From positions 56 through 64,055 of the forward strand of contig CAZDBH010000004.1 of the NCBI GenBank assembly GCA_964503485.1: a DNA stretch of 64,000 nucleotides, given 5' to 3'. Below, in pieces: positions 1 to 64,000 of the stretch (within the stretch, counting starts at the first letter, position 1; every line of letters begins with the position of its first letter). A model generated the notes under the pieces. The model made no database searches. It was given only the letters and a program-made list of their open reading frames with translations, and had not been told where the DNA came from. Source of the DNA: an uncultured Bradymonadales bacterium. GTDB lineage: Bacteria; Myxococcota_A; Bradymonadia; JAFGEP01. Position numbers and translations under genes: made by a program.

Positions 1-969
1 TTCCTCTCCCGGCCACACACCAACCGACGGTTCAGCCATATCCGAGGCAAGCGAAGCGCGCCCCATGCCTTGGGTCCGAAACGCGAAACCCGCCTTGCCC
101 GTGGCGTCGATGGTCGCGATACCCGCTTTACCCTCACCGAAGAGCTGCGCTAGATGATCACTCGCCTCGAGTGCGGCGGCCTGTGCATCCGCGCCCACCT
201 TCATCGCATCGACCGCTCGACTGGACATCAAAGCGCGCAGAATGAACTCCCCGGTACCAGTGGCAACAGCGGCACCGATCCGATCTTCGGCCCAAAAACC
301 AGAGCCGGGTATTGGCGAGTCGCCGACTCTGCCGGGGGCCTTCATCCAGATGCCGCCGGTGGATACGGCACAGGCGATCTCGCCGGTCGAATCGAGCGCA
401 AGAGCTCCGACCGTATCCCCTTCGTCGTGCGTCCCGCCATATTTGGTAAGATCTTCCGCTCGCACGGACGCCTCTTTAGCCGTCTCTTTGCCCAGAAGCT
501 CTTTGTACCTTTGCATGCGTTCCGGGCTCGCCTCGCACAGTTCGACAGCGACGGAGCGATCGCGGGCGAATTCGACGGCGCCCGTTCCAACCAACAGACA
601 GTGGGGAGAACTGACTCGTACGGCCTCGGCCAACTCAATGGCGTTCCCAACGTTGGGAACCGCGCCTACAGCCCCGATCGAGGCGTCACCGGCCACCATC
701 ACCGCCGCGTCTGTCTCGACTGCCCCGGCGCGCGTCAGTCCTGATCCTATGCCTGCATTGAAGACACCGGACGATTCCATCGCGCGAACTGCCGTGCGGC
801 AGGCGTCGACCGCCGAACCACCCTCAACCAGGACTGCGGCGCCCGCTACGACCGCCTCTTCGAGTCCAGCGCGATACTGCGCCTCTTTCGAAGCGCTCAT
901 ATTCCGCATCGCCCCTGCACCGCCGTGTACCGCGATGGACCACTGTCGGATAGCCTGGTCGTCCCTCAC
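1..969 (-). CDS. iaaA: Isoaspartyl peptidase/L-asparaginase (Ntn-hydrolase), 3' end runs off the window
   Basis: Not in the ORF track (no stop inside the window). My translation of the minus strand from GTG 969 gives WSIAVHGGAG, VFNAGIGS, GDTVGALALD (nucleophile Thr), STGG, GRVGDSPIPGSG and ATGTGE, open through position 1. Confidence 0.9.
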   Translation of the reverse strand, partial: MRDDQAIRQWSIAVHGGAGAMRNMSASKEAQYRAGLEEAVVAGAAVLVEGGSAVDACRTAVRAMESSGVFNAGIGSGLTRAGAVETDAAVMVAGDASIGAVGAVPNVGNAIELAEAVRVSSPHCLLVGTGAVEFARDRSVAVELCEASPERMQRYKELLGKETAKEASVRAEDLTKYGGTHDEGDTVGALALDSTGEIACAVSTGGIWMKAPGRVGDSPIPGSGFWAEDRIGAAVATGTGEFILRALMSSRAVDAMKVGADAQAAALEASDHLAQLFGEGKAGIATIDATGKAGFAFRTQGMGRASLASDMAEPSVGVWPGEE

Positions 970-1147
970 TGAAAACCCTGCCGGTCGGTTGAATCGTCAG
1001 CACGAAGGAGGCCCACCTCCGAGCCACAGTTGATGTGGTGAATTTTCATGTTCGAGGTGCACCATCGACTAGAAGTTACGGCCCGCACATTGTAATAGAT
1101 ATTCGTACTCGACATGTACTGTCATCGACGCAACCGCTTCCGAGCCA

Positions 1148-1861
1148 ATGGACAAGCGCCTAATGAACGATTTCTTGAACCAAAATGTTGCTGTGACCGG
1201 AGGCTACGGCACACTGGGCACCGTCGTGATCAATATGCTGCTCGAGCGGGGAGCAATATGTCACGTGCCAGTTTTCGGTCGCGATGATCCCGAAGCACAT
1301 CCCCAGTTCAAGAATCCGAAGCTCATCTTTCAGCCGGGAATCGATCTCAGCACCGACAAGGGGGCTCGGAATTTCTTCAATGGCTGCCCGCCCCTATGGG
1401 CGTCCATTCACCTGGCTGGCGGTTTCGAGACATCGGCCCTCACAAAAACGCCCTACAGCTCCTTCCAGCGGATGTGGCGCATCAACGCAGCGACCTGTTT
1501 CCTCAGCTGCAAAGAAGCGGTGAAGCGCATCCGCGTGGGCGGCTTGGGCGGACGAATCGTCAACATCGCCTCGAAACCGGCCCTCAACCCGACCAGTCAT
1601 ATGGTTGCATACGGTGCCGCCAAAGCGGCCGTTGTCTCGATCACGCAAACACTGGCCAAGGAGCTGGCCTCAGAGGCGATTTGGGTGAACGCTGTCGCTC
1701 CCTCGGTACTCGACACCCCAGAAAACCGAGAAGCGATGCCCAAGGCAGACTTTTCGACATGGCCCAAGCTCGAGGACGTGGCAAGAGAGATCATTGAGCT
1801 GGCCTCACCCAACAACAGTACGACGAGTGGAAGCATCGTCACCGCCTACGGTGGAGCCTAG
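1148..1861 (+). CDS. Short-chain dehydrogenase/reductase (SDR)
   Basis: TGGYGTLG Rossmann motif, IVNIAS, YGAAK (YxxxK), VNAVAP; 237 aa. Confidence 0.92.
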   Translation: MDKRLMNDFLNQNVAVTGGYGTLGTVVINMLLERGAICHVPVFGRDDPEAHPQFKNPKLIFQPGIDLSTDKGARNFFNGCPPLWASIHLAGGFETSALTKTPYSSFQRMWRINAATCFLSCKEAVKRIRVGGLGGRIVNIASKPALNPTSHMVAYGAAKAAVVSITQTLAKELASEAIWVNAVAPSVLDTPENREAMPKADFSTWPKLEDVAREIIELASPNNSTTSGSIVTAYGGA

Positions 1862-1872
1862 AGCGAACGCCC

Positions 1873-2052
1873 CTAGAAGTTGTCCAGAATCGTGGAAATC
1901 ATCGATACGACGTCGGTGATGTCCAGAAGGTCGTCGTCGACTACATCGGCTACCACTTGCTCGATCTCGTTGAGTGTCATGCTGCCTAGGATGTGATTCA
2001 ACAGGCGCACCACGTCGGCTACGGTGAGCTCACAGTCTTCATCGATATCGCC
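1873..2052 (-). other. Dockerin-like module of protein A
   Basis: GD-x-D-x-D...D helix NHILG, linker, AD-x-x-D-D...D helix IL: two EF-hand-like loop/helix units at the extreme C-terminus. Confidence 0.8.
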
Positions 2053-5000
2053 GGTTCGTGCTCCGGTCGACGTGTAGATTCGTCTGCTGAAGGCTGCTTC
2101 GAGGGGCGTATTGAAGATCACTGCTTCGATTTCGTGTAGGGAGTCTCGGGGATCGACGGGCAAATCAACCGTGCCCACCAGCGCTGTCACACGAGTGGCC
2201 TCTTCACCACCGACCCTGAAACTGATGAAACTGTCGAATTCAGGCTCCCAGGATGATGCGACGTAATCCAAGCGGACATTCGACGCACACGTATTGTCGA
2301 CGATATCGAGTGCCAAGGTGGGATTGCCGATCTCGGCGATCGTCGCCTCCTCAAAGCCGACCGTGAATCGAACGGCGTGAAGGTCTTCCGGCGTCTGCAG
2401 CCCCTGGGCGATCAGACGCCACATGACGTAGATCGGCAGGGTTCCGTTCTGTATTTCAACTGTCAGGACGCTGTTTCCCGACGCGTTGGGCAACCCACAA
2501 CCCAACAATTCCAGGTTCGTACAACTACTATCACCCTGCCACGCGCAAACCTCGGCAGGGTTGCCGGAACTGTTGGTCAGATGGAATAGGCCCGTGTATC
2601 CGGCTGGGTCGATGACATAGTATTCCACCGGCCGTTGAACGAGTGCTTCGCCTCGCCGCCACGGAGTCCGGACACCCGAAACGCGCGCCATCGTCACTTC
2701 GTCCGCTGCTTCCTCGCACAGATTCGTACAGTAGTTGGTGTCCCCGGCAACCGAGTACCCAGTCGGCGCGCTCTGGACTGTCGCCCCGCCACCTTCTCTG
2801 AGCGCGGTGACGTCGAAACACAGCAGCCCCAAATCAGTGCCTGGCATTTCCGCGGCTGGCCGTCCTCCCTCGACAATGAGCTCCGACTGGAGTCCAGCCC
2901 CAACCAGTGTTTGTGAAACCCGGTAGGCGTCCGCCTCAGGTTCGGCATCCCACCACACCAGCGTCCCCGCCGATGTAAAGAAGTTCTGATCGTTGGGATC
3001 GAGCTGCCGCACGTTGATGTTTGTCGGCGAAGCCAACGTCAACGGTATACCGGTGATGTCATTGCCAGACGTGGTGCCGGATACCGAAGTCGGATTGCTC
3101 TCGACCCTGAGTACGTCGAGCTGCTGACGGAGCGCGCGCATACGGAGGATCGTCTCAATCTGATAGTCGTAGTCGAGATTGGGACCGAGCCGGTTATCGA
3201 GGTAGCAGGCTGCACCCCAATGATGGGCCACTACAACGAATTCCTCTTGCCCGCTCAATCGCCGCGAGACTCGATATGAGATTGAATCTGGGTCGAGCGG
3301 AATGCCCTTGAACTCAACGACCGGATCCCAACAGACCAGGATCTCGCCGGCTCTATTGTCGGTAGCGGTCAAGTTGCTCGGAGCGTCCAATTCCGCTGTC
3401 GGGTTCTCCGAAAGATCGAGCATCATCCAGGTAGGAAGCACCTCACCAAAATGGGTCGTCCTGATTTTGAGTTGTTGGCCGCCCACTGCATTGATTTCTA
3501 CGGCCCAACGGTTCTCTCGCACCAGTTCACCGCCCGTCTCTGGGCAGTCCCCAAAGATGCTGATGAGCGGATCGCCGCCCTCCAGCGTCTCGGTTCGGGG
3601 TGCGGGAGCCAACCGTTCATCGTTGAACTGATTCGGTTGATTGACCCAGGCGAAGACACGGCGTGGTTCCCCTGGCGAGCCCCCGACCGTGTAGTCGAAC
3701 CAAGCCGGTAGGCCAGGATCGTTCATTTGATTCAGCGCGTAGCCGCTTCCTTCGGAATAGGCCTCTGCTCGGATCGCCTCGCTGCAGAACACACCGTTGT
3801 CGACAGTAATCGGCGGTCTGGCGCATGTCGTCGATGCCCCTGAAACGCTGGGATCGCTGTACGTATTGGTCTCAAAATCGCGTTGAACGGCGACGAAGCA
3901 GTAGCGCGCACCCGGAAGGAAACCCGAATTGTCCAGGTCGATTGTGGTCACTCCCGAAGGATCCGCTACGTAGCGACCTACCTCGACGGCACACTCGTCG
4001 AGATCGCCCAAATCCCAGGTTGGGTTTGTACCCATGTTCGGGAACTGGAACGCCGAACGCCACAGGTTGCTTCGGTTCGCAGAGAGTGCGATTTGAGCTT
4101 CACAGCCGGCCTGCTGGTAGAGAATCACTTCATCCGCCTCGGTACCCCGTGGCCCGATCGGCGTCTCCACTTCGATACGCAACACCCCTGCGGTTGCGCC
4201 GCTGGCGCTGAGAATGGGGCGACTGAGCTCTTCCTCAGCTTGAACCGTCGCCGTCAGCGAACCTGGGCCCGCTGCGAGGGGATCGGTGAATCCGAGGTGA
4301 ATGTTGATTGTGCGGTCTCTTCGTGTGGGGACGGTGAACTCGGCACCTTCCCCTTCGTCGAAGATCCAGCTTCTGAACGGACGTTGAAAGTAGCCCCGGG
4401 GGCTGTATCCAAGCATGACTTCGGACGGAAAACCCACGGTGGTGATGTCCAGAGACAACGAAGCTGGATATCGAACAACGCTGGCCTCTCCAGCGGCTGT
4501 GTCGAAATCGAGGGCGTACAAGTCGCCAGAGAGCTGATCGATCAGGATTTCGCGACGCTCCACACCGGGCGGCATCGCAATGTATTCGGTGACGGTTCCC
4601 AGGTCGTTGAGCGCGACTTTCACCATTCGGGTGCCGCCCGAGTCGATGATGTACATCGCCTTGGTATCGGTCATCTGGTACTGGAGACGGTCGAGCCAAT
4701 CGTACCATGTTGCGCCCAAGACGTCGGGGACCGGATCCCAGATGACAATACCGGTAGGATTGATCAGACCCGCCGAGGCCGGCACCATAATGGGATCGCC
4801 CCTCCAGCTATCGCGTCTGATCATGTTATCGTCTGAACTCGTTATGTAGCGGCCGCCCGGGCCGACATACGTCCCCATCGGCCCAGCGAGGTTGTTCCGG
4901 GGGGACTGCCAGGTGTACCGACTATCGGGGCTGAGCGTGTACATGGCGTCGCTGGCGTAACCCGTGACATAGAAGTTGGCGCAGGCATTCATCCAGTCAA

Positions 5001-5688
5001 AGTAGTTGGTCCGATCGCAGGCTAAGTGGGTCGGTTCCCGAATCCCACCGGTACTATAATGTGACTGATACTCACCGTCTGGGTTGAATCGAAGGATACG
5101 ATGATTGTCTCGACTGGCGACGAAGAACATTTGCTCCCAGACGATATCGTCCATCGTGTACGAGCCACCCGGTCGCTGAAACCACCTGCCCCAGGAGATA
5201 TCCCACGGACCGTCCATCTGGCCGCTCACGTCTCCGTCGTACATCACCTCGGAGGTGCCGAGTGCAGCGTCGTACCTGACGAGTTGATTGGCACCGTAGT
5301 CGGCGAACCAGAAGTCGCCGTTTGGAGCGATCGCGAAGCCGGTCGGGTTCGTCATGCTGATCCCGCCAGCCATGACCTCGACGTTGCTTGGGGGTGCAGT
5401 GTAAGTGAAGATTTCGCCGCCCGGTCGGCCCGTCGCCGCGTACGCTTGGTTGTCGGCGAGATCGGTGAAAGTGCTTTCGTCCCAGCCGAAATAGAAGGGA
5501 AAAATCGAGTCTCGGTCCGGGTTCTGAAAAGTATCGGGTATGCCACGGAATCCGAAGTACCAGTACGGGCCGACGGGACCGTCATCGCTCCGCTCCTGGG
5601 CCTCGGCTGGAGAGCCGATCGCCAACGACGCGAGAGCAAGCGTGATGGTCATTGCGAGGAGTTTGGGGGCTGATTTGCGAGGCCTCAT
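1873..5688 (-). CDS. Large secreted protein A: NHL-like beta-propeller, Ig/Fn3 stalk, C-terminal dockerin-like module
   Basis: Signal peptide (AEA|Q). Propeller blades NPTGFAIAPNGDFWFADYGANQL, GPWDI, EPTHLA, GPMG, NPTGI. Fn3 APSNLTA..VCWDPV..YRV. Duplicated Ca-loop tail GDIDEDCELTVAD / ADVVDDDLLDITD. Confidence 0.85.
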   Translation of the reverse strand: MRPRKSAPKLLAMTITLALASLAIGSPAEAQERSDDGPVGPYWYFGFRGIPDTFQNPDRDSIFPFYFGWDESTFTDLADNQAYAATGRPGGEIFTYTAPPSNVEVMAGGISMTNPTGFAIAPNGDFWFADYGANQLVRYDAALGTSEVMYDGDVSGQMDGPWDISWGRWFQRPGGSYTMDDIVWEQMFFVASRDNHRILRFNPDGEYQSHYSTGGIREPTHLACDRTNYFDWMNACANFYVTGYASDAMYTLSPDSRYTWQSPRNNLAGPMGTYVGPGGRYITSSDDNMIRRDSWRGDPIMVPASAGLINPTGIVIWDPVPDVLGATWYDWLDRLQYQMTDTKAMYIIDSGGTRMVKVALNDLGTVTEYIAMPPGVERREILIDQLSGDLYALDFDTAAGEASVVRYPASLSLDITTVGFPSEVMLGYSPRGYFQRPFRSWIFDEGEGAEFTVPTRRDRTINIHLGFTDPLAAGPGSLTATVQAEEELSRPILSASGATAGVLRIEVETPIGPRGTEADEVILYQQAGCEAQIALSANRSNLWRSAFQFPNMGTNPTWDLGDLDECAVEVGRYVADPSGVTTIDLDNSGFLPGARYCFVAVQRDFETNTYSDPSVSGASTTCARPPITVDNGVFCSEAIRAEAYSEGSGYALNQMNDPGLPAWFDYTVGGSPGEPRRVFAWVNQPNQFNDERLAPAPRTETLEGGDPLISIFGDCPETGGELVRENRWAVEINAVGGQQLKIRTTHFGEVLPTWMMLDLSENPTAELDAPSNLTATDNRAGEILVCWDPVVEFKGIPLDPDSISYRVSRRLSGQEEFVVVAHHWGAACYLDNRLGPNLDYDYQIETILRMRALRQQLDVLRVESNPTSVSGTTSGNDITGIPLTLASPTNINVRQLDPNDQNFFTSAGTLVWWDAEPEADAYRVSQTLVGAGLQSELIVEGGRPAAEMPGTDLGLLCFDVTALREGGGATVQSAPTGYSVAGDTNYCTNLCEEAADEVTMARVSGVRTPWRRGEALVQRPVEYYVIDPAGYTGLFHLTNSSGNPAEVCAWQGDSSCTNLELLGCGLPNASGNSVLTVEIQNGTLPIYVMWRLIAQGLQTPEDLHAVRFTVGFEEATIAEIGNPTLALDIVDNTCASNVRLDYVASSWEPEFDSFISFRVGGEEATRVTALVGTVDLPVDPRDSLHEIEAVIFNTPLEAAFSRRIYTSTGARTGDIDEDCELTVADVVRLLNHILGSMTLNEIEQVVADVVDDDLLDITDVVSMISTILDNF

Positions 5689-5879
5689 TATTCAGTTGCC
5701 TCCGCTTCGGTCAGAATCGTCGTGACGAGTTCCACCAGGTCCAATATGTTTACCTCGCTGTCCTGGCTCATATCCGCTACCGGCAGAATGCCATCGACAA
5801 ATGAGACTCGCCCCAGGATGTGGTTGATCAAACGGACCCCATCGAGCACGTCGAGTGAACAGTCGAAGTTCACGTCGCC
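5688..5879 (-). other. Dockerin-like module of protein B
   Basis: GDVNFDCSLDVLDGVRLINHILG...ADMSQDSEVNILDLVELVTTIL. Confidence 0.82.
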
Positions 5880-8800
5880 CAGAATCCGGTCCGCCGGGAC
5901 AAGTAGAGTGCGGCTGAACTCGAGCTCGAGTGGGTTGTTGAACAGTTGCACAGTGATTTCGTGCAGGACTCGCGACGGATCAAGCGGGACCGGAAGGGTC
6001 CCCGAGAGCTCGGTAATGCTAGCCGCCTCGGCCCCATCAGAGAGAATTGAAGCGTACCCGTCGGGACCAGTTGCCCAGTTCGAGATCAAGTAGTCAAGGG
6101 TCAACTCAGTCGCACATTGTTGGCCGATAACGGTCATCGCGATTTCTGGATTGGTGCTGGCTGTGGCGACGCCGAACCCGAACTGAATCGGAAAGGTGAT
6201 TGCCTGTTGCTGGCGTGGACTCATTGTCTCGGGCGGCAGATAGCGCCAACGGAAAATCAGCTTGTCGACCACCTCAGCCAAAAACAGGTTCAAGAAGGCG
6301 TTTCCATACTCGTTGGATATGACGCATCCCTCAAATACGAGGTCGTTGCAGAGACTCGATCCGGTCCAGGCGCAGACCTCAGCGGGCTGACCGCTCTCGT
6401 TGGACGAAAACACCTGACCCAAACGGCCCTGAGTATCGAGTTCGTAGTATCTAACAGGGCCGTAGAACTGGACTGTCTCCACGGTCGGGCCGCTAAACCG
6501 ATTGAGCGGGTCGCCGGTGATCTGCACGGTTTCGGTGGCGTCTTCGCAGAGATTCACGCAGTAGTCCGTGTCGCCTGCCTCGCTCCACCCCGCGCTTGCT
6601 CCTTCGACGACATCACCTTCGGGGCTGGTCCATTGTGGCGTCACGTCGTAGCAATACGACCCCAGTGGCAGGTCGAGGGCTGGGAACTCGCCGGCTCTCG
6701 ATCCGCCGGCCAAAATGAAGCTCTCACTCTCGAGGCTGTTCGCTTCTGTTTGCACCACACGATAGGACGTCGCGACCGGGTCGCGGTCGAACCAGACCTG
6801 GGTACCGGCGGACGCGCCTCCGTCTATCAGTACGGGGAGCTGCACGTTCAGACCGGTGACGGCAGCAAGCGTGGGAGTCAGGTCGACCGAAATGCCGTTA
6901 GTCGAGCCAGTCACGGGGCCTGCCCGCTCACCGAGCAGCTCGATCTGCTGCGTCTGAGTGTCCAGCGCCTTGAGGTCGTATCTTGGCGTGATCCAATAGT
7001 CCCATGAACTGTCGGCGGCGAGACCGTAGTCGACGAAACAGGTGGTTCTCCAATTCTCCTGCAGAACCTCTGACGGACTGCCACCTACCGGTCCACGGGC
7101 AATTCGATAAGACAACCGCTCTTCGTCCATGGCTAAGCCGACGAAGTGGGACAGACCATCCCAGCATACAGTGACCCGGCCAGACTCGTCGGTTGAGGCG
7201 ACCAGGTTGCTGGGCGCGGCAATTTCGCTCGTGGGACCAACCGACAGGTCGAACATGCGCCATGTAGCGGGAAACTTCTCGAAGTGGACGATACGAATTC
7301 GAAGCCGGTCACCACCACGAGCTGTGAGGGATACAACTTGCTGGCCTTGGGCCAGTAGCTGGCTGCCCTCGACGGATGGGCAGCTATCGTAGACGCTGAT
7401 CAGAGCGTTGATGGCCTCTTCGTTGTCGACCCAGATGACGACTTGTCGTTCCTCGGAACCGCTGCCTTCTACCGAATACTCGAACCAACCCGGGGTTCCT
7501 CCTGCCGCCGTAGGAAGCAGTGGAAAACCACTGCTCTCGTCGTAGGACTCGGCTGGGAGCGCCTGATTGCAGAAGATCCCATTGCGGCCACCGTTGCCAG
7601 GGCGTTCACAGGCGTCGATGTAGTTCAAATCACTGAATTCACTAACAATACTGTCGTCATCGTCGATCGAAAGCGCGACCATGCACTGCTCGGTATCCGG
7701 AATCCATGGCACCTCGTCGAGCGTCACCGTGGTGGTTCCCGACGGGTCAGCGGGAAAGAAGCCCGCAAAGCTGAGACAATCGTCTGCCAGCGCTTGGGAA
7801 AAATGGGCGTCGCGAACCGGGTTAGGGAAGGGAAAGACTTCTCCGGGAATGCGTCCGCCGAATCCGTTAACGTTGTATACGGCGGCTGCCAGGTCGATGA
7901 GTTCCGTGCAATCGGTAAGAACGTAGAGGGCCAGCCTGTCGGGTTCAGCACCCAACGCGCCGACGGGGTGGACTACCTCTGCCTCGAGAACCCCTCCGAC
8001 GGGAGATGACAGTGCAAGCGTTGGCTTGGGCAACACTTGATCAAGGGTTTGGGTGAAACTGGCCGTCACCGGCGCGGCGCTCTCAGGGTCGCTCCAGCCG
8101 AGATAGAAGTAGGCTTCGTCGTCTCTCACAACAGGCACCGTGAAGGACGCCCCGGCATCGGTCGCGCCTATGATCCAACTGTCGTCGACCACCCGTCCAC
8201 CCAGCATGGCGCCCACGTAGAGGTCGGCGGCCGATCCCCCATCGAACTCGGCAAAATACCGCTCTCGCTCGACAATCAAGGATGCCTCACCCGATCCGGT
8301 GTCTGCCGATGTGAGGAACAAATCACGGGTGTTTAGATCGAGCAGCATACCGGTTGGTGAATCGAGGCCATCGCGAAAGACGGTGGGAGTCGAGCCGGCC
8401 AAGGCTGACCGAAAGATGGTGTCTGCTCCTTGGTCAACCACGAACAACCCGGCACTTGGTCTTGCCCGCCAAGAGATGTAGTCGTGTACGTGCGGATTGA
8501 GCGGATCCGGACTCGGATCCATGAGGCTGATCGAGACCGGGTCGACGAAGTGATTCGTCCCATCTACGATAACCTCCGGTCCTACGCCACCGAAGCCGAA
8601 GGGGCCGAAATTGGCTGCTTGGATGACCTTTCGGCTGTCACGGCTGAGGATAAGGTGGGGTGTGGTTGATCCCAGGTTGATCGCTACGTCGATTGGACCG
8701 TCGAATAAGGGTGAACTGATAAAACTAAATGTTCTGCAACTCGCGCATCCGGAGTACCCGATTATCCTGTCTGCCGCGTAGTCGGCGACTGCTACGTAGC

Positions 8801-9488
8801 CGAAGACCTCCCAGATCTGGGTCGAATCGTTGAAGCGCCATGCTTCTCCGATTCCTGTGGGCTCGATTATTCCGGATCCGGACTTGTACTCGGCATAGCC
8901 CCCGCTGTTTGTGAGCTCGATCAAACGGCCGTTGTCTCTGCTCGATATAATCGCTCGGATTGGCGGTTCGCCTGGCGCCAGCGCCTCGGGGTATACGATG
9001 CCGTTTCCTGCGCGACCGTGCCAAAAGAAGCCGACGTCCCATGGCCCTGATAACTGCGGTCCGTCGTAAATCGTCCGAAAAACGCCGCTGACCGGATCAA
9101 AACCAACGACTCGATTTGCACCGTAGTCGGCTATCCAGATTTCGCCGGTGTCAGGGTGTTGGCTCATCCCGGTCGGTTGAACCAATTCGGCACTGGAGAG
9201 CAGTTCCGTTTCGAGCGCTGGAACCAGATACTGATAGAGGTTTCCGTCTGGAGAGCCACTGGTGGTTACGACGTCTCCGTCGCGCAATTCGGGAATCGGC
9301 ACGCCTTGGTCTTGCCACCGAATCGCCGCCCGCGTTTGCGATGGCAGGGCACCTTCGGTATCGCCAAAATAGGTCAACGGCTCGATAGGCCCGTCGGGGA
9401 TGACGACCTGCGCCGAGGATGACAGAGGCACCACTAGCAGGGCGAGGCAGAGAACATGTCGGAGTGCAGCTGTTGATCGTCGTTTCAT
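5688..9488 (-). CDS. Large secreted protein B, paralog of A (beta-propeller/Fn3/dockerin-like)
   Basis: Signal peptide (SSA|Q), same domain order and conserved motifs as A (PTG..IWIADYGANRVV, DPSGTTT, NGIFCNQA, APSNL, AGDTDYCVNLCEDA). Its TAA overlaps the ATG of A (TAATG at 5690-5686). Confidence 0.85.
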   Translation of the reverse strand: MKRRSTAALRHVLCLALLVVPLSSSAQVVIPDGPIEPLTYFGDTEGALPSQTRAAIRWQDQGVPIPELRDGDVVTTSGSPDGNLYQYLVPALETELLSSAELVQPTGMSQHPDTGEIWIADYGANRVVGFDPVSGVFRTIYDGPQLSGPWDVGFFWHGRAGNGIVYPEALAPGEPPIRAIISSRDNGRLIELTNSGGYAEYKSGSGIIEPTGIGEAWRFNDSTQIWEVFGYVAVADYAADRIIGYSGCASCRTFSFISSPLFDGPIDVAINLGSTTPHLILSRDSRKVIQAANFGPFGFGGVGPEVIVDGTNHFVDPVSISLMDPSPDPLNPHVHDYISWRARPSAGLFVVDQGADTIFRSALAGSTPTVFRDGLDSPTGMLLDLNTRDLFLTSADTGSGEASLIVERERYFAEFDGGSAADLYVGAMLGGRVVDDSWIIGATDAGASFTVPVVRDDEAYFYLGWSDPESAAPVTASFTQTLDQVLPKPTLALSSPVGGVLEAEVVHPVGALGAEPDRLALYVLTDCTELIDLAAAVYNVNGFGGRIPGEVFPFPNPVRDAHFSQALADDCLSFAGFFPADPSGTTTVTLDEVPWIPDTEQCMVALSIDDDDSIVSEFSDLNYIDACERPGNGGRNGIFCNQALPAESYDESSGFPLLPTAAGGTPGWFEYSVEGSGSEERQVVIWVDNEEAINALISVYDSCPSVEGSQLLAQGQQVVSLTARGGDRLRIRIVHFEKFPATWRMFDLSVGPTSEIAAPSNLVASTDESGRVTVCWDGLSHFVGLAMDEERLSYRIARGPVGGSPSEVLQENWRTTCFVDYGLAADSSWDYWITPRYDLKALDTQTQQIELLGERAGPVTGSTNGISVDLTPTLAAVTGLNVQLPVLIDGGASAGTQVWFDRDPVATSYRVVQTEANSLESESFILAGGSRAGEFPALDLPLGSYCYDVTPQWTSPEGDVVEGASAGWSEAGDTDYCVNLCEDATETVQITGDPLNRFSGPTVETVQFYGPVRYYELDTQGRLGQVFSSNESGQPAEVCAWTGSSLCNDLVFEGCVISNEYGNAFLNLFLAEVVDKLIFRWRYLPPETMSPRQQQAITFPIQFGFGVATASTNPEIAMTVIGQQCATELTLDYLISNWATGPDGYASILSDGAEAASITELSGTLPVPLDPSRVLHEITVQLFNNPLELEFSRTLLVPADRILGDVNFDCSLDVLDGVRLINHILGRVSFVDGILPVADMSQDSEVNILDLVELVTTILTEAEATE

Positions 9489-9491
9489 AGC

Positions 9492-9677
9492 TTATCCCGA
9501 CAGGTCGTTGAGAATGTGGGAGATCATCGCAACCATATCGAGGATGTCGACCTCGGTGTCCTCGTTGAAGTCACCTAGTGGAAGCAGTGCTTCGGCGATG
9601 AGTTCGAGTCCGAGGATGTGGTTGTTGATGATGACGACATCGAGCACGTTGATTCGGCAGTCGTGATTTACGTCACC
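9492..9677 (-). other. Dockerin-like module of protein C
   Basis: GDVNHDCRINVLDVVIINNHILG...GDFNEDTEVDILDMVAMISHIL. Confidence 0.85.
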
Positions 9678-12600
9678 GATTGATTCGCCGGTCGCAATGT
9701 AAGCTAGGCGCTCGTACACCTTCTGGAACGGGTCGGCGTAGAGCGCCACCTCGATGGTGTGCAGCGCCACTAGCGGGTTGACTCGCACCTCGACTCGCGT
9801 TGCCAGCTGGTCGTGCACAGAAGCGATCTGCCCATCAGCCAGGATAGCGACGAACGACTCCAGTCCTGGCTCCCAACCCGACACCCAGTAGTCGACCGTG
9901 ATACCCGAAGCGCATGCGCTGTCGAGGTCAACGCCAACGTTGGGAACAGCAGTGCCGCCGGTCGGTATCAACCACGAACTCGATTGAGGAGCGTGGCCAA
10001 TGCCGAATTCGATTCGGGCCAGAATTTCATCTAGCGCCTCGAGTTCAGTCAGGCTTCGCGGATAGAGCTCCTCGAGCAGTTCGACGTGAACATAGATGTT
10101 GTCGGTCTCGGAGCCGGTCTCGACATCGGTTCGCAGTATTCCGAACGTGTCAGATACGCCTTCACCCCGGTAGGTCAGATTATTGCAGTCAGGGCCTGAA
10201 TAAATGGTCGCCCTGAGTGGGACGCCATCGAAACTCGCCACATAAAAGGGCCCTGAGTAGGGTTGATCCTGCCATTCTGAGTTCCGGTGCTGACCAAAGT
10301 CGATGACGTAGTTTCTGGTGAATCCATTGAACCAGCTGAGCCCAGGAAAGACCTCGCCACTGTATTCATCAGGATACCCGGGGACCTGGACCAACGTCGT
10401 CGCCTCCTCGCACACATCGATACAGTAGTCGGTATCGCCAGCTTCGCTGTATCCGGCCACCGGGCTCTGGGTTACCTCACCGCTTGGCTCAGTGCGTTCG
10501 TGATAGAGGTCGATGCAAATGTTGCCGATAGCCTCGATCCTGAGATCGACAGCATGGTTCTGGTCTCTCAGGAGAAACTCCGTCTGCTCCCCCGTTCCGA
10601 TGTCGGTCTGAACCACCCTGTGCTGTGTGGGACCGTAGGCTTCGTCCCATGCCACTTTGATGCCCGCACTGACCGCCGAGTTGATGCCTCGCGGGCTCGC
10701 CGGATCGAGCGGCGCCCGATTGTTGACGTCAGGATGACTGACATACAGGCCGGTGGGACGATCGAGCGTAGGCTCCAGACCGGTCAGGTCGACCGCAGTA
10801 GTTTGCCCTGTCGCGGGGGCACTATTGGCCGATCGAATGATCGCGCTTGCATCTGCTGAACCGACCACCGGGGTTCTGCCGTAGAGTGGATAGAGTGCTG
10901 AGATTCTGTAGTCGTAGGCCACCTCAGGCGCGAGTGTGCGATCGACGAAACAGTGTCCTTGCCAGCTGTCGACCAGAATCGTGTCCATCATCTCACCTTC
11001 GGGTCCTCTCAAGACTTGGTAGGTGACATAGTCCTCGCTGACTTGGTTGAGACCAACTCGCCGCACTGGATCCCAGCAGACGGTGATCTGACCGTCCTCA
11101 GCCACTCCCAAGCTGCCTCCCGAAGCCTCGACGTTGCCGGGGACGGGCTGATCTGCAGTTTGAAGATCGGAGAGATGCCACATCAACGGAGCGCGGGCGA
11201 AGTGGGTCAATCGGAAGTAGACGGTTGTCCCGCCAGGCACCTCCAACATCACTTGTTCGTGACCTGAGGCTATCGGCAACTCTGCTCCACCGGGGCAGGT
11301 TGTGAACGCCGCAAGTAAAGCCGCACCGTTCGCCATTTGCCCTTCGACCTCGGCGACCAGCGTGTGCAGTTCGCTGTCCTCTCCCGGAACCGTGTACGAG
11401 TACCAAGTGGGTGATCCAGTCGCAGACGAGGGCATCTCGACGATGTTGCCCAGGCTCGAAGCGGTCACGGGCAACGCTTGGCTGCAGAAAAGCCCGTTGG
11501 ATGATCCCGCTGACGCGAGCGCACAGGAGTCGAGAAAATCCAGGTTACTGGGCCGACTGAAGGCGTTCCTCGATGGGGCTGTGGCCATGGATACAAAGCA
11601 GTACTTGGTGCCCGGCAGGAACCCTACATCGTCCAAGACAACCTCGGTCGTACCAGATGGGTCGGTGGCGAGTTCCCTGAACGGAGTGAAGCAGTCGAAG
11701 AGGTCGGGATATCTAACCTGAAAGCTGCCAGCTGTCGGGTCGGGTGACGGCCTGGTCCACGGGCTCACAGACCTTCCCCAGTAAAACGAATGATCGCAGC
11801 CCGTGTATTGGTAGAGGTTCAGCTCTTCGGCCCCCGTTGAGTGTTCGATTGAGAGCACTACACCCGGGCCACTCGGATTGCCGGTGGCTGACAAGACGGG
11901 GTGGGTCAATTCCGGTACCAGACCCTGATCGATGGTCACGCCGAAGGGCGTTGCCACACTCGAAGCGGGTCGATCGAGATACAGTGCAAACGTCTCCTCA
12001 CGTCGGGCAGAGAAGGTCAGCTCGTGCCCATTTGAGCTGTCCGCCCACATCCAGTTCAAAAATGGGTTATCGAGCTTGCTCTGGCGGCCAACGCCGATCA
12101 ACACGTCCGTTGGCGCGCCCGCTGCAGAGACCGTCATCTCCACTTCATCGGGAAGAATCGAAAACCGTGAGGTGCCGGCTCCCACGTCAGCAGTGAGGAC
12201 CAGAAGGTCATTCTCCACGCCACCAAACACAAGTGCGGTCGCCGGCGCCAGCAGACTCTGATCGGCCACTTCGGTCCCGTTTCCGTCGGAGAGCTCGATG
12301 ATCGTTCCATCTTCGTTCAGAGCGAACGCATGACCTGGCGGCCGAGCGATTGGGTCGCGGCTCGTCTGGGTATAGGCCACGTCAACCGGACGATCGAGAC
12401 CGTCCTCTGAGTCGTAGACTGGAATAAAGTAACTCGAGGGCATGAAGCCGCTCTCCCGAAAGAGGGTGCTGATCGTGTCGGAACCGTAACTTGCCACCAG
12501 CACGAATCCGTCGTCAGGAACGGCAATACCAAGTGGTTCATCAAACCCGGTGAACGTGTTTTCGCACCAGCTCCCGCTATTGCAGATTCCCCACTCGTCA

Positions 12601-13310
12601 AAACTCCGATAAGCCCCGTACATGCGTACGGTGTTGGTCGAATTGCTCGACACGACGACGTTCGTGCTAAAGGAGTCGAGTACGCCGACGCCCGTCGGGT
12701 CCGGTACACTGCGCTCATTACCGACGACGCCATCGACTACCAAGAAGACCTTGTCGTTGTCGCGGCTCGATACCGCACAGAGAACTTCTGCTTCCGCGGT
12801 CGGGGGGCCACCAAAACCGCCACCGTTGCCGCTGACCATAATGCAGTGAAGGTCCCAAATTCCTTGTAGCCTGGGGTCATCAACCACGGTCGCGAAGTCC
12901 CCTGTGGCGGGGTCCCAAGAAATCACCTGGTTTAGACCATAGTCGGCGATCCAATAGCCTCCCTCTGGGTGGGCCGTAATGCCCGTTGGTCGGACGAGCT
13001 CAGCCCCGTCGGTGATCAAGTTCTGTTCGGCCATCACGCGAACCAGACTGACTTCGCCGCCTGGGTTGCCCGGTGATGTAAATGTGTCGTTACCCTGCCT
13101 GTCCGTGAACGAGTCGAGGTCCCAGAACCAGTCGAAGGGAACGAAGTTGCCGAGGTTCCAGCGACCGACCTTGTCGCCGATCCACCGATAAGGGCCAATA
13201 CCGTCCCGCGGGTCTATCGTGATCTGCGCGGTTGAGAGTACCGGCGACAGCAACAGAGCAGCGGCGACCAACGTAGCGAGAAATCGAGGTGGCGAAGAAG
13301 TCGCGCTCAC
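9492..13310 (-). CDS. Large secreted protein C, paralog of A/B (beta-propeller/Fn3/dockerin-like)
   Basis: Track ORF 9492..13412. The more likely start is GTG 13310, which has GGAGG upstream and precedes a signal peptide ending STA|Q. Same motifs as A/B; 3-nt gap to B. Confidence 0.85.
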   Translation of the reverse strand: MSATSSPPRFLATLVAAALLLSPVLSTAQITIDPRDGIGPYRWIGDKVGRWNLGNFVPFDWFWDLDSFTDRQGNDTFTSPGNPGGEVSLVRVMAEQNLITDGAELVRPTGITAHPEGGYWIADYGLNQVISWDPATGDFATVVDDPRLQGIWDLHCIMVSGNGGGFGGPPTAEAEVLCAVSSRDNDKVFLVVDGVVGNERSVPDPTGVGVLDSFSTNVVVSSNSTNTVRMYGAYRSFDEWGICNSGSWCENTFTGFDEPLGIAVPDDGFVLVASYGSDTISTLFRESGFMPSSYFIPVYDSEDGLDRPVDVAYTQTSRDPIARPPGHAFALNEDGTIIELSDGNGTEVADQSLLAPATALVFGGVENDLLVLTADVGAGTSRFSILPDEVEMTVSAAGAPTDVLIGVGRQSKLDNPFLNWMWADSSNGHELTFSARREETFALYLDRPASSVATPFGVTIDQGLVPELTHPVLSATGNPSGPGVVLSIEHSTGAEELNLYQYTGCDHSFYWGRSVSPWTRPSPDPTAGSFQVRYPDLFDCFTPFRELATDPSGTTEVVLDDVGFLPGTKYCFVSMATAPSRNAFSRPSNLDFLDSCALASAGSSNGLFCSQALPVTASSLGNIVEMPSSATGSPTWYSYTVPGEDSELHTLVAEVEGQMANGAALLAAFTTCPGGAELPIASGHEQVMLEVPGGTTVYFRLTHFARAPLMWHLSDLQTADQPVPGNVEASGGSLGVAEDGQITVCWDPVRRVGLNQVSEDYVTYQVLRGPEGEMMDTILVDSWQGHCFVDRTLAPEVAYDYRISALYPLYGRTPVVGSADASAIIRSANSAPATGQTTAVDLTGLEPTLDRPTGLYVSHPDVNNRAPLDPASPRGINSAVSAGIKVAWDEAYGPTQHRVVQTDIGTGEQTEFLLRDQNHAVDLRIEAIGNICIDLYHERTEPSGEVTQSPVAGYSEAGDTDYCIDVCEEATTLVQVPGYPDEYSGEVFPGLSWFNGFTRNYVIDFGQHRNSEWQDQPYSGPFYVASFDGVPLRATIYSGPDCNNLTYRGEGVSDTFGILRTDVETGSETDNIYVHVELLEELYPRSLTELEALDEILARIEFGIGHAPQSSSWLIPTGGTAVPNVGVDLDSACASGITVDYWVSGWEPGLESFVAILADGQIASVHDQLATRVEVRVNPLVALHTIEVALYADPFQKVYERLAYIATGESIGDVNHDCRINVLDVVIINNHILGLELIAEALLPLGDFNEDTEVDILDMVAMISHILNDLSG

Positions 13311-13311
13311 G

Positions 13312-15594
13312 TCACTCTCCCTCCATGCAGGTATCGACGCATCCCATGTCGGCGTTGGGCAGGCAGACTGCCCCGTCGGTACATCCCTCGTAGACTTCCC
13401 CGCAGCCTCCACTCACTGGAACGTGCACCGAGAGGTCTCTCAGAGTGTTCCATCCGGAATCCCAATGTTCGATTGTGCTCTCGTAGTTTCGGCCGCAACT
13501 CTGCACCTGGGCGGTCGCTGTGCATTGAGCGGAGCACTCTTCCCCGAACCCGCAGGGGTTAGCCGTGCAAACAGAGGGCAGCGTGAACCGACCGTGAAGC
13601 CCCATGGATCGAGCTCCAGCGGCAGCGAGATCGACGTTCGATTCACCGTCGACGTCGCTGACATCCGAGGGTAGGAAAGAGACGTCTTCGTCGATCGTCA
13701 CAATCTCGCCGCATGCTGTCCCTTCGAGTTCGCGATGGGTAGCCACACGACCGGAAATGCACTGCTCGTAGTGGACCCTGCAACTGCCGCTCGTCTCACC
13801 CACACTGGGGCAAAGAGAAGCCGAGTAGAGGCCGAGTTCGTCTATTTCGAGCGTGTAATAGTTGCGGCTGCTGTCCGAGCCCAGCGCAGCCGCGCTATGC
13901 GCTGACCACTGAATCAAATCGTAGCGATAGACGGGGAAGACCGCTCCTACTGCGTCGAAGGATAGCTCCGCAAAACTGGCCAGTGTTGCTTCGACTGGTA
14001 GCTCCAGCGTGGCCGGGACTGCCAACTCGAGATTGGCAGGCAACAGCTCAATAGCGGTGGGAGCGAATAGTGGTTGAAATTCGGATGGACCTCGGTGGGG
14101 GCTTTCAGCAGGTGTCATTGTCGCGAGGCATATCTCAGTTACGTCGGGCAGCGACCCGTTTGGAAAGGTGACCGAGGCGCCTGACGACGCAACCAGACTG
14201 CCCCCTTCGGGTCCGATCTGGGTGCATTCGGGCGGAAGTGAAAACGGAACGACAACCCGCGAATCGGAGTCGGGTCGGATATGAACGGTGTGCCGTCTCG
14301 TACCGCGTGTGGGATGGCTGACGACGAGGTAGTGCGTACCCACGTAGAGCCGGACAATCATCGTGTTTCCACCGGGCAGATTATGAACGGAGTCGTTCGG
14401 GCCCAAGAGTTGGACTGAGTAGGCTTGCAGTTCTTCTTCTGGTGCCTCTTCGGGATCGGCGTAGGGTTCGGGAGATATTGAGAGCGAGAGCCGACCTTCT
14501 TCGACACCGTCGTAGACTGTCACATCGACGGAGTCAGTCAGACGGTTTCCGTCCCATTCGTACTCGGCGGTGATCGTTGCTTGACCGGGAGCGAACGCTT
14601 GGATCATTCCCGTGCGAGAGACCGTCACACTGTCTTCGTTGTCGCTCGTCAGGGTGACAGTCGCGGAGGCCTCCTTGACCCCTTGATTCATGATCGTCGT
14701 CCACGCAGGCTCTGCCGTCGACCCGTAGAAGAATGCAACGTTGAGGAATTCGATCTGACCGGCTCCGTCCCGGGAGTCCGACCCCAGTACGATGTCTGTC
14801 AGCGGCGCGACCCCGATAGCCCGAGGCTCCACCAAAGCGATCGAATCCGTGCAAGGCTCCGAATAGAGCCGGCCCTCGGCTGTGTTTAGGAACGTTTTTA
14901 CCGAGAAGGTGCTCTCCTCGCCGGGTACAATGCCCGCAACCGGGCGGGAAGAGATGTCCGGAAAGGCCAGTTCGGCGACTAACTCGCCGTTGCGTTCGAT
15001 TCGATAGCCTGAGATGTCGTCCGTGTAGCCGGGCAGAATGTCCTCTGGAGCTTGCCGCTGCCAAGCAAAATTCACGCCCTGGGGAAGACGCGGCTCCGCT
15101 GAGCAACCTGCCAGTGCGGCCGGAAGAACAAGTGCGGCCGCGTCCACCTCGGCGAGATCTGCAACGTCGTTCTCTTCGTTGCTGTCCCCATCGTATGCGT
15201 CGACTAGCTCCTCCGTCGTGTCGGAAGCATCCTCGTCGGGTGGAAGGTCGTGGTTCTGATCGCTGTCCTCTGTGGCATCGCTCGAATCGGCTGGCTCTGA
15301 GTCTTCGTCGTACTGGACATCGCTGCTATCGCTGGACAGGTCCTCCGCGTCGTTGCCTGCGTCGGTGTCGCTCCACACGTCCTCGCCCGGCGTGACGCAA
15401 ACACCCTGTTCGGTGTCGCAAACCTGCTCCGGTGTGCAGGGCAACGTGCAGGGCGTTGTTGTTGGTTCGGGCGTTGTGGGATCTTCCCCACACGCCGAGA
15501 GCGCCAGTGCAAGCACCAGGAGTACGGGGCCCAACGTTCCAGTCCATCGGATTTTCAGTGGCCATTCGATGGTATTTGGATCTGTTAAAACCAT
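13312..15594 (-). CDS. Lipoprotein with Cys-rich N-module, acidic linker, Fn3, Big_2-like Ig, ZU5-like domain and Cys-rich C-terminus
   Basis: Lipobox LSA|C; CTLPC..C..C; D/E-rich linker; Fn3 VNFAW..ISGYRIERNG; Ig DSVTVSRTGMIQAFAPGQATITAEY; ZU5-like IGPEGGSL..ASVTFPNGSL. Confidence 0.78.
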   Translation of the reverse strand: MVLTDPNTIEWPLKIRWTGTLGPVLLVLALALSACGEDPTTPEPTTTPCTLPCTPEQVCDTEQGVCVTPGEDVWSDTDAGNDAEDLSSDSSDVQYDEDSEPADSSDATEDSDQNHDLPPDEDASDTTEELVDAYDGDSNEENDVADLAEVDAAALVLPAALAGCSAEPRLPQGVNFAWQRQAPEDILPGYTDDISGYRIERNGELVAELAFPDISSRPVAGIVPGEESTFSVKTFLNTAEGRLYSEPCTDSIALVEPRAIGVAPLTDIVLGSDSRDGAGQIEFLNVAFFYGSTAEPAWTTIMNQGVKEASATVTLTSDNEDSVTVSRTGMIQAFAPGQATITAEYEWDGNRLTDSVDVTVYDGVEEGRLSLSISPEPYADPEEAPEEELQAYSVQLLGPNDSVHNLPGGNTMIVRLYVGTHYLVVSHPTRGTRRHTVHIRPDSDSRVVVPFSLPPECTQIGPEGGSLVASSGASVTFPNGSLPDVTEICLATMTPAESPHRGPSEFQPLFAPTAIELLPANLELAVPATLELPVEATLASFAELSFDAVGAVFPVYRYDLIQWSAHSAAALGSDSSRNYYTLEIDELGLYSASLCPSVGETSGSCRVHYEQCISGRVATHRELEGTACGEIVTIDEDVSFLPSDVSDVDGESNVDLAAAGARSMGLHGRFTLPSVCTANPCGFGEECSAQCTATAQVQSCGRNYESTIEHWDSGWNTLRDLSVHVPVSGGCGEVYEGCTDGAVCLPNADMGCVDTCMEGE

Positions 15595-15609
15595 TCGGTC
15601 GTCGGCTCC

Positions 15610-18486
15610 TCAGTCGATGTGGGAGCATGCGATATGCTCCCGACTGACCCCACCACACGTGGGATACCAGTCGATTTGAAACGGCGCGCACATGTCCAAC
15701 GGGACAACCTCGGCTGCGTAGGCGCAGTTGTCGCCCTCGCTGTAATCCTCACCCGTGTATGCCGATGTGTAGCCGTAGCGAACGCCGCAGGCCGTGCCGG
15801 CCAGTTCGGTGTCGAGGAACGGATCAACCGGGGCCCCAGGGGCGTGAATCAACTTCCAATCGCCATAGTCGCCAAGTGCGGCAGTTGTGAATGTGTTCAG
15901 ATAGCTGTCGTCGAGCGTCGCTTCGTAGAACTCGAGCTGCTCTTCGAGATAGTCCCAACGAAAGGCGTTCTCGCGGTACCAGGGGTGAGCGCTGCCGCCA
16001 CAGAAGTTCTCTTCGATGTTTGGCAGGAACTCGAGCACCAAGACGTAGGTGATCAGGAGCGACCAATACAATTGGTCCCCGTTGCCGAGGTGAGCGTTGT
16101 GTCTTGCATCGAGGAGATCGGTCTGCAGCTCAAACAGCTTGAGCATAATCGTGACCCGCTCGAAGTTGCTGCCTCCGCCGGCCCGAATCGCGGCCACGAG
16201 GGGATCCATTTGGGTCAAAACGTCCATCACTGCGGCGTGCTCGGCGGCGCCGTGCATGACGCCACCCGCATCGCGTATTGATGAGTCCAGCCGGTTTGCG
16301 CTGGCTCGCAATTGGTCGTAGGCATTGCCTGCCTGAAACAGGGGAACCCCTTCGACTTCGCTGGCGATGTCGATTTCCAGCTCACGAGTTACCGGGTCGA
16401 GCAGTGTCATTTGCCGCGTGAAGCCCCAGGCGATGTCCAGAACTGGGTTGGCACTCCCCTCGCTCTTAACCGAGTCCATGACGGACGTCGCCAGCAGAAA
16501 TCGGGTGTTCACGTTGCTGTCGACCGAGACTCGCAAGACGTCGTCGATGTAGGTTCGACTTTCCAGGCTGGAGGCTCGGTACAGCTCGTGTAAGAGCTGA
16601 GCCAACTCGTCGGCGTGTAGCGGGCGGTGGACATTGTTCTCACTGTTCATCAGGCGCGTTCGCACATCGTGTACGAGCTCGTGGATATCCGAGATCGCCG
16701 CAAAGACCGTGGACATGGCTTCGGTGTCGTAGGCCGCGAGAGCGTGTTCGTACAGAGACAGCGAATTCACGCTGTTGAGCCGAGCGGTCTCGACGTAACC
16801 GTCCCCGCCCGAGTCGACCGGGATGACGCTATTGGGCTGTAGATAGACATCGAGCCCACTGATCATTCGACCCAGCGCCAGGGGCAGATCGAGCCGGATC
16901 CATGGCACGTCAAAGGCGGTGGTACTGGTCTGGGTGTCGACCGCGACCGTGACGCGATATCCGAGCACGTAGTTGCCCGAGGGTGTGCCGCGGGAGACGC
17001 TCACTTCGCCGGTCCGGTTGTCGCAGACGGGATCCCCGTTCTCCCAGTCAGACGGCAGCAAGCCGTCGCCACATGCCGGCGCAACGATCGGACGAGCGGG
17101 CTCGTAGGTCTGACTGACAATTGAGATCTGGCCACCCTGAATCTCAGGTGAGACGAGTACGACGTCGACTCCTCGGATGAGAGTCCCTGGTTCGGCTTCA
17201 ATGGCGCACAGTTGGATCGTTTCACCCGGAAAAAGGCCAGGCAGAAAACCGGTTGGCGTCGGTTGGGTGTAGGGTGGATCAGTGGTGCAGTAGAAGTTGG
17301 CTGGGGGCAGAACGCCTTCGACCAACGAGGTGCAGTCACCAAGAATCGTGAAGATCGGATTGCCGCCCGGGTTTGAAAACCGGCCGTTTGGAAGGCAGAC
17401 CTCTGTCGCCCCGAGGTCGTAACCGACGGTCACCAGTGTATACTCGCCAGAGGGTATTGCCCCACCGCTGACTTCGATTCCCACGATGATGGCGTTGTTT
17501 CCCGAGACGCTCCAGCCCGGAGCAGCGGTCTCACCACCTCCCAGAGAGAGCACCTCGATGCCGCTCAGTCCGAGTTGAAACCCTGCGACGGGAAAGAACG
17601 GGCTATTCACTTGGATGTCGAATGTGCTGGCTAAAAGGTCGACGTTTCCGACCGTGACTGTGACGCCCAAGTTTACACAGGCCTCGTTGTCCACACGCTG
17701 CAGGATGCCCTGGGTATCAGAAATGCGCGGCCTGTCGATACAGACAGTCCCGACGGTTTCCTCGACTTCGATGCTCACAATCGTTAGGAGATGATCCCCT
17801 GGCGGCAGCGATCCACCGTTGAGATTGGTCCCAACCACGCCCTTGCTGTTTGCTGAGACGCTCCAACCTGGACTGGCGGTTTCACCGCCTCCGGCGCCAT
17901 CGACGTCGGCTCCTTCGATAGTGAACTGGAAACCCTGAATCGGGTAGACGGGATTCGTAACCCATACTTCAACGGTTCCCTGGGTAGGCCCAGTCTGTAC
18001 AACCTCGCCGAATCGAAGGGATGCGCCCAGGTTGTAGCAGTCGCCGTGGTCTGCGGTCAGCGACCCGCCAGCCGGATCTGAGAACACGGCGTTCTCGTAA
18101 CAACTCTCTTGCAGGTTGGCTTCCGCTACGCTCACGTCGAGGACGGTCAGGACGTACGAGCCTGGGACGATGTACCCGCCCGATGGATGGTGTGCGACGA
18201 TGCCGTCGCCCTGAAGGTCGAAATCCCATAGAGACGCTGCGCCGCCCGACGCGCCGTCGATATTGAAACCTGTTACTTCGAGTTGGAAGCCAGAAAAGGC
18301 ACGGTAGGCCTTTACGCGCACTTCGAGTGTTCCTGAGCCGGTGGGGTTCAAAGAGAGCTCCCCATAGCTCAGCTCGACTGACTGCGCGACCGCCTCAGCG
18401 CTATACCCGCTCACCAACAGGCAGAGACAAAAAGCTAACGCGGCACCCGGAGTCGCCCTGGGCGACAGCGCGGAATGGGTGTTCAC
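15610..18486 (-). CDS. Secreted scaffoldin-like protein: three tandem cohesin-like modules plus an unknown C-terminal helical domain
   Basis: Signal peptide (AVA|Q); three ~118-aa beta-rich repeats, each with GFQ[LF]x[VIL]xG, GGG, [ST]G...PG..L; first gene of the operon. Confidence 0.72.
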   Translation of the reverse strand: MNTHSALSPRATPGAALAFCLCLLVSGYSAEAVAQSVELSYGELSLNPTGSGTLEVRVKAYRAFSGFQLEVTGFNIDGASGGAASLWDFDLQGDGIVAHHPSGGYIVPGSYVLTVLDVSVAEANLQESCYENAVFSDPAGGSLTADHGDCYNLGASLRFGEVVQTGPTQGTVEVWVTNPVYPIQGFQFTIEGADVDGAGGGETASPGWSVSANSKGVVGTNLNGGSLPPGDHLLTIVSIEVEETVGTVCIDRPRISDTQGILQRVDNEACVNLGVTVTVGNVDLLASTFDIQVNSPFFPVAGFQLGLSGIEVLSLGGGETAAPGWSVSGNNAIIVGIEVSGGAIPSGEYTLVTVGYDLGATEVCLPNGRFSNPGGNPIFTILGDCTSLVEGVLPPANFYCTTDPPYTQPTPTGFLPGLFPGETIQLCAIEAEPGTLIRGVDVVLVSPEIQGGQISIVSQTYEPARPIVAPACGDGLLPSDWENGDPVCDNRTGEVSVSRGTPSGNYVLGYRVTVAVDTQTSTTAFDVPWIRLDLPLALGRMISGLDVYLQPNSVIPVDSGGDGYVETARLNSVNSLSLYEHALAAYDTEAMSTVFAAISDIHELVHDVRTRLMNSENNVHRPLHADELAQLLHELYRASSLESRTYIDDVLRVSVDSNVNTRFLLATSVMDSVKSEGSANPVLDIAWGFTRQMTLLDPVTRELEIDIASEVEGVPLFQAGNAYDQLRASANRLDSSIRDAGGVMHGAAEHAAVMDVLTQMDPLVAAIRAGGGSNFERVTIMLKLFELQTDLLDARHNAHLGNGDQLYWSLLITYVLVLEFLPNIEENFCGGSAHPWYRENAFRWDYLEEQLEFYEATLDDSYLNTFTTAALGDYGDWKLIHAPGAPVDPFLDTELAGTACGVRYGYTSAYTGEDYSEGDNCAYAAEVVPLDMCAPFQIDWYPTCGGVSREHIACSHID
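17323..18381 (-). repeat. Three tandem ~118-aa cohesin-like repeats (approx. 18381-18028, 18027-17668, 17667-17323)
   Basis: R1 TLEVRVKAYRAFSGFQLEVTG..SGGAASLW..GYIVPGSYVL..CYENAVFSD..GDC. R2 TVEVWVTNPVYPIQGFQFTIEG..GGGETASPGWSVS..GSLPPGDHLL..CIDRPRISD..EAC. R3 TFDIQVNSPFFPVAGFQLGLSG..GGGETAAPGWSVS..GAIPSGEYTL..CLPNGRFSN..GDC. Confidence 0.85.
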
Positions 18487-18620
18487 GGATTTACGACCTA
18501 TTTAAGACGCGGTGAGTTTTCTCCCGCGAGAAGACTCTCATTTGTTCTGCGAAGATGTCAAATCGCTGTGAATATGTGTGTTTACGGAGCAGATGCGATT
18601 ACATATCGCCGGCTGCCAAG

Positions 18621-18649
18621 TTGACGGCCCGATTTTAACTCTCTACACT
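18621..18649 (+). promoter_or_regulatory. Putative sigma70-type promoter for the divergent lipoprotein gene
   Basis: TTGACG (18621-26), 17-nt spacer, TACACT (18644-49), ~40 nt upstream of the ORF at 18691. Confidence 0.5.
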
Positions 18650-18690
18650 CCTCGCGGGATTGCTCACGTCTTACTCTCTGTACTTGGTTA

Positions 18691-20151
18691 ATGTTCGTCT
18701 CACGTCAGGAACTGTTAGAGCGAGGGACACTTGTGAGAATCATCCCGCTGTCCAAATGGGCCGCTGCTATCTTGTTTGCGGGTTTGCTGCTTCCTGGTTG
18801 CCCAAAGGACCCGCCCGCCACTAGCAACCAGACCTGTCCAATCACCTGCCCTCTCGAATGGTGCAACCTGAATACGGGCCTGTGCGAACCGCCTGAGGAC
18901 GATGTGGTCGATGCAGACGAACCGGATGTGGTCGAGGAGGTCGCTGAACCGGATCCCGACACCACTCAATTGGGCGACGGCACGGTACAAAACGACATCG
19001 AAGAGGAACCAGACGTCGAAGACGAGCCCGACATAGAAGATGAGCCCGAGCTAGAGGTCGTTGAGGACATCGGCGAAAACGAAACCGATGGCGGCGAGGA
19101 CGATACCGGTGAACAGCAAGACATCCTCGAAGAACCAGAGGTCGAAGACGAACCCGACATAGATGATGAACCGGATATCCCAGAGACTGCGTGTCCCGAC
19201 CACCTCGAGCCGAGTGGAGACGACAACGTGATTCAGATCCACGAATCACTGATAATCGGCGATGTCGAGAGTTGTGTTGAGACCTATGATCCGCTGAATA
19301 CCAACGGATGCACCTGCGACGGCGCCGATTGCTGCCAGTGTGGTGGGGCCCAATCTCTGGCTTTGTGTGGTTTCGACGACGTGGACACCTATCGATTCGA
19401 CTTTCTGCGGGGCGACGTGGTGTCGATTCGAGTCATTCCGGACATACGAACAGACTGCTTCTCATATTTCGCGGTTGTCGATCGTTTGAAAGACGAAATC
19501 GGCACTATCGATACCGACTTTCAGCGGCGAGCCGGTTGCGACGGCAGTCGTGCGCTGGGCGTCAACTTGGTGGAACTCAATCCTGCAGAGCCATCCACAG
19601 GGGATCCTGGCACGATAGCGCGTTACCGACTTCGTGTGCGGTCGGCACAGGACGACCCGATTCCCTACCATATTCACGTGCAAGTCGAGCCCGTCAGTCG
19701 AGGCTGCGAGGGAGACCCCTGGGATGATGACATCAGCGTCCACACCGTCGGACGCGGTAGTGAAAAGCGCTGCAGTACCGACGATTGCACAGCCGACCTC
19801 ACCACAATCGGCGATCCTGTCGGTGTAGCGGGCAATCTGTGCCCGTGGGACCGGGTCGACTATGTGCGGCACGAAATCACGACGGAGTTCCCCAACACCC
19901 GCCGGGTAAAAATCCTATTCGACGGTACGGTCTCTCATCTGACCGGAAACCTGTGTCGGCTCGATGCGCTGGGTGATCCGACCGACTGTTGGGAAATCTG
20001 TCCGAGTTGCGACGACACAACCGTTAGCCCGTCCGGTATCGAGAGGGTCTTCGATGGCGCCGAAGGGCTCTGGCCAGCGGTTTATCAGCTCGAGGTCTCC
20101 TCAGACACAGCTCGGGCGAACCCATTCACCGTGCTGTTCCTAGACGAATAA
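18691..20151 (+). CDS. Lipoprotein with Cys-rich modules, acidic linker and PPC-like C-terminal domains
   Basis: Lipobox LPG|C; CPITC..C..C; E/D-rich linker; motifs LCGFDDVDTYRF and LCPWDRVDYVR, typical of myxobacterial PPC-like (pre-peptidase C-terminal) modules. Confidence 0.72.
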   Translation: MFVSRQELLERGTLVRIIPLSKWAAAILFAGLLLPGCPKDPPATSNQTCPITCPLEWCNLNTGLCEPPEDDVVDADEPDVVEEVAEPDPDTTQLGDGTVQNDIEEEPDVEDEPDIEDEPELEVVEDIGENETDGGEDDTGEQQDILEEPEVEDEPDIDDEPDIPETACPDHLEPSGDDNVIQIHESLIIGDVESCVETYDPLNTNGCTCDGADCCQCGGAQSLALCGFDDVDTYRFDFLRGDVVSIRVIPDIRTDCFSYFAVVDRLKDEIGTIDTDFQRRAGCDGSRALGVNLVELNPAEPSTGDPGTIARYRLRVRSAQDDPIPYHIHVQVEPVSRGCEGDPWDDDISVHTVGRGSEKRCSTDDCTADLTTIGDPVGVAGNLCPWDRVDYVRHEITTEFPNTRRVKILFDGTVSHLTGNLCRLDALGDPTDCWEICPSCDDTTVSPSGIERVFDGAEGLWPAVYQLEVSSDTARANPFTVLFLDE

Positions 20152-20242
20152 TGACGGCTCCAGCGAACTGATTTCCTGTTGACATGTCACCCGTCCTGGC
20201 TGCACATTCCGGCCCCGACACACAGTGGCAGAGGGGAATCAA

Positions 20243-20800
20243 ATGCCCATATTGACCATCAGAGACAGCGGCGAACGACTCGAGGATCTCTCGGCGGTTC
20301 AAGACTTCCTAGCAGTCTGGGGAATCTGGTACCGATACTGGGATGGGGGCGACGCTCTCGGAGACAATCCATCTAACGAGGCAATCCTCGCCGCCTACGA
20401 TGAACCAATCAAAGAACTGATGGCGAAAGGGGGCTACGTCACCGCCGACGTCATCAACATCGAGCCGACTATCGAAAACCTGGACGCGCTACTCGCCAAG
20501 TTCAGCAAGGAGCACTGGCACGCTGAGGATGAGATCCGATTCGTGGTTGGTGGACGTGGGGTGTTTCACATTAACCCCAAAGGCGGGCCGGTCTTCAGTA
20601 TCGAGGTTTCTGACGGAGACATGATCAATGTGCCTCAGGGGACTCTGCATTGGTTCGACCTCTGCGAAGAGCGCGCAATTCGCGCGATTCGGCTCTTCAA
20701 AGATATGTCGGGTTGGGTTCCGCATTATTCTGAATCGAACAAGGAACGGGACTACCAGCCTCTGTGCTTTGGTCCGTCCCACGTGCCTACCGATAAGTAG
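20243..20800 (+). CDS. mtnD: Acireductone dioxygenase (methionine salvage)
   Basis: EHWHAEDEIRFVVGGRGVF and VPQGTLHWF cupin metal ligands. Track start 20225; ATG 20243 has GAGGGG upstream. Confidence 0.93.
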   Translation: MPILTIRDSGERLEDLSAVQDFLAVWGIWYRYWDGGDALGDNPSNEAILAAYDEPIKELMAKGGYVTADVINIEPTIENLDALLAKFSKEHWHAEDEIRFVVGGRGVFHINPKGGPVFSIEVSDGDMINVPQGTLHWFDLCEERAIRAIRLFKDMSGWVPHYSESNKERDYQPLCFGPSHVPTDK

Positions 20801-20808
20801 GGGGCCCG

Positions 20809-21462
20809 ATGCCGGAATCGATGCAGATCGCCTGTGAACCTCACGGCACGCTCGAGGCCATCGCTTTCCACAGCGCGTTTCCGCAGCCTTTGGGGGCCAT
20901 CGGTTCGCCAGCCGACATTACAGCGTTCTTTGGCGACAAAGCCGCACCATTTCAGTCAGACGACAAGATTCGGCTACAAGTTCGCGATCTGCTCCGAACC
21001 GGCGGTTTCAAACCCACGGGGCGAAGCAAACCGGCAAGCGAATACCTCATCAAAGCGATCGAAAACGGGTGGTTTACCGCTGACAAGGGCATCAATCTCG
21101 CGGTCGATGCCTGCAACGCGGCCAGCTATCACTCGGGCCTTCCCATCAGTGTGGTGGACTTAGGTCAAAGTTCGGGGCCGTGGTCGATCAAGACCTGCCC
21201 CAGGGGCACGAGTTATGTCTTCAACCCGACCGGACAGGTCATCGATATAGGCGGACTCTTCTGTTTGCACGATGGGGACGGACCTTGCGCAGGCCCAGTC
21301 AAAGACTCGCAGAGAACAAAGACCCGCGATGAGACGACTGTGACCCTCAGCATCGTTTGGGGGACCAGCGATCTGACCGGACTGGCCCAACGAGTCGCTG
21401 AATGGTATCGAGGTCTGCTCGAAGGTCACGGCGTCACAACCCGACCGGTACCTGTCGTCTGA
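20809..21462 (+). CDS. B3/B4 (PheRS-beta-like) domain protein
   Basis: FKPTGRSKPASEYL, INLAVDACNAASYHSGLPISVVD, GPVKDSQRTK. Confidence 0.85.
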   Translation: MPESMQIACEPHGTLEAIAFHSAFPQPLGAIGSPADITAFFGDKAAPFQSDDKIRLQVRDLLRTGGFKPTGRSKPASEYLIKAIENGWFTADKGINLAVDACNAASYHSGLPISVVDLGQSSGPWSIKTCPRGTSYVFNPTGQVIDIGGLFCLHDGDGPCAGPVKDSQRTKTRDETTVTLSIVWGTSDLTGLAQRVAEWYRGLLEGHGVTTRPVPVV

Positions 21463-21495
21463 AGCAAATGGGCCTTCAGCGACGCAGAAAAGGAA

Positions 21496-21957
21496 ATGAA
21501 AATGGGCATCGTTTTTGAGACTCCCGATGGAATCCTGGACGCAGTAGGGCGTGACCTCGGAACTACCGATTGGGTCACCATCACTCAGGATCGAATCAAC
21601 ATGTTCGCCGACGCGACCGGCGATCATCAGTGGATTCACGTCGACACCGAGCGGGCAAAGAACAGCCCATTTGGCGGCACGATCGCCCACGGTTTTCTTA
21701 CCGTCTCGTTGGTTGCCAACTTCTTCCCCCAACTCCTCAGCGTCGAAAAGACGTCGATGGGCATCAACTATGGCTGCAACAAAGTCCGCTTCCCGGCTCC
21801 CGTCCCGAGCGGCTCCCGAGTGCGAGCGAAGGGTGAAATCGTCTCAGCTGAAGAGGTGAAGGGTGGGGTCCAAGTCGCTGTGAAGGTGGCTATCGAAGTC
21901 GAGGGCAACGACCGTCCGGCGTGTGTGCTGGAGAGCATCGCCCGATTCCTTCGCTGA
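21496..21957 (+). CDS. MaoC-family dehydratase (hot-dog fold)
   Basis: FADATGDHQWIHVD, TIAHGFLT, NYGCNKVRFPAPV. Confidence 0.92.
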   Translation: MKMGIVFETPDGILDAVGRDLGTTDWVTITQDRINMFADATGDHQWIHVDTERAKNSPFGGTIAHGFLTVSLVANFFPQLLSVEKTSMGINYGCNKVRFPAPVPSGSRVRAKGEIVSAEEVKGGVQVAVKVAIEVEGNDRPACVLESIARFLR

Positions 21958-21974
21958 GTAGCCCCGAGGTTCGT

Positions 21975-23003
21975 CTACTCCGGACAGATCCGAATCCCGC
22001 CGTCGACGCAACAGCTGCCGTCGAAACAGACCCCCTGTTCACCTTCGGCTTCGCAGAACTCACCAGTCTTGTTTTCGTGGCAAGACTGAAAACCGAGCAA
22101 CTCATGGTTGGGCTCTCCCGCCCTGCAGATATGTGCGGTCACGCCCTGAGTTCCCGATTCGTCGCAGGTGTCCGAAAAATTCGCGCATTCGTGGAGTGTC
22201 TTTGAGTCGGGAACCTCTAGACCGTTGGTTTCGACTTCGCATGGCTCCCCCTCCTGCCGGACCGGTGCCTGCAGACAGGAGAGGCGATCGTCGCTACAGC
22301 TAAACTCCTGGCAGTCTCGAAAATCGGTCCCATCCACATCACAAAATGACTCCGTCTCGCAGAACCAATCGTCACAGGTGGTCTGTTCCTCACATGTGTC
22401 GTCGACACAGCGATACTCGCAAACCCCGTCGTTGCAATGGTTGAGCCCCGGTGTGTCACAGGTCCCGCAAGACTCGCCGCAGATGGGGTCGTCGCCACAT
22501 TCCCGGTCACCGCACTCTCTTTCGCACGGAACTTCCGGTTCCTCGGGGTCACCTCCCGAATCCGGATCGGTGGCGGCGTCGTCCTCGACCTCTTCGTCGA
22601 TTTCCCGGTCGCTTGCCTCGTCGAGCTCAATGTCCTCGGTTGGTTGGTCGGACACTGAATCGAGCAGTTCGTCGGGCGCGACGTCACTCACCTCAGGCTC
22701 GATATCACCCATCTCAGCGTGCGACGCGTCTGTGGGTTCGGCGTCGTCCACGACCGCATCGCCCTGCCCCGTGGTGTCACTCTGGTCGTCGCTGTCCGAT
22801 TCGTCGTGAACCTGAGGTACGTCGTGTTCGACTGTGGTCTCAGCGTCGCCGATTCGACCGTCTGTCGGTGTTTCTGAGTCGGTGGTGGGCAGTTCGAGCG
22901 CTTCTGGGCAACCGCTCAGTGCAACTGCAAGAATCCCGATGAACGCTGTTCTGATCAAACTGTCTGCGATCGCGGTCATTGTGGACTCATGATAGGCGAG
23001 CAT
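21975..23003 (-). CDS. Lipoprotein with acidic linker and Cys-rich repeats
   Basis: Lipobox LSG|C; D/E-rich linker; CGDRECGDDPICGESCGTC and further Cys clusters. Confidence 0.75.
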   Translation of the reverse strand: MLAYHESTMTAIADSLIRTAFIGILAVALSGCPEALELPTTDSETPTDGRIGDAETTVEHDVPQVHDESDSDDQSDTTGQGDAVVDDAEPTDASHAEMGDIEPEVSDVAPDELLDSVSDQPTEDIELDEASDREIDEEVEDDAATDPDSGGDPEEPEVPCERECGDRECGDDPICGESCGTCDTPGLNHCNDGVCEYRCVDDTCEEQTTCDDWFCETESFCDVDGTDFRDCQEFSCSDDRLSCLQAPVRQEGEPCEVETNGLEVPDSKTLHECANFSDTCDESGTQGVTAHICRAGEPNHELLGFQSCHENKTGEFCEAEGEQGVCFDGSCCVDGGIRICPE

Positions 23004-26000
23004 GGCGATAATGACATGGGACTTTTGTTTCAGCGCTGCGCCGTCTCCGCCGTCGCGCTCCGAACCACAATATGATGAGCGCCAGACTGGCTATCGGCTC
23101 TGGATTGGAGCGATCTCCCACCGAACAGTCGCAACCCGATTGAGGGACCTCTTCCACAATGGGTGGCTTACCATCACTCTCGACGCTAACCTCTCGATCG
23201 ACGTCCCCGACCTCGGCGGGCACATCGTCCGGTTCGGTCTCGGAGGAGTCGGAGTCACTCGAGTGGCTCCCTTCGTCCGATTCCTCATCGTGGGTGTCCA
23301 GGTCTCGACTTATATCAGGGGAGGTGTCGAGCCGCGACTGCGGATCGGAGTCCGGATCGAGCTGAATGTCGGCAATATCCGGACTGGAGTCCGCGAGCAG
23401 GTCGGTGAACACGTCAGATGGCTCGACGTCGACCGAGATCCCATCTCCGGAGTCGGAAGCTGAGTCGAATCCGACATCTGCGACGTCCAAATCAGCGACT
23501 GCGTCGGCGTCCGCACTATCGCCGCTGTCCTCTGAGTGGGGCGGTTCGAACATGACCTGTCCCGTCACATCGGTTGCTTCACCGTTCAACCAAACCCTCA
23601 CATCGACTACCCCGCCTCCGTCAGGAGGGGGAATCTCAACGCAGAAGCTTCCAACTTGGCAGTATTCCGCCATCCAGCTCGTCGAGTTATCCAACGGGCG
23701 AAGTTCAACGGTGACCACACTCCCGGCTGCGTCCTTGTTCTCGTCGAAGGGCATGATCAGACCCTCAGCGGGCTCGCCCGGCGGTATCAGACCCTCTGTC
23801 AGCTCCAACCTCGTGTCACCGGGAGAAAGGACCACGGTTCTCGGTGTGCGCAGAAGGAACTCCGTAACCACTCCGAGTGGCAGATCGTCGTAGGTCAGCT
23901 CGACTCTTCCCACTCCGGGTTCGGTGCCGCACCGGAGCATCGCCGTGTACCTTCCGCGCGAGTGGGATGGCTCTTCGATGAGTTCCGCACCTGTCACATC
24001 GAACTGCAAGTCGTCCACTTCTGGCAGGATGTGCCCGTCTGCGTCCAAGAGCAATGCGACAATCGCGATGATGTCTTGGCCGTCCGCGTAACAACCGGCT
24101 TGAGAGGGCCCACTCGGACTGGTCTCGTCATCAATGGCCGCAGCGACGTCGTCGTTGTCCGCCCACGCTCTGACCGAAAAGCCGTTTCCGATTTGCTGAC
24201 CCGCGACCTCGATGTGCAAGCGTTGCCCGTCGTCCTCTTCGTTCACGAGGATATCCGCAGAGAACACTCCCGCGCGGTCGGCTGACATACTCTCCTCGTG
24301 GGGAGTATCCCCGATCATTATGCGAATCGCGCTGACGTCATCGAATGGCCGGCCGTTGGCGTCGCGCAAGAAGGCGTTCACGGACACCTGTCCCGGCAGC
24401 GGATGGCGCAACCACACCTCAGACAGACTGTCATCGACCGGGGAGTTGGCTGGAATCTGGAGGGTTTCACCGACAGCGACGCCATTTCGCGTAGCCCTGA
24501 GGGTGAGCTCGGTCTCGGGCACGACGATCGTAGCCGTTCCCAACCCATCTCCTAGTGGCTCCACGGTCTCGACGACGGCACCGGCCAGTAGAAGACCCGC
24601 AGTTCCTGTCCCCACATCGATGAATATCTGCAGCTCCGCTCCCTCGACCGGGATTGCTGGGTAGAATCGAAGGTCAGAGGCGTCCAGCGGATGCACTCTC
24701 AGCCTTGGATGGGCGGGCTGCATCACGTCGTCTAGGAGGACATCCAACCGAATCTCACCCGGGTCGGTTGGAGTGGGTATCTCGATGGTGTAAAGGCCAC
24801 CTCCCGCGTCGGTTGCCTCCTCCTCCTCGCCGTCGATATAGACTTCGACGCTGTGGCCCGACCCCAACAGGCCACCGGTCTCGTCCCTCGGTTCAATCGT
24901 GAGTGTCGCGACCTCGTCCGAACCCGCGGTCAGATCTCGAGTTGACAGCCGCAGCCAGTCCGGCTCCTGGGCTGCGCGCATCTCGCCTGGCGCGACTGCC
25001 TCGATGACTTGGTGAACTCCGCTAGGCCACCAGATCGCGACATCGGCGCTGTCGCATTCCTCGGGAATGCCGATCCACACGAAGCTTCCGACCCGAGACG
25101 AGCCGAAGGTCCCTCCGGCGAAACTCTGGCGAACGATGTGGTGGTCCTCGCACGTGGTGGTCAAGCGGGCCCCGGGAGCCCCTGGTGCGGACACACTGCT
25201 GATGAGCTGAACCCTTGCCGGGCGAGCACTTCCGCCGTTGGTCAGGAGTAGCGGAGGCCGACCCGAGGTCCCACCCACGACATCCTGGCGGCCATCCTGC
25301 GTCAGATCTGCCACGAGCATGCCGCGCGCCTGTGGATTGGTCGCTGGGGTCAAGCCCGTCAGAAGCCGCGTTGTCTCGGGACCCTCGCCGAAGCGCCACA
25401 GGGCGTCTCGTTGGTCGGGACTATTCTTGAGGTACTCCATGGCGAGCAGTTCCCCGGAGCGGATCCACAGCTCGTCGTATCCGTCGCCGGTGATATCAAA
25501 AGCGTCCGGTGCCCAACCAATGCGGAGACCGATATCCGAGAAGTCGTTCTCGAGCCCCCAAATGGCCGTCGCATCAGTGAATCCTTCGCCGTCCCACCGA
25601 TGGAACACGTGGCGCCCGATACTGGTCTGAATCAGATCGAGGTCCCCATCCCGATCGGGATCGAGGAAGGCAACGCCCATCCCGTACACACTGGGCCCGA
25701 ATTGCCATTCCTCGGTCATATCTGTGAAGCCCCAGGTGTCCCCCGTCGGTCCGTCGTTTCGGTACACGCGCGAGGGGATGTAGAATGTCCCGAAGTCGTT
25801 GATTGCAAAGAGGTCCAGGTCGCCGTCGCGGTCGATATCTGACCAGGCAACGGCCAGGGTGGCCCCGCGGTTGGCGACTCCCACCTGGCTCGCGATGTTG
25901 GTGAATCGACCGGTGCCGTCGTTGACCAGGAGCTCGTCAACGTCGTTGTTGTGATAGGGAAAGAAAGCGCGTGCTACATAGTTACCAACAAAGATATCTA

Positions 26001-26520
26001 AGTCGCCGTCGCCGTCAAAGTCCGCAGCAGCCGCCGAACGCGAAGCCGTTCGGGCACCGTCCAGATGAGTTCGCGTGACGTCCTCAAACGAACCCCCACG
26101 GTTGAGGAGCAGGCGATTCTCGCCGGTGCGGCAGAGGAATAGGTCCTCGGCGCCGTCCCCGTTGAAATCGCCTACCGTAAAGCCCGTCGCAGCGAACTCA
26201 GAGGGCATACCGGGTTCTACCTCGGCGGTCGAAACCAGGCCGGCCGACTCGCTTTGGTTGTCAAACGCGGCCTCGCCGGACTCACTGTTGTTCTGATAGA
26301 GTTCGACGTCCCGCTCCCCCATCGTGAATACGACATCGATATCTCCGTCCTCGTCGTAATCCAGACCGGCCACATTACCCGCCAACTGGAATGGCTCTGA
26401 GCGTTGAAACAGGGGGAAATCTGCTTCTGAGGCCGCGTTGATAAAGGGCTCTTGGGCGAGCAAACCAGCAGACAATATGGTGGCGACAAAGAAGAAGGTG
26501 AGTGATGTCCCCCGCCTCAT
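22987..26520 (-). CDS. CRTAC1-like FG-GAP/ASPIC-UnbV protein with invasin-like Ig domains and MYXO-CTERM-type sorting signal
   Basis: Repeated DYDEDGDIDV / DFNGDGAEDL / DFDGDGDLDI / DIDRDGDLDL FG-GAP motifs; ASPIC-like GAPGARL..GGTFGSS..IWWPSG; Ig YADGQD..LLDADG; tail SGCDCSV-hydrophobic-RRRRRR. Track start 26676; likely ATG 26520 (signal peptide). Confidence 0.85.
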   Translation of the reverse strand: MRRGTSLTFFFVATILSAGLLAQEPFINAASEADFPLFQRSEPFQLAGNVAGLDYDEDGDIDVVFTMGERDVELYQNNSESGEAAFDNQSESAGLVSTAEVEPGMPSEFAATGFTVGDFNGDGAEDLFLCRTGENRLLLNRGGSFEDVTRTHLDGARTASRSAAAADFDGDGDLDIFVGNYVARAFFPYHNNDVDELLVNDGTGRFTNIASQVGVANRGATLAVAWSDIDRDGDLDLFAINDFGTFYIPSRVYRNDGPTGDTWGFTDMTEEWQFGPSVYGMGVAFLDPDRDGDLDLIQTSIGRHVFHRWDGEGFTDATAIWGLENDFSDIGLRIGWAPDAFDITGDGYDELWIRSGELLAMEYLKNSPDQRDALWRFGEGPETTRLLTGLTPATNPQARGMLVADLTQDGRQDVVGGTSGRPPLLLTNGGSARPARVQLISSVSAPGAPGARLTTTCEDHHIVRQSFAGGTFGSSRVGSFVWIGIPEECDSADVAIWWPSGVHQVIEAVAPGEMRAAQEPDWLRLSTRDLTAGSDEVATLTIEPRDETGGLLGSGHSVEVYIDGEEEEATDAGGGLYTIEIPTPTDPGEIRLDVLLDDVMQPAHPRLRVHPLDASDLRFYPAIPVEGAELQIFIDVGTGTAGLLLAGAVVETVEPLGDGLGTATIVVPETELTLRATRNGVAVGETLQIPANSPVDDSLSEVWLRHPLPGQVSVNAFLRDANGRPFDDVSAIRIMIGDTPHEESMSADRAGVFSADILVNEEDDGQRLHIEVAGQQIGNGFSVRAWADNDDVAAAIDDETSPSGPSQAGCYADGQDIIAIVALLLDADGHILPEVDDLQFDVTGAELIEEPSHSRGRYTAMLRCGTEPGVGRVELTYDDLPLGVVTEFLLRTPRTVVLSPGDTRLELTEGLIPPGEPAEGLIMPFDENKDAAGSVVTVELRPLDNSTSWMAEYCQVGSFCVEIPPPDGGGVVDVRVWLNGEATDVTGQVMFEPPHSEDSGDSADADAVADLDVADVGFDSASDSGDGISVDVEPSDVFTDLLADSSPDIADIQLDPDSDPQSRLDTSPDISRDLDTHDEESDEGSHSSDSDSSETEPDDVPAEVGDVDREVSVESDGKPPIVEEVPQSGCDCSVGDRSNPEPIASLALIILWFGARRRRRRSAETKVPCHYRHARLS

Positions 26521-26717
26521 CGTGTGAGCTCTTCGGCCTCTATTGCGTGGTCGACGAACCACTGTACTGATTGGGTCATTCGTCAAAAGCACAGGCAGAC
26601 TGTACCTGACTCGTTGAAGCAAACCCAATCCAATGTAATCGCGGCAGTCCTGGCAGCTGAGAGCCAACCAATCCAACCCCTCGCGTTGGGTAGGTTGGCG
26701 AGAGGGCGAACCGACGT

Positions 26718-28613
26718 TTAGTAGTGAGTTTGCGCGTCTAGCGTGTTTCTAGACGGGTCCATCTCATCGAAGAAGATCATGTCGGGCAGCGTGTTGCGAA
26801 CGAACGGCTTGGCCGCCGCACTGCTCGGAAACTGTTTTTGGCCCGTGTAGACCTTACCGCCGACACCGAATTTGTAGTGGAGGACAACGTACTGGGTACC
26901 AAGGGCCGACGTGTGAACCACGACCTCCGTCAACGTCCCGTCGGTGTGGTCGAGGTAGCGGTCCCCACGCTGTGCTTTTTTGCGAGCCTTGCCGGCTACG
27001 AAGTAGGACACGCCATAGACTGCGAGAACCGCGCCGAGAACCAACGCGACCACGCCGCCCGATCGGGCCAATCCCAAAGCCAGCAGAAGAATACCAACCG
27101 CAAAGAAGGCCCAACCGACCGGCTCGCAGTTCGGTGTCGTCGGCACGATCGCCCTCCAATGGGCGTCTTGCGCTTTCCGGACCGGCACGTCGAGGGGCTT
27201 CTTCTTCTTCTGTTTCTTCTTTCGCTTCTTCGTGGATGCCGTCTTCTGCTTCGGTTTGACGGCGTTCTTTGTGCCCGTGGTCTTCGAGCTCGTCCTCTTT
27301 GATTTGGCGCCTTTCGGTTTAGCGGCCTTGGGCTGGGTGCCGGTCGTTTTTCGCTTGGACTTGACCGGAGTGGTTGGCTCGGAGGTGCCAGTCTGTTTCT
27401 TGGCCTTCTTTGATGGGGCAGCCTTCTTTGACGGGGCGGCTTTCTTTTCTTCCACAACCGGGTTGGGTTGAGTATCTGACGCTTCCCGTTTGGGCTGCCC
27501 CGCTTCGGGAATGACTGGCTCTTCCAGGATTCTGGTCGGTCCGGCGTCCAGTGCGATGGCTGGACTGGCGGACACGGCCGATAGCGCAGCGTCGGTGACG
27601 TCCAGAGTTGCCTTCGCGGACTTGCCGAGCTCAGGCCCAGGTCGCTCTACCGGCTTCGCAGCGGGAGAGACGGCCATGAACTGTTTAGGAGGCGTAAACC
27701 GTGCAGAGCGTTGCAGATCTGCCATTTCACCCGGGTGGTCGTCGACCCAACGCTGCAGAGCGTTCCGCAGGCTCAGAGCCGACTGATAGCGATCCTCTGC
27801 GGCCGGCTCCATTAGGAGATCGAGAACAGCAGCCAAGTGAGAGTCGACGTCGATGTAGCGGTGGATGTTGGGCTTGAGACGACGAACCTCCATCTTCTCG
27901 GGCGATCGACCCGAGAGCAGGTGGACTGCGGTTGCGCCCAGCGAATAGAGATCGGTTGGCGCCAACGCTCTGGCCTGGAACTGCTCTGGCGCCATGTAGC
28001 CGAAGGTCCCAACCACACTGGAACCTGCGACCTTGGGATCGGCCAACGCTTCGCGCACCGCACCGAAATCGACCAGGACGCACGTACCATCGCTGCGCAT
28101 GATGACATTCGACGGCTTGATGTCCCTGTGAAACAGAGGCGGGCTCATACTGTGTAGGTACTCGAGCGGTGCCAAACAGCTCAGCATGATCTCGACCACA
28201 GAGGCAGGACTAAATGCGTGGCCATCACTCAGTCGATGATGAAGAGAACGGCCGGGCACATACTCTTGAACGAGGTAGAGGGTGATCGTCTCGTCACTCT
28301 CCCCCATCATGGTTTCATAAAAGGTTGGGATCTGGGGATGCTTCAGGGCCCTCAGGGCGTCGGCTTCTCGCTCGAACATCTCGATCTGACGTCTGTTCTT
28401 CGACTTGACCAGTTGGATCGCTTTGATGGCGACCAACCGATTTCGATCGTGGTGTCGGGCCAAGTAAGTTGTCGCCAGGCCTCCTTCGCCGAGGACTTCG
28501 AGCAACTCGTATTTGCCGACCGTAGTAGACTCGAGTTTGTGTCGTTTTTCAGTCACCGCTTCCCTGCGCGCTCTGAGACAATCGGCCGGGACTTTAGCAC
28601 AAGGTGTAGGCAA
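26718..28613 (-). CDS. Membrane Ser/Thr protein kinase (Hanks type) with Lys-rich linker and C-terminal DUF3592-like domain
   Basis: LGEGGLATTY, VAIK, HRDIKPSN, DFG, GTFGYMAPEQ; two TM helices near the C-terminus. Confidence 0.9.
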   Translation of the reverse strand: MPTPCAKVPADCLRARREAVTEKRHKLESTTVGKYELLEVLGEGGLATTYLARHHDRNRLVAIKAIQLVKSKNRRQIEMFEREADALRALKHPQIPTFYETMMGESDETITLYLVQEYVPGRSLHHRLSDGHAFSPASVVEIMLSCLAPLEYLHSMSPPLFHRDIKPSNVIMRSDGTCVLVDFGAVREALADPKVAGSSVVGTFGYMAPEQFQARALAPTDLYSLGATAVHLLSGRSPEKMEVRRLKPNIHRYIDVDSHLAAVLDLLMEPAAEDRYQSALSLRNALQRWVDDHPGEMADLQRSARFTPPKQFMAVSPAAKPVERPGPELGKSAKATLDVTDAALSAVSASPAIALDAGPTRILEEPVIPEAGQPKREASDTQPNPVVEEKKAAPSKKAAPSKKAKKQTGTSEPTTPVKSKRKTTGTQPKAAKPKGAKSKRTSSKTTGTKNAVKPKQKTASTKKRKKKQKKKKPLDVPVRKAQDAHWRAIVPTTPNCEPVGWAFFAVGILLLALGLARSGGVVALVLGAVLAVYGVSYFVAGKARKKAQRGDRYLDHTDGTLTEVVVHTSALGTQYVVLHYKFGVGGKVYTGQKQFPSSAAAKPFVRNTLPDMIFFDEMDPSRNTLDAQTHY

Positions 28614-28649
28614 TTCAACAAGCTGCTTGACCCAGCGGGCCCGGACGGC

Positions 28650-29522
28650 TCAGTGAAAGAAGACGGTCTTGAATGATGCCTCTTCGCAGAACCCCATACT
28701 ATCGTAGAGTTGCAGCGCCGGGCGGTTGCTCCGGTTTACGTAGAGTGAGGCCAACGGCGCTTCCGCCAACATCCACTGGCACAACTGACTCAACCCGCGT
28801 TTTCCGTAGCCGTTCCCGCGAAGGCGCGGACTGACGTAGACGCCCTCGATCTGAGCACCACAATCACAGTGAGCGCTCACGGATGCTTTGAATATGAGCT
28901 GGTTACCCGGTGGCTCGGTCCACACGTAGATTTTACGCAGAGCGATCTGATATTCGAGCGTCCGGCGAAAATTCTGTATCTCGCCGGCAGGTGCGACTTG
29001 TTCGGTCTCATGGGCATGCATGTCGAGCGTTGCCTCCAGCAGATGAGGCAGATCACTTGGGGTTGCCAGTCGCAGACCGTTGGCTTCGAAACGGATCAAA
29101 CGGTCTGCCGTCACCGATAGTAGGACCTGATCCTGTTCGAGGCGGGTCACTCGCCCGGCGTCCTCAATTGCCGCTCTGAAGGCCGTCACCGAAGCAGAAT
29201 GGCCAACGACCACCCTGAAGGGCTCTCCCAACTCGTATAGATCCTCGGCGAGGGCCGTCGCGGCGTCGATGTCGACCGTCGCCAAGGACACCAAAACGCG
29301 GCCTGCGGCCATAGCGGTTCCAACCAGCTCACCGTTTCTGAACGCACCGAGGTAGAAGAAGCGGAGGTAAGGAACGGTCGGGGTGATTCCATTCCGACGG
29401 AGCCAACCGAGGGGATATAGATTGGCGGTTGGGTCGGACCTCAGATAGTTATCCAGTGCAACGTTGTCGCCAGGATGCAGCTTGCGGACCAGAAGGTTGG
29501 GGTCGCCGCCTTTGCGGCTCAA
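28650..29522 (-). CDS. GNAT acetyltransferase (DUF4081-type N-domain)
   Basis: IEGVYVSPRLRGNGYG, LYVNRSNRPALQLYDSMGF. The track start 29786 overlaps cbs; TTG 29522 has GGAGG upstream. Confidence 0.85.
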   Translation of the reverse strand: MSRKGGDPNLLVRKLHPGDNVALDNYLRSDPTANLYPLGWLRRNGITPTVPYLRFFYLGAFRNGELVGTAMAAGRVLVSLATVDIDAATALAEDLYELGEPFRVVVGHSASVTAFRAAIEDAGRVTRLEQDQVLLSVTADRLIRFEANGLRLATPSDLPHLLEATLDMHAHETEQVAPAGEIQNFRRTLEYQIALRKIYVWTEPPGNQLIFKASVSAHCDCGAQIEGVYVSPRLRGNGYGKRGLSQLCQWMLAEAPLASLYVNRSNRPALQLYDSMGFCEEASFKTVFFH

Positions 29523-29613
29523 CCTCGCCTCCCGTCCCAGATTGGGATGCTGCGGTGCCGGCCCGTCGCGCCTAACTCCAGTCGCGGCGCAGCGGAGGTC
29601 GCGGTTGGATCGT

Positions 29614-30987
29614 TCAAACCAACGCTTTGCTGATGTAATCGATGAAATCGATCTTTGTGAGGATGCCGGCGAGCTCGCCGTCGGCAACGACCAACACGAC
29701 GTGGCCTTGGGAGAACAGAGGAGCCAGGGTAGACAACCGATTGTGTGGCTCGACCACTGTGAACCGGTTCGTCGCAAGCTTCTCAACTGGCTCGCCCGCG
29801 CCGGCTTCGCCAGACATCAGATAGCGAAGCACCTCATTCTCGCTGACGATGCCAGCGACTCGACCATCACTCCCTTTCACGGGGAGTTGGCTGACACCAA
29901 ACTCTTTCATTCGGTGTACGACTTCACGAATTGGCTCCCCGACGGTGGCGGTGATGACCTTGGTTGTCTCTTTGGCCACGAGCAAGTCACTGACGAGTCC
30001 TTGATAGGGAGAATCGCCGAGAAACCCGTGCTCTCTCATCCACTCGTCGTCGAAGATCTTTGAGAGATACTTTATCGCTGAGTCGGGAAGTATCGTGACA
30101 ATGTTGATCGGCCCGTCGTTCTGCTCGGCCCATTTGAGGGCTCCAGCAACCGAACCACCCCCCGATCCACCGGCATAGAGCCCCTCTTCTCGGACAAGCC
30201 TGCGAGTCATACTGAAACACTCCGCATCAGTGACTCGAACGATATCGTCGACGTAGGTAAAATCGGTCGTCCCAGGGATGAAATCCTCACCAAAACCCTC
30301 GACCTTGTAGGTGTGGGCTTCGGTCATCTGGCCGGTTCGGAAGTAGTCGTAAAGAATGCTGCCAACAGGGTCGACACCGACGATCTTCGTATTGGGGTTC
30401 TTCTCTTTGAAGTACTTCCCGATGCCCGAGATCGTACCACCAGTCCCCATCGCGATGATAACCGCGTCCACTTTGCCATCGAGCTGTTCGTAGATCTCTG
30501 GTGCGGTCGTCAGGTAGTGCGCCTTGGGGTTTGAGGGATTGTAGTATTGGTTCGCGTAGTAGGAGTTCGGAGTTTCCTCCGCGATTCGGCGGCTCACGCT
30601 GTAGTAACTGCGCGGGTCCTCGGGCTCGACGGCGGTTGGCGTCACGACGACTTTCGAGCCGAAGGCGCGCAATGCCTTGATCTTCTCGCCGCTCATTTTG
30701 TCCGGCATGATGAAGACTGTCTTGTAGCCCTTTACTGCTGCTGCGAGGGCCAGTCCCATACCGGTGTTGCCGCTCGTCGCCTCGACGACCGTGCCACCTG
30801 GCTTCAACAGCCCATCTCGTTCTGCGTCCTCGATTATCTGGAAGGCCACCCGATCTTTTACAGATCCACCGGGGTTGAGATACTCGAGTTTACAGTAGAT
30901 GTTGGCTTTCAGATGGTGGGAAACGTTATTCAGCCGAACCATCGGCGTGTTGCCCACTACCTCGACAATGCTATTCGCAACAATCAT
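29614..30987 (-). CDS. cbs: Cystathionine beta-synthase with C-terminal CBS domains
   Basis: KLEYLNPGGSVKDR (PLP Lys), EATSGNTG, GTGGT, YKVEGFG, PDSAIKYLSK; tandem CBS domains. Confidence 0.93.
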   Translation of the reverse strand: MIVANSIVEVVGNTPMVRLNNVSHHLKANIYCKLEYLNPGGSVKDRVAFQIIEDAERDGLLKPGGTVVEATSGNTGMGLALAAAVKGYKTVFIMPDKMSGEKIKALRAFGSKVVVTPTAVEPEDPRSYYSVSRRIAEETPNSYYANQYYNPSNPKAHYLTTAPEIYEQLDGKVDAVIIAMGTGGTISGIGKYFKEKNPNTKIVGVDPVGSILYDYFRTGQMTEAHTYKVEGFGEDFIPGTTDFTYVDDIVRVTDAECFSMTRRLVREEGLYAGGSGGGSVAGALKWAEQNDGPINIVTILPDSAIKYLSKIFDDEWMREHGFLGDSPYQGLVSDLLVAKETTKVITATVGEPIREVVHRMKEFGVSQLPVKGSDGRVAGIVSENEVLRYLMSGEAGAGEPVEKLATNRFTVVEPHNRLSTLAPLFSQGHVVLVVADGELAGILTKIDFIDYISKALV

Positions 30988-31048
30988 GTTTCAACCTATT
31001 CTTCGCCACCGAGCACATCACCCGGTCTGGGCACTCGGAGCCTCGCCC

Positions 31049-31534
31049 TCAGATCTCTCCGAGTTGTTTCATGATGACATCACGTCGCTGGTCGTCGACC
31101 CGTTCGAGCAAATCTCGAATGATCTTCCACTCGACGGCTGTGTGCGCCCAAAAGAGTTCGCCCAACCGCTTCCCTGCCGCCGCTGCACTCGCCCGCTCTG
31201 TATGAGGTAGGTCCTCGGTAGCCGAGTTCAGCACACCGTCGAGCACCTCGAGGTGCTCACAGATTTCGTTGTGAGCCACTGCGAGTCCGTCTAAATCGCT
31301 TGTGAGTTCCGGGTATTCGGCTTTTAGGTTGGGAAAAAGACCGTGCTCTTCTCGCTCGAAGTGCTCAAAGGAATCTTCCTTCAGCAGAGAAATGACCTCT
31401 CGGGCTTCCTCGAGTGGACTCATTTCCTCACTGACTGTGTCGTCGTGCCACTCTTCGAGCGCCCGGTCGAGATCCCGAAGTAGGGCATTCAGATGAGCGT
31501 GATCGTGGTCGATTCTGTTCTCGGGTCGCGCCAT
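31049..31534 (-). CDS. Hemerythrin-like (HHE cation-binding) domain protein
   Basis: DHDHAHL, HFEREEHGLFP, HNEI, HTAVE in a helical 161-aa protein. Confidence 0.75.
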   Translation of the reverse strand: MARPENRIDHDHAHLNALLRDLDRALEEWHDDTVSEEMSPLEEAREVISLLKEDSFEHFEREEHGLFPNLKAEYPELTSDLDGLAVAHNEICEHLEVLDGVLNSATEDLPHTERASAAAAGKRLGELFWAHTAVEWKIIRDLLERVDDQRRDVIMKQLGEI

Positions 31535-31603
31535 AACACCAGCTTAATTTCAGATATTGCTGCCCGTGAAAAGACCTTTTGCGCTTTCACGGAGTCCGAG
31601 TTG

Positions 31604-33304
31604 TCATTGATTGTCGTCGTTGGCGCTCTCAGCTGCCACAAAACCGAAGGTCAGCGCCGGGCCGATCGTACCGCCCGCCCCCGGATAGGTTCGACCCATC
31701 ACAGATGCGGCACAATTGCCGGCTGCGTAGAGATTCGGGATGGCCTCACCAGCTTCGTTGAGCACACGGGTACCGAGATCGGTTTGGAAACCACCCTTCG
31801 TACCCAGATCACCCGCTTCGACCTTTATTGCGTAGAAGGGTGGCTTGGCAATGGGAGCCAGACACGGGTTGGGTGTCACGCGGTAGTCGCCATAGTAGCG
31901 ATCAGCCAGGCTGTCACCACGCTTGAAGTCCTCATCGACCCCTTTGATGGCCATGTCGTTGAACTTGGTAACCGTCTCCTGCAGACCGTCACCGTCGATT
32001 TCCAGTTTCTCGGCTAGCTCCGCGAGGGTATCAGCTCGGACTAGGAAGTCGTTCCGGTACCGTCGCGGGGTCCGGCTGTCGGGCATCGCCCATCCCGGAG
32101 CAACCGGCCCTACTGGGTACTTGTTGCGAAAGTCCGCGTCGAACACCATGTGACAGGGGACCGAGGTCGCCTCGCCGTTGTTTGCTTCGTACATTCCGAC
32201 GACGACATCGATGTACGGAGCAGCTTCGTTCGTAAACCGCTTGCCAGCACTGTTGACGAAGATGCTGCCAGGTAGATTCTTCTCCACAACCAGTACCCAA
32301 CCCAGCTCCGATTTAGGTACGATCGTCGTGGGCGTCCACCAGGCCTCCTTCATCAGATCGAGCGCGCCGCCGGCCTCTAGGCCCATCCGGATGCCATCCC
32401 CCATGTTGTGGGTGTTGGCCGCCGTCCAGTTTGTCTCGATCGGATGACGCTGATATTCGCGTCGCATGGCAGCATTTCGTGAAAACCCGCCAGCGGCCAG
32501 CAGGACGCCCGATTTGGCTTCGATCCGCACCAACTTACCGTGTCGCGCAACCACTGCCCCCACGACTCGCCCATCCTCGATGATGAGCTCCTCGGCAGCT
32601 GCGTTCCGCCACATCACGATTCCTCTGTCCATCATCGAGAGCCGCAACCGCGCACACAGCGCATTGCCCGTATACAGGAGGGTGTCTCGTCCGTATTTCC
32701 GTCTCCAGTAGAAGCGCAGAGCGTACTTGATGAAATGCCACAGCATGATCAGCTTCGACTTGAAGTTGTTGATCAGCAGAGTCTGAGCCATACCAGCCGT
32801 GATGCCGAACTTGCCCATGATCTGAGATTGAGGATGTGGCATCCGCAGATTGCGGAGTTCTTCGCCCAAGAGGGTTCCTGGGAACTTCCGGGACTCCATC
32901 GACCGACCTCCGGGACGACCTCCGGGAGCCTCTGGATAGTAGTCCGTGTACTTTTCAATCGCGTCGAACCGGACGTGGGTATTCTTCTGGTAGTAATCGT
33001 AAACCCGTAGAGACTCGTCCAGGTACGACTGGAGCCGCTCGCTGGGAACTTCCCCGTGCGTGATGTGCTCGAGGTAACGAAGGGCGTCCTTGTCGTTATC
33101 CTGTAGGCCCGCTTTGGCCATACTGGGTGTGTTCGCCATCCAGCAGACGCCCCCGGACATTGCCGTTGACCCGCCAAACTTGTCGCTCTTTTCGAGCACC
33201 AGCACGTTGTTCCCGAGATCGTGTGATCGGATCGCAGCACTCATACCGGCAGCGCCAGAACCGATTACCAAGAAGTCGACTGATTCATCCCAATTCATAG
33301 CCAC
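31604..33304 (-). CDS. kstD: FAD-dependent oxidoreductase, 3-ketosteroid-delta1-dehydrogenase family
   Basis: VIGSGAAG, GGSTAMSGGVCW, DYYPEAPGG, LAAGGF..N, GDGI, RFTNEA, GDLGTKGG, YPGAGGTIGPA. Confidence 0.8.
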   Translation of the reverse strand: MAMNWDESVDFLVIGSGAAGMSAAIRSHDLGNNVLVLEKSDKFGGSTAMSGGVCWMANTPSMAKAGLQDNDKDALRYLEHITHGEVPSERLQSYLDESLRVYDYYQKNTHVRFDAIEKYTDYYPEAPGGRPGGRSMESRKFPGTLLGEELRNLRMPHPQSQIMGKFGITAGMAQTLLINNFKSKLIMLWHFIKYALRFYWRRKYGRDTLLYTGNALCARLRLSMMDRGIVMWRNAAAEELIIEDGRVVGAVVARHGKLVRIEAKSGVLLAAGGFSRNAAMRREYQRHPIETNWTAANTHNMGDGIRMGLEAGGALDLMKEAWWTPTTIVPKSELGWVLVVEKNLPGSIFVNSAGKRFTNEAAPYIDVVVGMYEANNGEATSVPCHMVFDADFRNKYPVGPVAPGWAMPDSRTPRRYRNDFLVRADTLAELAEKLEIDGDGLQETVTKFNDMAIKGVDEDFKRGDSLADRYYGDYRVTPNPCLAPIAKPPFYAIKVEAGDLGTKGGFQTDLGTRVLNEAGEAIPNLYAAGNCAASVMGRTYPGAGGTIGPALTFGFVAAESANDDNQ

Positions 33305-33373
33305 CGCGACGCGTATTGCCTTTCAACTCGCCACCATAGATGAACCAACTCCCCGGTTTGCGCAAGGGGTAAC

Positions 33374-33387
33374 TGAAACATGTTCTA
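33374..33387. promoter_or_regulatory. KstR-type palindromic operator upstream of kstD
   Basis: TGAAACATGTTCTA matches the actinobacterial KstR consensus TnnAACnnGTTnnA exactly, 70-83 nt upstream of the kstD start. Confidence 0.5.
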
Positions 33388-33475
33388 GTTTTTAGGCTAT
33401 CGCCGGCGAAACGGAGGGCAATCTGAGGTCTTGCGGCGCTATTGCTTGTTCTGAACAACAGCTGAGGGGCGTGAA

Positions 33476-33841
33476 TCAGGGAACGATTGAGACGGTCGAA
33501 GCCACCGCATTCTTACCGCCGTCGTCGTCGATAACGGTCAGAGTGACAACGTAGTCACCTGGCGTGTCGTAGATGAATGGCACGATCGAGTCGGCGGTCA
33601 CGATGGCTTGTGAACCGACTCCCGGCTCGAAGCGATACTCCATGATCACCCCGTCGACGTCTGAGGAATCTGATGCGTCAAAGGTCACCTCTTCCCCGAC
33701 TGTGGCTGCAGCCGGGACGGAGAGTACAGCAACCGGCCGATCGTTTGGCGCTCTTGCGACACGTGTGTCGTCCCCGCAGCCTAAAGCGAGCACTGAGAGA
33801 GCTACCGACAAGCTAGTTAGGATCGTAATGCCGCGAATCAT
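33476..33841 (-). CDS. Small PKD-domain lipoprotein
   Basis: Lipobox ALG|C; VTFDASDSSDVDG..YDTPGDYVVTLTVIDDDG. Confidence 0.85.
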   Translation of the reverse strand: MIRGITILTSLSVALSVLALGCGDDTRVARAPNDRPVAVLSVPAAATVGEEVTFDASDSSDVDGVIMEYRFEPGVGSQAIVTADSIVPFIYDTPGDYVVTLTVIDDDGGKNAVASTVSIVP

Positions 33842-33869
33842 TCCAGAACCCCTTGCACAACGCGTTCGA

Positions 33870-34745
33870 TCAGTACCGATCAGCGAAGTATTTGTCCAAT
33901 AGTATCGCCAGATCCTCGCGAGTCTGCTGCGGAATCAACTTCGGGTCGGTCATTATTGCATCCTCGAGAGCCGTACTCGCATCGCACTCGGCCTCTTTGT
34001 CGAGGGGGATGGTCTCGACCACACGGGTGAGTACCCGTTTTACGTTGCCGACGTTGCGAGTGATGTTCTGAATCACCTGAGCGACGTCGACCTCCTCGTC
34101 CTCGTTCCATACGTCATAGTCCGTCGCGAGGGCGATCGTGCCGTAGCACATCTCGGCCTCGCGCACGAGCTTGGCTTCGGGGAGCGCGGTCATCCCGATT
34201 ACGCTGGCACCCCAGGACCGATACAGCTGCGATTCGGCGAGTGTGCTGAACTGGGGCCCTTCCATACATACGTAGGTCCCGTCCTTGTGGACAGTCAGAC
34301 CTTCTGCTTTGCAGGCCTCGTAGAGCACGTCGGTCAACATCGGATGGAAGGGCTGGCTGAAACCGACGTGGGCCGCAAGATTCTGAAAGAACGTATTTTG
34401 GCGGAGGCGGGTCCGATCGATGATCTGGTCGGGAATGACAAAGTGGCAGGGTTCGATCTCGAGCTTGAGGCTCCCCACTGCGCTGACAGACACGACCCAG
34501 AAGACCCCGAGCTTCTTCAGAGCCCAGATGTTCGCCAGTACGGGTACGTTCGTCGGGTTGTGGCGGTGGCCCCGTCCGTGGCGAGCTAGGAACGCCACTC
34601 GTCGACCAGCCAGGGTTCCGATGCGAATGGCGTCGCTGGGTGAACCAAAGGGAGTGTCGATTGTGACTTCCTCGACATCCTCCAAACCTTCTATGTCGTA
34701 GAGACCGCTGCCGCCTATGACGGCTATCTTCACAGAATCACCCAT
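33870..34745 (-). CDS. mtnP: S-methyl-5'-thioadenosine phosphorylase
   Basis: IGGSGLY, TPFGSPS, RHGRGH, EGPQFST.AES, IGMT..PE.KL.RE, TDYD. Confidence 0.93.
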   Translation of the reverse strand: MGDSVKIAVIGGSGLYDIEGLEDVEEVTIDTPFGSPSDAIRIGTLAGRRVAFLARHGRGHRHNPTNVPVLANIWALKKLGVFWVVSVSAVGSLKLEIEPCHFVIPDQIIDRTRLRQNTFFQNLAAHVGFSQPFHPMLTDVLYEACKAEGLTVHKDGTYVCMEGPQFSTLAESQLYRSWGASVIGMTALPEAKLVREAEMCYGTIALATDYDVWNEDEEVDVAQVIQNITRNVGNVKRVLTRVVETIPLDKEAECDASTALEDAIMTDPKLIPQQTREDLAILLDKYFADRY

Positions 34746-34780
34746 GTTTTTCCCTCCTATAAAACCGAACCAGAAACTGA

Positions 34781-34808
34781 TTGAAAATCCTCGTCATCGT
34801 CGCATAAT
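34781..34808 (+). promoter_or_regulatory. Putative sigma70 promoter of the 6S RNA
   Basis: TTGAAA (34781-86), 16-nt spacer, CATAAT (34803-08), just upstream of the closing stem. Confidence 0.55.
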
Positions 34809-34821
34809 GGACACCATCAAG

Positions 34822-35004
34822 TTCCTGCGGTGTACGTGCGGATTACGCTTATTGAGTAAACCCCGTATGAGCTACTAGGGATTCGTCCCTTCGCGTGGTG
34901 AGCAAGCCCACATAAGCAGTGGGAAGCCTAAAGCGCGAATAATGAACCCCACCTTTTGCAAAAGGCGGGTTTACCTTTGTTCTCCAATACCGGCACCGCG
35001 GGGA
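34822..35004 (+). ncRNA. ssrS: 6S RNA
   Basis: ~183 nt. Closing stem CCUGCGGUGU (34824-33) / GCACCGCGGG (34993-35002) with two G-U pairs favouring the + strand; inner stem GUAAACCC/GGGUUUAC. CGCGUGGUGAGCAAGC...GGGAAGCCUAAAGCGCG and UGAACCC resemble the E. coli 6S segments GGUGAGCAUG...GAGAAGCCUUAAAACUGCG and UUGAACC as I recall them. Confidence 0.82.
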
Positions 35005-35024
35005 TTTGACAAACCTGGCCCTCA

Positions 35025-35369
35025 TCAGCCTGGAGGCCATATCATCTGACGTCCGCCCAAGACGTGGACATGAAGGTGCGGCACCGATTCACCGCCATTA
35101 GGACCAACATTCATCACCAGCCGGTAGCCGGTTTCTGCAATCCCCTCTTTCTTGGCGACCTCGCCAGCCGCCAGGATTAGTTGGCCCAATAGTTCAGCTT
35201 GATCTGGCTTGGCTGCGCCTGCGTTTTGAATGTGTGTCTTCGGGATGACCAAAATGTGCTTCGGAGCCACTGGATTGACGTCCCTGAACGCGAGGACCTG
35301 ATCGGTCTCGTATACGCGATCTGCCGGTATCTCACCGCGGAGTATTTTCCCAAAAACCGTGTCTGACAC
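35025..35369 (-). CDS. hinT: Histidine triad nucleotide-binding protein
   Basis: VFGKILRGEIP, FRDVNPVAPKHILVIPK, HLHVH. Track start 35420; GTG 35369 has GGAG upstream. Confidence 0.93.
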   Translation of the reverse strand: MSDTVFGKILRGEIPADRVYETDQVLAFRDVNPVAPKHILVIPKTHIQNAGAAKPDQAELLGQLILAAGEVAKKEGIAETGYRLVMNVGPNGGESVPHLHVHVLGGRQMIWPPG

Positions 35370-35477
35370 TGTCTCGCTCCAGGTTTGTTCAGCGAAAAAG
35401 TCGGGCAGAAGACATAGCATTCCTTACCGACCGGGACCAGGACCTCTAGCGACCGGAGCCGAGGTGAGAGCCACCGT

Positions 35478-35927
35478 TCAAAACCGTTTTTGACTATCGA
35501 TCAGCACAGTGACGGGTCCATCGTTCTCAAAGTTCACGATCATGTGAGCGCGAAATGTCCCGGTCGCGACTGTCACCCCGTTTCCTCTCGCGAGATCGAC
35601 GAAACGGTCGATCATGGCCTCGGCGCCGACCGGCTCCATCGCCTTGACGAAACTGGGGCGGCGCCCCTTTCTGCAGTCTCCGAGGAGCGTAAACTGGCTG
35701 ACAACCAGGAGTTGGCCACCCGTATCGAGCAGGCTCAAGTTCATTTTGTCGTCTTGGTCGGGGAAGATTCTCAGGTTTAGGATCTTGTCGTGCGTGTACT
35801 TGAGATCGGCGTCGGTGTCGCCTTCCTCCGCCCCCAAGAGTACGGCCAAGCCAGATTCAATCGCTCCCACGACGACGCCGTCGACGGTTACCGAGGCAGC
35901 GGTCACCCGTTGAACTACAGCCCTCAT
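35478..35927 (-). CDS. dtd: D-aminoacyl-tRNA deacylase
   Basis: MRAVVQRV, LRIFPD, VSQFTL, GRRPSF, NDGPVT. Confidence 0.96.
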   Translation of the reverse strand: MRAVVQRVTAASVTVDGVVVGAIESGLAVLLGAEEGDTDADLKYTHDKILNLRIFPDQDDKMNLSLLDTGGQLLVVSQFTLLGDCRKGRRPSFVKAMEPVGAEAMIDRFVDLARGNGVTVATGTFRAHMIVNFENDGPVTVLIDSQKRF

Positions 35928-37258
35928 CCTGTCTCCTCTAGAGAGCTGATCGCGCTGTGGGCGATATCAAACAACTCCTCCAACTCCAGTTTTGTAATGA
36001 GCAGTGAGGGGACGAAGTAGATGACGTTGCCCAATGGTCGGAGATAGGCGCCGAGCTCCAGAGCCCGTTCGTAGACCGTCCAACCCGAGTCGTCCAAGTA
36101 GCCCTCATCCTTGCTAGGTTCGAGGTCGAGGGCCCCGATTAGTCCCGTTTGACGTGTCGACATCACAGGTCCGAGCTGTGCCAGACGCTCGAGGCCGTGG
36201 GCCATCACGGCTGCCATTTTCGCGACGTGGTCGAGGACCCCATCCTCTCGGAAGGCGCGCAACGCTGCTCTCGCTGCGGATGCGCCGAGCGGATTGCCGG
36301 TATAGCTGTGCCCGTAGTACAGGGTTCGACCGCTGTCTGCTTCGCCGAGGAATCCCTCAAAAACCCGGCCCGTCGTCAGTGTGGCCGCGAACGGAAGAAA
36401 GCCGCCAGCCAGACCCTTGGACGAGCACAGGAAGTCGGGTGTGATATTGGCCTGCTCACAGGCCCACATCGTCCCCGTACGGCCCATTCCAACGAACACC
36501 TCGTCTGCGATGAGGAAGGTGTCTGCTTCCTCGCACAATCGTTTGAGCCGGGTGAGGATTTCGGGGCTGTACATGCGCATGCCCATCGCACCCTGCACTA
36601 GGGGTTCTACAACCACACCTGCGATTCGTTCGCCCTGTTGGGCCAGGAAGGTCGCCACCGAGTCCAGGGCATCGACTTGCCAGGCGGTAGACGACTCCTG
36701 GGCTGGTGAGGGAGCGAATAGTACCTCGAAGAGCATCGGCTTGAACATGCGATGGAAGAGTTCAACGCCGCCGACGGAAACGCAACCTACGGTATCGCCG
36801 TGAAATGCGCCCTGAAAGGAAATGAACCGATCCTTCTCGGGTGCTCCGTTTTGTTGCCAATACTGGTAGGCCATCTTGAGGGCCACCTCAACGGCGGTCG
36901 ATCCGTCGTCGGAATAGAAGACATGGTCGAGGCCGTCCGGTGTCGCTTGCACCAATTCGTAGGCCAGAGCAGCGGCGGGTTCATGCGTGATTCCCGCCAG
37001 TGCACAGTGAGCCATTCTATCTAACTGCTCGTGCAGGGCTGCTTTGATGCCTGGATGCCCATGGCCCAAGTTTGAAACCCACCAAGACCCATTCCCATCG
37101 ATGTAGCGCGTCCCATCGACATCGAAGAGGTGGACGCCCTCGGCCCGGTCAATTACCAAGGGCTGGCGACCTTCGCGGTAGGTTTTCATCTGTGTATAGG
37201 GATGCCAAACGTGGTCTGCATCCCATTTTAGAATCTGGTGCCTTGTTGGTGATTTCAT
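35924..37258 (-). CDS. bioA: Adenosylmethionine-8-amino-7-oxononanoate aminotransferase
   Basis: VWHPYTQM, SWW..LGH, DDGSTAVEVALKMA, FHGDT, ADEV..G.GRTG, SKGLAGG, HSYTGNP. Confidence 0.92.
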   Translation of the reverse strand: MKSPTRHQILKWDADHVWHPYTQMKTYREGRQPLVIDRAEGVHLFDVDGTRYIDGNGSWWVSNLGHGHPGIKAALHEQLDRMAHCALAGITHEPAAALAYELVQATPDGLDHVFYSDDGSTAVEVALKMAYQYWQQNGAPEKDRFISFQGAFHGDTVGCVSVGGVELFHRMFKPMLFEVLFAPSPAQESSTAWQVDALDSVATFLAQQGERIAGVVVEPLVQGAMGMRMYSPEILTRLKRLCEEADTFLIADEVFVGMGRTGTMWACEQANITPDFLCSSKGLAGGFLPFAATLTTGRVFEGFLGEADSGRTLYYGHSYTGNPLGASAARAALRAFREDGVLDHVAKMAAVMAHGLERLAQLGPVMSTRQTGLIGALDLEPSKDEGYLDDSGWTVYERALELGAYLRPLGNVIYFVPSLLITKLELEELFDIAHSAISSLEETG

Positions 37259-38676
37259 GTACCGACTCCGTTCCCGCTGTCCAAGATCACCTCGAGCAGT
37301 TCTGATTCCACGTCGGCGCTGGCACCGGTGAGCGCTTCGTGCACCGACGGATTGACGAAGACCCTGATCTTCTTCACCACTTTGATGAAGTCCGTACCGA
37401 TTCCCTTAACTACCCGCGACACCTCGTGTAAAGGAACAGCCTCGCTCCCGCTGCCTGAGCCGAACACGAGTTCCACTGTGTCCAGATGGTCTTTGTCACG
37501 AGGGGGAGTGTCGATGAGCAGCTCGTGGGGAGCAACCTCTGAACCGATCAACGATGCCACCCGACCGCGCAACGCGGCTGCTAGATCGGCCACCTCGTCC
37601 CGTTCCATCTGGTAAATGGTCTCGTAAGCGCGGTGGTGGATCGTCCCTTCCCGTTGGCGGCTGACGGTGAGGCCGCGTTTATAGAGGGACCTACGGTTGG
37701 GCTTCAACCCGTTCAACAGCAACCTCGCAGAGCTGGACGGAGCACTCAGCGATTCGACGGCTGCCAAGAACTCATCGTCCGAAGAAGTCAGCAGCAGGGT
37801 CTGCAGTTCATCCACAGACGGCTGAACCTCCCCAATAAACCGATCCAGAGCCGCCTCAATCATGGCACTGGCAGCCCGAACGGTGTGATGCCAATACGCT
37901 TCAGAGAACATCAGATAGCGGGAGAAGAGGAAGATCTCACCAGCGACACGCCCTTTCTCTGATAGCGCGATTCGATCGCCGCTGGGATTGACCGTCAGAT
38001 TCGCAGTCAGTCGTGAACGATCCGGCATCCGCCCGTAGGGAACCCCCATATGGAGGCTGTCACGTTCGAGATAATCCAGTTTGTCCGCGTCGATGGCTGA
38101 GTTGATAATCGAGGCCAACAATTGGTCGACGGCCAGGTCCGAAGAGGTCCCATGTGTGACGAGTTTCGCGACCCGTTCTGGATCCAGCCCCAGTCCAGAC
38201 TCGATGAGAACGCGCAACGAGGGCCCTTCGTGCTCGGTTCTTACCTTGCCAGTGATCATAGCGCCCGCGAGATCTTCATGTCGGGGGGTATGAAAGGCTT
38301 TGCTGTGCAGTGCCTCGAGGCTGTGGGCGAAAGGATAGTGGCCAACGTCGTGCAGGAGCGCTGCGGCCAGTAGGCATTTGGCGTCCTCGTCACCCACTCG
38401 GTCTGAAAATGCGGGCAGGCGCATCAGGGCGATCAGGTAGTCTGCAGCAGCGCTGAAAACGCCGAGACTGTGTTCAAATCGAGTGTGCACCGCACCGGGA
38501 TATACCAGGTGGGTTGGTCCGAGCTGGCGAATTCGGCGAAGACGCTGCATCGAGGGATGATCGACGATCGCCGAGAACCCAGTGGGCAGGTTTACCGATC
38601 GGGAGTCGGGAATTCGCAGACGACGTTCGGGATTTGAAAGCTCATCGAGAATGCTCATGGTCGGGGAATCATGCAC
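37255..38676 (-). CDS. HD-domain phosphohydrolase (dNTPase/SAMHD1-like family)
   Basis: QRLRRIRQLG..VYPGAVHTRFEHSLG, LLHDVGH.PFAH, DADKLDYL.RD, YWHH; ATGA overlap with bioA. Confidence 0.9.
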   Translation of the reverse strand: MHDSPTMSILDELSNPERRLRIPDSRSVNLPTGFSAIVDHPSMQRLRRIRQLGPTHLVYPGAVHTRFEHSLGVFSAAADYLIALMRLPAFSDRVGDEDAKCLLAAALLHDVGHYPFAHSLEALHSKAFHTPRHEDLAGAMITGKVRTEHEGPSLRVLIESGLGLDPERVAKLVTHGTSSDLAVDQLLASIINSAIDADKLDYLERDSLHMGVPYGRMPDRSRLTANLTVNPSGDRIALSEKGRVAGEIFLFSRYLMFSEAYWHHTVRAASAMIEAALDRFIGEVQPSVDELQTLLLTSSDDEFLAAVESLSAPSSSARLLLNGLKPNRRSLYKRGLTVSRQREGTIHHRAYETIYQMERDEVADLAAALRGRVASLIGSEVAPHELLIDTPPRDKDHLDTVELVFGSGSGSEAVPLHEVSRVVKGIGTDFIKVVKKIRVFVNPSVHEALTGASADVESELLEVILDSGNGVGT

Positions 38677-38747
38677 GATCTCGATGCGGGTGTGAACCGG
38701 CCTTCGTCAGCGCGTCTGTTTCGGGTTGGACGGTATCAGAAAGATGG

Positions 38748-39782
38748 TCAGTTCAGCTGCTCTAGTTTTGATCCGTCTGAGCTGCAGAATTGGGCCGATT
38801 CGACATGGAGCAAGCCACACTCGGAACAGCGTTTGGTCTTGTTACCAAATCCGGTGGGTGGAAGGCCACCCGTCGTCCGTCCCAGCAGGTTCAAGAGTTC
38901 CCCATCACAGGCAGCGCAAGTAGTCTCGGAAGCCGTGTACTCTTTGATGCACTCCGGACAGATCTTCAACGGAATCGGCGAGAAGGAAATGTGACTCCTA
39001 CCGGAGCGTTCCGGCATCAGACGCTGCCCGTCGTCGGGACAGTACAGGGACTCGCGGTCGTATTTTAGTTCGCATTCTGGGCAGACCATATCGCCGTCGT
39101 ACACCGCCCCGGGATCTTCTTCGCCCGATTGGACAAGTTCTCGTCCGTCATGGATGCAATATTGCGCGCCAAGGTCGTACTCCCGCTCGCAGGTTCGACA
39201 GCGCATGACGGACCGGTGTGTGTCGAGGATGTCCTGAGTACCCAGCTGAGCCTCGACCTTCGAAGTCAGCAGACTGCGATCGAATGGACAGCGCTTCATC
39301 GCGGTCTGATATTCCCGGTCACACGTGGGGCACACTTTTGTGCGGCCTGGCGGGATGACGGGGATAGGCAATCCCGGCGACTTCCCCTGGCCTGCGCTCA
39401 CAGTAACGATCCGCCGACCAGCCTCCAGAGCTGGTGTCCTGCGCCGCCGTTCGGCGATCAGGTGAGTCACGTCGTGGGCAGCTCCTCCCGCGTCGGGCTG
39501 TGGCGTGCCGATGAGACGGCTTCCTTCGCGGCGATATGCGGCGATCGCCACCCCGGCTAACAGGGTTGCCGTGAGTAGGAGGGCCCCGGTTACGGCGAGG
39601 GCGATGGTGCTCGCGTTCTCGGGCAATGTGAAGAAGACGACTAGCAATGCAGCAAGACCCGCAGTCAGCGCGAAGACGATCCGGTACAGGAATCGCCGAC
39701 CGTGATTTGAGGACGGGTAATACAACGAACTAGTCCCCCAATAGAGAAACTCAGTTGGAGCGCGACGCCCATCCCTGCTCAC
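38748..39782 (-). CDS. Membrane protein with five tandem double-zinc-ribbon-like modules
   Basis: Two TM helices, then five CxxC-x10-CxxD(G)-like units. Confidence 0.75.
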   Translation of the reverse strand: MSRDGRRAPTEFLYWGTSSLYYPSSNHGRRFLYRIVFALTAGLAALLVVFFTLPENASTIALAVTGALLLTATLLAGVAIAAYRREGSRLIGTPQPDAGGAAHDVTHLIAERRRRTPALEAGRRIVTVSAGQGKSPGLPIPVIPPGRTKVCPTCDREYQTAMKRCPFDRSLLTSKVEAQLGTQDILDTHRSVMRCRTCEREYDLGAQYCIHDGRELVQSGEEDPGAVYDGDMVCPECELKYDRESLYCPDDGQRLMPERSGRSHISFSPIPLKICPECIKEYTASETTCAACDGELLNLLGRTTGGLPPTGFGNKTKRCSECGLLHVESAQFCSSDGSKLEQLN

Positions 39783-39915
39783 AGAGACGAGCGAACAGCG
39801 TCACGAAGAACACACGCACAGCCGCGCGGGTGTCGGTCTGTTGCTAAGTGTAGAGAGGTCGTGACCCGCAGTAAAGTGCGAGTCGGCTGGCGACGATCCG
39901 AGGAGACTTGAAAGG

Positions 39916-40239
39916 CTACTTCTTCTTCGCTTTCTTGGCGTCTTTCTTGTCGTCCTTTTTGTCGTCTTTCTTGGCGTCCTTTTTATCGTCTTTTTTGTCT
40001 GCCTTTGCAGCTGGAGCTGCAGGTGGCGGACCGGCGAGTGTCTCGAAGATCGGTGCGGTCTGTGTCTCACCAAGTGCACCGAGCGCCGCATCAAGCTTCT
40101 TTACGTCGCCGTCCGAGTACTTGTCCTTCGCTCCGAGACCGGAGGTCTGCAGCGCATTGTTGAGCACCGTCGTCGCTGACTGGTGGTCGTAGCGCACTTT
40201 GAAAGCTTCAAGGACACTATCGTGGGAAACGTCTGCCAT
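39916..40239 (-). CDS. Small hypothetical protein with Lys/Asp-rich tail
   Basis: 107 aa with GGAG SD upstream; tail ADKKDDKKDAKKDDKKDDKKDAKKAKKK. Confidence 0.7.
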   Translation of the reverse strand: MADVSHDSVLEAFKVRYDHQSATTVLNNALQTSGLGAKDKYSDGDVKKLDAALGALGETQTAPIFETLAGPPPAAPAAKADKKDDKKDAKKDDKKDDKKDAKKAKKK

Positions 40240-40423
40240 TCTACGCTCCTAATAACGGTCTTTCGGCCACGAACGGCCGACGATCCGAAGTTCTTATTAC
40301 CGCCTCAGGCCCAGTCGAGAAACTCAACTGACATCCCGGGGGCGTTGCTCCTGTACTGACATTCAGACGGCAAATCGGATACACGATGGGCGCCCATCGT
40401 GTCAATACATCCGGCACGGGAAA

Positions 40424-40858
40424 CTAGAACGGAATTTCGTCGTCCGAAAACCCTTGATCGAAGCCGGCATCCGCGTCCGACGGGGGCGGAGGCTCATTCG
40501 ACCCACGACCAGCGCCACTTCCGCCCCGCGGGGTCAGAAACTGAACGCGCTGTGCTTTGACTTCTGTGGTCCGTCGATTGTTTCCGTCTTTGTCTTGCCA
40601 ATCGCGGGTCTGCAGGGAACCTTCTACGTACGCCAAGCTGCCTTTCTTGAGGTATTTCTCACAATTTTCGGCTTGCCGGCCCCACACGATTACCCGGTGC
40701 CACTCGGTGGCTTCTTTCTTTTCGCCTGACTGACGATCTGTCCATGACTCAGAGGTCGCTAGTCTGAGGGTGGCCACTGCTGTGTTCGATTGGGTGTAGC
40801 GCAACTCGGGATCGAACCCGAGACGCCCTATGAGCATTACTTTGTTTAGATTTGCCAT
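40424..40858 (-). CDS. ssb: Single-stranded DNA-binding protein
   Basis: [36 protein letters not shown]-terminal DDEIPF. Track start 40888; likely ATG 40858. Confidence 0.97.
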
Positions 40859-40954
40859 ACTGATTCCTCTTGCGTGCTCGCCTCCCATCCGTGACTTGCC
40901 ATCGGATTATCGGGAGTTTTCCGAACTTGTTGCTTAGCTATTTTCATCAAACAG

Positions 40955-42328
40955 CTAATTTGTTTCCTGAATCTCATCGAGATCTCGCTGTCCGGTCCCG
41001 TTTGGGACCGCATACTCAGACCTCTGTCGACCTCGCCACAAAGACGTAGCCCAATTCGCTCCGCCCGTATACTGGCTGTCGACGTACAAAACCATATCCC
41101 CCCACCGTTCCACAACCATCCTGCCACCATCAAACGACGCATCGGCGCGTGACCCGTGGACTGCTTCCAAGGTGCCTTCAAAGGTGGTCTGCCGAAGCAG
41201 CTCCAAACTGCGCGTGAGGACTGCACAGAACTCGCGTGCGTCGGCCTCTGAATCCCAAACTGACATCGAGATCACAACCAGCTCGTCGGCGTCGTTCGTG
41301 AGGGCAAGCAACCGATCTCCATCCCAACCGGTGGCGGCCAGGTCGATCGCCCTGTCGGCCAGCCCACCAGCTCCCAAATGGCGTAGTAGAGTCCGCCACT
41401 GGGCCTCACCAAAGACCTGGTCGTAGCGAAGGGTGAAGCCGTCGCCGATCAGGACTGACGCGTCGAGCTCTATCCACGTCGGATGATCCCTTAGCACGTA
41501 GCGTTCTGGGTGGAGAATCTGTTCCGTCGACAGAGGAGGATCTCGGTAGGCGGCATTCACCCGTTCCCAGCCCCCACCCAGTTTCAAGTAGTGCACAAAG
41601 TCGACCCCGGCGAGGTAGGGCAGGAGCATTAGGTCCAATACGAACTGAGGCACGTTATCCAGGCCTGCAGCTTCGGGATCAAGTGATCCCATCTGTTCCC
41701 TGACCATTTCGCCAAAATTCGGTATATCAGTGAAGGAAATGGCCCCACCGATCGTGTACTCGATCATTACGGCAACAGCGTCCCCCTCGATCAGAGCCGT
41801 CGCCGCGAGTAGAGCATCATCTGCCCTCACCCAGTCCCCACGTACGGCCGACAAATCGAAGAGTTGATCTTGGATTCCGTGCAACAGCTCGTGGGCGAGC
41901 GTCGGATCGGCTGCGAAAGTTGCAAGATCATCTAGGAGATACAACGTCTCTGAATCGTCGTCGTAGAAGCCCGCGATTTGGCCGCTGAGCAGATCGACCA
42001 TCAACTCCCGGTAGTCCTGGGTTGGATCAAGAATACCCCAGTGTTTGAGAAGGCGTTCTTCAATCTCGAACCGTTCCGGCGGGATCTCCTCGTCGAGTTC
42101 GGCGATGATGAAGTCTCGCAGCGTGTCCCGGTCATAACGACCCGACGCGATGTCGTGCAGTGGTGCCAGTCCGCGAAGCGCTGCCACGTCGTCCAGGATC
42201 GTGCGGATGCGGTCGAGCGCACTATCAACACCCCCCACCGTCACCTGCGCGCTCGCCGAGCCGGCCACCAGTAGGATGACCAAGGTCAAGGCCCGTCGAC
42301 ACCAACACGTCACTGGTTTCGCCCCCAC
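40955..42328 (-). CDS. Secreted putative zinc metallopeptidase-like protein
   Basis: Signal peptide (ASA|Q); IAGFYDDDSE, LAHELLHGIQDQ (HExxH), ALIEGDA. Confidence 0.65.
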   Translation of the reverse strand: MGAKPVTCWCRRALTLVILLVAGSASAQVTVGGVDSALDRIRTILDDVAALRGLAPLHDIASGRYDRDTLRDFIIAELDEEIPPERFEIEERLLKHWGILDPTQDYRELMVDLLSGQIAGFYDDDSETLYLLDDLATFAADPTLAHELLHGIQDQLFDLSAVRGDWVRADDALLAATALIEGDAVAVMIEYTIGGAISFTDIPNFGEMVREQMGSLDPEAAGLDNVPQFVLDLMLLPYLAGVDFVHYLKLGGGWERVNAAYRDPPLSTEQILHPERYVLRDHPTWIELDASVLIGDGFTLRYDQVFGEAQWRTLLRHLGAGGLADRAIDLAATGWDGDRLLALTNDADELVVISMSVWDSEADAREFCAVLTRSLELLRQTTFEGTLEAVHGSRADASFDGGRMVVERWGDMVLYVDSQYTGGANWATSLWRGRQRSEYAVPNGTGQRDLDEIQETN

Positions 42329-43074
42329 AAAATTCGGAGACCCTCCAGGGTGAGGTTCTGATCCACCTCATCGATCACTTCGGTCTCACCCGCAATGAGA
42401 TCTGCGAGTCCTCCGGTGGCGTAGACACGGGTTGGAAAGCGAAGCTCAGCTTTCATCCGGCGCACGAGCTCCGTTACGAGACCCGCGTAGCCGAACACAA
42501 GACCCGACTGCATGCTGGCAACCGTATTGCGGCCGACGACGTGGTCAGGCGTGGTGATCTCGACGCGCGGCAACATAGCGGCTCTGCGAAAGAGCGCGTC
42601 AGCTGAGATCGCCATTCCGGGAGCAATGACGCCCCCCAGATACTCACCTTGCGGGTTGACCGCGTCGAAGGTCGTCGCCGTTCCAAAATCGACCACCAGC
42701 AGCCCCGCATTGTGGCGTTCGTAGGCCGCAACTGCGTTGACTACTCGGTCTGCGCCGACCTCGCGGGGGTTCTCGTAGAGGATTCTCATCCCCGTGCGAA
42801 TTCCAGGCCCCACCAGGAGGGTCTCGACGCCTACATAGCGAGAGATCATCTGCTCGAAATGGTGGGTCACAGGTGGAACCACGCAGGAGAGAATCGCGTG
42901 GTCGATTTGATCGATGGAGGCACCAGCCGCATCGAACAACTGGCGCAACGTGATTCCGTGTTCGTCGGCGGTTCGTTCGCGATGAGTCTGGATCCGCCAA
43001 TGGTGACGCAGTTCAGACCCGTCGTAGACACCGATCACGGTGTTGGTGTTTCCAACATCAAGTACTAGCAGCAT
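42310..43074 (-). CDS. coaX: Type III pantothenate kinase
   Basis: LDVGNTNT, GADR, VDFGTATT, GGVIAPG, ATGGLA. Confidence 0.96.
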   Translation of the reverse strand: MLLVLDVGNTNTVIGVYDGSELRHHWRIQTHRERTADEHGITLRQLFDAAGASIDQIDHAILSCVVPPVTHHFEQMISRYVGVETLLVGPGIRTGMRILYENPREVGADRVVNAVAAYERHNAGLLVVDFGTATTFDAVNPQGEYLGGVIAPGMAISADALFRRAAMLPRVEITTPDHVVGRNTVASMQSGLVFGYAGLVTELVRRMKAELRFPTRVYATGGLADLIAGETEVIDEVDQNLTLEGLRILWGRNQ

Positions 43075-43075
43075 G

Positions 43076-43840
43076 TCATTGCTCTGCGTTGCCCCGCTTC
43101 AGGGAGTTGATGGTCACCTCGCCACTGGAAATCTCGCTCTGCCCGCCGTCATCTAGATCGACGACTAGCGCTCCCGTGGCGCTCAAGCCAACCGCCCGTC
43201 CTCGATTCTCCCCGTTCGGTCCCCGCCAGCTGACGTCCGATCCAATTGTGACGTCGTGGGCGCGCCATTCGTCTAAAACAGCAGCGAGATTGCCAGCCTC
43301 GATGTCTAAAAGCACCGAAGCGACGCTTCTTCCGATTGCGACCGCCAGCTCATCCAAGTCGGGTCGCTCCACCTCGAGGTAATTGAAGGAGGTCACTGTC
43401 TCGGTCAGTGGTGCGGGAAAATCGGTCGGGAGCGAGGCGACATTCACTCCCAAACCGGCGATCACCCCGATCACCTTACTGCCCTCGAAGACCCCTTCCA
43501 CTAGGATTCCTGCCAACTTTCGGCCCGATACCAAAAGGTCGTTTGGCCATTTCAGATCGGGTGTCAGTCCGAATTGGGCGAGCGCCGTTCGGGCCGCCAG
43601 ACCTACCGCCAGTGTCATTGAGGGCAAGAGGGCGGGATCGACAGCTGGGCGGAGCACGATGCTCATGAAGAGGTCGCCCTCCCGAGATTCCCAAGTACGT
43701 CCGTGCCTGCCTCTCCCGGCGGTCTGACGTCCTGCGCGGAAGATCGTGCCCGAGTCGACCCCGGCGATCAGGGCTTTGCGTGCCAGATCGTTCGTGCTCT
43801 CGGTCTCTTCAACGTATGTCAATGTCGATTTGCCCGTCAC
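43076..43840 (-). CDS. birA: Biotin-[acetyl-CoA-carboxylase] ligase (no HTH domain)
   Basis: STND, QTAGRGRHGRTW, KWPNDL, KLAGILVE. Confidence 0.95.
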   Translation of the reverse strand: MTGKSTLTYVEETESTNDLARKALIAGVDSGTIFRAGRQTAGRGRHGRTWESREGDLFMSIVLRPAVDPALLPSMTLAVGLAARTALAQFGLTPDLKWPNDLLVSGRKLAGILVEGVFEGSKVIGVIAGLGVNVASLPTDFPAPLTETVTSFNYLEVERPDLDELAVAIGRSVASVLLDIEAGNLAAVLDEWRAHDVTIGSDVSWRGPNGENRGRAVGLSATGALVVDLDDGGQSEISSGEVTINSLKRGNAEQ

Positions 43841-44691
43841 GGTACACCGACCTCGAGATCCAGGCTCAGGTCAGCTGCCTTCGAAGAATGAGTCAGCGCT
43901 CCGCTCGATATGACATCGACCCCAATTTCTCGGAGGGTGCCCAGTCGCTCGTCGGTGATCCCTCCGGAGGCCTCCGTGATCACACGACCAGCGCAGCGGG
44001 CCACGGCTTCGGCCATCTGCTCATCGCTCATATTGTCGAGCATGATTATGTCCGCGCCAGCCTCGAGGGCTTCATCCAGCATCTCGAGTGACGTGATTTC
44101 GACTTCGATTGTTGCCGTGTGGGGAATTGCCGCTCGACAGGTTGTCACCGCCTTGGTCAGCGAGCCTACCGCAGCGATGTGATTGTCTTTGATCATCACA
44201 GCGGCCCCCAGGTTGAAGCGGTGGTTAAACCCGCCGCCTTGCCGCACGGCGTATTTCTCGAGCTCGCGAAATCCCGGTGTCGTTTTTCGCGTGTCAACGA
44301 TTCGCGGGCCGTCCGCGCCGAGCAACTCGGCGTAGCGAGCCGTTGTGGTGGCGACCCCACTGAGATGGCGGATGAAATTTAACGCAACGCGCTCACCTCT
44401 CAGAACTGAACGAGTCGGTCCGGTGATTTTGGCGACCTCGGTCCCTGCGGCAACTTGGTCTGAATCGGCCGATGTTGGGTGGATTTCCACCCCAGGATCG
44501 AGTTTGGCGTACACCCGCTGGAACACGCTAAGGCCGGCGATAACCATCGACTCCTTCGCGAGCAACACGCCCCGGGTAGTGGACTCTGCAGAGAAGAGTG
44601 AGTCGGTTGTCAGGTCACCGCAGCACAGATCTTCGGTGAGGGCCAAATCGATAAGCTGATCCACCGCCGGAGAGAAAGGAAACTCGTTCAT
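43837..44691 (-). CDS. nadC: Nicotinate-nucleotide pyrophosphorylase (quinolinate phosphoribosyltransferase)
   Basis: GDLTT, ERVALNF, DTRKTTPG, HRFNL, MIKDNH, IMLDNM, SGALTHS. Track start 44787; likely ATG 44691. Confidence 0.96.
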   Translation of the reverse strand: MNEFPFSPAVDQLIDLALTEDLCCGDLTTDSLFSAESTTRGVLLAKESMVIAGLSVFQRVYAKLDPGVEIHPTSADSDQVAAGTEVAKITGPTRSVLRGERVALNFIRHLSGVATTTARYAELLGADGPRIVDTRKTTPGFRELEKYAVRQGGGFNHRFNLGAAVMIKDNHIAAVGSLTKAVTTCRAAIPHTATIEVEITSLEMLDEALEAGADIIMLDNMSDEQMAEAVARCAGRVITEASGGITDERLGTLREIGVDVISSGALTHSSKAADLSLDLEVGVP

Positions 44692-44816
44692 CTGGGTCCC
44701 TCGAGAAAATGCCTTTTGACCGTTTCGCAATACCCGGTCCGTGACCGGGGAACAAGGGCTTCCTTTTCCTTTGTTTGTAGCGAGCACAATGGCGAGGCCA
44801 AAAGGGGGATCCAGAC

Positions 44817-47114
44817 CTAATATAGTCGGCCTGGTATAGAGACCCTTTCGCCGTGGAGGCGGACCTGAGTTGGCCCGTCTTTCTCTAACACGGTGACTGT
44901 TTGTCGACCCGTAGCAAGGGCCAAAACGTTGCCGTCAGCCCACTCGAAACCCTTTCCGAGCAAGTGGAAGACCCCCTCGTCGGACAGGGTCGCTATGACT
45001 CCCGAATCGGAATGCTGCAGGGCCAAGAGCCACCCATCGCCGTCGTAGCGAACGGCATCCCGTATCGTCGGTGACTGGTTCGCGACCTCTCGGGCGAAGT
45101 CGCCCACGAAAGAGTCGGTCAATGAGAGACTGACTTCCTCTCTTCCCCATCCGCACCACAACTCCAAGCCGGAGCTTCCACACACACCGTCACCCGAGCG
45201 CCAAACTGCATCTGGTTGCGCTCCGTCACCGAATGGCCAGCTACGAGGCTCGCATCCCGCACTCGTGCAAACCGCAGGAGCATCAGAGAGCAGCAGGGCG
45301 CCGCCAGGCAAACCGACGAGTCCTGTGTGTCCGGGCGATTGATCTTCGATGGCCTCCCACAGTCCCGTGGCGCCCGAAAACCAACTCAGTGAGATCCCGT
45401 CTGTGGCGTACAGACGGCCCAAGTCGTCAATTGCCAGGTGGGGTGGCTCCCTGAACTCGGGGTGTAGGCTCAAGCCAATCTCGGGACGACTACCCAGTTT
45501 GACGATCGTCGCGCGCCTGCCTTCGTCGGCTTCGATCCAACCCGAGACGTACATCGACCCCGAAGGAGATACTGCCATGTCGAACGGCTCGATGTTCGAA
45601 CCGCGCCAAGCGTGTTGGCTGAAGCCGGTTCCGCCCAGTGTACTGAACAATGCATCGAGTGATGGGCCCATCATAACGTAGAACCGACTGTCGGGTGCGC
45701 GGTGACCCGACATACTGGTCGGATGTTCCGCTGCCTGCTCCGCCGAGATCCGTCCGATGCGCACGACACCGGCGTGGCTCAGCGCCAGAATACCGTTTGT
45801 CGTGCCGACCAAACCGCTGTCCATGGGCACGGGAGTCCCGCGCCACATGAACGAATCACCTTCGATGGGTAGAAGCTCTAACCCCTCGGAGCTGGTGTAC
45901 GCACTGACTGAATCCCCGTGGCGAAGCAATAGGAAAGGGCTGCTTCCGTTGCCGCTCACCGCCACTTCAACGCGCTCGGCGCTTCGCGCCTCGAACTGAA
46001 GCTCGCTGACCTCCTCGCGGTTCTGCCAAAGGTAGGCCGTAGCGGTACCATTCCCAGCGGTCGCAACCAGGACACCGTTGTCGAGGGTGCCCGAGATACC
46101 CGCGATCGCATCCCCCTCAACCGAAATTGGCTCTTCCCAGTTCATCAACCGACGTTCGGCCTCGCCGCGATAGACGACGTGGCCGGTTTGGGTTGCGCAG
46201 AGGGCGAAGGCGACGCCAGCTCGATCTCCCATTGAAACGACACTGTCGCACGTCTGTGGCAGCCTCAGCGCGCTGGCGGGACCTGCCAAATCGACGTGCC
46301 CGGAGGTGAATTCCCCAACCATGCCCCGAACGCCAACGTAGGCCCTCTCCAAACCGGTTCGTATCGTTCCTCGCCAGCCGTCGAAGGGCTGGCTGCTCGG
46401 GCTGATTAGATAGGCGTGGATTCCGTTTGCGAGCGAGAGTTGAATCTGAACGCCGGCCACCCGGGCTAACGCCTCGGTTGGTCCCACTGAAATCCAATCT
46501 TCGACTGTGGTGTCTGTGAAGACGGGGAATACTTGCCAGCGCCGAGACCCGAAATGGGCGAGTTGCCGCCCAGCGCCGCACCACGCGCCACCGGATCCGT
46601 CAGAGGTGCAGGCGTCTCGCCAGTCCGAAGGCTGAAATGCTGGTGCTCGACCAGCCAACTCGATGGGGTTGCGATTGGGTGCTCTGAGGGCCCAACCGCA
46701 GCGCCCATAGCCGAAAGAAGAGCCCTCTTCGTCCAATGCTCGCACTGTAAACCCGACGAGCGGAAACTCCCCACCGCTGGGGAGAATCAGGCTGGTCTGG
46801 GTTTCGCCTACCACGACCGCTTCGGGGTCGTCGACAACACAGTAGGGTGCCTCCACAACGCCGATCTCGTAGCGAATTCTGTCGCTCGGGGTGACATCAT
46901 CACTGACCTCCTCCCACGACAGCTGGAACTGGTTCAAGGCGACCCGCTCGACCAATGGCATGAGGGGGAAGTTGGGAGGCGTCGGTTCGCTGTCAGTCGA
47001 AGAACCACAGCCTGGAATCATATCGGCCGGACGGATGAAAACGACAACGACGAAGATGAGGACGAACGTCACCGCGAACCATGGAAGCGCTGAATTTTTG
47101 CCTGGCCGCTTCAT
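44817..47114 (-). CDS. Hypothetical membrane-anchored protein with Fn3 domain and probable beta-propeller region
   Basis: N-terminal TM helix; Fn3-like LSWEEVSDDVTP..IRYEI..FTVRALDEEG; beta-rich remainder; ATGA overlap with the thiE-like gene. Confidence 0.65.
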   Translation of the reverse strand: MKRPGKNSALPWFAVTFVLIFVVVVFIRPADMIPGCGSSTDSEPTPPNFPLMPLVERVALNQFQLSWEEVSDDVTPSDRIRYEIGVVEAPYCVVDDPEAVVVGETQTSLILPSGGEFPLVGFTVRALDEEGSSFGYGRCGWALRAPNRNPIELAGRAPAFQPSDWRDACTSDGSGGAWCGAGRQLAHFGSRRWQVFPVFTDTTVEDWISVGPTEALARVAGVQIQLSLANGIHAYLISPSSQPFDGWRGTIRTGLERAYVGVRGMVGEFTSGHVDLAGPASALRLPQTCDSVVSMGDRAGVAFALCATQTGHVVYRGEAERRLMNWEEPISVEGDAIAGISGTLDNGVLVATAGNGTATAYLWQNREEVSELQFEARSAERVEVAVSGNGSSPFLLLRHGDSVSAYTSSEGLELLPIEGDSFMWRGTPVPMDSGLVGTTNGILALSHAGVVRIGRISAEQAAEHPTSMSGHRAPDSRFYVMMGPSLDALFSTLGGTGFSQHAWRGSNIEPFDMAVSPSGSMYVSGWIEADEGRRATIVKLGSRPEIGLSLHPEFREPPHLAIDDLGRLYATDGISLSWFSGATGLWEAIEDQSPGHTGLVGLPGGALLLSDAPAVCTSAGCEPRSWPFGDGAQPDAVWRSGDGVCGSSGLELWCGWGREEVSLSLTDSFVGDFAREVANQSPTIRDAVRYDGDGWLLALQHSDSGVIATLSDEGVFHLLGKGFEWADGNVLALATGRQTVTVLEKDGPTQVRLHGERVSIPGRLY

Positions 47115-47752
47115 CGATTCGAACTACACCCGTCGATTGCGTCGAGCAGGTCGTTTACCACGCGGGCTGGGTGTTTGGACAAGCAAATCGCTCCCAGCAC
47201 CGCAACACCGTGCGCACCAGCCGTAAGACACGCTCGCACTCTCTCGTTCTGCGCTCCTCCCAGGGCATAGACCGGCAGAGTCGATGCAGTACATATCTCG
47301 GCCAGCTTCTCGATTCCGAGGGGCGGGCGCGCTTTCGCTTTGTGACTCGTGGGCGTCCAGATCGGACTCAGTGTAACGTAACCGCACCCAGCGGCCTCTG
47401 CTGCTGCGACTTCCTCGAGCGAATGGCACGACCGTCCACGGATTCCACTCCTCGAGCTCGGCGCCAGCATCCAGCTGGTTTCATGAACATTGTCAGTGGC
47501 CTCGAGCAGACCAATTTGTGTCGAACCAAAGACCACGGTGGCCTCAGTATCTCGGGCGAGGTGACGGAGCGAAGCGATGTGTTTCGAGGCGACATCTGGC
47601 TCCGCAGAATGGTTCCTGTACCAGATGAAGCGCGCCCCAGCTGCCACAACCTCGGCGGCGAGCATCAACGGATCGCAGTCCGCTTTTTGGCACGTGGGCA
47701 CATCGAGAACAACCAAGAGCCGACTGGCTGTTTGAAGAGGACTCGTAAACAC
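47111..47752 (-). CDS. thiE: Thiamine-phosphate synthase family protein (ThiE/TenI)
   Basis: RSCHSLEE, YVTLSPIW, PVYALGG, GAHGVAV; follows thiG. Track start 47809; GTG 47752 avoids overlapping thiG. A TenI role cannot be excluded. Confidence 0.7.
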   Translation of the reverse strand: MFTSPLQTASRLLVVLDVPTCQKADCDPLMLAAEVVAAGARFIWYRNHSAEPDVASKHIASLRHLARDTEATVVFGSTQIGLLEATDNVHETSWMLAPSSRSGIRGRSCHSLEEVAAAEAAGCGYVTLSPIWTPTSHKAKARPPLGIEKLAEICTASTLPVYALGGAQNERVRACLTAGAHGVAVLGAICLSKHPARVVNDLLDAIDGCSSNR

Positions 47753-47756
47753 CGGC

Positions 47757-48545
<789 letters not shown>

Positions 48546-48752
48546 CTAGCCCCCCTGCACAGCGTGTACAATCTCAACTTGGTCATCCGCCGAGAGAGCC
48601 GTTTCGCCCCATCGTGAGCGGGGCACGACCTCGTCGTTCACTGCTACAGCGATCCCTTTTCGGTCGGCTGAGATCCCCATCTCGGCGAGCAGACCGGTCA
48701 CCTGTATGGAATCGCTGATCTCTCTGACTTCGCCGTTTATCCTGACTTTCAT
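48546..48752 (-). CDS. thiS: Sulfur carrier protein
   Basis: 68 aa, IAVAVNDEVVPR, C-terminal VQGG. Confidence 0.96.
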   Translation of the reverse strand: MKVRINGEVREISDSIQVTGLLAEMGISADRKGIAVAVNDEVVPRSRWGETALSADDQVEIVHAVQGG

Positions 48753-49883
48753 TCACACACTCATGTTGGCTCGGCTCGACAGACGAGCTGGGGAAAACGG
48801 GACCACCGATTCGGGCAGCCGACCTTCGTGCACCAAAGACGTGATCGCCGCGGAGGTAATCGGTGCTAGGAGAAGCCCGCTGTCACCATGGCCGGTGGCG
48901 TATAGCAATCCTGGCGTCTCGCTTTCGCCGATCAACGGCATATCATCGGGTGACGTGGCGCGGAACCCACAGCATGTCTCCATCACCGGCAGCTCGTATA
49001 TCCCGGGGATGAGCTCATAGGCTCCGCTCAATAGTTGGTGGAGTCCGCCAGCAGTGATGTCCCTCTCGAATCCAGCTTCCTCGCTCGTGGCTCCGATCAG
49101 CAAACGACCGTCGGAGCGGGGCACGCAGTACACGCGCTGGCCGCGAATCGTATGAGTGACGAGCGGATGTTCTGCATCCATTTGAATCGCAACCATCTGT
49201 CCCTTCACCGGGCGAATCGGAGGCGCACCTTGTGGAATACTCAGAATCTGGTTCGACCAGGCGCCAGCGGCGATGATCACGAGTTTAGTGTGGAGGATCT
49301 CGTCGTCGAGTTGGACTCCCGTGACCTTTCCATCTTCCACCAACACAGCGTGGACGGCGGTCTGCTCCAAGATCTCACCACCGCAAGCCTTCACTGCGGT
49401 GGCCATCGCTGAAAGAAAGAGCCGCGAGTCGACGCGATGATCGTGAGGGGTGTGGACGGCCCCTACGGTGCGGTGACTCAACATAGGCTCGAGGTCGTGG
49501 CAGCCTTCTCGCTTCATCCAGCGGGAATCCAAGCCCAAGGCCTTCTGAAACCTATTGAACTCCCTGAGTTTCTTGGCTTCCTCGGCGTCCAAGGCGACGA
49601 CCAGCGTACCCGTCGTGTCGTAATCAACCGAGAAGCCTGCTCGGGCCTCCAGTTTCGTGACAAACTGAGTGAAGAGTCGAATGCTCTGGAGTCCGAGACG
49701 CGTCATGTCGGTCTCGGTGGTCTCGACAGCGCGTACCGGACACAGCATTCCGCTTGCGGTAGATGAAGCCTCGCTTCCGGCGCGTCCTCTGTCGATGACG
49801 GCCACGTTTAACCCGGACTCGAGCAGGGTCCAACCAATCGAGAGACCGATCGCCCCGGCCCCAACAACGATCACGTCATGCAT
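48753..49883 (-). CDS. thiO: Glycine oxidase
   Basis: VVGAGAIG, AS..ASGML, PVKGQM, PRSDGRLLIGAT, GFRATSPD.MPLIG; context thiO-thiS-thiG. Track start 49970; likely ATG 49883. Confidence 0.9.
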   Translation of the reverse strand: MHDVIVVGAGAIGLSIGWTLLESGLNVAVIDRGRAGSEASSTASGMLCPVRAVETTETDMTRLGLQSIRLFTQFVTKLEARAGFSVDYDTTGTLVVALDAEEAKKLREFNRFQKALGLDSRWMKREGCHDLEPMLSHRTVGAVHTPHDHRVDSRLFLSAMATAVKACGGEILEQTAVHAVLVEDGKVTGVQLDDEILHTKLVIIAAGAWSNQILSIPQGAPPIRPVKGQMVAIQMDAEHPLVTHTIRGQRVYCVPRSDGRLLIGATSEEAGFERDITAGGLHQLLSGAYELIPGIYELPVMETCCGFRATSPDDMPLIGESETPGLLYATGHGDSGLLLAPITSAAITSLVHEGRLPESVVPFSPARLSSRANMSV

Positions 49884-49905
49884 ATCAACCCTCTCAGCCA
49901 CCTGT

Positions 49906-50997
49906 TCAGGTAGGCCAATAGTGCACCACCACCAGCTCAACCATGAGGTTGCACGCTGCGTGATAAACAATTGACGCGCCTATTCCGCCGGTCCTATCTC
50001 TCAACCAGCCAAATGCCAGAGAGGGTAAAAACACAGATAGGCGCCTCGGGTCAAACCCAATGAAGAAATGTCCGAGCGCAAACATCAAACTGGTGATGAT
50101 AATCGGTGCGCTGGTGTGAAACGGCCCCAGGCGATATTTTCGTGTGAAGACCTCATTTAACCGCCCCTGCAAGTAGCCGCGATAGAAAAACTCCTCGGGC
50201 AGAGCAATCAGCAGTAGCTGAACGAGGAGAGCCAGGGGGATCCAGGTCCAGGAACGCTCAATTGTGACCGATCCGCCGTCGATCTCAGCCCCCGGGGCGA
50301 CGATGCTCGGAACCTGATCGTCACGCGTCACATGGATGGTGAGGCTGTTTCCGTCTCGTGCCCAAAAGACGACCTGATGATCTCCTCCGCCAGTTTGGAT
50401 TTGCCAACTCGCGAGACCACCCTCGTCGGGTACCACTGTCGGTCGAACCCCGCTGCGGTAATAGAGGTCGGCATCCGAGGTCACTTGCAAGTTCCAATCA
50501 CCCGCCCCGTGCCACTCGGCGATCAGGCTTCGCTGGCGGCGCCAAAAGAAGAATCCGGAATCTGGACTCACTGGCTCCTGGCGAAGCCGCTCGGGCCACG
50601 CGAGATAGTTCGATGCACTGACCTCTGGTTCGTGGTCAAAGGCCACCACCTCCCAAATGTGAAAACCCACAAGAAACGGAACAAATGTCAGAAGGGCGAT
50701 CAACAGCCCAACAGCGATGTGCTTCGGTGCGCCTTTCAGGGTGAGGCCGTAATCGATCGCGTCCTTTCGGCGGCGGCGCAGAACCTCGATTGGCAAGTAG
50801 AGGAACACGAGGGCGACTAGCCCGAGTGCGTTTTCGCCGATCCAACCGACGACTCCCCCGAGAGCCACGATGCCCGCGGTAAGAAACACACTGAGTGCAA
50901 ATACACTCCAGACTTCCCGCTTGATGGACCTCTTCGTCGATGGCTGTGATTCTGTTTGCACGCTTCGGCGGTTACATCGGCTGAGCCCCGGATACAA
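49906..50997 (-). CDS. CPBP-family intramembrane glutamic protease, myxosortase-like
   Basis: PEEFFYRGYLQ, FALGH, RLSVFLPSLAFGWLR.RTG, YHAACN; multiple TM helices; ~130-aa soluble insert. The true start may lie slightly downstream of 50997. Confidence 0.82.
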   Translation of the reverse strand: MYPGLSRCNRRSVQTESQPSTKRSIKREVWSVFALSVFLTAGIVALGGVVGWIGENALGLVALVFLYLPIEVLRRRRKDAIDYGLTLKGAPKHIAVGLLIALLTFVPFLVGFHIWEVVAFDHEPEVSASNYLAWPERLRQEPVSPDSGFFFWRRQRSLIAEWHGAGDWNLQVTSDADLYYRSGVRPTVVPDEGGLASWQIQTGGGDHQVVFWARDGNSLTIHVTRDDQVPSIVAPGAEIDGGSVTIERSWTWIPLALLVQLLLIALPEEFFYRGYLQGRLNEVFTRKYRLGPFHTSAPIIITSLMFALGHFFIGFDPRRLSVFLPSLAFGWLRDRTGGIGASIVYHAACNLMVELVVVHYWPT

Positions 50998-51174
50998 GCT
51001 TTTCGCTCAAACTGTGGGTCAAAACGCGTGCAATACTGGTCAAGCATAGGAATGAATGGGTATCATTACCTGATTAATCTGATGTACAAGAAGAGTATTG
51101 TGCAGCTAGATCTGTCTGGTGGTCAGTCTCTGGGATATCGACTGCGTCCAGTTCTCAACAAGGAAAGAAAATAG

Positions 51175-54100
51175 ATGAAGCTCAACTGTCCGAAATGTTC
51201 CACAGAGCATGAGGTGGATGAAGCAACCCTATCTCTCACTGGCGGAGAGATCGTGTGCTCTCAATGTAGCAACGTGTTTTCTGCCGATACAGCCGGGGGC
51301 GGGAAAGCCGACCCTTCAGTCGTCGGCCGATTGAAAGGGGTCACAGTGCTCGGCAACGCCGGGCAAGATGACGCGGAGCGCTATTACATCCAGAGAAAGA
51401 GCGGAAAGGTCTTTGGACCCTTCGAAAAGGCGCTGATTCGACAGATGATCGAGGGCGGAAAGCTGTCGGGTAACGAGGGCGTTTCCAAGGACAAGTCAGT
51501 TTGGATTCCCATCCTTTCCGTGGCGGACTTTGCCTCGTTGTTCCGGGATCGCTCGCAGCACGACCCGAATCCGGCGACTCAACCCCTCGGATTTCACGAC
51601 GCAGTAAACAGCGCCAGTCAAAGCGGTTCTGGGGTGTTTCAATCACCAGAATCCAGTGGTTTCTCCATTACTGGTCTCATCAACGAGAACGAAGCGAATA
51701 CGAGCAACAACCCGTTCGCCAACACAAAGCTGAGTGATCCGAACCTGTTTGGTCCCGAGGGCTCGGGCAAACATCAGATGCCCTCATTGAAGGACATCCC
51801 GATTCCCGATTCGGTCGATTTCGATATGTCCGGCTTTCCCGGACTGAAGACCGGTACCTTCGAGCAGCCCGCTGACTCATCACGGCAATCGACCTTGCCC
51901 GACACCTTCAGCGAGTCGCTTCCGATTCCCAAGTCGAGTGCGATCCCGGAACTGCCAAAACCGAAGAGTGGTGTGGGATTCGGCGGACCGGACAGCGTTC
52001 CCCAGCTACCCAGACCCAAATCTGGAGCCGGCTTTGGGGCCGAGCCCTCATTGCCCGAGTTACCACGCCCGAAGAGCGAGTTTCACGCCTCGCCGAGCTC
52101 GATGCCCGAACTGCCGCGCCCGGGTCGAACAGGGCTTCCGACACCGAGTTATGCCGGCGGTCAAGAACTACCGGGAACGCCAAAACAGGGCGCTGGCCCC
52201 TTGCCAACGCGCAAGATCGACTTCGACTCCCTGCCGCTCGCATCGGGCGGACAAGCGACCAAACAGGGCCTGCCCACTCGGCGTTACGATAGCGAGCTGG
52301 GTGCGGAGTTTTCCTCACCGATGGCCTTTGGCGGATCACCGATGCCTGGCTCGCAGGCCGACGAATCCCTGCCCTTGCCAGACGTTGATTTCGCGGCTTC
52401 GGGGTTTGATCTGGGGCTTGATGGGAGCGCCGAACACGAGCGCGTTCCCAGCATGGACTTTCCTGGTGCCGAGCCTTCCCTGCGCCTACCGTCATTCGAC
52501 GTCGACGCACTCGAGGACAGTGCCGGCCCTGCCGAAGCGAAACCGTCCGAGACCAAGACAAAAGCCACCGCGAAGCCTGCTAAGGGTGCGAAGCCCAAGA
52601 AGTCAAAGCGGCGAGAAAAGCGAACAAGGGCGAAGACTCAGAGCAAGAGTCGAGTCTATCTACTCGGTCTCTTGGGTTTGGTCGGCGTCGGTGCACTGGC
52701 TATTGCACTGTTCGGCGACAGCGATGAGCAGCCGGCTGAGACCGAAATGCCTGTGCAGGGCGACCGGCCCGAACAGACCGGAGGAATCGTCGCAGTTAAC
52801 CCGCCCGACCTGGCCGGATTGTTCGGCGGTAACTTCGGGGACTACTCCGCTTTTGTCGAAGAAGCGGCCAACATCGCTAACATGAACGAGAACAGGCACA
52901 CTGAATCAGTTGCTGTACTCGTCGTGGGTCAGGCGCTGATGGCGATCCAATACGGTTCTGATGGTCGGGGAACCGATGACATTGCCCATCGCGCTTCATT
53001 CCTGGGACCCAATGAGGACCCGCGGCAGGCCCTCGCCCGAGGCGCGGAGTTCGCGCGCCAGGGTAACCTGATCGAAGCCCAAGCTGTGCTCGAGCCGTTG
53101 TATCTAGGGGACGACGCCCACTGGGCTCATCTCTTCACCGGACTCGCCGAGATTCAGCGGTATCGCAACGCCGTGGTCGCCTTCGATTCGAATGTGCCGA
53201 TCGCTCCCGAGCCCGTAGAGGAAGTCACCCCTGACCCGGCTCCCGAGGAGGGCGAGGAAGCTGAAGGCGAAGAAGCTGAAGGCGAAGACGGGGATGATAC
53301 CGCTGTCGCTGACGCCAACGATGAGGCGGCGGACGGCGAAGCTGAGGAGCAGGTCGCAGAGGACACGGCGCCCGTACTGGTCGAACCACCAGTTCTCGCT
53401 CCGATTGCAGCCGAGAGCTTGGAGACTGCAGCCACGTTGGAACCGCGACTGGCGTCTGCTGCTTTCTTCCTTGCCGTTTGCGCTGAGTTGCGCGGCGAAA
53501 CCAGTGAGGCCATCGCCCTGTATTCATCGGCCGTTGATCGCTTTCCGGGACACATCCCCAGTCAGTTGGCGGGTAGCCGTCTACTGGTGGCTACGGGCGA
53601 ATTCGAGGATGCTGCGGGGCGGCTTGCGTTGCTAGCGGACACGCATCGGGACACGACGACCGCAAACGAACGTTCAGAAATCCAGTTCCTTCTCGGTGAA
53701 TCAGCGATGGCTCGACGCCGATTTGAACGTGCGGTGGAAGCCTACCAACAGGCGCTCATTGAAGACAAAACGAACGATGAGGCGTTGTGGGCCTACGTGT
53801 ATTTGCAGGAGCGTCTGCTTCGATTCACCACCGGCCTCGTCTTTCTACGTGAAAGGGTGAGCCGTGGAGATCAGGACGTCGAGTATATCCTCGCCCGTTC
53901 CCTACTCGAGGCAAGCGAGGCCGACCATAGCACCGAACCCGATACGGACAACATTCAGGTCACCATCGAGACCGTCAGCGCATTGGCGGCCGCAAATCCG
54001 GACGACGCGCGGTTGCACTACACGCTTGGGCGTCTCCGTCAGGCCGACGGAAGATTCGATTTGGCGGCGGGTGAGTATGAAGAGGCTATCAACCTCGCGC

Positions 54101-55380
54101 CTGATATGCGCACCGCCTATTTGCAGCTGGTCGAGCTCGCCGAAATGCAGAACGACCTGGAACTGGCGATGGAACGGCTCAATGACGCCCTCGACCGAGG
54201 AGAACCGGACTCTGAGATCGAAACCCAGCTCGCCGACGCGTTCATCCGTCTCGGTGACGCTGAGCAAGCCGCTGAGCACTATCGATTGGCAATCATCTAC
54301 AACCCGTACTCACTGGAAGCACGCTTCGCCCTGAGCCGATATCTCATTGATCTCGGACAAGAGGAGAATCTGCTGGCCGCACTCGACCAGCTCAACTGGA
54401 TCGAGGCCGTCGGGGTGGACGAAGAGCTGCTACACTCTCTTTTCGCAGAAGCTCACTACGGCCTCGGCGATCTCCCCTCCGCTCAGCAACGAATGGACCG
54501 CGTCACCGCCGACGAGGTCGAAGGGGTGCGCAACTCGGCTCACCTCTACCTCATCGGTAGAATCAACTTTGACCTGGGGATCATTGCCTTGGAAGAAGGA
54601 CGTGTGGACGAGTCAAACGAGCGCTTCCAAACAGCAGAAACCAGTTTCGACAACGCCTTCACGCACGGCCGCAGCACGGCCGATACACGCTACTGGCAGG
54701 GCCGTTCCTTGATCCAACTCGGCCAGTTCTCTGATGCTGACCGTACCTTGCGAACAGCCATCACACTGGCCACGAGCGAACAGTTCGAGCGGGGTGCATT
54801 CTACTACTACCTAGGCGACGCGCTGATTCGCGCGGACAGTCACGATCAAGCGCTTGATGCGTTTCAGGCCGTCGACCGTATCGATCTGGCGTGGGCCATG
54901 GCCAACCCAGAGGTCTTCTTCCGACGAGGTCAACTCAACCTGCGAACTCAACACCGATTCGAGGCTGAGAGAGACCTCCGATGGATGTTGATGTTGGAAC
55001 CGAAACGGGCCGACGCAGCCGCAACTCTCGCCAAAGTCTACGCCGATCTGAGGGAGTTCGATAAGGCGATAGCCTACTACCAACGTTCGTTGGAACTCGA
55101 ACCCGATAACGCCACAGCACACAATCAGCTCGGGATGCTGTACAATCGGCTGGAAATGAAGCAGGAGGCGGTCGTCGAACTCGAGGCAGCTTATCGCTTG
55201 GGATACGCAGAGTTTGACCCGGCACTCCATCGGGTGTTGGGCTATCTGTATAGGGACTTCGCCCGGAGAGGAGAAGCGGTGGAGCACCTTCGACTGTACG
55301 TTCGAGAAGCCCGTTTGGTCGAGGGAAGCCCCGAGGCTCTTGAGATCCATAATCAAATACGGAGGCTTGGAGGACGCTAG
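51175..55380 (+). CDS. Zinc-ribbon/GYF-like/Pro-rich/TM/TPR protein
   Basis: CPKC-x22-CSQC (MJ0042-type ribbon); FGPF..I..MI..GKL...VS...W (GYF_2-like); one TM; long TPR array. Confidence 0.85.
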   Translation: MKLNCPKCSTEHEVDEATLSLTGGEIVCSQCSNVFSADTAGGGKADPSVVGRLKGVTVLGNAGQDDAERYYIQRKSGKVFGPFEKALIRQMIEGGKLSGNEGVSKDKSVWIPILSVADFASLFRDRSQHDPNPATQPLGFHDAVNSASQSGSGVFQSPESSGFSITGLINENEANTSNNPFANTKLSDPNLFGPEGSGKHQMPSLKDIPIPDSVDFDMSGFPGLKTGTFEQPADSSRQSTLPDTFSESLPIPKSSAIPELPKPKSGVGFGGPDSVPQLPRPKSGAGFGAEPSLPELPRPKSEFHASPSSMPELPRPGRTGLPTPSYAGGQELPGTPKQGAGPLPTRKIDFDSLPLASGGQATKQGLPTRRYDSELGAEFSSPMAFGGSPMPGSQADESLPLPDVDFAASGFDLGLDGSAEHERVPSMDFPGAEPSLRLPSFDVDALEDSAGPAEAKPSETKTKATAKPAKGAKPKKSKRREKRTRAKTQSKSRVYLLGLLGLVGVGALAIALFGDSDEQPAETEMPVQGDRPEQTGGIVAVNPPDLAGLFGGNFGDYSAFVEEAANIANMNENRHTESVAVLVVGQALMAIQYGSDGRGTDDIAHRASFLGPNEDPRQALARGAEFARQGNLIEAQAVLEPLYLGDDAHWAHLFTGLAEIQRYRNAVVAFDSNVPIAPEPVEEVTPDPAPEEGEEAEGEEAEGEDGDDTAVADANDEAADGEAEEQVAEDTAPVLVEPPVLAPIAAESLETAATLEPRLASAAFFLAVCAELRGETSEAIALYSSAVDRFPGHIPSQLAGSRLLVATGEFEDAAGRLALLADTHRDTTTANERSEIQFLLGESAMARRRFERAVEAYQQALIEDKTNDEALWAYVYLQERLLRFTTGLVFLRERVSRGDQDVEYILARSLLEASEADHSTEPDTDNIQVTIETVSALAAANPDDARLHYTLGRLRQADGRFDLAAGEYEEAINLAPDMRTAYLQLVELAEMQNDLELAMERLNDALDRGEPDSEIETQLADAFIRLGDAEQAAEHYRLAIIYNPYSLEARFALSRYLIDLGQEENLLAALDQLNWIEAVGVDEELLHSLFAEAHYGLGDLPSAQQRMDRVTADEVEGVRNSAHLYLIGRINFDLGIIALEEGRVDESNERFQTAETSFDNAFTHGRSTADTRYWQGRSLIQLGQFSDADRTLRTAITLATSEQFERGAFYYYLGDALIRADSHDQALDAFQAVDRIDLAWAMANPEVFFRRGQLNLRTQHRFEAERDLRWMLMLEPKRADAAATLAKVYADLREFDKAIAYYQRSLELEPDNATAHNQLGMLYNRLEMKQEAVVELEAAYRLGYAEFDPALHRVLGYLYRDFARRGEAVEHLRLYVREARLVEGSPEALEIHNQIRRLGGR
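51940..52125 (+). repeat. Four degenerate P[EQ]LP[KR]P(KS) peptide repeats
   Basis: IPELPKPKS..VPQLPRPKS..LPELPRPKS..MPELPRPG, spaced ~18 aa apart. Confidence 0.7.
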
Positions 55381-55397
55381 GTGGGGGCCGAGCACGT

Positions 55398-57959
55398 TTG
55401 ATCGAAGTCATGATTATCTTTTACGGTGAACCGTCCGCGGAGTTCTCGAGCTCCTTGGAAGAGATCCGACCAGATTTCCTCGAGTCCTGCGTCATTGCAA
55501 CTGAGTGGTCCACGTTTGAGCGCTGTGTCGCCGAGGCAGCACCGAGCCTGGCGATCATATCGTTTGGTGCATTTGCCGAGGGCGGGCCGTCCGCGGCAAT
55601 TGAGACTCATGAGTTCCTCCTGGAACGAGAGATTCCTTCAATCGTACTGATCAGCGAGGGAAGCACCCAAGAGCGCCGGATTGCCGAATTGGTCGCGGGG
55701 TTCAAGATCATTCTCGAGCCACCCTTTATCCCGGCCGAACTCGAGAAGGCGCTGACGAACGCGCTCAACCCAGCCGAATTCGTGCGCGCAGGGCTATCTG
55801 AGAGCGGTGACTATTCTGCTGTCACCATCGCCGACATCGCCGACCGTGGCCTCGGAGAGGAAGAAGAGGAGTTCTTCGACCAAGAGCACAAGGTGGGAGA
55901 TACCGACCAGGTCGGTCATCCCGTGATTGGGGTCCCGCGACCGCCCACCGGCAGCGAAGAAGTCCAGCTCGATATGTCGGAACTTCCACCCGATCCGCCG
56001 ACCGCAGAACCAGTGGATAGCGAACCTGCTCCTTATCTGGGCGAGGCTGAAGACGAGGGGGAAGTCTCATTTGGTGATAGCTTAGAGGTCAGAGACTGGA
56101 CCGACACGGTCTACTCGCCCCCTCCGACTACGGACCAAGGGCGCGAGAACCGAGTCGCTACTCCTGTTGCCGATACACCTGTCTCGCTGGAACCCGCTGC
56201 GCCGGCTGAGCCAACCTCAACTCCGGTGGCTCACGCCAAGTTGGCAGTCAAGCTCCCAACCCTGATCAAAGGGAAATTGAATGAGGTCCCGGCACTGAGG
56301 CTTGTTTTTGGACATCACGTGCTGGGGCATACGGGTCGACTCGTATTGAAGATGGGGAGAATCAGTCGCGAGATCGCGTTCAAGGACGGCGTACCCGGTC
56401 TGCTTGATCTGCGAATCATCGACCCGGCCACCCGCAATCGAGTCATCGCTAGCCTGGTCTGGAGTAGTGGTCGATATAGCTTCTTCGAGGAGCCGGTTCG
56501 GGCCAATCAATTCTGTCCTTTTGGAGACATTCTCGAAATCGTGCACAGCGCGATTCATCAGGGCATGAGTCTCAATCAGGTGCTCACACCCCTCAGCGGC
56601 AGTCTAAAGCGCTTTCCAGTCGTCACCACACGAGTCCAGGCCAACAGTGAGAGTGTGGCCGTGCTGCCAGGTGTCGCACAGTTTCTCAATCGTTGTGGCA
56701 CGAAGAATCTCGAAGGCATCGCGGGCACGATGACCGACGCGATGGAGACGAGTCTCAAGAACGCTCTGTTCTGCGACTATGCGGGGTTGATCGCATTTTT
56801 GGACGAACCGATGGAGGGACCGGTCGAGCTTAGCTACGAAGCCGTCGATCGGTGGCAGGTCCCTTCGGAGCCGCTTCCCAAGCCCAGCCAGACCAACGAC
56901 GACGAGATCATGCAGGTTCTGACGGAGCAAGTGCGTCGCTTCCAAACTGCGACTCCCCACGAACTCTTCTCCGTCCAGGAGGGATGCGGTCGTCGAGCCG
57001 TGCAAGAGGCGTACTACCAACTCGTCAAAGACCATCATCCGGATGCCTACGCTCTGGCTCGGTCGCCAGAAGTTCAACCGATGGCGGAGATGCTGTTCCG
57101 AATGATTCGGGATGCCTACGCGAACCTGTTGAAGTTGGAAAAAAGCGACCAACCGTCGCCGGCGCCAACTGCAGATGCACGGGACACCCTCGACGACTCC
57201 AGTGCGAGCGGTGCAGGGCACTCCTACGCTTACGGCAGGGGCGAGACCACTGACCACAGTGGGTCGACGAGGATTCCCGACGAACTGCGGAGGCAAGCCC
57301 GCGAGACGCCGAAACCTCGCAATCAGAAAGAGAGCACACCGCGCCCCGAAGAGCGGCGCACTGTCGTCGGGAAACGCGACCCAAGACAGACCTCGCAGGG
57401 ACGATCTCGGCGCAGGGGACCCAGCACAACCCAGAGACGGCGACTCCAACAGACCGGAACGGGTCGGCTAATGGCCTCGATTAAGAGTGACGTGGGCGTC
57501 GATATGGACCCGCGCCAGTTGTTCAAAACTGGAACGACGTTACTGGGCTCGGGCTCGAACTCGCGTGCCCTTCAAACATTCAAAAAAGCACTCGATCAGG
57601 ACGAGAGCAACGCCACCTATCTTGCGCACTACGCCTGGGCGATGTACTTGGTAGATAACGGTGATGTGGGTAAGGCTACCAAATTACTGAAAGATGCAGT
57701 CAGGTTAGCAAAGGGATCCGATCTGGAATGGCCCGCCTTGTTTTTGGGCCATCTGTACATGGCTGAGGGTAACCCAGAAGACGGTGTCGAGAACTACCGC
57801 AAAGCGCTGACGGCCAATCCCGGCAACATTGAGGCAAAACGAAGACTGCGTCTACACGACATGAGAAACAAGGGAACGGGTAGTTTTCTTGACAAGTTGT
57901 TCAGCAAGTCCAAGAAAAAGAAAGGTTCAGGTAATAAGAGTACGAACAAAAAACGATAG
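55398..57959 (+). CDS. Multidomain J-domain protein (pseudo-receiver, DUF4388-like, DnaJ domain, TPR)
   Basis: ELFSV..AVQEAYYQLVKDHHPD (HPD motif); N-terminal receiver-like fold; C-terminal TPRs. Confidence 0.82.
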   Translation: MIEVMIIFYGEPSAEFSSSLEEIRPDFLESCVIATEWSTFERCVAEAAPSLAIISFGAFAEGGPSAAIETHEFLLEREIPSIVLISEGSTQERRIAELVAGFKIILEPPFIPAELEKALTNALNPAEFVRAGLSESGDYSAVTIADIADRGLGEEEEEFFDQEHKVGDTDQVGHPVIGVPRPPTGSEEVQLDMSELPPDPPTAEPVDSEPAPYLGEAEDEGEVSFGDSLEVRDWTDTVYSPPPTTDQGRENRVATPVADTPVSLEPAAPAEPTSTPVAHAKLAVKLPTLIKGKLNEVPALRLVFGHHVLGHTGRLVLKMGRISREIAFKDGVPGLLDLRIIDPATRNRVIASLVWSSGRYSFFEEPVRANQFCPFGDILEIVHSAIHQGMSLNQVLTPLSGSLKRFPVVTTRVQANSESVAVLPGVAQFLNRCGTKNLEGIAGTMTDAMETSLKNALFCDYAGLIAFLDEPMEGPVELSYEAVDRWQVPSEPLPKPSQTNDDEIMQVLTEQVRRFQTATPHELFSVQEGCGRRAVQEAYYQLVKDHHPDAYALARSPEVQPMAEMLFRMIRDAYANLLKLEKSDQPSPAPTADARDTLDDSSASGAGHSYAYGRGETTDHSGSTRIPDELRRQARETPKPRNQKESTPRPEERRTVVGKRDPRQTSQGRSRRRGPSTTQRRRLQQTGTGRLMASIKSDVGVDMDPRQLFKTGTTLLGSGSNSRALQTFKKALDQDESNATYLAHYAWAMYLVDNGDVGKATKLLKDAVRLAKGSDLEWPALFLGHLYMAEGNPEDGVENYRKALTANPGNIEAKRRLRLHDMRNKGTGSFLDKLFSKSKKKKGSGNKSTNKKR

Positions 57960-57972
57960 GGTCGCATAAAGA

Positions 57973-59523
57973 ATGGGGCCAATAATCGGTATCGATCTCG
58001 GAACGACCAACTCGGTCGTTGCCGCCCTCGTCAACGGCGAGGCTGTGGTTCTTCCCAACCCGGAGGGATCGCGCACGACTCCATCCATGGTCGGCTTCAC
58101 GGAAGCCGGAGAACGGTTCGTAGGCCATCAGGCCAAACGCCAAGCCATCATCAACCCCGAGCGCACAGTTTACGCCACCAAGAGACTGATGGGCCGCAAA
58201 TTCAATGCCCCAGAAGTTCAAGAGTACAGCAAGATCTTCCCATTCCAGTTGGTTGAAAACGTCAACGGCGACTGCTGGGTATCGGTCGACAACAAGAATC
58301 ACTCCCCTCAGGAGATTTCAGCCCTCTTACTCGAAAAGATGAAATCCACCGCCGAGGACTACTTCGGCGAGGAAATCACCCAGGCCGTCATCACGGTTCC
58401 CGCCTATTTCGACGATGCGCAGCGGCAGGCGACGAAGGAAGCTGGGAAGATTGCCGGACTCGAAGTCAAACGAATCATCAATGAGCCGACGGCTGCGGCC
58501 CTAGCTTACGGATTGAACAAGAAGGAAGACTCGAAGGTTGTCGTCTTCGACCTCGGTGGTGGCACGTTCGATATCTCGGTCGTGCACATCCGAAATGGCG
58601 TCTTCGAAGTGCTTGCCACCTGCGGTGACAACACCTTGGGCGGCGAAGACTTCGACCACGTGCTCTTGCGCTACCTCATCGATGTCTTCCACGACGAGAC
58701 TGGGGTCGATGTCTCTAACGACAAGATGGCGATCCAACGGTTGAAAGAAGCGGCCGAGAACGCAAAATGCGAACTGTCGACGCTGTCAGAGACCAATATC
58801 AACTTGCCCTTTCTCGCAGTCGATGACGAAGGTCCGAAACACCTCAACACCATTGTCAGTCGCTCTCAGTTCAACGAACTGGTCGAGGCCCTGATCGATC
58901 GCCTCAACGCGCCTTGCCAGGCTGCGCTCGAGGACGCGCAGACTCGACTGAGCGAGATCAACGAGGTCATCCTAGTGGGCGGCATGACGCGGATGCCCGC
59001 CGTCAGAGCCAAGGTCGAAGATATCTTCGGTCGCACGCCCCAACGCTCGGTCAACCCGGACGAAACCGTCGCCATCGGGGCTGCAATTCAAAGCGGCATT
59101 CTCGGGGGTGAGGTCAAAGAGGTCGTGTTGCTCGACGTGACACCGTTGAGTCTCGGCATCCGGGTCGTGGGCAATCGTTTCTCGAAGGTTATACGGCGCA
59201 ACACGCCGATTCCGGTGCGAGAGTCCAAGATTTTCACGACCACCGAGGACAATCAGGAGCTGGTCAGCATTACGGTTCTCCAAGGCGAGAACGAGTTTGC
59301 CGACCAGAACAAGTTGCTCGGAATGTTCAACCTGACCGGTCTTCCCGCCGCCGGGGCTGGAACTCCCCGGGTTGAAGTCGCCTTTGATATCGACACCGAC
59401 GGAATCCTGCACGTCTCGGCGCAGGACGTGAACACCAAGAAATCCCAATCGGTCGTCATCACGAATGCATTTGGGTTGACTGAAGAAGAGCTCGAAGACG
59501 CTCAGCACCGCCTTCAGAAGTAA
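57973..59523 (+). CDS. dnaK: Hsp70/DnaK-family chaperone paralog lacking the helical lid (516 aa)
   Basis: GIDLGTTNS, TPSMV, TVPAYFDDAQRQATK.AG, DLGGGTFD, LVGGMTRMP, LLDVTPLSLG; stops at GLTEEELEDAQHRLQK. Confidence 0.93.
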   Translation: MGPIIGIDLGTTNSVVAALVNGEAVVLPNPEGSRTTPSMVGFTEAGERFVGHQAKRQAIINPERTVYATKRLMGRKFNAPEVQEYSKIFPFQLVENVNGDCWVSVDNKNHSPQEISALLLEKMKSTAEDYFGEEITQAVITVPAYFDDAQRQATKEAGKIAGLEVKRIINEPTAAALAYGLNKKEDSKVVVFDLGGGTFDISVVHIRNGVFEVLATCGDNTLGGEDFDHVLLRYLIDVFHDETGVDVSNDKMAIQRLKEAAENAKCELSTLSETNINLPFLAVDDEGPKHLNTIVSRSQFNELVEALIDRLNAPCQAALEDAQTRLSEINEVILVGGMTRMPAVRAKVEDIFGRTPQRSVNPDETVAIGAAIQSGILGGEVKEVVLLDVTPLSLGIRVVGNRFSKVIRRNTPIPVRESKIFTTTEDNQELVSITVLQGENEFADQNKLLGMFNLTGLPAAGAGTPRVEVAFDIDTDGILHVSAQDVNTKKSQSVVITNAFGLTEEELEDAQHRLQK

Positions 59524-59531
59524 ATGAGGCT

Positions 59532-59969
59532 CTATTCGGGGCACTCGCCCTGGATGTCAAAATCCGCCAACGAGAAGCTATCACTGACTACCGCCTGACC
59601 GCTGTCATCGGCGTCGCTTGGGGTGATTCGCACCGTGATACCGGAGCTGTCAGGATCGAGGTCGCAGAGCGCGTCCCAGCGGAAGAGGTGCAAGACCGGT
59701 TCGTCCTTGATGGTCGGGAGATTGGCCGTGCCATCACCACCCGAGGCTGCGGTGGGGATGCTGCAGGTGCCGCCCGAGCAAAAACGGATCTGAATATCAA
59801 CGTCGTCGCCATCGAGGTCTGTGAGGGTGTAGTAGACGTCGACGACACTGCCGGCGCCCTCAATCGCGTCGAGTTCGGCTGCCGGAGCGCGATTGGCGAT
59901 ATCAACGGCATCGGTGCAGCCGCTCAACAGAGCGATCGCTGCAAAGACAAGTACAGTTCTAAGCGTCAT
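59532..59969 (-). CDS. Small lipoprotein (Ig-like)
   Basis: Lipobox LSG|C; YTLTDLDGD; its ATG overlaps the suhB stop at 59969. Confidence 0.75.
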   Translation of the reverse strand: MTLRTVLVFAAIALLSGCTDAVDIANRAPAAELDAIEGAGSVVDVYYTLTDLDGDDVDIQIRFCSGGTCSIPTAASGGDGTANLPTIKDEPVLHLFRWDALCDLDPDSSGITVRITPSDADDSGQAVVSDSFSLADFDIQGECPE

Positions 59970-60805
59970 CAGTCGGTGAACTCCGTTTTGGATTCAGCAA
60001 TAAGTTCAAGCATTTGTTTATGTATGGACTGGTTCGAGGCGACCAGCTTGGCCGGATGACTGACCTGGAGTTGGTTTCCCTCGTAGTCTGAGACTCGACC
60101 GCCGGCCAACTCGACCAGTAGGGCTCCTGCTGCGACGTCCCAGGGATTCAGATTGGCCTCCCAGAAACCGTCGAGGCGGCCGCAGGCCACCCAGGCGAGG
60201 TCAAGGGCAGCGGCGCCCATCCGCCTCACACCCTGGCCTGCGATCATGAATGATTTGAACAACGGGATGTAAGACATCGGTCTTTCTCGCCTGTCGTACG
60301 CGAAACCAGTCGCGAGCAGGGAGCGATCTAAGCTCGATTCTGTGCTGACGCTCAGGGCTGCCCCGTTTAGGTGTGCCCCACGGTCGGGTCGCGCCATGAA
60401 GAGTTCGTCCCTTGCCGCGTCATAGATCACTCCTAGAAGTCCCTCCGTCCCCCGGTAGCATGCGATGCTCACAGCGCAGTGAGGATGTCCATGTGCAAAG
60501 TTGGTTGTGCCGTCGAGAGGGTCGATCAGCCAAACGTACTGATCGGCGCTGGGATGGTTCATTTCCCCCGCTTCCTCGGCCAGGATCGAATGGGTGGGAA
60601 ACGCCCCTTTGATGATCGTGAGAATCGCTCGCTCGGCGGCCAAATCAACCGCTGTCACCAGATCGACGTGCCCTTTGTGAGCCACCCCGAGGTCGGCCCG
60701 ATTGCTCTGAAGCCCTTGCCGGATCAGTTCACCGGCCTGTTTGGCTGCCGAAACAGCCGCGCTCTCGCAATCGTCGAGCAAGCTTTCGTCTAATGCGAAC
60801 TTCAT
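59969..60805 (-). CDS. suhB: Inositol monophosphatase
   Basis: DLVTAVD, EEAG, IDPLDGTTNFAHG, RRMGAAALDL, WDVAAG. Track start 60823; likely ATG 60805. Confidence 0.93.
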   Translation of the reverse strand: MKFALDESLLDDCESAAVSAAKQAGELIRQGLQSNRADLGVAHKGHVDLVTAVDLAAERAILTIIKGAFPTHSILAEEAGEMNHPSADQYVWLIDPLDGTTNFAHGHPHCAVSIACYRGTEGLLGVIYDAARDELFMARPDRGAHLNGAALSVSTESSLDRSLLATGFAYDRRERPMSYIPLFKSFMIAGQGVRRMGAAALDLAWVACGRLDGFWEANLNPWDVAAGALLVELAGGRVSDYEGNQLQVSHPAKLVASNQSIHKQMLELIAESKTEFTD

Positions 60806-60927
60806 AGGCGCGCAAGTTACCAAACTGGGCCACGGGAGACAAAGGACGTTGTTGAGTGCGCGGCTGGGTCCTTGTCCCCTGACCGGGGAAGAGTGATAAT
60901 CCCCTTTCTACTAACCTGGAGGATTCA

Positions 60928-61665
60928 ATGCCCAGAGTCGTCGTGATTTCCGACATCCACGGCAATCTTAATGCGCTAAAGGCTGTGTGGAGTGACATCA
61001 CTCGCCGCAAGACCGATCACGTACTCTTTCTTGGGGACCTCGTCGCGTTCGGGCCGAAGCCACTCAAGACGGTTCAGTTCTTCAAGGACAACAACGACGC
61101 GGCCGTAATGCTGCGCGGCAACACCGCTCGTTACCTGCTCGACAAGACTTGGACGAAGGACGACTGCGACTTGCCTAAACCCATTCAGGAGAGCTTGGCC
61201 TGGACAGCGAAAAAGCTCGGGAAACGCGGTATGTCGTTCCTAGAGAATCTGACGGACGAGACGACTTTTAGCGTCGAAGAAACAAAGCTCCTCTTGTGCC
61301 ATGCCTCACCGGGCAGCGACGAGCTTGGCATCACAGAGGAGACAGCTGGCTCGATGACCAAGGCCTTCAAAGGGGTCAAGGCGGATCTTGTCCTGTGTGG
61401 CCATACTCATATTCCCTGGCGGAGCTCGGTCAACGGTACAGATGTCATCAACGTCGGAAGCGTCGGCTTCCCTTTCGATCGGGACCTTCGGGCGTGTTAC
61501 TTGAGCTTTTTCGTGGGCGATGGCGAAATCCGGGAACTCACGATAGCCCGCCATTCCTATCCGACGCCGGGCACAATCAGAGAGCTAGAAGACTCGAAGA
61601 TGCCATCGAGCAATCTCTTCATACATCGACTCAAGACCGCTACCGGCGACTCGCCTCGGGCCTAG
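60928..61665 (+). CDS. Calcineurin-like metallophosphoesterase
   Basis: SDIHGN, LGDLV, RGN, HASP, GHTH, NVGSVG. Confidence 0.92.
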   Translation: MPRVVVISDIHGNLNALKAVWSDITRRKTDHVLFLGDLVAFGPKPLKTVQFFKDNNDAAVMLRGNTARYLLDKTWTKDDCDLPKPIQESLAWTAKKLGKRGMSFLENLTDETTFSVEETKLLLCHASPGSDELGITEETAGSMTKAFKGVKADLVLCGHTHIPWRSSVNGTDVINVGSVGFPFDRDLRACYLSFFVGDGEIRELTIARHSYPTPGTIRELEDSKMPSSNLFIHRLKTATGDSPRA

Positions 61666-61699
61666 CAGGCTGCTGTGCTTCGTTCCGGACGTCGACCTT

Positions 61700-62383
61700 T
61701 CAGACGATCTCGTTATCGATAACTTCCCAGACACCTTCAGGTGGATTGTGGCCAACCATGCCCTTCTTCTTGGCTTGTAGCTCGCTGGTTTGGAAGACCC
61801 AGTCCCACAGACCGGTGCTGACTCCGAAACAGGCCTCTGGGAGCTTGTAGTGGTGAACCAGGTGGCGGCGGCGAGCGACACGTGCCCACTTCGTCCGCGG
61901 CTTTCTGTGGTGTGTCGAGTAGTGTGTGAAATCGTAGGCCATGTAGCCGGTGACCCAGCCGCCCACGAATGGAATCGCGGCCCAAAAACCGATCAAGAGC
62001 GCGTAGACAAAGAAACCACCGATCGCCACCAGGACTCCGGCGGCGGGTGGAATGACCAGCCTGTCGGTGTCGTTGGGAAACTGGTGATGAATGCCGTGAA
62101 TCAGCTTCATGTTCTTTTTGCCGAACTCGGTCTTGGCCTCGTAGTGGAACAGCCATCTGTGCAGGACGTATTCGGTGAAAGTCCACCAGAACACCCCTCC
62201 CACGAAGACTGCGATATCGGTGTACCAGGACCATCGACTCGACGAGAACGCAAAAAACAGCAGCGTGAGCACCGCTGGGATGAAGATAAAAAACGGCTCT
62301 GCCGGATGTGCACGAGTCAATCTTTCGACCAGATCGCTCTTGTACATCCGTGTTGGGTCATCTTGACTAACTTTCCGAGGCAT
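61700..62383 (-). CDS. Fatty-acid hydroxylase/sterol desaturase family protein (FA2H-like)
   Basis: Four His boxes HRWLFH, HGIHH, HYSTHH, HLVHH; FGVST.LWD.VF. Confidence 0.9.
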   Translation of the reverse strand: MPRKVSQDDPTRMYKSDLVERLTRAHPAEPFFIFIPAVLTLLFFAFSSSRWSWYTDIAVFVGGVFWWTFTEYVLHRWLFHYEAKTEFGKKNMKLIHGIHHQFPNDTDRLVIPPAAGVLVAIGGFFVYALLIGFWAAIPFVGGWVTGYMAYDFTHYSTHHRKPRTKWARVARRRHLVHHYKLPEACFGVSTGLWDWVFQTSELQAKKKGMVGHNPPEGVWEVIDNEIV

Positions 62384-62559
62384 TCCCCCTCCCTTCCGAC
62401 GAAGCCTTTGCCCAGACTCGTAATCGGTCGCGCATAATAATCAGGAGAATCTCGTCTGTGAAGCAAAAGTGTCCGAAATCCGTCAAAAGCGGTTGCTTGG
62501 TAGCCGCCCCACAGTCCGTGGCGTATACTGACTTGCCTGGCGATTGAAGTGAGGTTCAG

Positions 62560-63354
62560 ATGAAAGCAATCCCAACCACCATTTTCGCATCACTAATGTT
62601 CGTTGCCGTATTCGTTGGTTTGTCTGCGGATGGGCCGCATCCAGCCCGTACTGAAGAGCTCCCGACCAGCGCTCCGCTAGCGACGACTCCGGAGTTCGAT
62701 CACAGTGATTGGGCGACAGTATTGAGTGCGTGCGCAGCTGACGGGAGTTTTGACTACGGGAGACTTCTCGGAGACGAGAGTCTGATGAGCGCGTTTCAAA
62801 GCTATCTCGCGTCTGTCGCAGGGGCGAGTCTCAACGGACGTTCGGATGCTGACAAACTGGCGTTTTGGATCAACGCCTACAACGCTTACGTCGTGAAGGG
62901 CGTCTTGGATAACTGGCCCCTGGAGAGCGTGTTGAATGTCGAAGGGTTTTTCGACTCGGTCGATTACACCGTAGCCAGCCGTGAATTGACGCTCAACGAA
63001 CTGGAAAACGAGCAGATTCGCCCGGTGTTCAACGAGCCACGCATTCACTTCGCGGTCAACTGTGCGTCCATCGGCTGTCCTCCGATATTAGGGCAACCCT
63101 ACCTGGGCAGCACCTTGGAGGCTCAACTCGAAGCACAGACAGTTGCCTACATCGAAAACACGACGACCGTTGACCAGAACCTCATGCGAATCGGACTGAG
63201 TAAAATTTTTGAGTGGTTCAGTGGGGATTTTGGGGGTATCGACGGTGTTCGCGAATTCGTTGCGCAGCGCCACAGTGCGGGAGATGCCATCCGCAACGAA
63301 CGCAACCTTCTGATCTTCATCGATTACGATTGGGCGATCAATGGCGCAAATTAA
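62560..63354 (+). CDS. DUF547-domain secreted protein
   Basis: AFWINAYNA, LNELEN..IR, EPRIHFAVNCASIGCP, LSKIF.WF..DF, YDWAIN. Confidence 0.9.
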   Translation: MKAIPTTIFASLMFVAVFVGLSADGPHPARTEELPTSAPLATTPEFDHSDWATVLSACAADGSFDYGRLLGDESLMSAFQSYLASVAGASLNGRSDADKLAFWINAYNAYVVKGVLDNWPLESVLNVEGFFDSVDYTVASRELTLNELENEQIRPVFNEPRIHFAVNCASIGCPPILGQPYLGSTLEAQLEAQTVAYIENTTTVDQNLMRIGLSKIFEWFSGDFGGIDGVREFVAQRHSAGDAIRNERNLLIFIDYDWAINGAN

Positions 63355-63462
63355 CCCTTTTATCGCTAGATCCCGTGTGCTACAAATTTTCACAGGTTAT
63401 TAAGCGCGCATGAATTTGTGGCCGTTCTGGAACGGCCACATCCCGTAGCCACGGAGGGCTGT

Positions 63463-64000
63463 ATGGGCGATCGACAGGGAAGTTCCCGCCTCGCAAAGAT
63501 TGTCGCCATAGCAAATCAAAAAGGGGGCGTTGGCAAGACGACCACCGCAGTCAACTTGGCCGCATGCCTTGGTCTCGCGGGACGTCGGACTCTGCTTGTC
63601 GACCTCGACCCTCAAGGAAACGCTTCGAGTGGCGTCGGGTTCGTCGATCGGGATGCCGTCGATAGTGTCTATGAAGGGTTAGTCGGCAAACAAACCATTG
63701 AGCGACTGATTCTGCGCACCGAGACCGACAACCTCTTTCTCGTACCATCGATAACCTCGTTAGCGGGTGCCGAAATCGAGTTGGTTGGCGAACCAGATCG
63801 TGCCTTCAAGTTGCGAAAGCTTCTCGAACCGGTACTCGACCTATTCGACTTCGTTATCGTGGACTGCCCGCCTTCTCTCGGCATTCTCACGCTCAATGCG
63901 CTTTCTGCTGCGGACAGCCTGATTGTTCCCATTCAGGCGGAATACTACGCGCTGGAAGGGGTCGGGCGACTTCTGTCCACGGTAGAGCTCGTCAAGGACA
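63463..64000 (+). CDS. parA: ParA/Soj-family ATPase, 3' end runs off the window
   Basis: Not in the track. From ATG 63463 (GGAGGG upstream): IVAIANQKGGVGKTTTAVNLAA, LLVDLDPQGNAS, IVDCPPSLG.LT.NAL, PIQAEYYALEG. Confidence 0.93.
   Translation, partial: MGDRQGSSRLAKIVAIANQKGGVGKTTTAVNLAACLGLAGRRTLLVDLDPQGNASSGVGFVDRDAVDSVYEGLVGKQTIERLILRTETDNLFLVPSITSLAGAEIELVGEPDRAFKLRKLLEPVLDLFDFVIVDCPPSLGILTLNALSAADSLIVPIQAEYYALEGVGRLLSTVELVKD

Follow-up and report, generated by a model that had tools for sequence, protein, structure and literature searches.

The pairing of cohesin and dockerin modules serves as the standard example of how modular complexes assemble outside the cell and is in wide use in protein engineering, and functional knowledge of it comes nearly all from cellulolytic Firmicutes. 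Non-cellulosomal cohesin-dockerin modules were reportedly covered in a 2009 survey by Peer et al., and dockerin-like modules with no known cohesin partner are said there to be common outside the cellulosome producers. Among the closest described systems is that of Ca. Stygibacter (Cloacimonadota), a cellulosome-like arrangement inferred from the genome, in which a scaffoldin-like protein combines tandem cohesins with a T9SS C-terminal domain and dockerin-bearing secreted proteins are inferred to assemble upon it; the system docks recognisable enzymes (GH18, GH57 and peptidases) and is anchored via the T9SS C-terminal domain (PMC8542988). Cohesin-dockerin assemblies outside Firmicutes, including those in Gram-negative phyla, have already been inferred from genomes (PMC8542988, and Peer et al. 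2009 as cited therein). Since such assemblies are in the literature, the novelty of the locus described here was overstated by the original prediction, which knew of nothing comparable in Myxococcota.

We analysed a stretch of 64 kb (hereafter the window), in which positions 1873-18486 of the minus strand hold five co-oriented, tightly coupled genes (g1-g5), all with intact open reading frames (Table 1). This operon probably builds a cellulosome-style surface complex, the cargo of which is more like binding proteins than recognisable enzymes. The junctions, read directly from the sequence, are TGA, 15 nt (GGAGCCGACGACCGA) and ATG between g1 and g2, TGA-C-GTG between g2 and g3, TAA-GCT-ATG between g3 and g4, and a TAATG overlap between g4 and g5, just as a coupled five-gene operon had been proposed. 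The start of g3 was taken as the GTG at 13310; the mechanical list of reading frames places it at 13412, within g2. Consensus scans for promoters and terminators within the operon returned matches at the level of shuffled sequence and so carry no weight for or against an operon. Elsewhere the window encodes a Ser/Thr kinase, an FG-GAP/ASPIC protein and an MJ0042-finger TPR protein, a gene content compatible with an origin in Myxococcota or Bradymonadales and not diagnostic of it; no rRNA or tRNA was found in the window.

Table 1. Features of the operon and of the adjacent divergent gene (positions in the window).
Feature	Position	Strand	Extent	Description
g1	15610..18486	-	958 aa	Secreted, scaffoldin-like: signal peptide, 3 cohesin-like modules, ~570-aa C-terminal region
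R1	18028..18381	-	g1 aa 36-153	Module; self-built HMM domain E 1.1e-41; alignment A2
R2	17668..18027	-	g1 aa 154-273	Module; AF2 model and Foldseek vs PDB
R3	17323..17667	-	g1 aa 274-388	Module; self-built HMM domain E 2.3e-39; alignment A2
g1 C-terminal region	15613..17322	-	aa 389-958	Small beta-sandwich, then long helical region, Cys-rich end
g2	13312..15594	-	760 aa	Predicted lipoprotein (sequence reading)
g3	9492..13310	-	1272 aa	Head protein 1
g3 propeller	12111..13103	-	approx. aa 70-400	Predicted NHL-type six-bladed beta-propeller; g4 and g5 have equivalents
g3 dockerin	9495..9689	-	aa ~1208-1272	Type-I-like; Pfam Dockerin_1 31.8 bits, E 1.7e-7
g4	5688..9488	-	1266 aa	Head protein 2; architecture as g3
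g4 dockerin	5691..5891	-	aa ~1200-1266	Type-I-like; Pfam Dockerin_1 25.0 bits, E 2.3e-5, profile positions 1-54/57
g5	1873..5688	-	1271 aa	Head protein 3; architecture as g3
g5 dockerin-like tail	1876..2067	-	aa ~1208-1271	Partly degenerate; Dockerin_1 10.1 bits, E 0.98
Divergent lipoprotein gene	18691..20151	+	486 aa	Predicted lipoprotein, outside 1873-18486; part of the conserved cluster

A six-frame scan of the window with self-built HMMs recovered three modules, no more and no fewer, each of them in g1, together with three dockerin-like tails, those of g3, g4 and g5, and nothing further; the predicted match in number of three cohesin-like modules to three dockerin-bearing proteins is borne out across the 64 kb. 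These HMMs were built from the modules and tails of the window itself, and their E-values (1e-39 to 1e-46 for the module domains) are favourable by construction and not independent support. Independent support is provided by Pfam Dockerin_1 in g3 and g4, together with the fold and family evidence for the g1 modules.

The protein g1 opens with a signal-like hydrophobic stretch, followed by three tandem modules of 115-120 aa that share 29-36% identity and each contain two invariant Cys; classical cohesins have ~140 aa. Modelling supports a cohesin-type jelly-roll fold for these repeats. The AF2 model of R2 (pLDDT 95.2, pTM 0.88) has, by DSSP, approximately nine beta strands, the last split in two, and one short helix, and Foldseek comparison with the PDB returned 39 matches at E<=1e-3 (lowest E 9.6e-6, TMq 0.6-0.72). 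Cohesins make up ~44 of the 50 matches listed (2xdh, 5n5p, 2jh2, 2w1n, 1ohz and others), among them non-cellulosomal examples from A. fulgidus and C. perfringens, with 5n5p, the R. flavefaciens ScaB cohesin, in second place. The proposal that the repeats would fold as nine-stranded cohesins thus agrees with the model of R2, whose structural matches are nearly all solved cohesins. At similar E-values the matches also include CBM2 and a 'CLIPPER' domain of an adhesin, and for that reason a cohesin-type fold is by itself no proof of dockerin binding.

At the sequence level the relationship is more distant. Pfam Cohesin (PF00963) has no match in g1 or in any of 15 orthologous modules, even at E<=10; the identification of cohesin modules in g1 is supported as regards the fold and fails as regards Pfam membership. 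A narrow module profile (A2) found nothing among PDB sequences; a broad profile of 57 sequences (A8) gave a weak match to 5n5p_A (E 0.0075, 19 bits, positions 11-105, near full length), the only PDB sequence match under E 0.01. The top Pfam match of the module-family consensus is Cohesin (E 0.014, positions 1-121/139), at 16 bits and below the cutoff of 24.1, and some relatives pass that cutoff on this segment, P0058 among them with 26.5 bits exactly where the module profile matches.

The C-terminal region of g1 is kept in all orthologs, with many invariant His, Glu, Asp and Trp. Its AF2 model is of low confidence (pLDDT 46.7); Foldseek with this model found nothing significant (best E 0.19), a profile of the region had no match among PDB sequences, and whole g1 had none in Pfam, NCBIfam or PDB sequences. 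Searches of g1 for a CBM, an SLH domain, a sortase motif or a dockerin detected none.

Genes g3-g5 encode paralogs of ~1270 aa, as had been claimed; these are collinear, with 28-33% identity, and their signal peptides each end in S/A-x-AQ. In g3 the signal peptide is followed by the NHL beta-propeller, a Cys-rich, beta-rich middle and the dockerin. The beta-propeller predicted for these heads is upheld by a profile of five heads (A4), which matched the Pizza6 designed NHL propellers among PDB sequences in six stretches (E 2e-13), the NHL domains of TRIM2/3/71 (E 2e-8 to 4e-7) and the sensor domain of PknD (E 2e-3), in each case over profile positions ~72-324; such multi-blade matches support a six-bladed NHL propeller at the start of each head. 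Single Pfam NHL repeats lie marginally under cutoff, regucalcin, streptogramin B lactonase and PAL are weak PDB matches (E 0.02-2), and the N-terminus of g5 weakly matches the propeller family ScyD/ScyE (E 1.2e-4). No glycoside hydrolase or other catalytic family rose above threshold in g1-g5 in Pfam, NCBIfam and PDB profile searches, in keeping with the original prediction.

The last ~65 residues of g3-g5, all of which carry N-terminal signal peptides, comprise two segments of ~22 residues, each an EF-hand-like loop (D1, N/D3, D5, D/N9, D12) and then a helix. The sequence of g3 shows two DxNxDxxxxxxD loops (DVNHDCRINVLD and DFNEDTEVDILD), and the corresponding loops are DVNFDCSLDVLD and DMSQDSEVNILD in g4 and DIDEDCELTVAD and DVVDDDLLDITD in g5 (alignment A3), the second g5 loop being degenerate because it has Val at position 3. 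Loop 1 of the tails has an invariant Cys at position 6, where Gly is usual. These signatures support the assignment of the tails as type-I-like dockerins. A dockerin had been proposed at the end of each of the three proteins: g3 and g4 exceed the Pfam Dockerin_1 (PF00404) cutoff of 22.9 bits, whereas g5 falls short of it, although its tail is a homolog of those of g3 and g4 (40-41% identical across 63 aa, aligned throughout). The most conserved 60-aa stretch of the heads consists of the dockerin and the preceding 30 aa (mean pairwise identity 0.49 vs 0.29), and the propeller is the least conserved part (0.24); this pattern fits common docking combined with different ligand specificities.

That g2 is a lipoprotein, as originally suggested, is supported by its lipobox (LALALSAC-GED), in place of which orthologs have LLTGC and LAAC. 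After the lipobox LSAC come a small Cys motif, an acidic linker of ~100 aa, a Big_2 domain (Pfam, 27.3 bits, over cutoff), a weak ZU5-like region (18.1 bits, under cutoff) and a Cys-rich C-terminus. The divergently transcribed 486-aa protein has the lipobox LPGC, an acidic linker and a CP..CP...C motif in common with g2. Given these lipoproteins, the envelope of the host is presumably Gram-negative.

Six ortholog lineages of g1 were found, and gene order is kept in several lineages at 35-50% identity. On one metagenome contig (L001, ~40-50% identical), both the order g1, g2 and three large genes and the 3:3 layout recur, the third large gene being known from its position and called length of 1285 aa alone. 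The g3 and g4 counterparts on this contig are each 39% identical to their partners, compared with 28-33% between paralogs, and across lineages the modules have a mean identity of 55% at matching positions against 32% at different positions; hence all three types of cohesin, and no fewer than two of the heads, are older than the split of the lineages. Orthologs of g2 directly follow g1 in L001, L002 and L009 (29-35% identity), and partial genes occupy this position in L013 and L014 (position only). The divergent lipoprotein has homologs at the matching position in L001 (40%), L002 (38%) and L009 (32%), and a 502-aa gene of L013 sits where it would be expected (position only). The distant locus L009 retains g1 and g2, but its 11.3-kb contig has neither a head gene nor a dockerin gene; the layout of L001 supports the original prediction, and L009 is a counterpoint to it. 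No relative of g1 or of the heads was found in 185,579 species-representative genomes.

The modules belong to a family of ~1,640 cluster representatives that is absent from Pfam, and as a result a survey that relies on Pfam Cohesin probably counts too few of these systems. Members often carry dockerins or have dockerin genes close by: 12 of 67 relatives contain Dockerin_1 in the same protein; trypsin-module-dockerin proteins occur; in L010, less than 10 kb from a gene for nine modules plus a T9SS C-terminal domain, lie three Dockerin_1 genes, one a faint match, and a GH18-dockerin gene is also nearby; and a protein with 11 modules (L008) is followed by an NHL-repeat gene. Many members form long tandem arrays on T9SS-sorted proteins that have no dockerin, and arrays in giant T9SS-sorted relatives reach 13 modules.

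On balance, we think that the operon encodes a non-cellulosomal cohesin-dockerin assembly system. Exported g1 would serve as a small scaffoldin, each of its three different cohesin-fold modules catching the C-terminal dockerin of one head in a Ca2+-dependent manner and with 1:1 pairing. The resulting surface complex would display three different NHL propellers on long beta-rich stalks, perhaps with differing ligand specificities in adhesion or in surface or polymer recognition, and g2 and the divergent 486-aa lipoprotein would be the likeliest links to the outer membrane. Against this reading stand the failure of the window modules to match Pfam Cohesin and the sub-threshold g5 dockerin with its degenerate Ca loop; dockerin-free tandem arrays in the family are, moreover, what a plain stalk domain would also resemble.

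On a rather unlikely account, the g1 modules are beta-sandwiches with only a structural or ligand-binding role (resembling CBMs or the stalks of fibrillar adhesins), the tails are modules stabilised by Ca2+ with some other partner, for instance g2, polysaccharide or the cell envelope, and the five genes encode co-expressed surface proteins with no cohesin-dockerin pairing. The CBM2 and CLIPPER matches of R2, the miss by the Pfam Cohesin model, the arrays of up to 13 copies on giant T9SS-sorted proteins, the absence of adjacent heads in L009 and the reported frequency of partnerless dockerin-like modules would all be in order. It sits poorly, however, with the predominance of cohesins (~44 of the 50 top structural matches listed), with a cohesin as the only PDB profile match under E 0.01, with the strong tie of the module family to Dockerin_1, within single proteins as well as between neighbours on the chromosome, with the dockerin as the best-conserved segment of the heads, and with the maintenance of both the 3:3 arrangement and positional orthology.

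A true enzyme complex, that is a cellulosome analogue for a non-cellulosic substrate with catalysis in the propellers or in the C-terminal domain of g1, is improbable. NHL/SGL-type propellers include lyases and lactonases, and the propeller profile weakly reaches regucalcin, streptogramin B lactonase and PAL, as g5 does the ScyD/ScyE family; the g1 C-terminal domain, highly conserved with its invariant His, Glu, Asp and Trp, has no assigned fold; and related systems dock real enzymes, such as the GH18 and trypsin proteins. No fold is assigned to ~570 aa of g1 or to ~800 aa of each head, which leaves room for hidden catalytic functions. Yet searches of Pfam, NCBIfam and, by profile, the PDB brought no catalytic family above any threshold, the propeller matches best with binding domains that are not enzymes (the PknD-derived Pizza designs and TRIM NHL), and conservation within the heads is lowest in the propeller, which is not what a conserved active site would usually show. 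A chance or annotation artefact with no functional unit could appeal to the sub-threshold Pfam scores of the modules and g5 tail and to nothing more; intact and coupled reading frames and a highly confident fold prediction speak against it, and gene order conserved in several lineages at 35-50% identity effectively refutes it.

More tentatively, and with considerable doubt, the cohesin-dockerin system could be taken further, as the first such scaffold to carry a complex of three heads, non-enzymatic and serving recognition or adhesion, on the surface of a Gram-negative cell, with three co-evolved specific pairs and a disulfide-clasped, X-dockerin-like tail. It would then also be the tip of a large cohesin clade (~1,640 cluster representatives) that lacks annotation and that, in marine Gram-negative bacteria, would organise surface proteins, among them propellers, trypsin-like proteases and chitinase-like enzymes. 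The operon is a small, self-contained test case, having three predicted cohesins and three dockerins with conserved positional orthology outside polysaccharide degradation. It could show whether the cohesin-dockerin joint assembles binding rather than catalytic complexes on Gram-negative surfaces, and could yield new orthogonal pairs, the modules being short, disulfide-containing and very divergent.

With the classical cellulosomes of Clostridia and Ruminococcus (CipA, ScaA/ScaB) the operon has a common logic, namely a multi-cohesin scaffoldin and secreted proteins with C-terminal, duplicated-segment Ca2+-loop dockerins. It does not classify as a cellulosome, as no enzyme cargo was detected in g1-g5 and no CBM or surface anchor in g1; in contrast to the classical systems, it has no detected glycoside hydrolase, CBM, SLH domain or sortase anchor, and its predicted cargo is NHL propellers. 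The heads also read like fibrillar adhesins, in that a distal binding domain (the propeller) is followed by a long stalk, rich in Cys and beta structure, and by an anchoring module. Here, though, a non-covalent joint of dockerin and cohesin would fix each head to a shared scaffold instead of to the cell wall or membrane, and the stalk is not composed of tandem repeats from a single family. The Ca. Stygibacter type is resembled by L010, a locus reached through the module profile, with its nine modules, T9SS C-terminal domain and nearby GH18-dockerin gene, whereas the operon of the window shows neither a recognisable enzyme nor a T9SS domain and is marked by its lipoprotein partners, by a C-terminal domain unique to g1 and by a layout fixed at 3:3. 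Also close are the non-cellulosomal pairs of the C. perfringens toxin and glycosidase complexes (2jh2, 2w1n, 2vo8) and the A. fulgidus cohesin (2xdh), which likewise represent cohesin-fold modules and type-I-like dockerins used outside cellulose degradation; R2 has both 2xdh and 2jh2 near the head of its structural matches. Compared with these, the predicted cohesins of the operon are shorter (115-120 aa), have a conserved Cys pair and are missed by Pfam; and the partners are translationally coupled in one operon, with three distinct predicted cohesins on one scaffold and three paralogous cargos that include no recognised enzyme.

The five genes of the minus-strand operon encode a secreted scaffoldin-like protein (g1), a predicted lipoprotein (g2) and three paralogous 'head' proteins with dockerin tails (g3–g5). 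Direct reading of the sequence gave the same four coupled junctions as the original prediction: g1 and g2 are joined by TGA, 15 nt including GGAG, and ATG, and the others are, in order, TGA-C-GTG, TAA-GCT-ATG and a TAATG overlap. The GTG at 13310 was taken as the start of g3, for which a mechanical list of open reading frames runs to 13412. Upstream, the operon is flanked by a divergent intergenic region of 204 bp; downstream, a short-chain dehydrogenase gene converges on it and stops 11 bp short of it. Scans for promoter and terminator consensus sequences returned hits at shuffle level and carry no information either way.

Coordinates of the operon genes, the dockerin tails and the divergent lipoprotein gene
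Feature	Position	Strand	Remarks
g1	15610-18486	-	Intact ORF, 958 aa
g2	13312-15594	-	Intact ORF, 760 aa
g3	9492-13310	-	Intact ORF, 1272 aa counted from the GTG after the g2 stop
g4	5688-9488	-	Intact ORF, 1266 aa
g5	1873-5688	-	Intact ORF, 1271 aa
Dockerin of g3	9495-9689	-	Dockerin_1
Dockerin of g4	5691-5891	-	Dockerin_1
Dockerin of g5	1876-2067	-	By homology
Predicted lipoprotein, 486 aa	18691-20151	+	LPGC lipobox; divergent from operon

The g1 protein begins with a signal peptide, followed by three abutting modules (aa 36-153, 154-273 and 274-388), each with C-x-N/S-L at its end and two invariant cysteines. The modules match nothing in Pfam (including Cohesin), NCBIfam or PDB sequences, even at permissive thresholds, and neither g1 nor a narrow profile of 15 modules, from g1 and its orthologs, found anything in searches of PDB sequences and Pfam. 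Module 2 (aa 154-273) was modelled by AlphaFold2 with the 15 orthologous modules as input; the model has a pLDDT of 95.2 and a pTM of 0.88 and is all-beta, with about nine strands by DSSP, the last being split in two. Foldseek returned 39 matches to this model in the PDB at E<=1e-3, and about 44 of the 50 matches listed are cohesins (TMq 0.6-0.72), including the non-cellulosomal 2xdh of A. fulgidus, the type III 5n5p of R. flavefaciens, 2jh2 and 2w1n of C. perfringens, and type I and II cohesins of C. thermocellum. One adhesin 'CLIPPER' domain ranked lower; this isopeptide domain (9ifr) was rejected as the main relative on two grounds: it is a lone, lower-ranked match in a list of cohesins, and a Cys pair is conserved in the modules. 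Three sequence links to cohesins converge weakly: 5n5p_A was the sole PDB match below E 0.01 for a wider-family profile of 57 sequences (E 0.0075, over nearly the full length); the consensus of that profile had Pfam Cohesin as the best of 24,736 models, below the cutoff (E 0.014); and one family member, P0058, passed the Cohesin cutoff on the exact segment matched by the module profile. On the strength of the model, its structural matches and these links, we accept 'divergent cohesin-fold module' as a description of the predicted fold. The modules are kept out of PF00963 because the Pfam Cohesin test was run and failed, so that the cohesin-like character first proposed stands for the predicted fold of module 2 and its structural relatives and falls for Pfam Cohesin.

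When the module profile was used in a full HMMER search, it retrieved 1,640 cluster representatives at E<=1e-3 (523 at E<=1e-10), usually with 2-13 tandem copies and with lengths up to about 5,000 aa. Among 67 relatives scanned, Dockerin_1 occurs in 12, a T9SS sorting domain in 13, a trypsin domain in four and Pfam Cohesin in two. Two architectures recur, trypsin with two to three modules and a dockerin, and three to four modules with a dockerin; the proteins P0058, P0065, P0091 and P0105, which join a trypsin-like protease to two or three modules and a C-terminal dockerin, could chain head to tail or dock on one another. The contig L010 (NCBI GCA_964527215.1, 1-28790) encodes a 2929-aa protein in which nine cohesin-like modules are combined with a T9SS sorting domain, and three Dockerin_1 proteins are encoded no more than 10 kb from it: a GH18 with dockerin, an SGL propeller with dockerin and T9SS domain, and a DUF1565 protein with just a faint dockerin match. 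The locus resembles the Cloacimonadota system of PMC8542988. The window's theme recurs in an unrelated lineage on the contig L008, where a 2220-aa protein with eleven cohesin-like modules (1572-9617) comes after a lipoprotein that has an acidic linker and before a gene for NHL repeats (Pfam NHL E 3.5e-10) that the contig end cuts off.

The heads are collinear paralogs with 28-33% identity. Over positions ~72-324, a profile of five heads matched NHL-type six-bladed propellers among solved structures (Pizza designs 2e-13, TRIM2/71 NHL domains 2e-8, PknD sensor 2e-3), which bears out the beta-propellers of the original prediction. Their middle part of ~800 aa is Cys-rich, has no Pfam family match at E<=1, and gives the impression of a chain of beta-sandwich domains, FN3-, PPC- or Ig-like. 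The tails of g3 and g4 score above the Pfam Dockerin_1 cutoff (31.8 and 25.0 bits); that of g5 reaches just 10.1 bits, yet is 40-41% identical to the other two, and the proposed dockerin-like tails are therefore recognised by the family model in two heads and by homology, below the cutoff, in the third. Every tail in the alignment has two EF-hand-like loops with a helix after each; in g5 the second loop is degenerate, its third position being Val. In all five available heads, loop 1 has an invariant Cys at position 6 instead of the usual Gly; since the invariant cysteines of the heads number 14, an even count, it may pair with Cys1133 of the preceding domain in a disulfide clasp, like X-dockerin dyads. 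A six-frame scan of the 64 kb, with HMMs built from these same modules and tails, recovered exactly three modules and three dockerin tails and none elsewhere, the 3:3 ratio originally counted.

The g2 protein has the lipobox LSAC, consistent with its first reading as a lipoprotein; it also contains a small Cys motif, an extended acidic linker and a Big_2 domain, together with a ZU5-like region that stays below threshold. The 486-aa lipoprotein gene, though beyond the operon, is probably part of the same system: its product shares the CP..CP...C motif of g2 and has a linker of ~110 aa rich in Asp and Glu and a C-terminal domain rich in Cys, and homologs stand in the same place beside g1 on the contigs L001, L002 and L009 (32-40% identity), while L013 has a 502-aa gene there, known from position and length. 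A third predicted lipoprotein (21975-23003, minus strand), with VALSGC and an acidic linker, has no Pfam match; its homolog on L001 shares 41% identity with it across the last 200 aa.

Relatives of g1 are just a handful, all metagenomic. Neither g1 nor the heads have a relative among 185,579 species-representative genomes; one of two JGI metagenome scans was empty and the other gave two short distant fragments, and a word-indexed homolog search returned only g4 itself for g4 and nothing for the module alignment. The 41-kb contig L001, with a g1 48% identical to that of the window, has the same gene order, in which the lipoprotein, g1 and g2 are followed by three large genes (1321, 1249 and 1285 aa). 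The first two of these large genes are positional orthologs of g3 and g4, at 39% identity against the 28-33% between paralogs, and the third is known from position and called length alone; the g1 modules are 55% identical at orthologous positions and 32% otherwise. Judged by this positional orthology, all three types of cohesin and no fewer than two heads out of three are older than the lineage split, with their order kept. The contig L002 has the beginning of a head gene after g2, and L013 and L014 have g1 and then a partial gene at the g2 position (by position only). In the more distant lineage of L009 (g1 35%, g2 29%, lipoprotein 32%) a head or dockerin gene is absent from the 11.3-kb contig; the conserved core is therefore lipoprotein, g1 and g2, and the heads may have been added to it or may be located elsewhere in the L009 genome.

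A PhoD-like phosphatase gene flanks the L009 locus (ENA ERZ24794654, 1-11308). The sample that yielded L009 also yielded L013, whose g1 ortholog is closer, and therefore contains two coexisting lineages that have this system. The window (22987-26676, minus strand) and L001 (2005-5496) both encode a large FG-GAP/ASPIC/Invasin_D3 protein at a distance of a few kb from the operon; the block between this gene and the operon, with ARD and neighbour genes, is inverted in one contig relative to the other. Elsewhere in the window, the 1401-aa product of a gene at 51175-55380 (plus strand) combines an MJ0042-type zinc finger at its N-terminus with numerous TPR repeats; after it come a further TPR protein and a DnaK-like gene that is truncated (516 aa), a set that we take to be compatible with a Myxococcota-like genome, though not diagnostic.

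We incline to the view that g1 would be a mini-scaffoldin with three distinct cohesins, on which the three dockerin-tailed propeller proteins would dock in a Ca2+-dependent manner, and that the lipoproteins would link the complex to the membrane. The most conserved 60-aa window of the heads is the dockerin with the 30 aa before it (0.49 vs 0.29 mean pairwise identity) and the least conserved part is the propeller (0.24); docking ends that are conserved while the propellers have diverged suggest a device for binding or adhesion with several specificities. It is unlikely, if still worth serious consideration, that the modules are no more than stalk or CBM-like domains, with the dockerins binding something else: a few CBM2 entries are found among the lower-ranked Foldseek matches of module 2, and the repeated association of the wider family with dockerins is the best indirect evidence that such modules would function as cohesins.

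Less probable again is that the proteins form a real enzyme complex, with a cryptic activity that resides in the propellers or the C-terminal domain of g1. Conservation is strong over the last 570 aa of g1; the AlphaFold2 model of this part, from five sequences, has a pLDDT of 46.7 and a best Foldseek E of 0.19, and given these values no fold was assigned. Pfam, NCBIfam and PDB profile searches detected no catalytic family anywhere in g1-g5, in line with the glycoside hydrolase already noted as missing. That the whole pattern is an artefact we regard as very improbable.

The mini-scaffoldin reading has precedents. Non-cellulosomal cohesin and dockerin modules reportedly occur across the three domains of life, according to the survey of Peer et al. 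2009. Solved examples from C. perfringens and A. fulgidus are among the structural matches of module 2, and for Cloacimonadota a cellulosome-like system has been inferred whose scaffoldin is anchored through T9SS (PMC8542988), so that the novelty implied in the original prediction is overstated. Full-text literature searches brought up no text on dockerins in Bradymonadales, and none specific to myxobacteria. The locus is without the defining enzymatic cargo, CBM and known anchor of a cellulosome; it may work like one, but is not one. Non-cellulosomal cohesin-dockerin systems having already been reported, the locus is a variant among them, set apart from these and from the Cloacimonadota system by its compact coupled operon, its matched and positionally conserved 3:3 layout, its propeller cargo without a recognised enzyme, its lipoprotein partners and a cohesin clade missed by Pfam.

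Follow-up and report, generated by a model that had tools for sequence, protein, structure and literature searches.

Three anciently diverged paralogs with propeller heads and dockerin tails, and a scaffold with predicted cohesins, in one operon of an uncultured Bradymonadales bacterium

What can three adjacent paralogs, each with a large propeller head on a long stalk and none with a recognisable catalytic domain, be doing side by side in one bacterial genome? The question arises in the Bradymonadia, a little-studied group of bacterial predators, from the window analysed here (the whole stretch of 64,000 nucleotides). A first-pass annotation of this DNA left two answers: the heads recognise different ligands in the manner of adhesins or lectins, or they are propeller enzymes of an unrecognised class. 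The genes, named A, B and C, are intact reading frames on the minus strand and encode collinear 1270-aa paralogs. Gene A (1873-5688, 1271 aa) consists of a signal peptide (residues 1-30, ending in AEAQ), an NHL propeller (residues 31-421, window 4426-5598), seven beta-sandwich domains (residues 422-1204, window 2077-4425) and a dockerin (residues 1205-1271, window 1876-2076). The start codon of A and the stop codon of B share one base (TAATG). Gene B (5688-9488, 1266 aa) is built likewise, with the signal peptide at residues 1-26, the NHL propeller at 27-420 (window 8229-9410), the stalk at window 5904-8228 and the dockerin at residues 1196-1266 (window 5691-5903). The longest reading frame of C spans 9492-13412, with a likely start at the GTG at 13310, one base past the stop of the upstream gene; counted from there, C (9492-13310) encodes about 1272 aa, with the propeller at 12111-13226, the stalk at 9702-12110 and the dockerin at 9495-9701. 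Export of the three proteins is expected, since each bears a signal peptide. They align end to end, and the shared order and anchor motifs described previously were all recovered (G.P.G, PTG...W.ADYG.N, DPSG.T, NG.FC..A, P.W..Y.V.G, VCWD and AGDT.YC...CE.A).

Seven beta-sandwich domains with many conserved cysteines make up the stalk. In B these are bs1 (residues 421-512), bs2 (513-630, with a low-confidence loop inside), bs3 (631-752), an Fn3 domain (753-856), an Fn3-like domain (857-968), bs6 (969-1090) and bs7 (1091-1195). The family used for comparison has 12 members (three orthogroups at four loci), with relatives taken solely from protein collections and the window's own genome. Pfam fn3 (PF00041) is matched by two of the 12 (best 6.3e-8), the family profile aligns with FN3con over profile positions 765-845 (E 1.4e-3), and the AlphaFold2 model of B, which covers residues 27-1195 (pLDDT 79.3, pTM 0.70), has seven-strand sandwiches at both 753-856 and 857-968. 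At least one stalk domain is thus Fn3 by both profile and sandwich, while 857-968 is predicted to be Fn3-like from the model. At the C-terminus each of the three carries a type I dockerin, a feature absent from the first-pass annotation. Against the Pfam Dockerin_1 (PF00404) cut-off of 22.9 bits, B scores 25.0 and C 31.8, and A matches weakly; the whole family matches at E <= 1 (12/12, best 1.5e-8), and its profile finds type I dockerins in the PDB at 7e-4 to 2e-3. Each of the 12 tails has two duplicated segments, a 12-residue calcium-binding loop (Asp/Asn at positions 1, 3, 5, 9 and 12) followed by a helix, as in the tail of B, DVNFDCSLDVLD...HILG and DMSQDSEVNILD...TIL. In all 12 the usual Gly at loop position 6 is replaced by Cys, and three of the four A-type tails have Val at position 3 of the second loop.

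A probable scaffold with three predicted cohesins, also missing from the earlier description, lies in the same operon. Gene E (15610-18486, minus strand) encodes a secreted protein of 958 aa with three modules, R1 (18025-18381), R2 (17665-18024) and R3 (17323-17664). After these come a beta region that was not recognised and, at the C-terminus, a helical region. E has no match at all in Pfam or NCBIfam, and a profile built from nine modules matched none of the PDB or Pfam cohesins at E <= 10. The assignment comes from structure prediction: the AlphaFold2 module model (pLDDT 92.8) is a nine-stranded flattened beta-sandwich (jelly-roll) whose top Foldseek matches are almost all cohesins (2xdh, 5n5p, 2jh2; E 2e-5 to 1e-4, TM 0.6-0.72). 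Cohesins of types I, II, III or of non-cellulosomal origin make up 17 of the 20 PDB matches at E <= 1e-3, including the top nine (E from 2.4e-5, TM 0.49-0.72), and the modules therefore probably have the cohesin fold. No anchor was recognised on E itself, and two lipoproteins, D and F, are the sole recognisable anchors in the locus. Gene D (13312-15594, minus strand) encodes 760 aa with a lipobox (LSAC|G), an acidic linker, a Big_2 domain and a weak ZU5-like match; its orthologs hold the same position in four loci (34% identity to D2), and it is a candidate membrane anchor. The divergently transcribed gene F (18691-20151, plus strand) encodes 486 aa and comprises a four-Cys module, an acidic linker and a C-terminal domain rich in Cys. 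It is conserved next to the operon on C111 (38% identical) and on L008 (45%) and is a possible sixth component.

The order E-D-C-B-A is identical in four loci, namely two copies in this genome and two metagenome contigs, and the genes are tightly packed or overlapping, as would be expected of a single operon. It was not found in the other 112 Bradymonadia species genomes searched, and degenerate-pattern scans with the family alignment detected no relatives in the named genome collection or the JGI metagenomes; in public data the family is known from a handful of loci only. Every known locus keeps all three orthogroups, which suggests that A, B and C are not redundant.

From these results we consider it probable (roughly 60%) that A, B and C are three binding cargo subunits of a small non-cellulosomal cohesin-dockerin surface complex built on E. 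The three dockerins would plug into the three predicted cohesins, D and perhaps also F would tether the complex to the cell envelope, and the long stalks would present three different heads at their ends. These would be ligand-binding modules (adhesin or receptor) and not enzymes, with non-identical targets, e.g. prey or substrate surface structures. To our knowledge, predictions of cohesin-dockerin pairs in organisms other than cellulose degraders are common, and the function of such pairs is almost entirely untested. Our literature search found no papers linking dockerins with Bradymonadia, myxobacteria or NHL repeats. Non-cellulosomal assemblies have been surveyed by Peer et al. 2009 (as cited in PMC9012536), and they include, in ANME archaea, multi-cohesin proteins resembling scaffoldins (PMC9012536) and, in syntrophic sulfate reducers, cohesin/dockerin 'adhesin' clusters (PMC10553843). 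Our locus resembles them in combining cohesins and dockerins where nothing points to cellulose degradation by the organism, in cargo without glycoside hydrolases, and in a cell-surface or cell-cell contact role which is presumed, and unproven, in both. It differs in having a three-cohesin scaffold and exactly three dockerin proteins in one operon conserved as a unit, in that these dockerin proteins are ancient paralogs, and in cohesins too divergent for the Pfam model. With the clostridial cellulosome (CipA-type scaffoldin) it shares a type I-like dockerin with the duplicated calcium-loop/helix, tandem cohesin-fold modules on a scaffold and, presumably, plug-and-socket assembly. However, neither the catalytic dockerin cargo nor the scaffoldin with CBM and SLH/sortase anchoring which define a cellulosome was found at the locus: there are no catalytic modules, the scaffold has no recognisable CBM, and in this Gram-negative-type host lipoproteins stand in place of SLH/sortase anchoring.

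How the dockerins are distributed over the sockets is a more tentative matter. R1, R2 and R3 are mutually only 25-35% identical, which suggests distinct sockets that are not interchangeable. It is possible, if speculative, that each divergent cohesin takes one dockerin/X-module type, so that every complex carries one A, one B and one C head for combinatorial recognition of prey or partner cell surfaces; such an ordered complex would be a natural 'designer' mini-scaffold without enzymatic cargo in a predatory Bradymonadia lineage. The dockerins give no clear hint of one-to-one pairing, since those of the three proteins resemble each other fairly closely (38% identity between paralog groups). 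The same likeness is compatible with a different, in our opinion unlikely, arrangement in which the dockerins bypass E and dock singly on other cohesin lipoproteins, or make another calcium-dependent contact, the 3:3 match being coincidental and E having a separate role. Five single-cohesin lipoproteins of the same subtype are encoded elsewhere in the genome (two at C281, one each at C328, C705 and C18) and could be the true partners, and E has, as mentioned, no recognisable anchor of its own. However, E, D and the three dockerin genes stay together in constant order at all four loci, and each E module is like its positional ortholog and unlike its neighbours (R2 is 53-64% identical to its orthologs in other loci). 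Cohesin and dockerin numbers also agree in both genomic copies: strong dockerins of this type number exactly six in the genome (A, B, C, A2, B2 and C2), and so do scaffold cohesins, with three each in E and E2, in accordance with a complex on E.

The surface complex on E would be an unusually clean case for study, with a three-socket scaffold, three plug-bearing paralogs and candidate lipoprotein anchors in one operon kept as a unit over long evolutionary time. The binding question reduces to nine combinations, and ligand screens can start from three defined heads. Should the heads prove to bind prey surfaces, they would represent a new type of recognition apparatus in these predators, and specific sockets would provide three orthogonal, compact cohesin-dockerin pairs for protein engineering.

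Identities among the three proteins over about 1300 columns are 31% for A-B, 28% for A-C and 29% for B-C (BLASTP, E 0 to 1e-115). The claim that the genes share no DNA-level repeat and that the duplication is old is borne out, as Megablast found nothing among them, blastn only scraps of 42 and 68 nt, and the three orthogroups, each with 100% support, extend across the four loci. A recent duplication is thereby ruled out, and there is no sign of gene conversion (head identity within the same locus is 23.2% versus 22.5% overall). The first-pass annotation had called for a per-domain comparison of heads and stalks. Between paralog groups the propellers have 22.5% identity and 21% indel positions, while six of the seven stalk domains have 29-35% identity, all seven have 6-12% indel positions, and the dockerins reach 38% identity; heads and stalks are thus not equally conserved. 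The head is the more divergent part for these six domains, but not in relation to bs1, the first stalk domain, which at 20.7% is as divergent as the head. Among orthologs too the head is the least conserved part (34% versus 40-51%). Its between/within identity ratio (0.66) and its share of group-specific fixed positions (4.0%) both lie inside the range of the stalk domains, so excess paralog-specific divergence of the head can be discarded. The description as triplicated paralogs with divergent heads is solid, and its functional meaning is an interpretation: different ligands are not provable from divergence alone, because the heads are the fastest-evolving part among orthologs as well, and relaxed constraint on the heads is an alternative to ligand diversification.

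The proposed N-terminal propeller on an Ig/Fn3-like stalk agrees with the model of B, which in the suggested Foldseek search matched Pizza6 (TM 0.81-0.82), the TRIM71 NHL domain (TM 0.70) and multi-Fn3 receptors. Superposition on Pizza6 points to six blades. Among viral structures the same model gave generic multi-Fn3 tail-fibre matches only, which are uninformative. The family profile finds Pizza6 (7.9e-11), the sensor domain of PknD from M. tuberculosis (1rwi, 1.2e-8) and TRIM2/71 (1e-6 to 1e-7; TRIM2 4.5e-7) in the PDB. Pfam NHL (PF01436) is matched by nine of the 12 members, and the window proteins score 16-19.5 bits, just under the gathering score of 20; in NCBIfam a sub-threshold ScyD/ScyE propeller match for A was all that was found. 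The NHL-repeat signature is thus detectable by profile, with blade motifs surviving in two blades and most blades without a repeat motif. Like these best matches in sequence and fold, PknD and TRIM2/TRIM71/Brat, the heads have no catalytic residues. They are larger (about 390 aa versus about 260), are extended at the N-terminus and carry group-specific inserts, and they sit on a seven-domain stalk with a dockerin where the others are carried by a kinase or TRIM scaffold.

The opposite answer to our question, which we judge quite improbable, is that the heads are six-bladed enzymes related to SMP-30/gluconolactonase/PON, to PAL or to Vgb, and the operon a true multi-enzyme complex, i.e. a cellulosome analogue with a different substrate, for example molecules of the prey cell wall or signal molecules. 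The heads share their fold superfamily with these enzymes (SMP-30/regucalcin/gluconolactonase, PON1/DFPase and PAL), there are weak matches to SGL (one of 12 members, E 0.048), regucalcin (E 0.26) and PAL (3fvz, E 0.14), invariant Asp, Trp and Tyr residues are retained in a set particular to each orthogroup, and a distant singleton relative adjoins genes for a trypsin, an amidase and an M23 peptidase. The non-enzymatic, ligand-binding NHL propellers, however, match the profile better by many orders of magnitude, and as had been claimed, Pfam and NCBIfam searches revealed no glycoside hydrolase, peptidase, esterase or other catalytic family in A, B or C. The calcium ligands of SMP-30/gluconolactonase/PON-type enzymes are Glu/Asn/Asn/Asp, while PAL has three His plus Tyr/Arg. 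Across the 12 heads only P37, D121 and G148 are invariant, and no common His, Glu or Asn set was found: Glu is nowhere invariant in A or B heads, B heads have one invariant His, and A and C heads have none, so that a PAL-type zinc site with three His is excluded. Among the conserved polar residues are the NHL structural motifs WIADYG.N and SRDN. At sequence level neither metal-ligand/catalytic residue set is conserved, no known enzyme family with intact catalytic residues was encountered, and the PAL-like, SGL-like and Vgb-like readings are rejected, so the suggestion of SMP-30/Vgb-like enzymes is disfavoured. Judged by the same residues and relatives, the adhesin/lectin option is favoured and the heads probably bind ligands, but that part of the original proposal which gave them different ligands does not follow from a divergence that orthologs (34%) show as well.

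The extracellular NHL domain of the mycobacterial kinase PknD has been proposed to bind soluble signals, and the least probable of the alternatives is a complex that serves as an environmental sensor and not as an adhesin, its heads relaying soluble signals via D, F or another partner: PknD is among the best sequence matches and Ser/Thr kinase genes occur nearby (window 26718-28613, and beside the operon in L008), but A to F have no transmembrane signalling or kinase domain, and long multi-domain stalks with multivalent display are more typical of adhesins.

The three adjacent genes A, B and C encode proteins that are collinear over their full length with 28-31% identity (BLASTP, E 0 to 1e-115), which is far beyond chance and establishes them as paralogs, and all of the anchor motifs quoted in the first-pass annotation were found in their alignment. 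All three are intact open reading frames on the minus strand: A at 1873-5688 (1271 aa), B at 5688-9488 (1266 aa) and C at 9492-13412 at its longest, the most plausible start of C being a GTG at 13310, 1 base past the stop of the upstream gene. Because the ATG of A overlaps the stop of B (TAATG) and B begins 3 bases after the stop of C, the packing of the genes is that of an operon. A signal peptide ending in Ala-Gln is present at the N-terminus of each protein. The family profile matched in PDB the designed propeller Pizza6 (7.9e-11), the extracellular sensor domain of PknD (1rwi, 1.2e-8), the NHL domains of TRIM2/TRIM71 (1e-6 to 1e-7), an Fn3 consensus (1.4e-3) and type I dockerins (7e-4 to 2e-3). 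Among the 12 known family members, which are A, B and C from four loci, Pfam Dockerin_1 was found in all (B and C of the window exceed the curated cut-off), NHL in nine and fn3 in two. For residues 27-1195 of B, AlphaFold2 with the 12-sequence alignment gave a model (pLDDT 79.3, pTM 0.70) whose head superposes on the six-bladed Pizza6 (TM 0.81-0.82) and the NHL domain of TRIM71 (TM 0.70) and whose remainder resembles multi-Fn3/Ig ectodomains. According to the secondary structure of the model, the propeller of B occupies residues 27-420 and seven beta-sandwich domains (bs1-bs7) residues 421-1195, two of them Fn3-like (753-968); the dockerin follows at 1196-1266. Profile, model and superposition bear out the propeller head on an Ig/Fn3 stalk proposed earlier, and the C-terminal dockerin is the element missing from that description. 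In the window the propeller regions lie at 4426-5598 (A), 8229-9410 (B) and 12111-13226 (C), and the dockerins at 1876-2076 (A), 5691-5903 (B) and 9495-9701 (C). In residue numbers the propeller spans 31-421 in A and 63-434 in C. About 12 cysteines are invariant in the stalk, as expected of an exported protein. In all 12 dockerins, and in those of the distant relatives P0017 and P0018, the first calcium loop has Cys at position 6 in place of the canonical Gly, and one Cys is invariant in bs7, the X-module preceding the dockerin (C1125 in B); the two modules might conceivably be locked together by a disulfide.

Upstream of C lies D (13312-15594, minus strand), a lipoprotein containing a Big_2 domain and an acidic linker, and upstream of D lies E (15610-18486, minus strand), a secreted protein that opens with a repeat of about 118 residues in three tandem copies. 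These repeats are not recognised by HMM searches against Pfam and PDB cohesins; in an AlphaFold2 model of one repeat, made from nine aligned modules (pLDDT 92.8), the best PDB matches are almost exclusively cohesins (E 2e-5 to 1e-4, TM 0.6-0.72), namely those of A. fulgidus (2xdh), R. flavefaciens (5n5p) and C. perfringens (2jh2). By predicted fold the repeats of E are cohesins. An HMM of the 12 dockerins gave exactly six strong matches in the 8.67-Mb genome, and the cohesin-module HMM found three modules in E, three in E2, its paralog in a second operon of the same genome, and five weaker single-module proteins, so each operon copy provides three sockets for three plugs. Given the domain content, the conserved operon and this numerical match, A, B and C would attach through their dockerins to the three cohesins of E in contacts that depend on calcium, D and/or the neighboring lipoprotein F would hold the complex at the envelope, and three different NHL heads would be displayed at the tips of multi-domain stalks. 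The heads would then bind environmental targets; prey or partner cell surfaces are plausible, because those members of the class Bradymonadia that have been cultured are predators (PMC7460792, PMC11509652). It is possible that each socket accepts one plug only: identity is 25-35% among the cohesins of E but 53-64% between module R2 and its orthologs at the same position, and group-specific positions are most frequent in the X-module beside the dockerin (7.7%). Against this, the dockerins themselves are fairly similar to each other. F (18691-20151, plus strand), which is divergently transcribed and combines a four-Cys module with a long acidic linker and a C-terminal domain rich in Cys, is kept beside the operon on C111, the contig of the second copy (38% identity), and on the metagenome locus L008 (45% identity), and is therefore a possible sixth component. 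The C-terminal 570 residues of E (about 389-958; 15610-17322) have no family match and carry the conserved motifs SLYEH, QLLHELYR, ANPV.DI.W and HPWY.ENAFRW.YL plus a Cys-rich tail; this region may have an anchoring or effector function in the complex.

A cellulosome the A-E locus is not, because it lacks catalytic cargo, a recognisable CBM and an SLH or sortase anchor. It belongs to the non-cellulosomal cohesin-dockerin kind; such modules occur in many bacteria and archaea, few of them with a known role. Published cases include the survey by Peer et al. 2009 (as quoted in PMC9012536), scaffoldin-like proteins of ANME archaea (PMC9012536) and, in syntrophic sulfate reducers, adhesin clusters with cohesins and dockerins (PMC10553843). 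The A-E locus stands apart through a self-contained conserved operon that couples a single scaffold with three cohesins to three paralogous cargo proteins of ancient divergence. The host organism seems to possess a wider private cohesin-dockerin network, as extra single-cohesin proteins and dockerin-like segments are encoded elsewhere in its genome. The former are of the same cohesin subtype as E: four are lipoprotein-like with an acidic linker (C281 2-814 and 778-1677, plus strand; C328 7502-8455 and C705 1682-2260, minus strand), and in the fifth (C18 36317-37084, plus strand) the module directly follows the signal peptide and precedes Cys-rich repeats. The latter, weaker matches, lie on the minus strand in an 1841-aa protein (C37 24739-30261) and in a protein at C270 6261-8690.

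The divergence of the heads was examined as mean percent identity among the 12 sequences in three orthogroups. Between paralog groups the head is 22.5% identical, against 29-35% for six stalk domains, 20.7% for the first stalk domain (bs1) and 38% for the dockerin; within groups the values are 34%, 40-48%, 35% and 51%, respectively. Indel positions between groups amount to 21% in the head and 6-12% in the stalk domains. The heads are thus, as had been proposed, less conserved than the stalk with the exception of bs1. Among orthologs too the head is the least conserved part, its between/within identity ratio (0.66) lies inside the range of the stalk domains (0.60-0.80), and 4.0% of its positions are fixed differently by group (1.3-7.7% in stalk domains). 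Judged from these alignments, the head evolves fast in general, and its divergence is compatible with different ligands without demonstrating them. The 12 heads are without exception strongly acidic (D+E 34-63, most about 50-60, versus K+R about 20), and Trp and Tyr are abundant in several, notably those of the A type (as many as 13-15 Trp and 24 Tyr).

As the first-pass annotation had stated, no catalytic family (GH, peptidase, esterase or other) was detected in A, B and C with Pfam or NCBIfam. Its other suggestion, that the heads could be SMP-30/Vgb-like enzymes, finds only marginal matches (SGL in one of 12 members, 0.048; regucalcin, 0.26; PAL 3fvz, 0.14) and no conserved catalytic set, and is disfavoured at the sequence level. 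Just three head columns are invariant across the 12 sequences (P37, D121 and G148, B numbering), and among the near-invariant polar residues are those of the NHL structural motifs WIADYG.N and SRDN. An invariant His is absent from A and C heads and occurs once in B heads; an invariant Glu is absent from A and B heads. With so few invariant residues, a common PAL-type three-His site (no invariant His in A and C heads) and a common SMP-30/PON-type calcium site are both excluded at the sequence level. A ligand-binding role of the heads is the better-supported reading, on the basis of relatives and of the absent catalytic residues.

The second complete E-D-C-B-A operon of the same genome lies on contig C111 (337-17107, minus strand; E2 14162-17107, D2 11897-14158, C2 7975-11979, B2 4203-8054, A2 337-4203) and is 34-48% identical, gene by gene, to the copy in the window. 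Two ENA metagenome contigs (L008 and L009) also carry E-D-C-B-A. One of them shares the short-chain dehydrogenase (adh_short) gene adjacent to the window's operon (1148-1861, plus strand, convergent with A), its counterpart adjoining the A-type gene of L008 at 17662-18360; this gene is the sole flanking synteny between the loci. In the tree of the 12 proteins there are three orthogroups with 100% support each, and the triplication is therefore older than all known loci. The A and B orthogroups are sisters (89/87), a distant singleton relative falls outside, and paralogs from the same locus are no more alike than paralogs from different loci. Nor is there a DNA-level repeat among A, B and C (megablast gave 0 matches, blastn just scraps of 42 nt and 68 nt), and the earlier view of an old duplication is upheld. 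Pairings of C2 (97/96) and B2 (90/90) with the L009 copies, and of A with the L008 copy (95/91), hint at two ancient operon types. When 1.84 billion representative proteins were scanned in full with the family HMM, about 15 members came up, fragments included, and all further matches covered NHL or Fn3 segments only. Neither the family nor the E-type cohesin subtype was found in the other 112 Bradymonadia species genomes searched; on these searches the family is confined to few loci. P0017, a distant singleton of 1245 aa with the same architecture including the dockerin, lies outside any triplet (L091 10001-13738; ENA ERZ24794666 NODE_5481) between trypsin-like, amidase and M23-peptidase genes. 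By its housekeeping genes the window belongs to a member of Bradymonadia; the cystathionine beta-synthase-like protein encoded in it shares 58-68% identity with the corresponding proteins of Lujinxingia and Bradymonadaceae MAGs.
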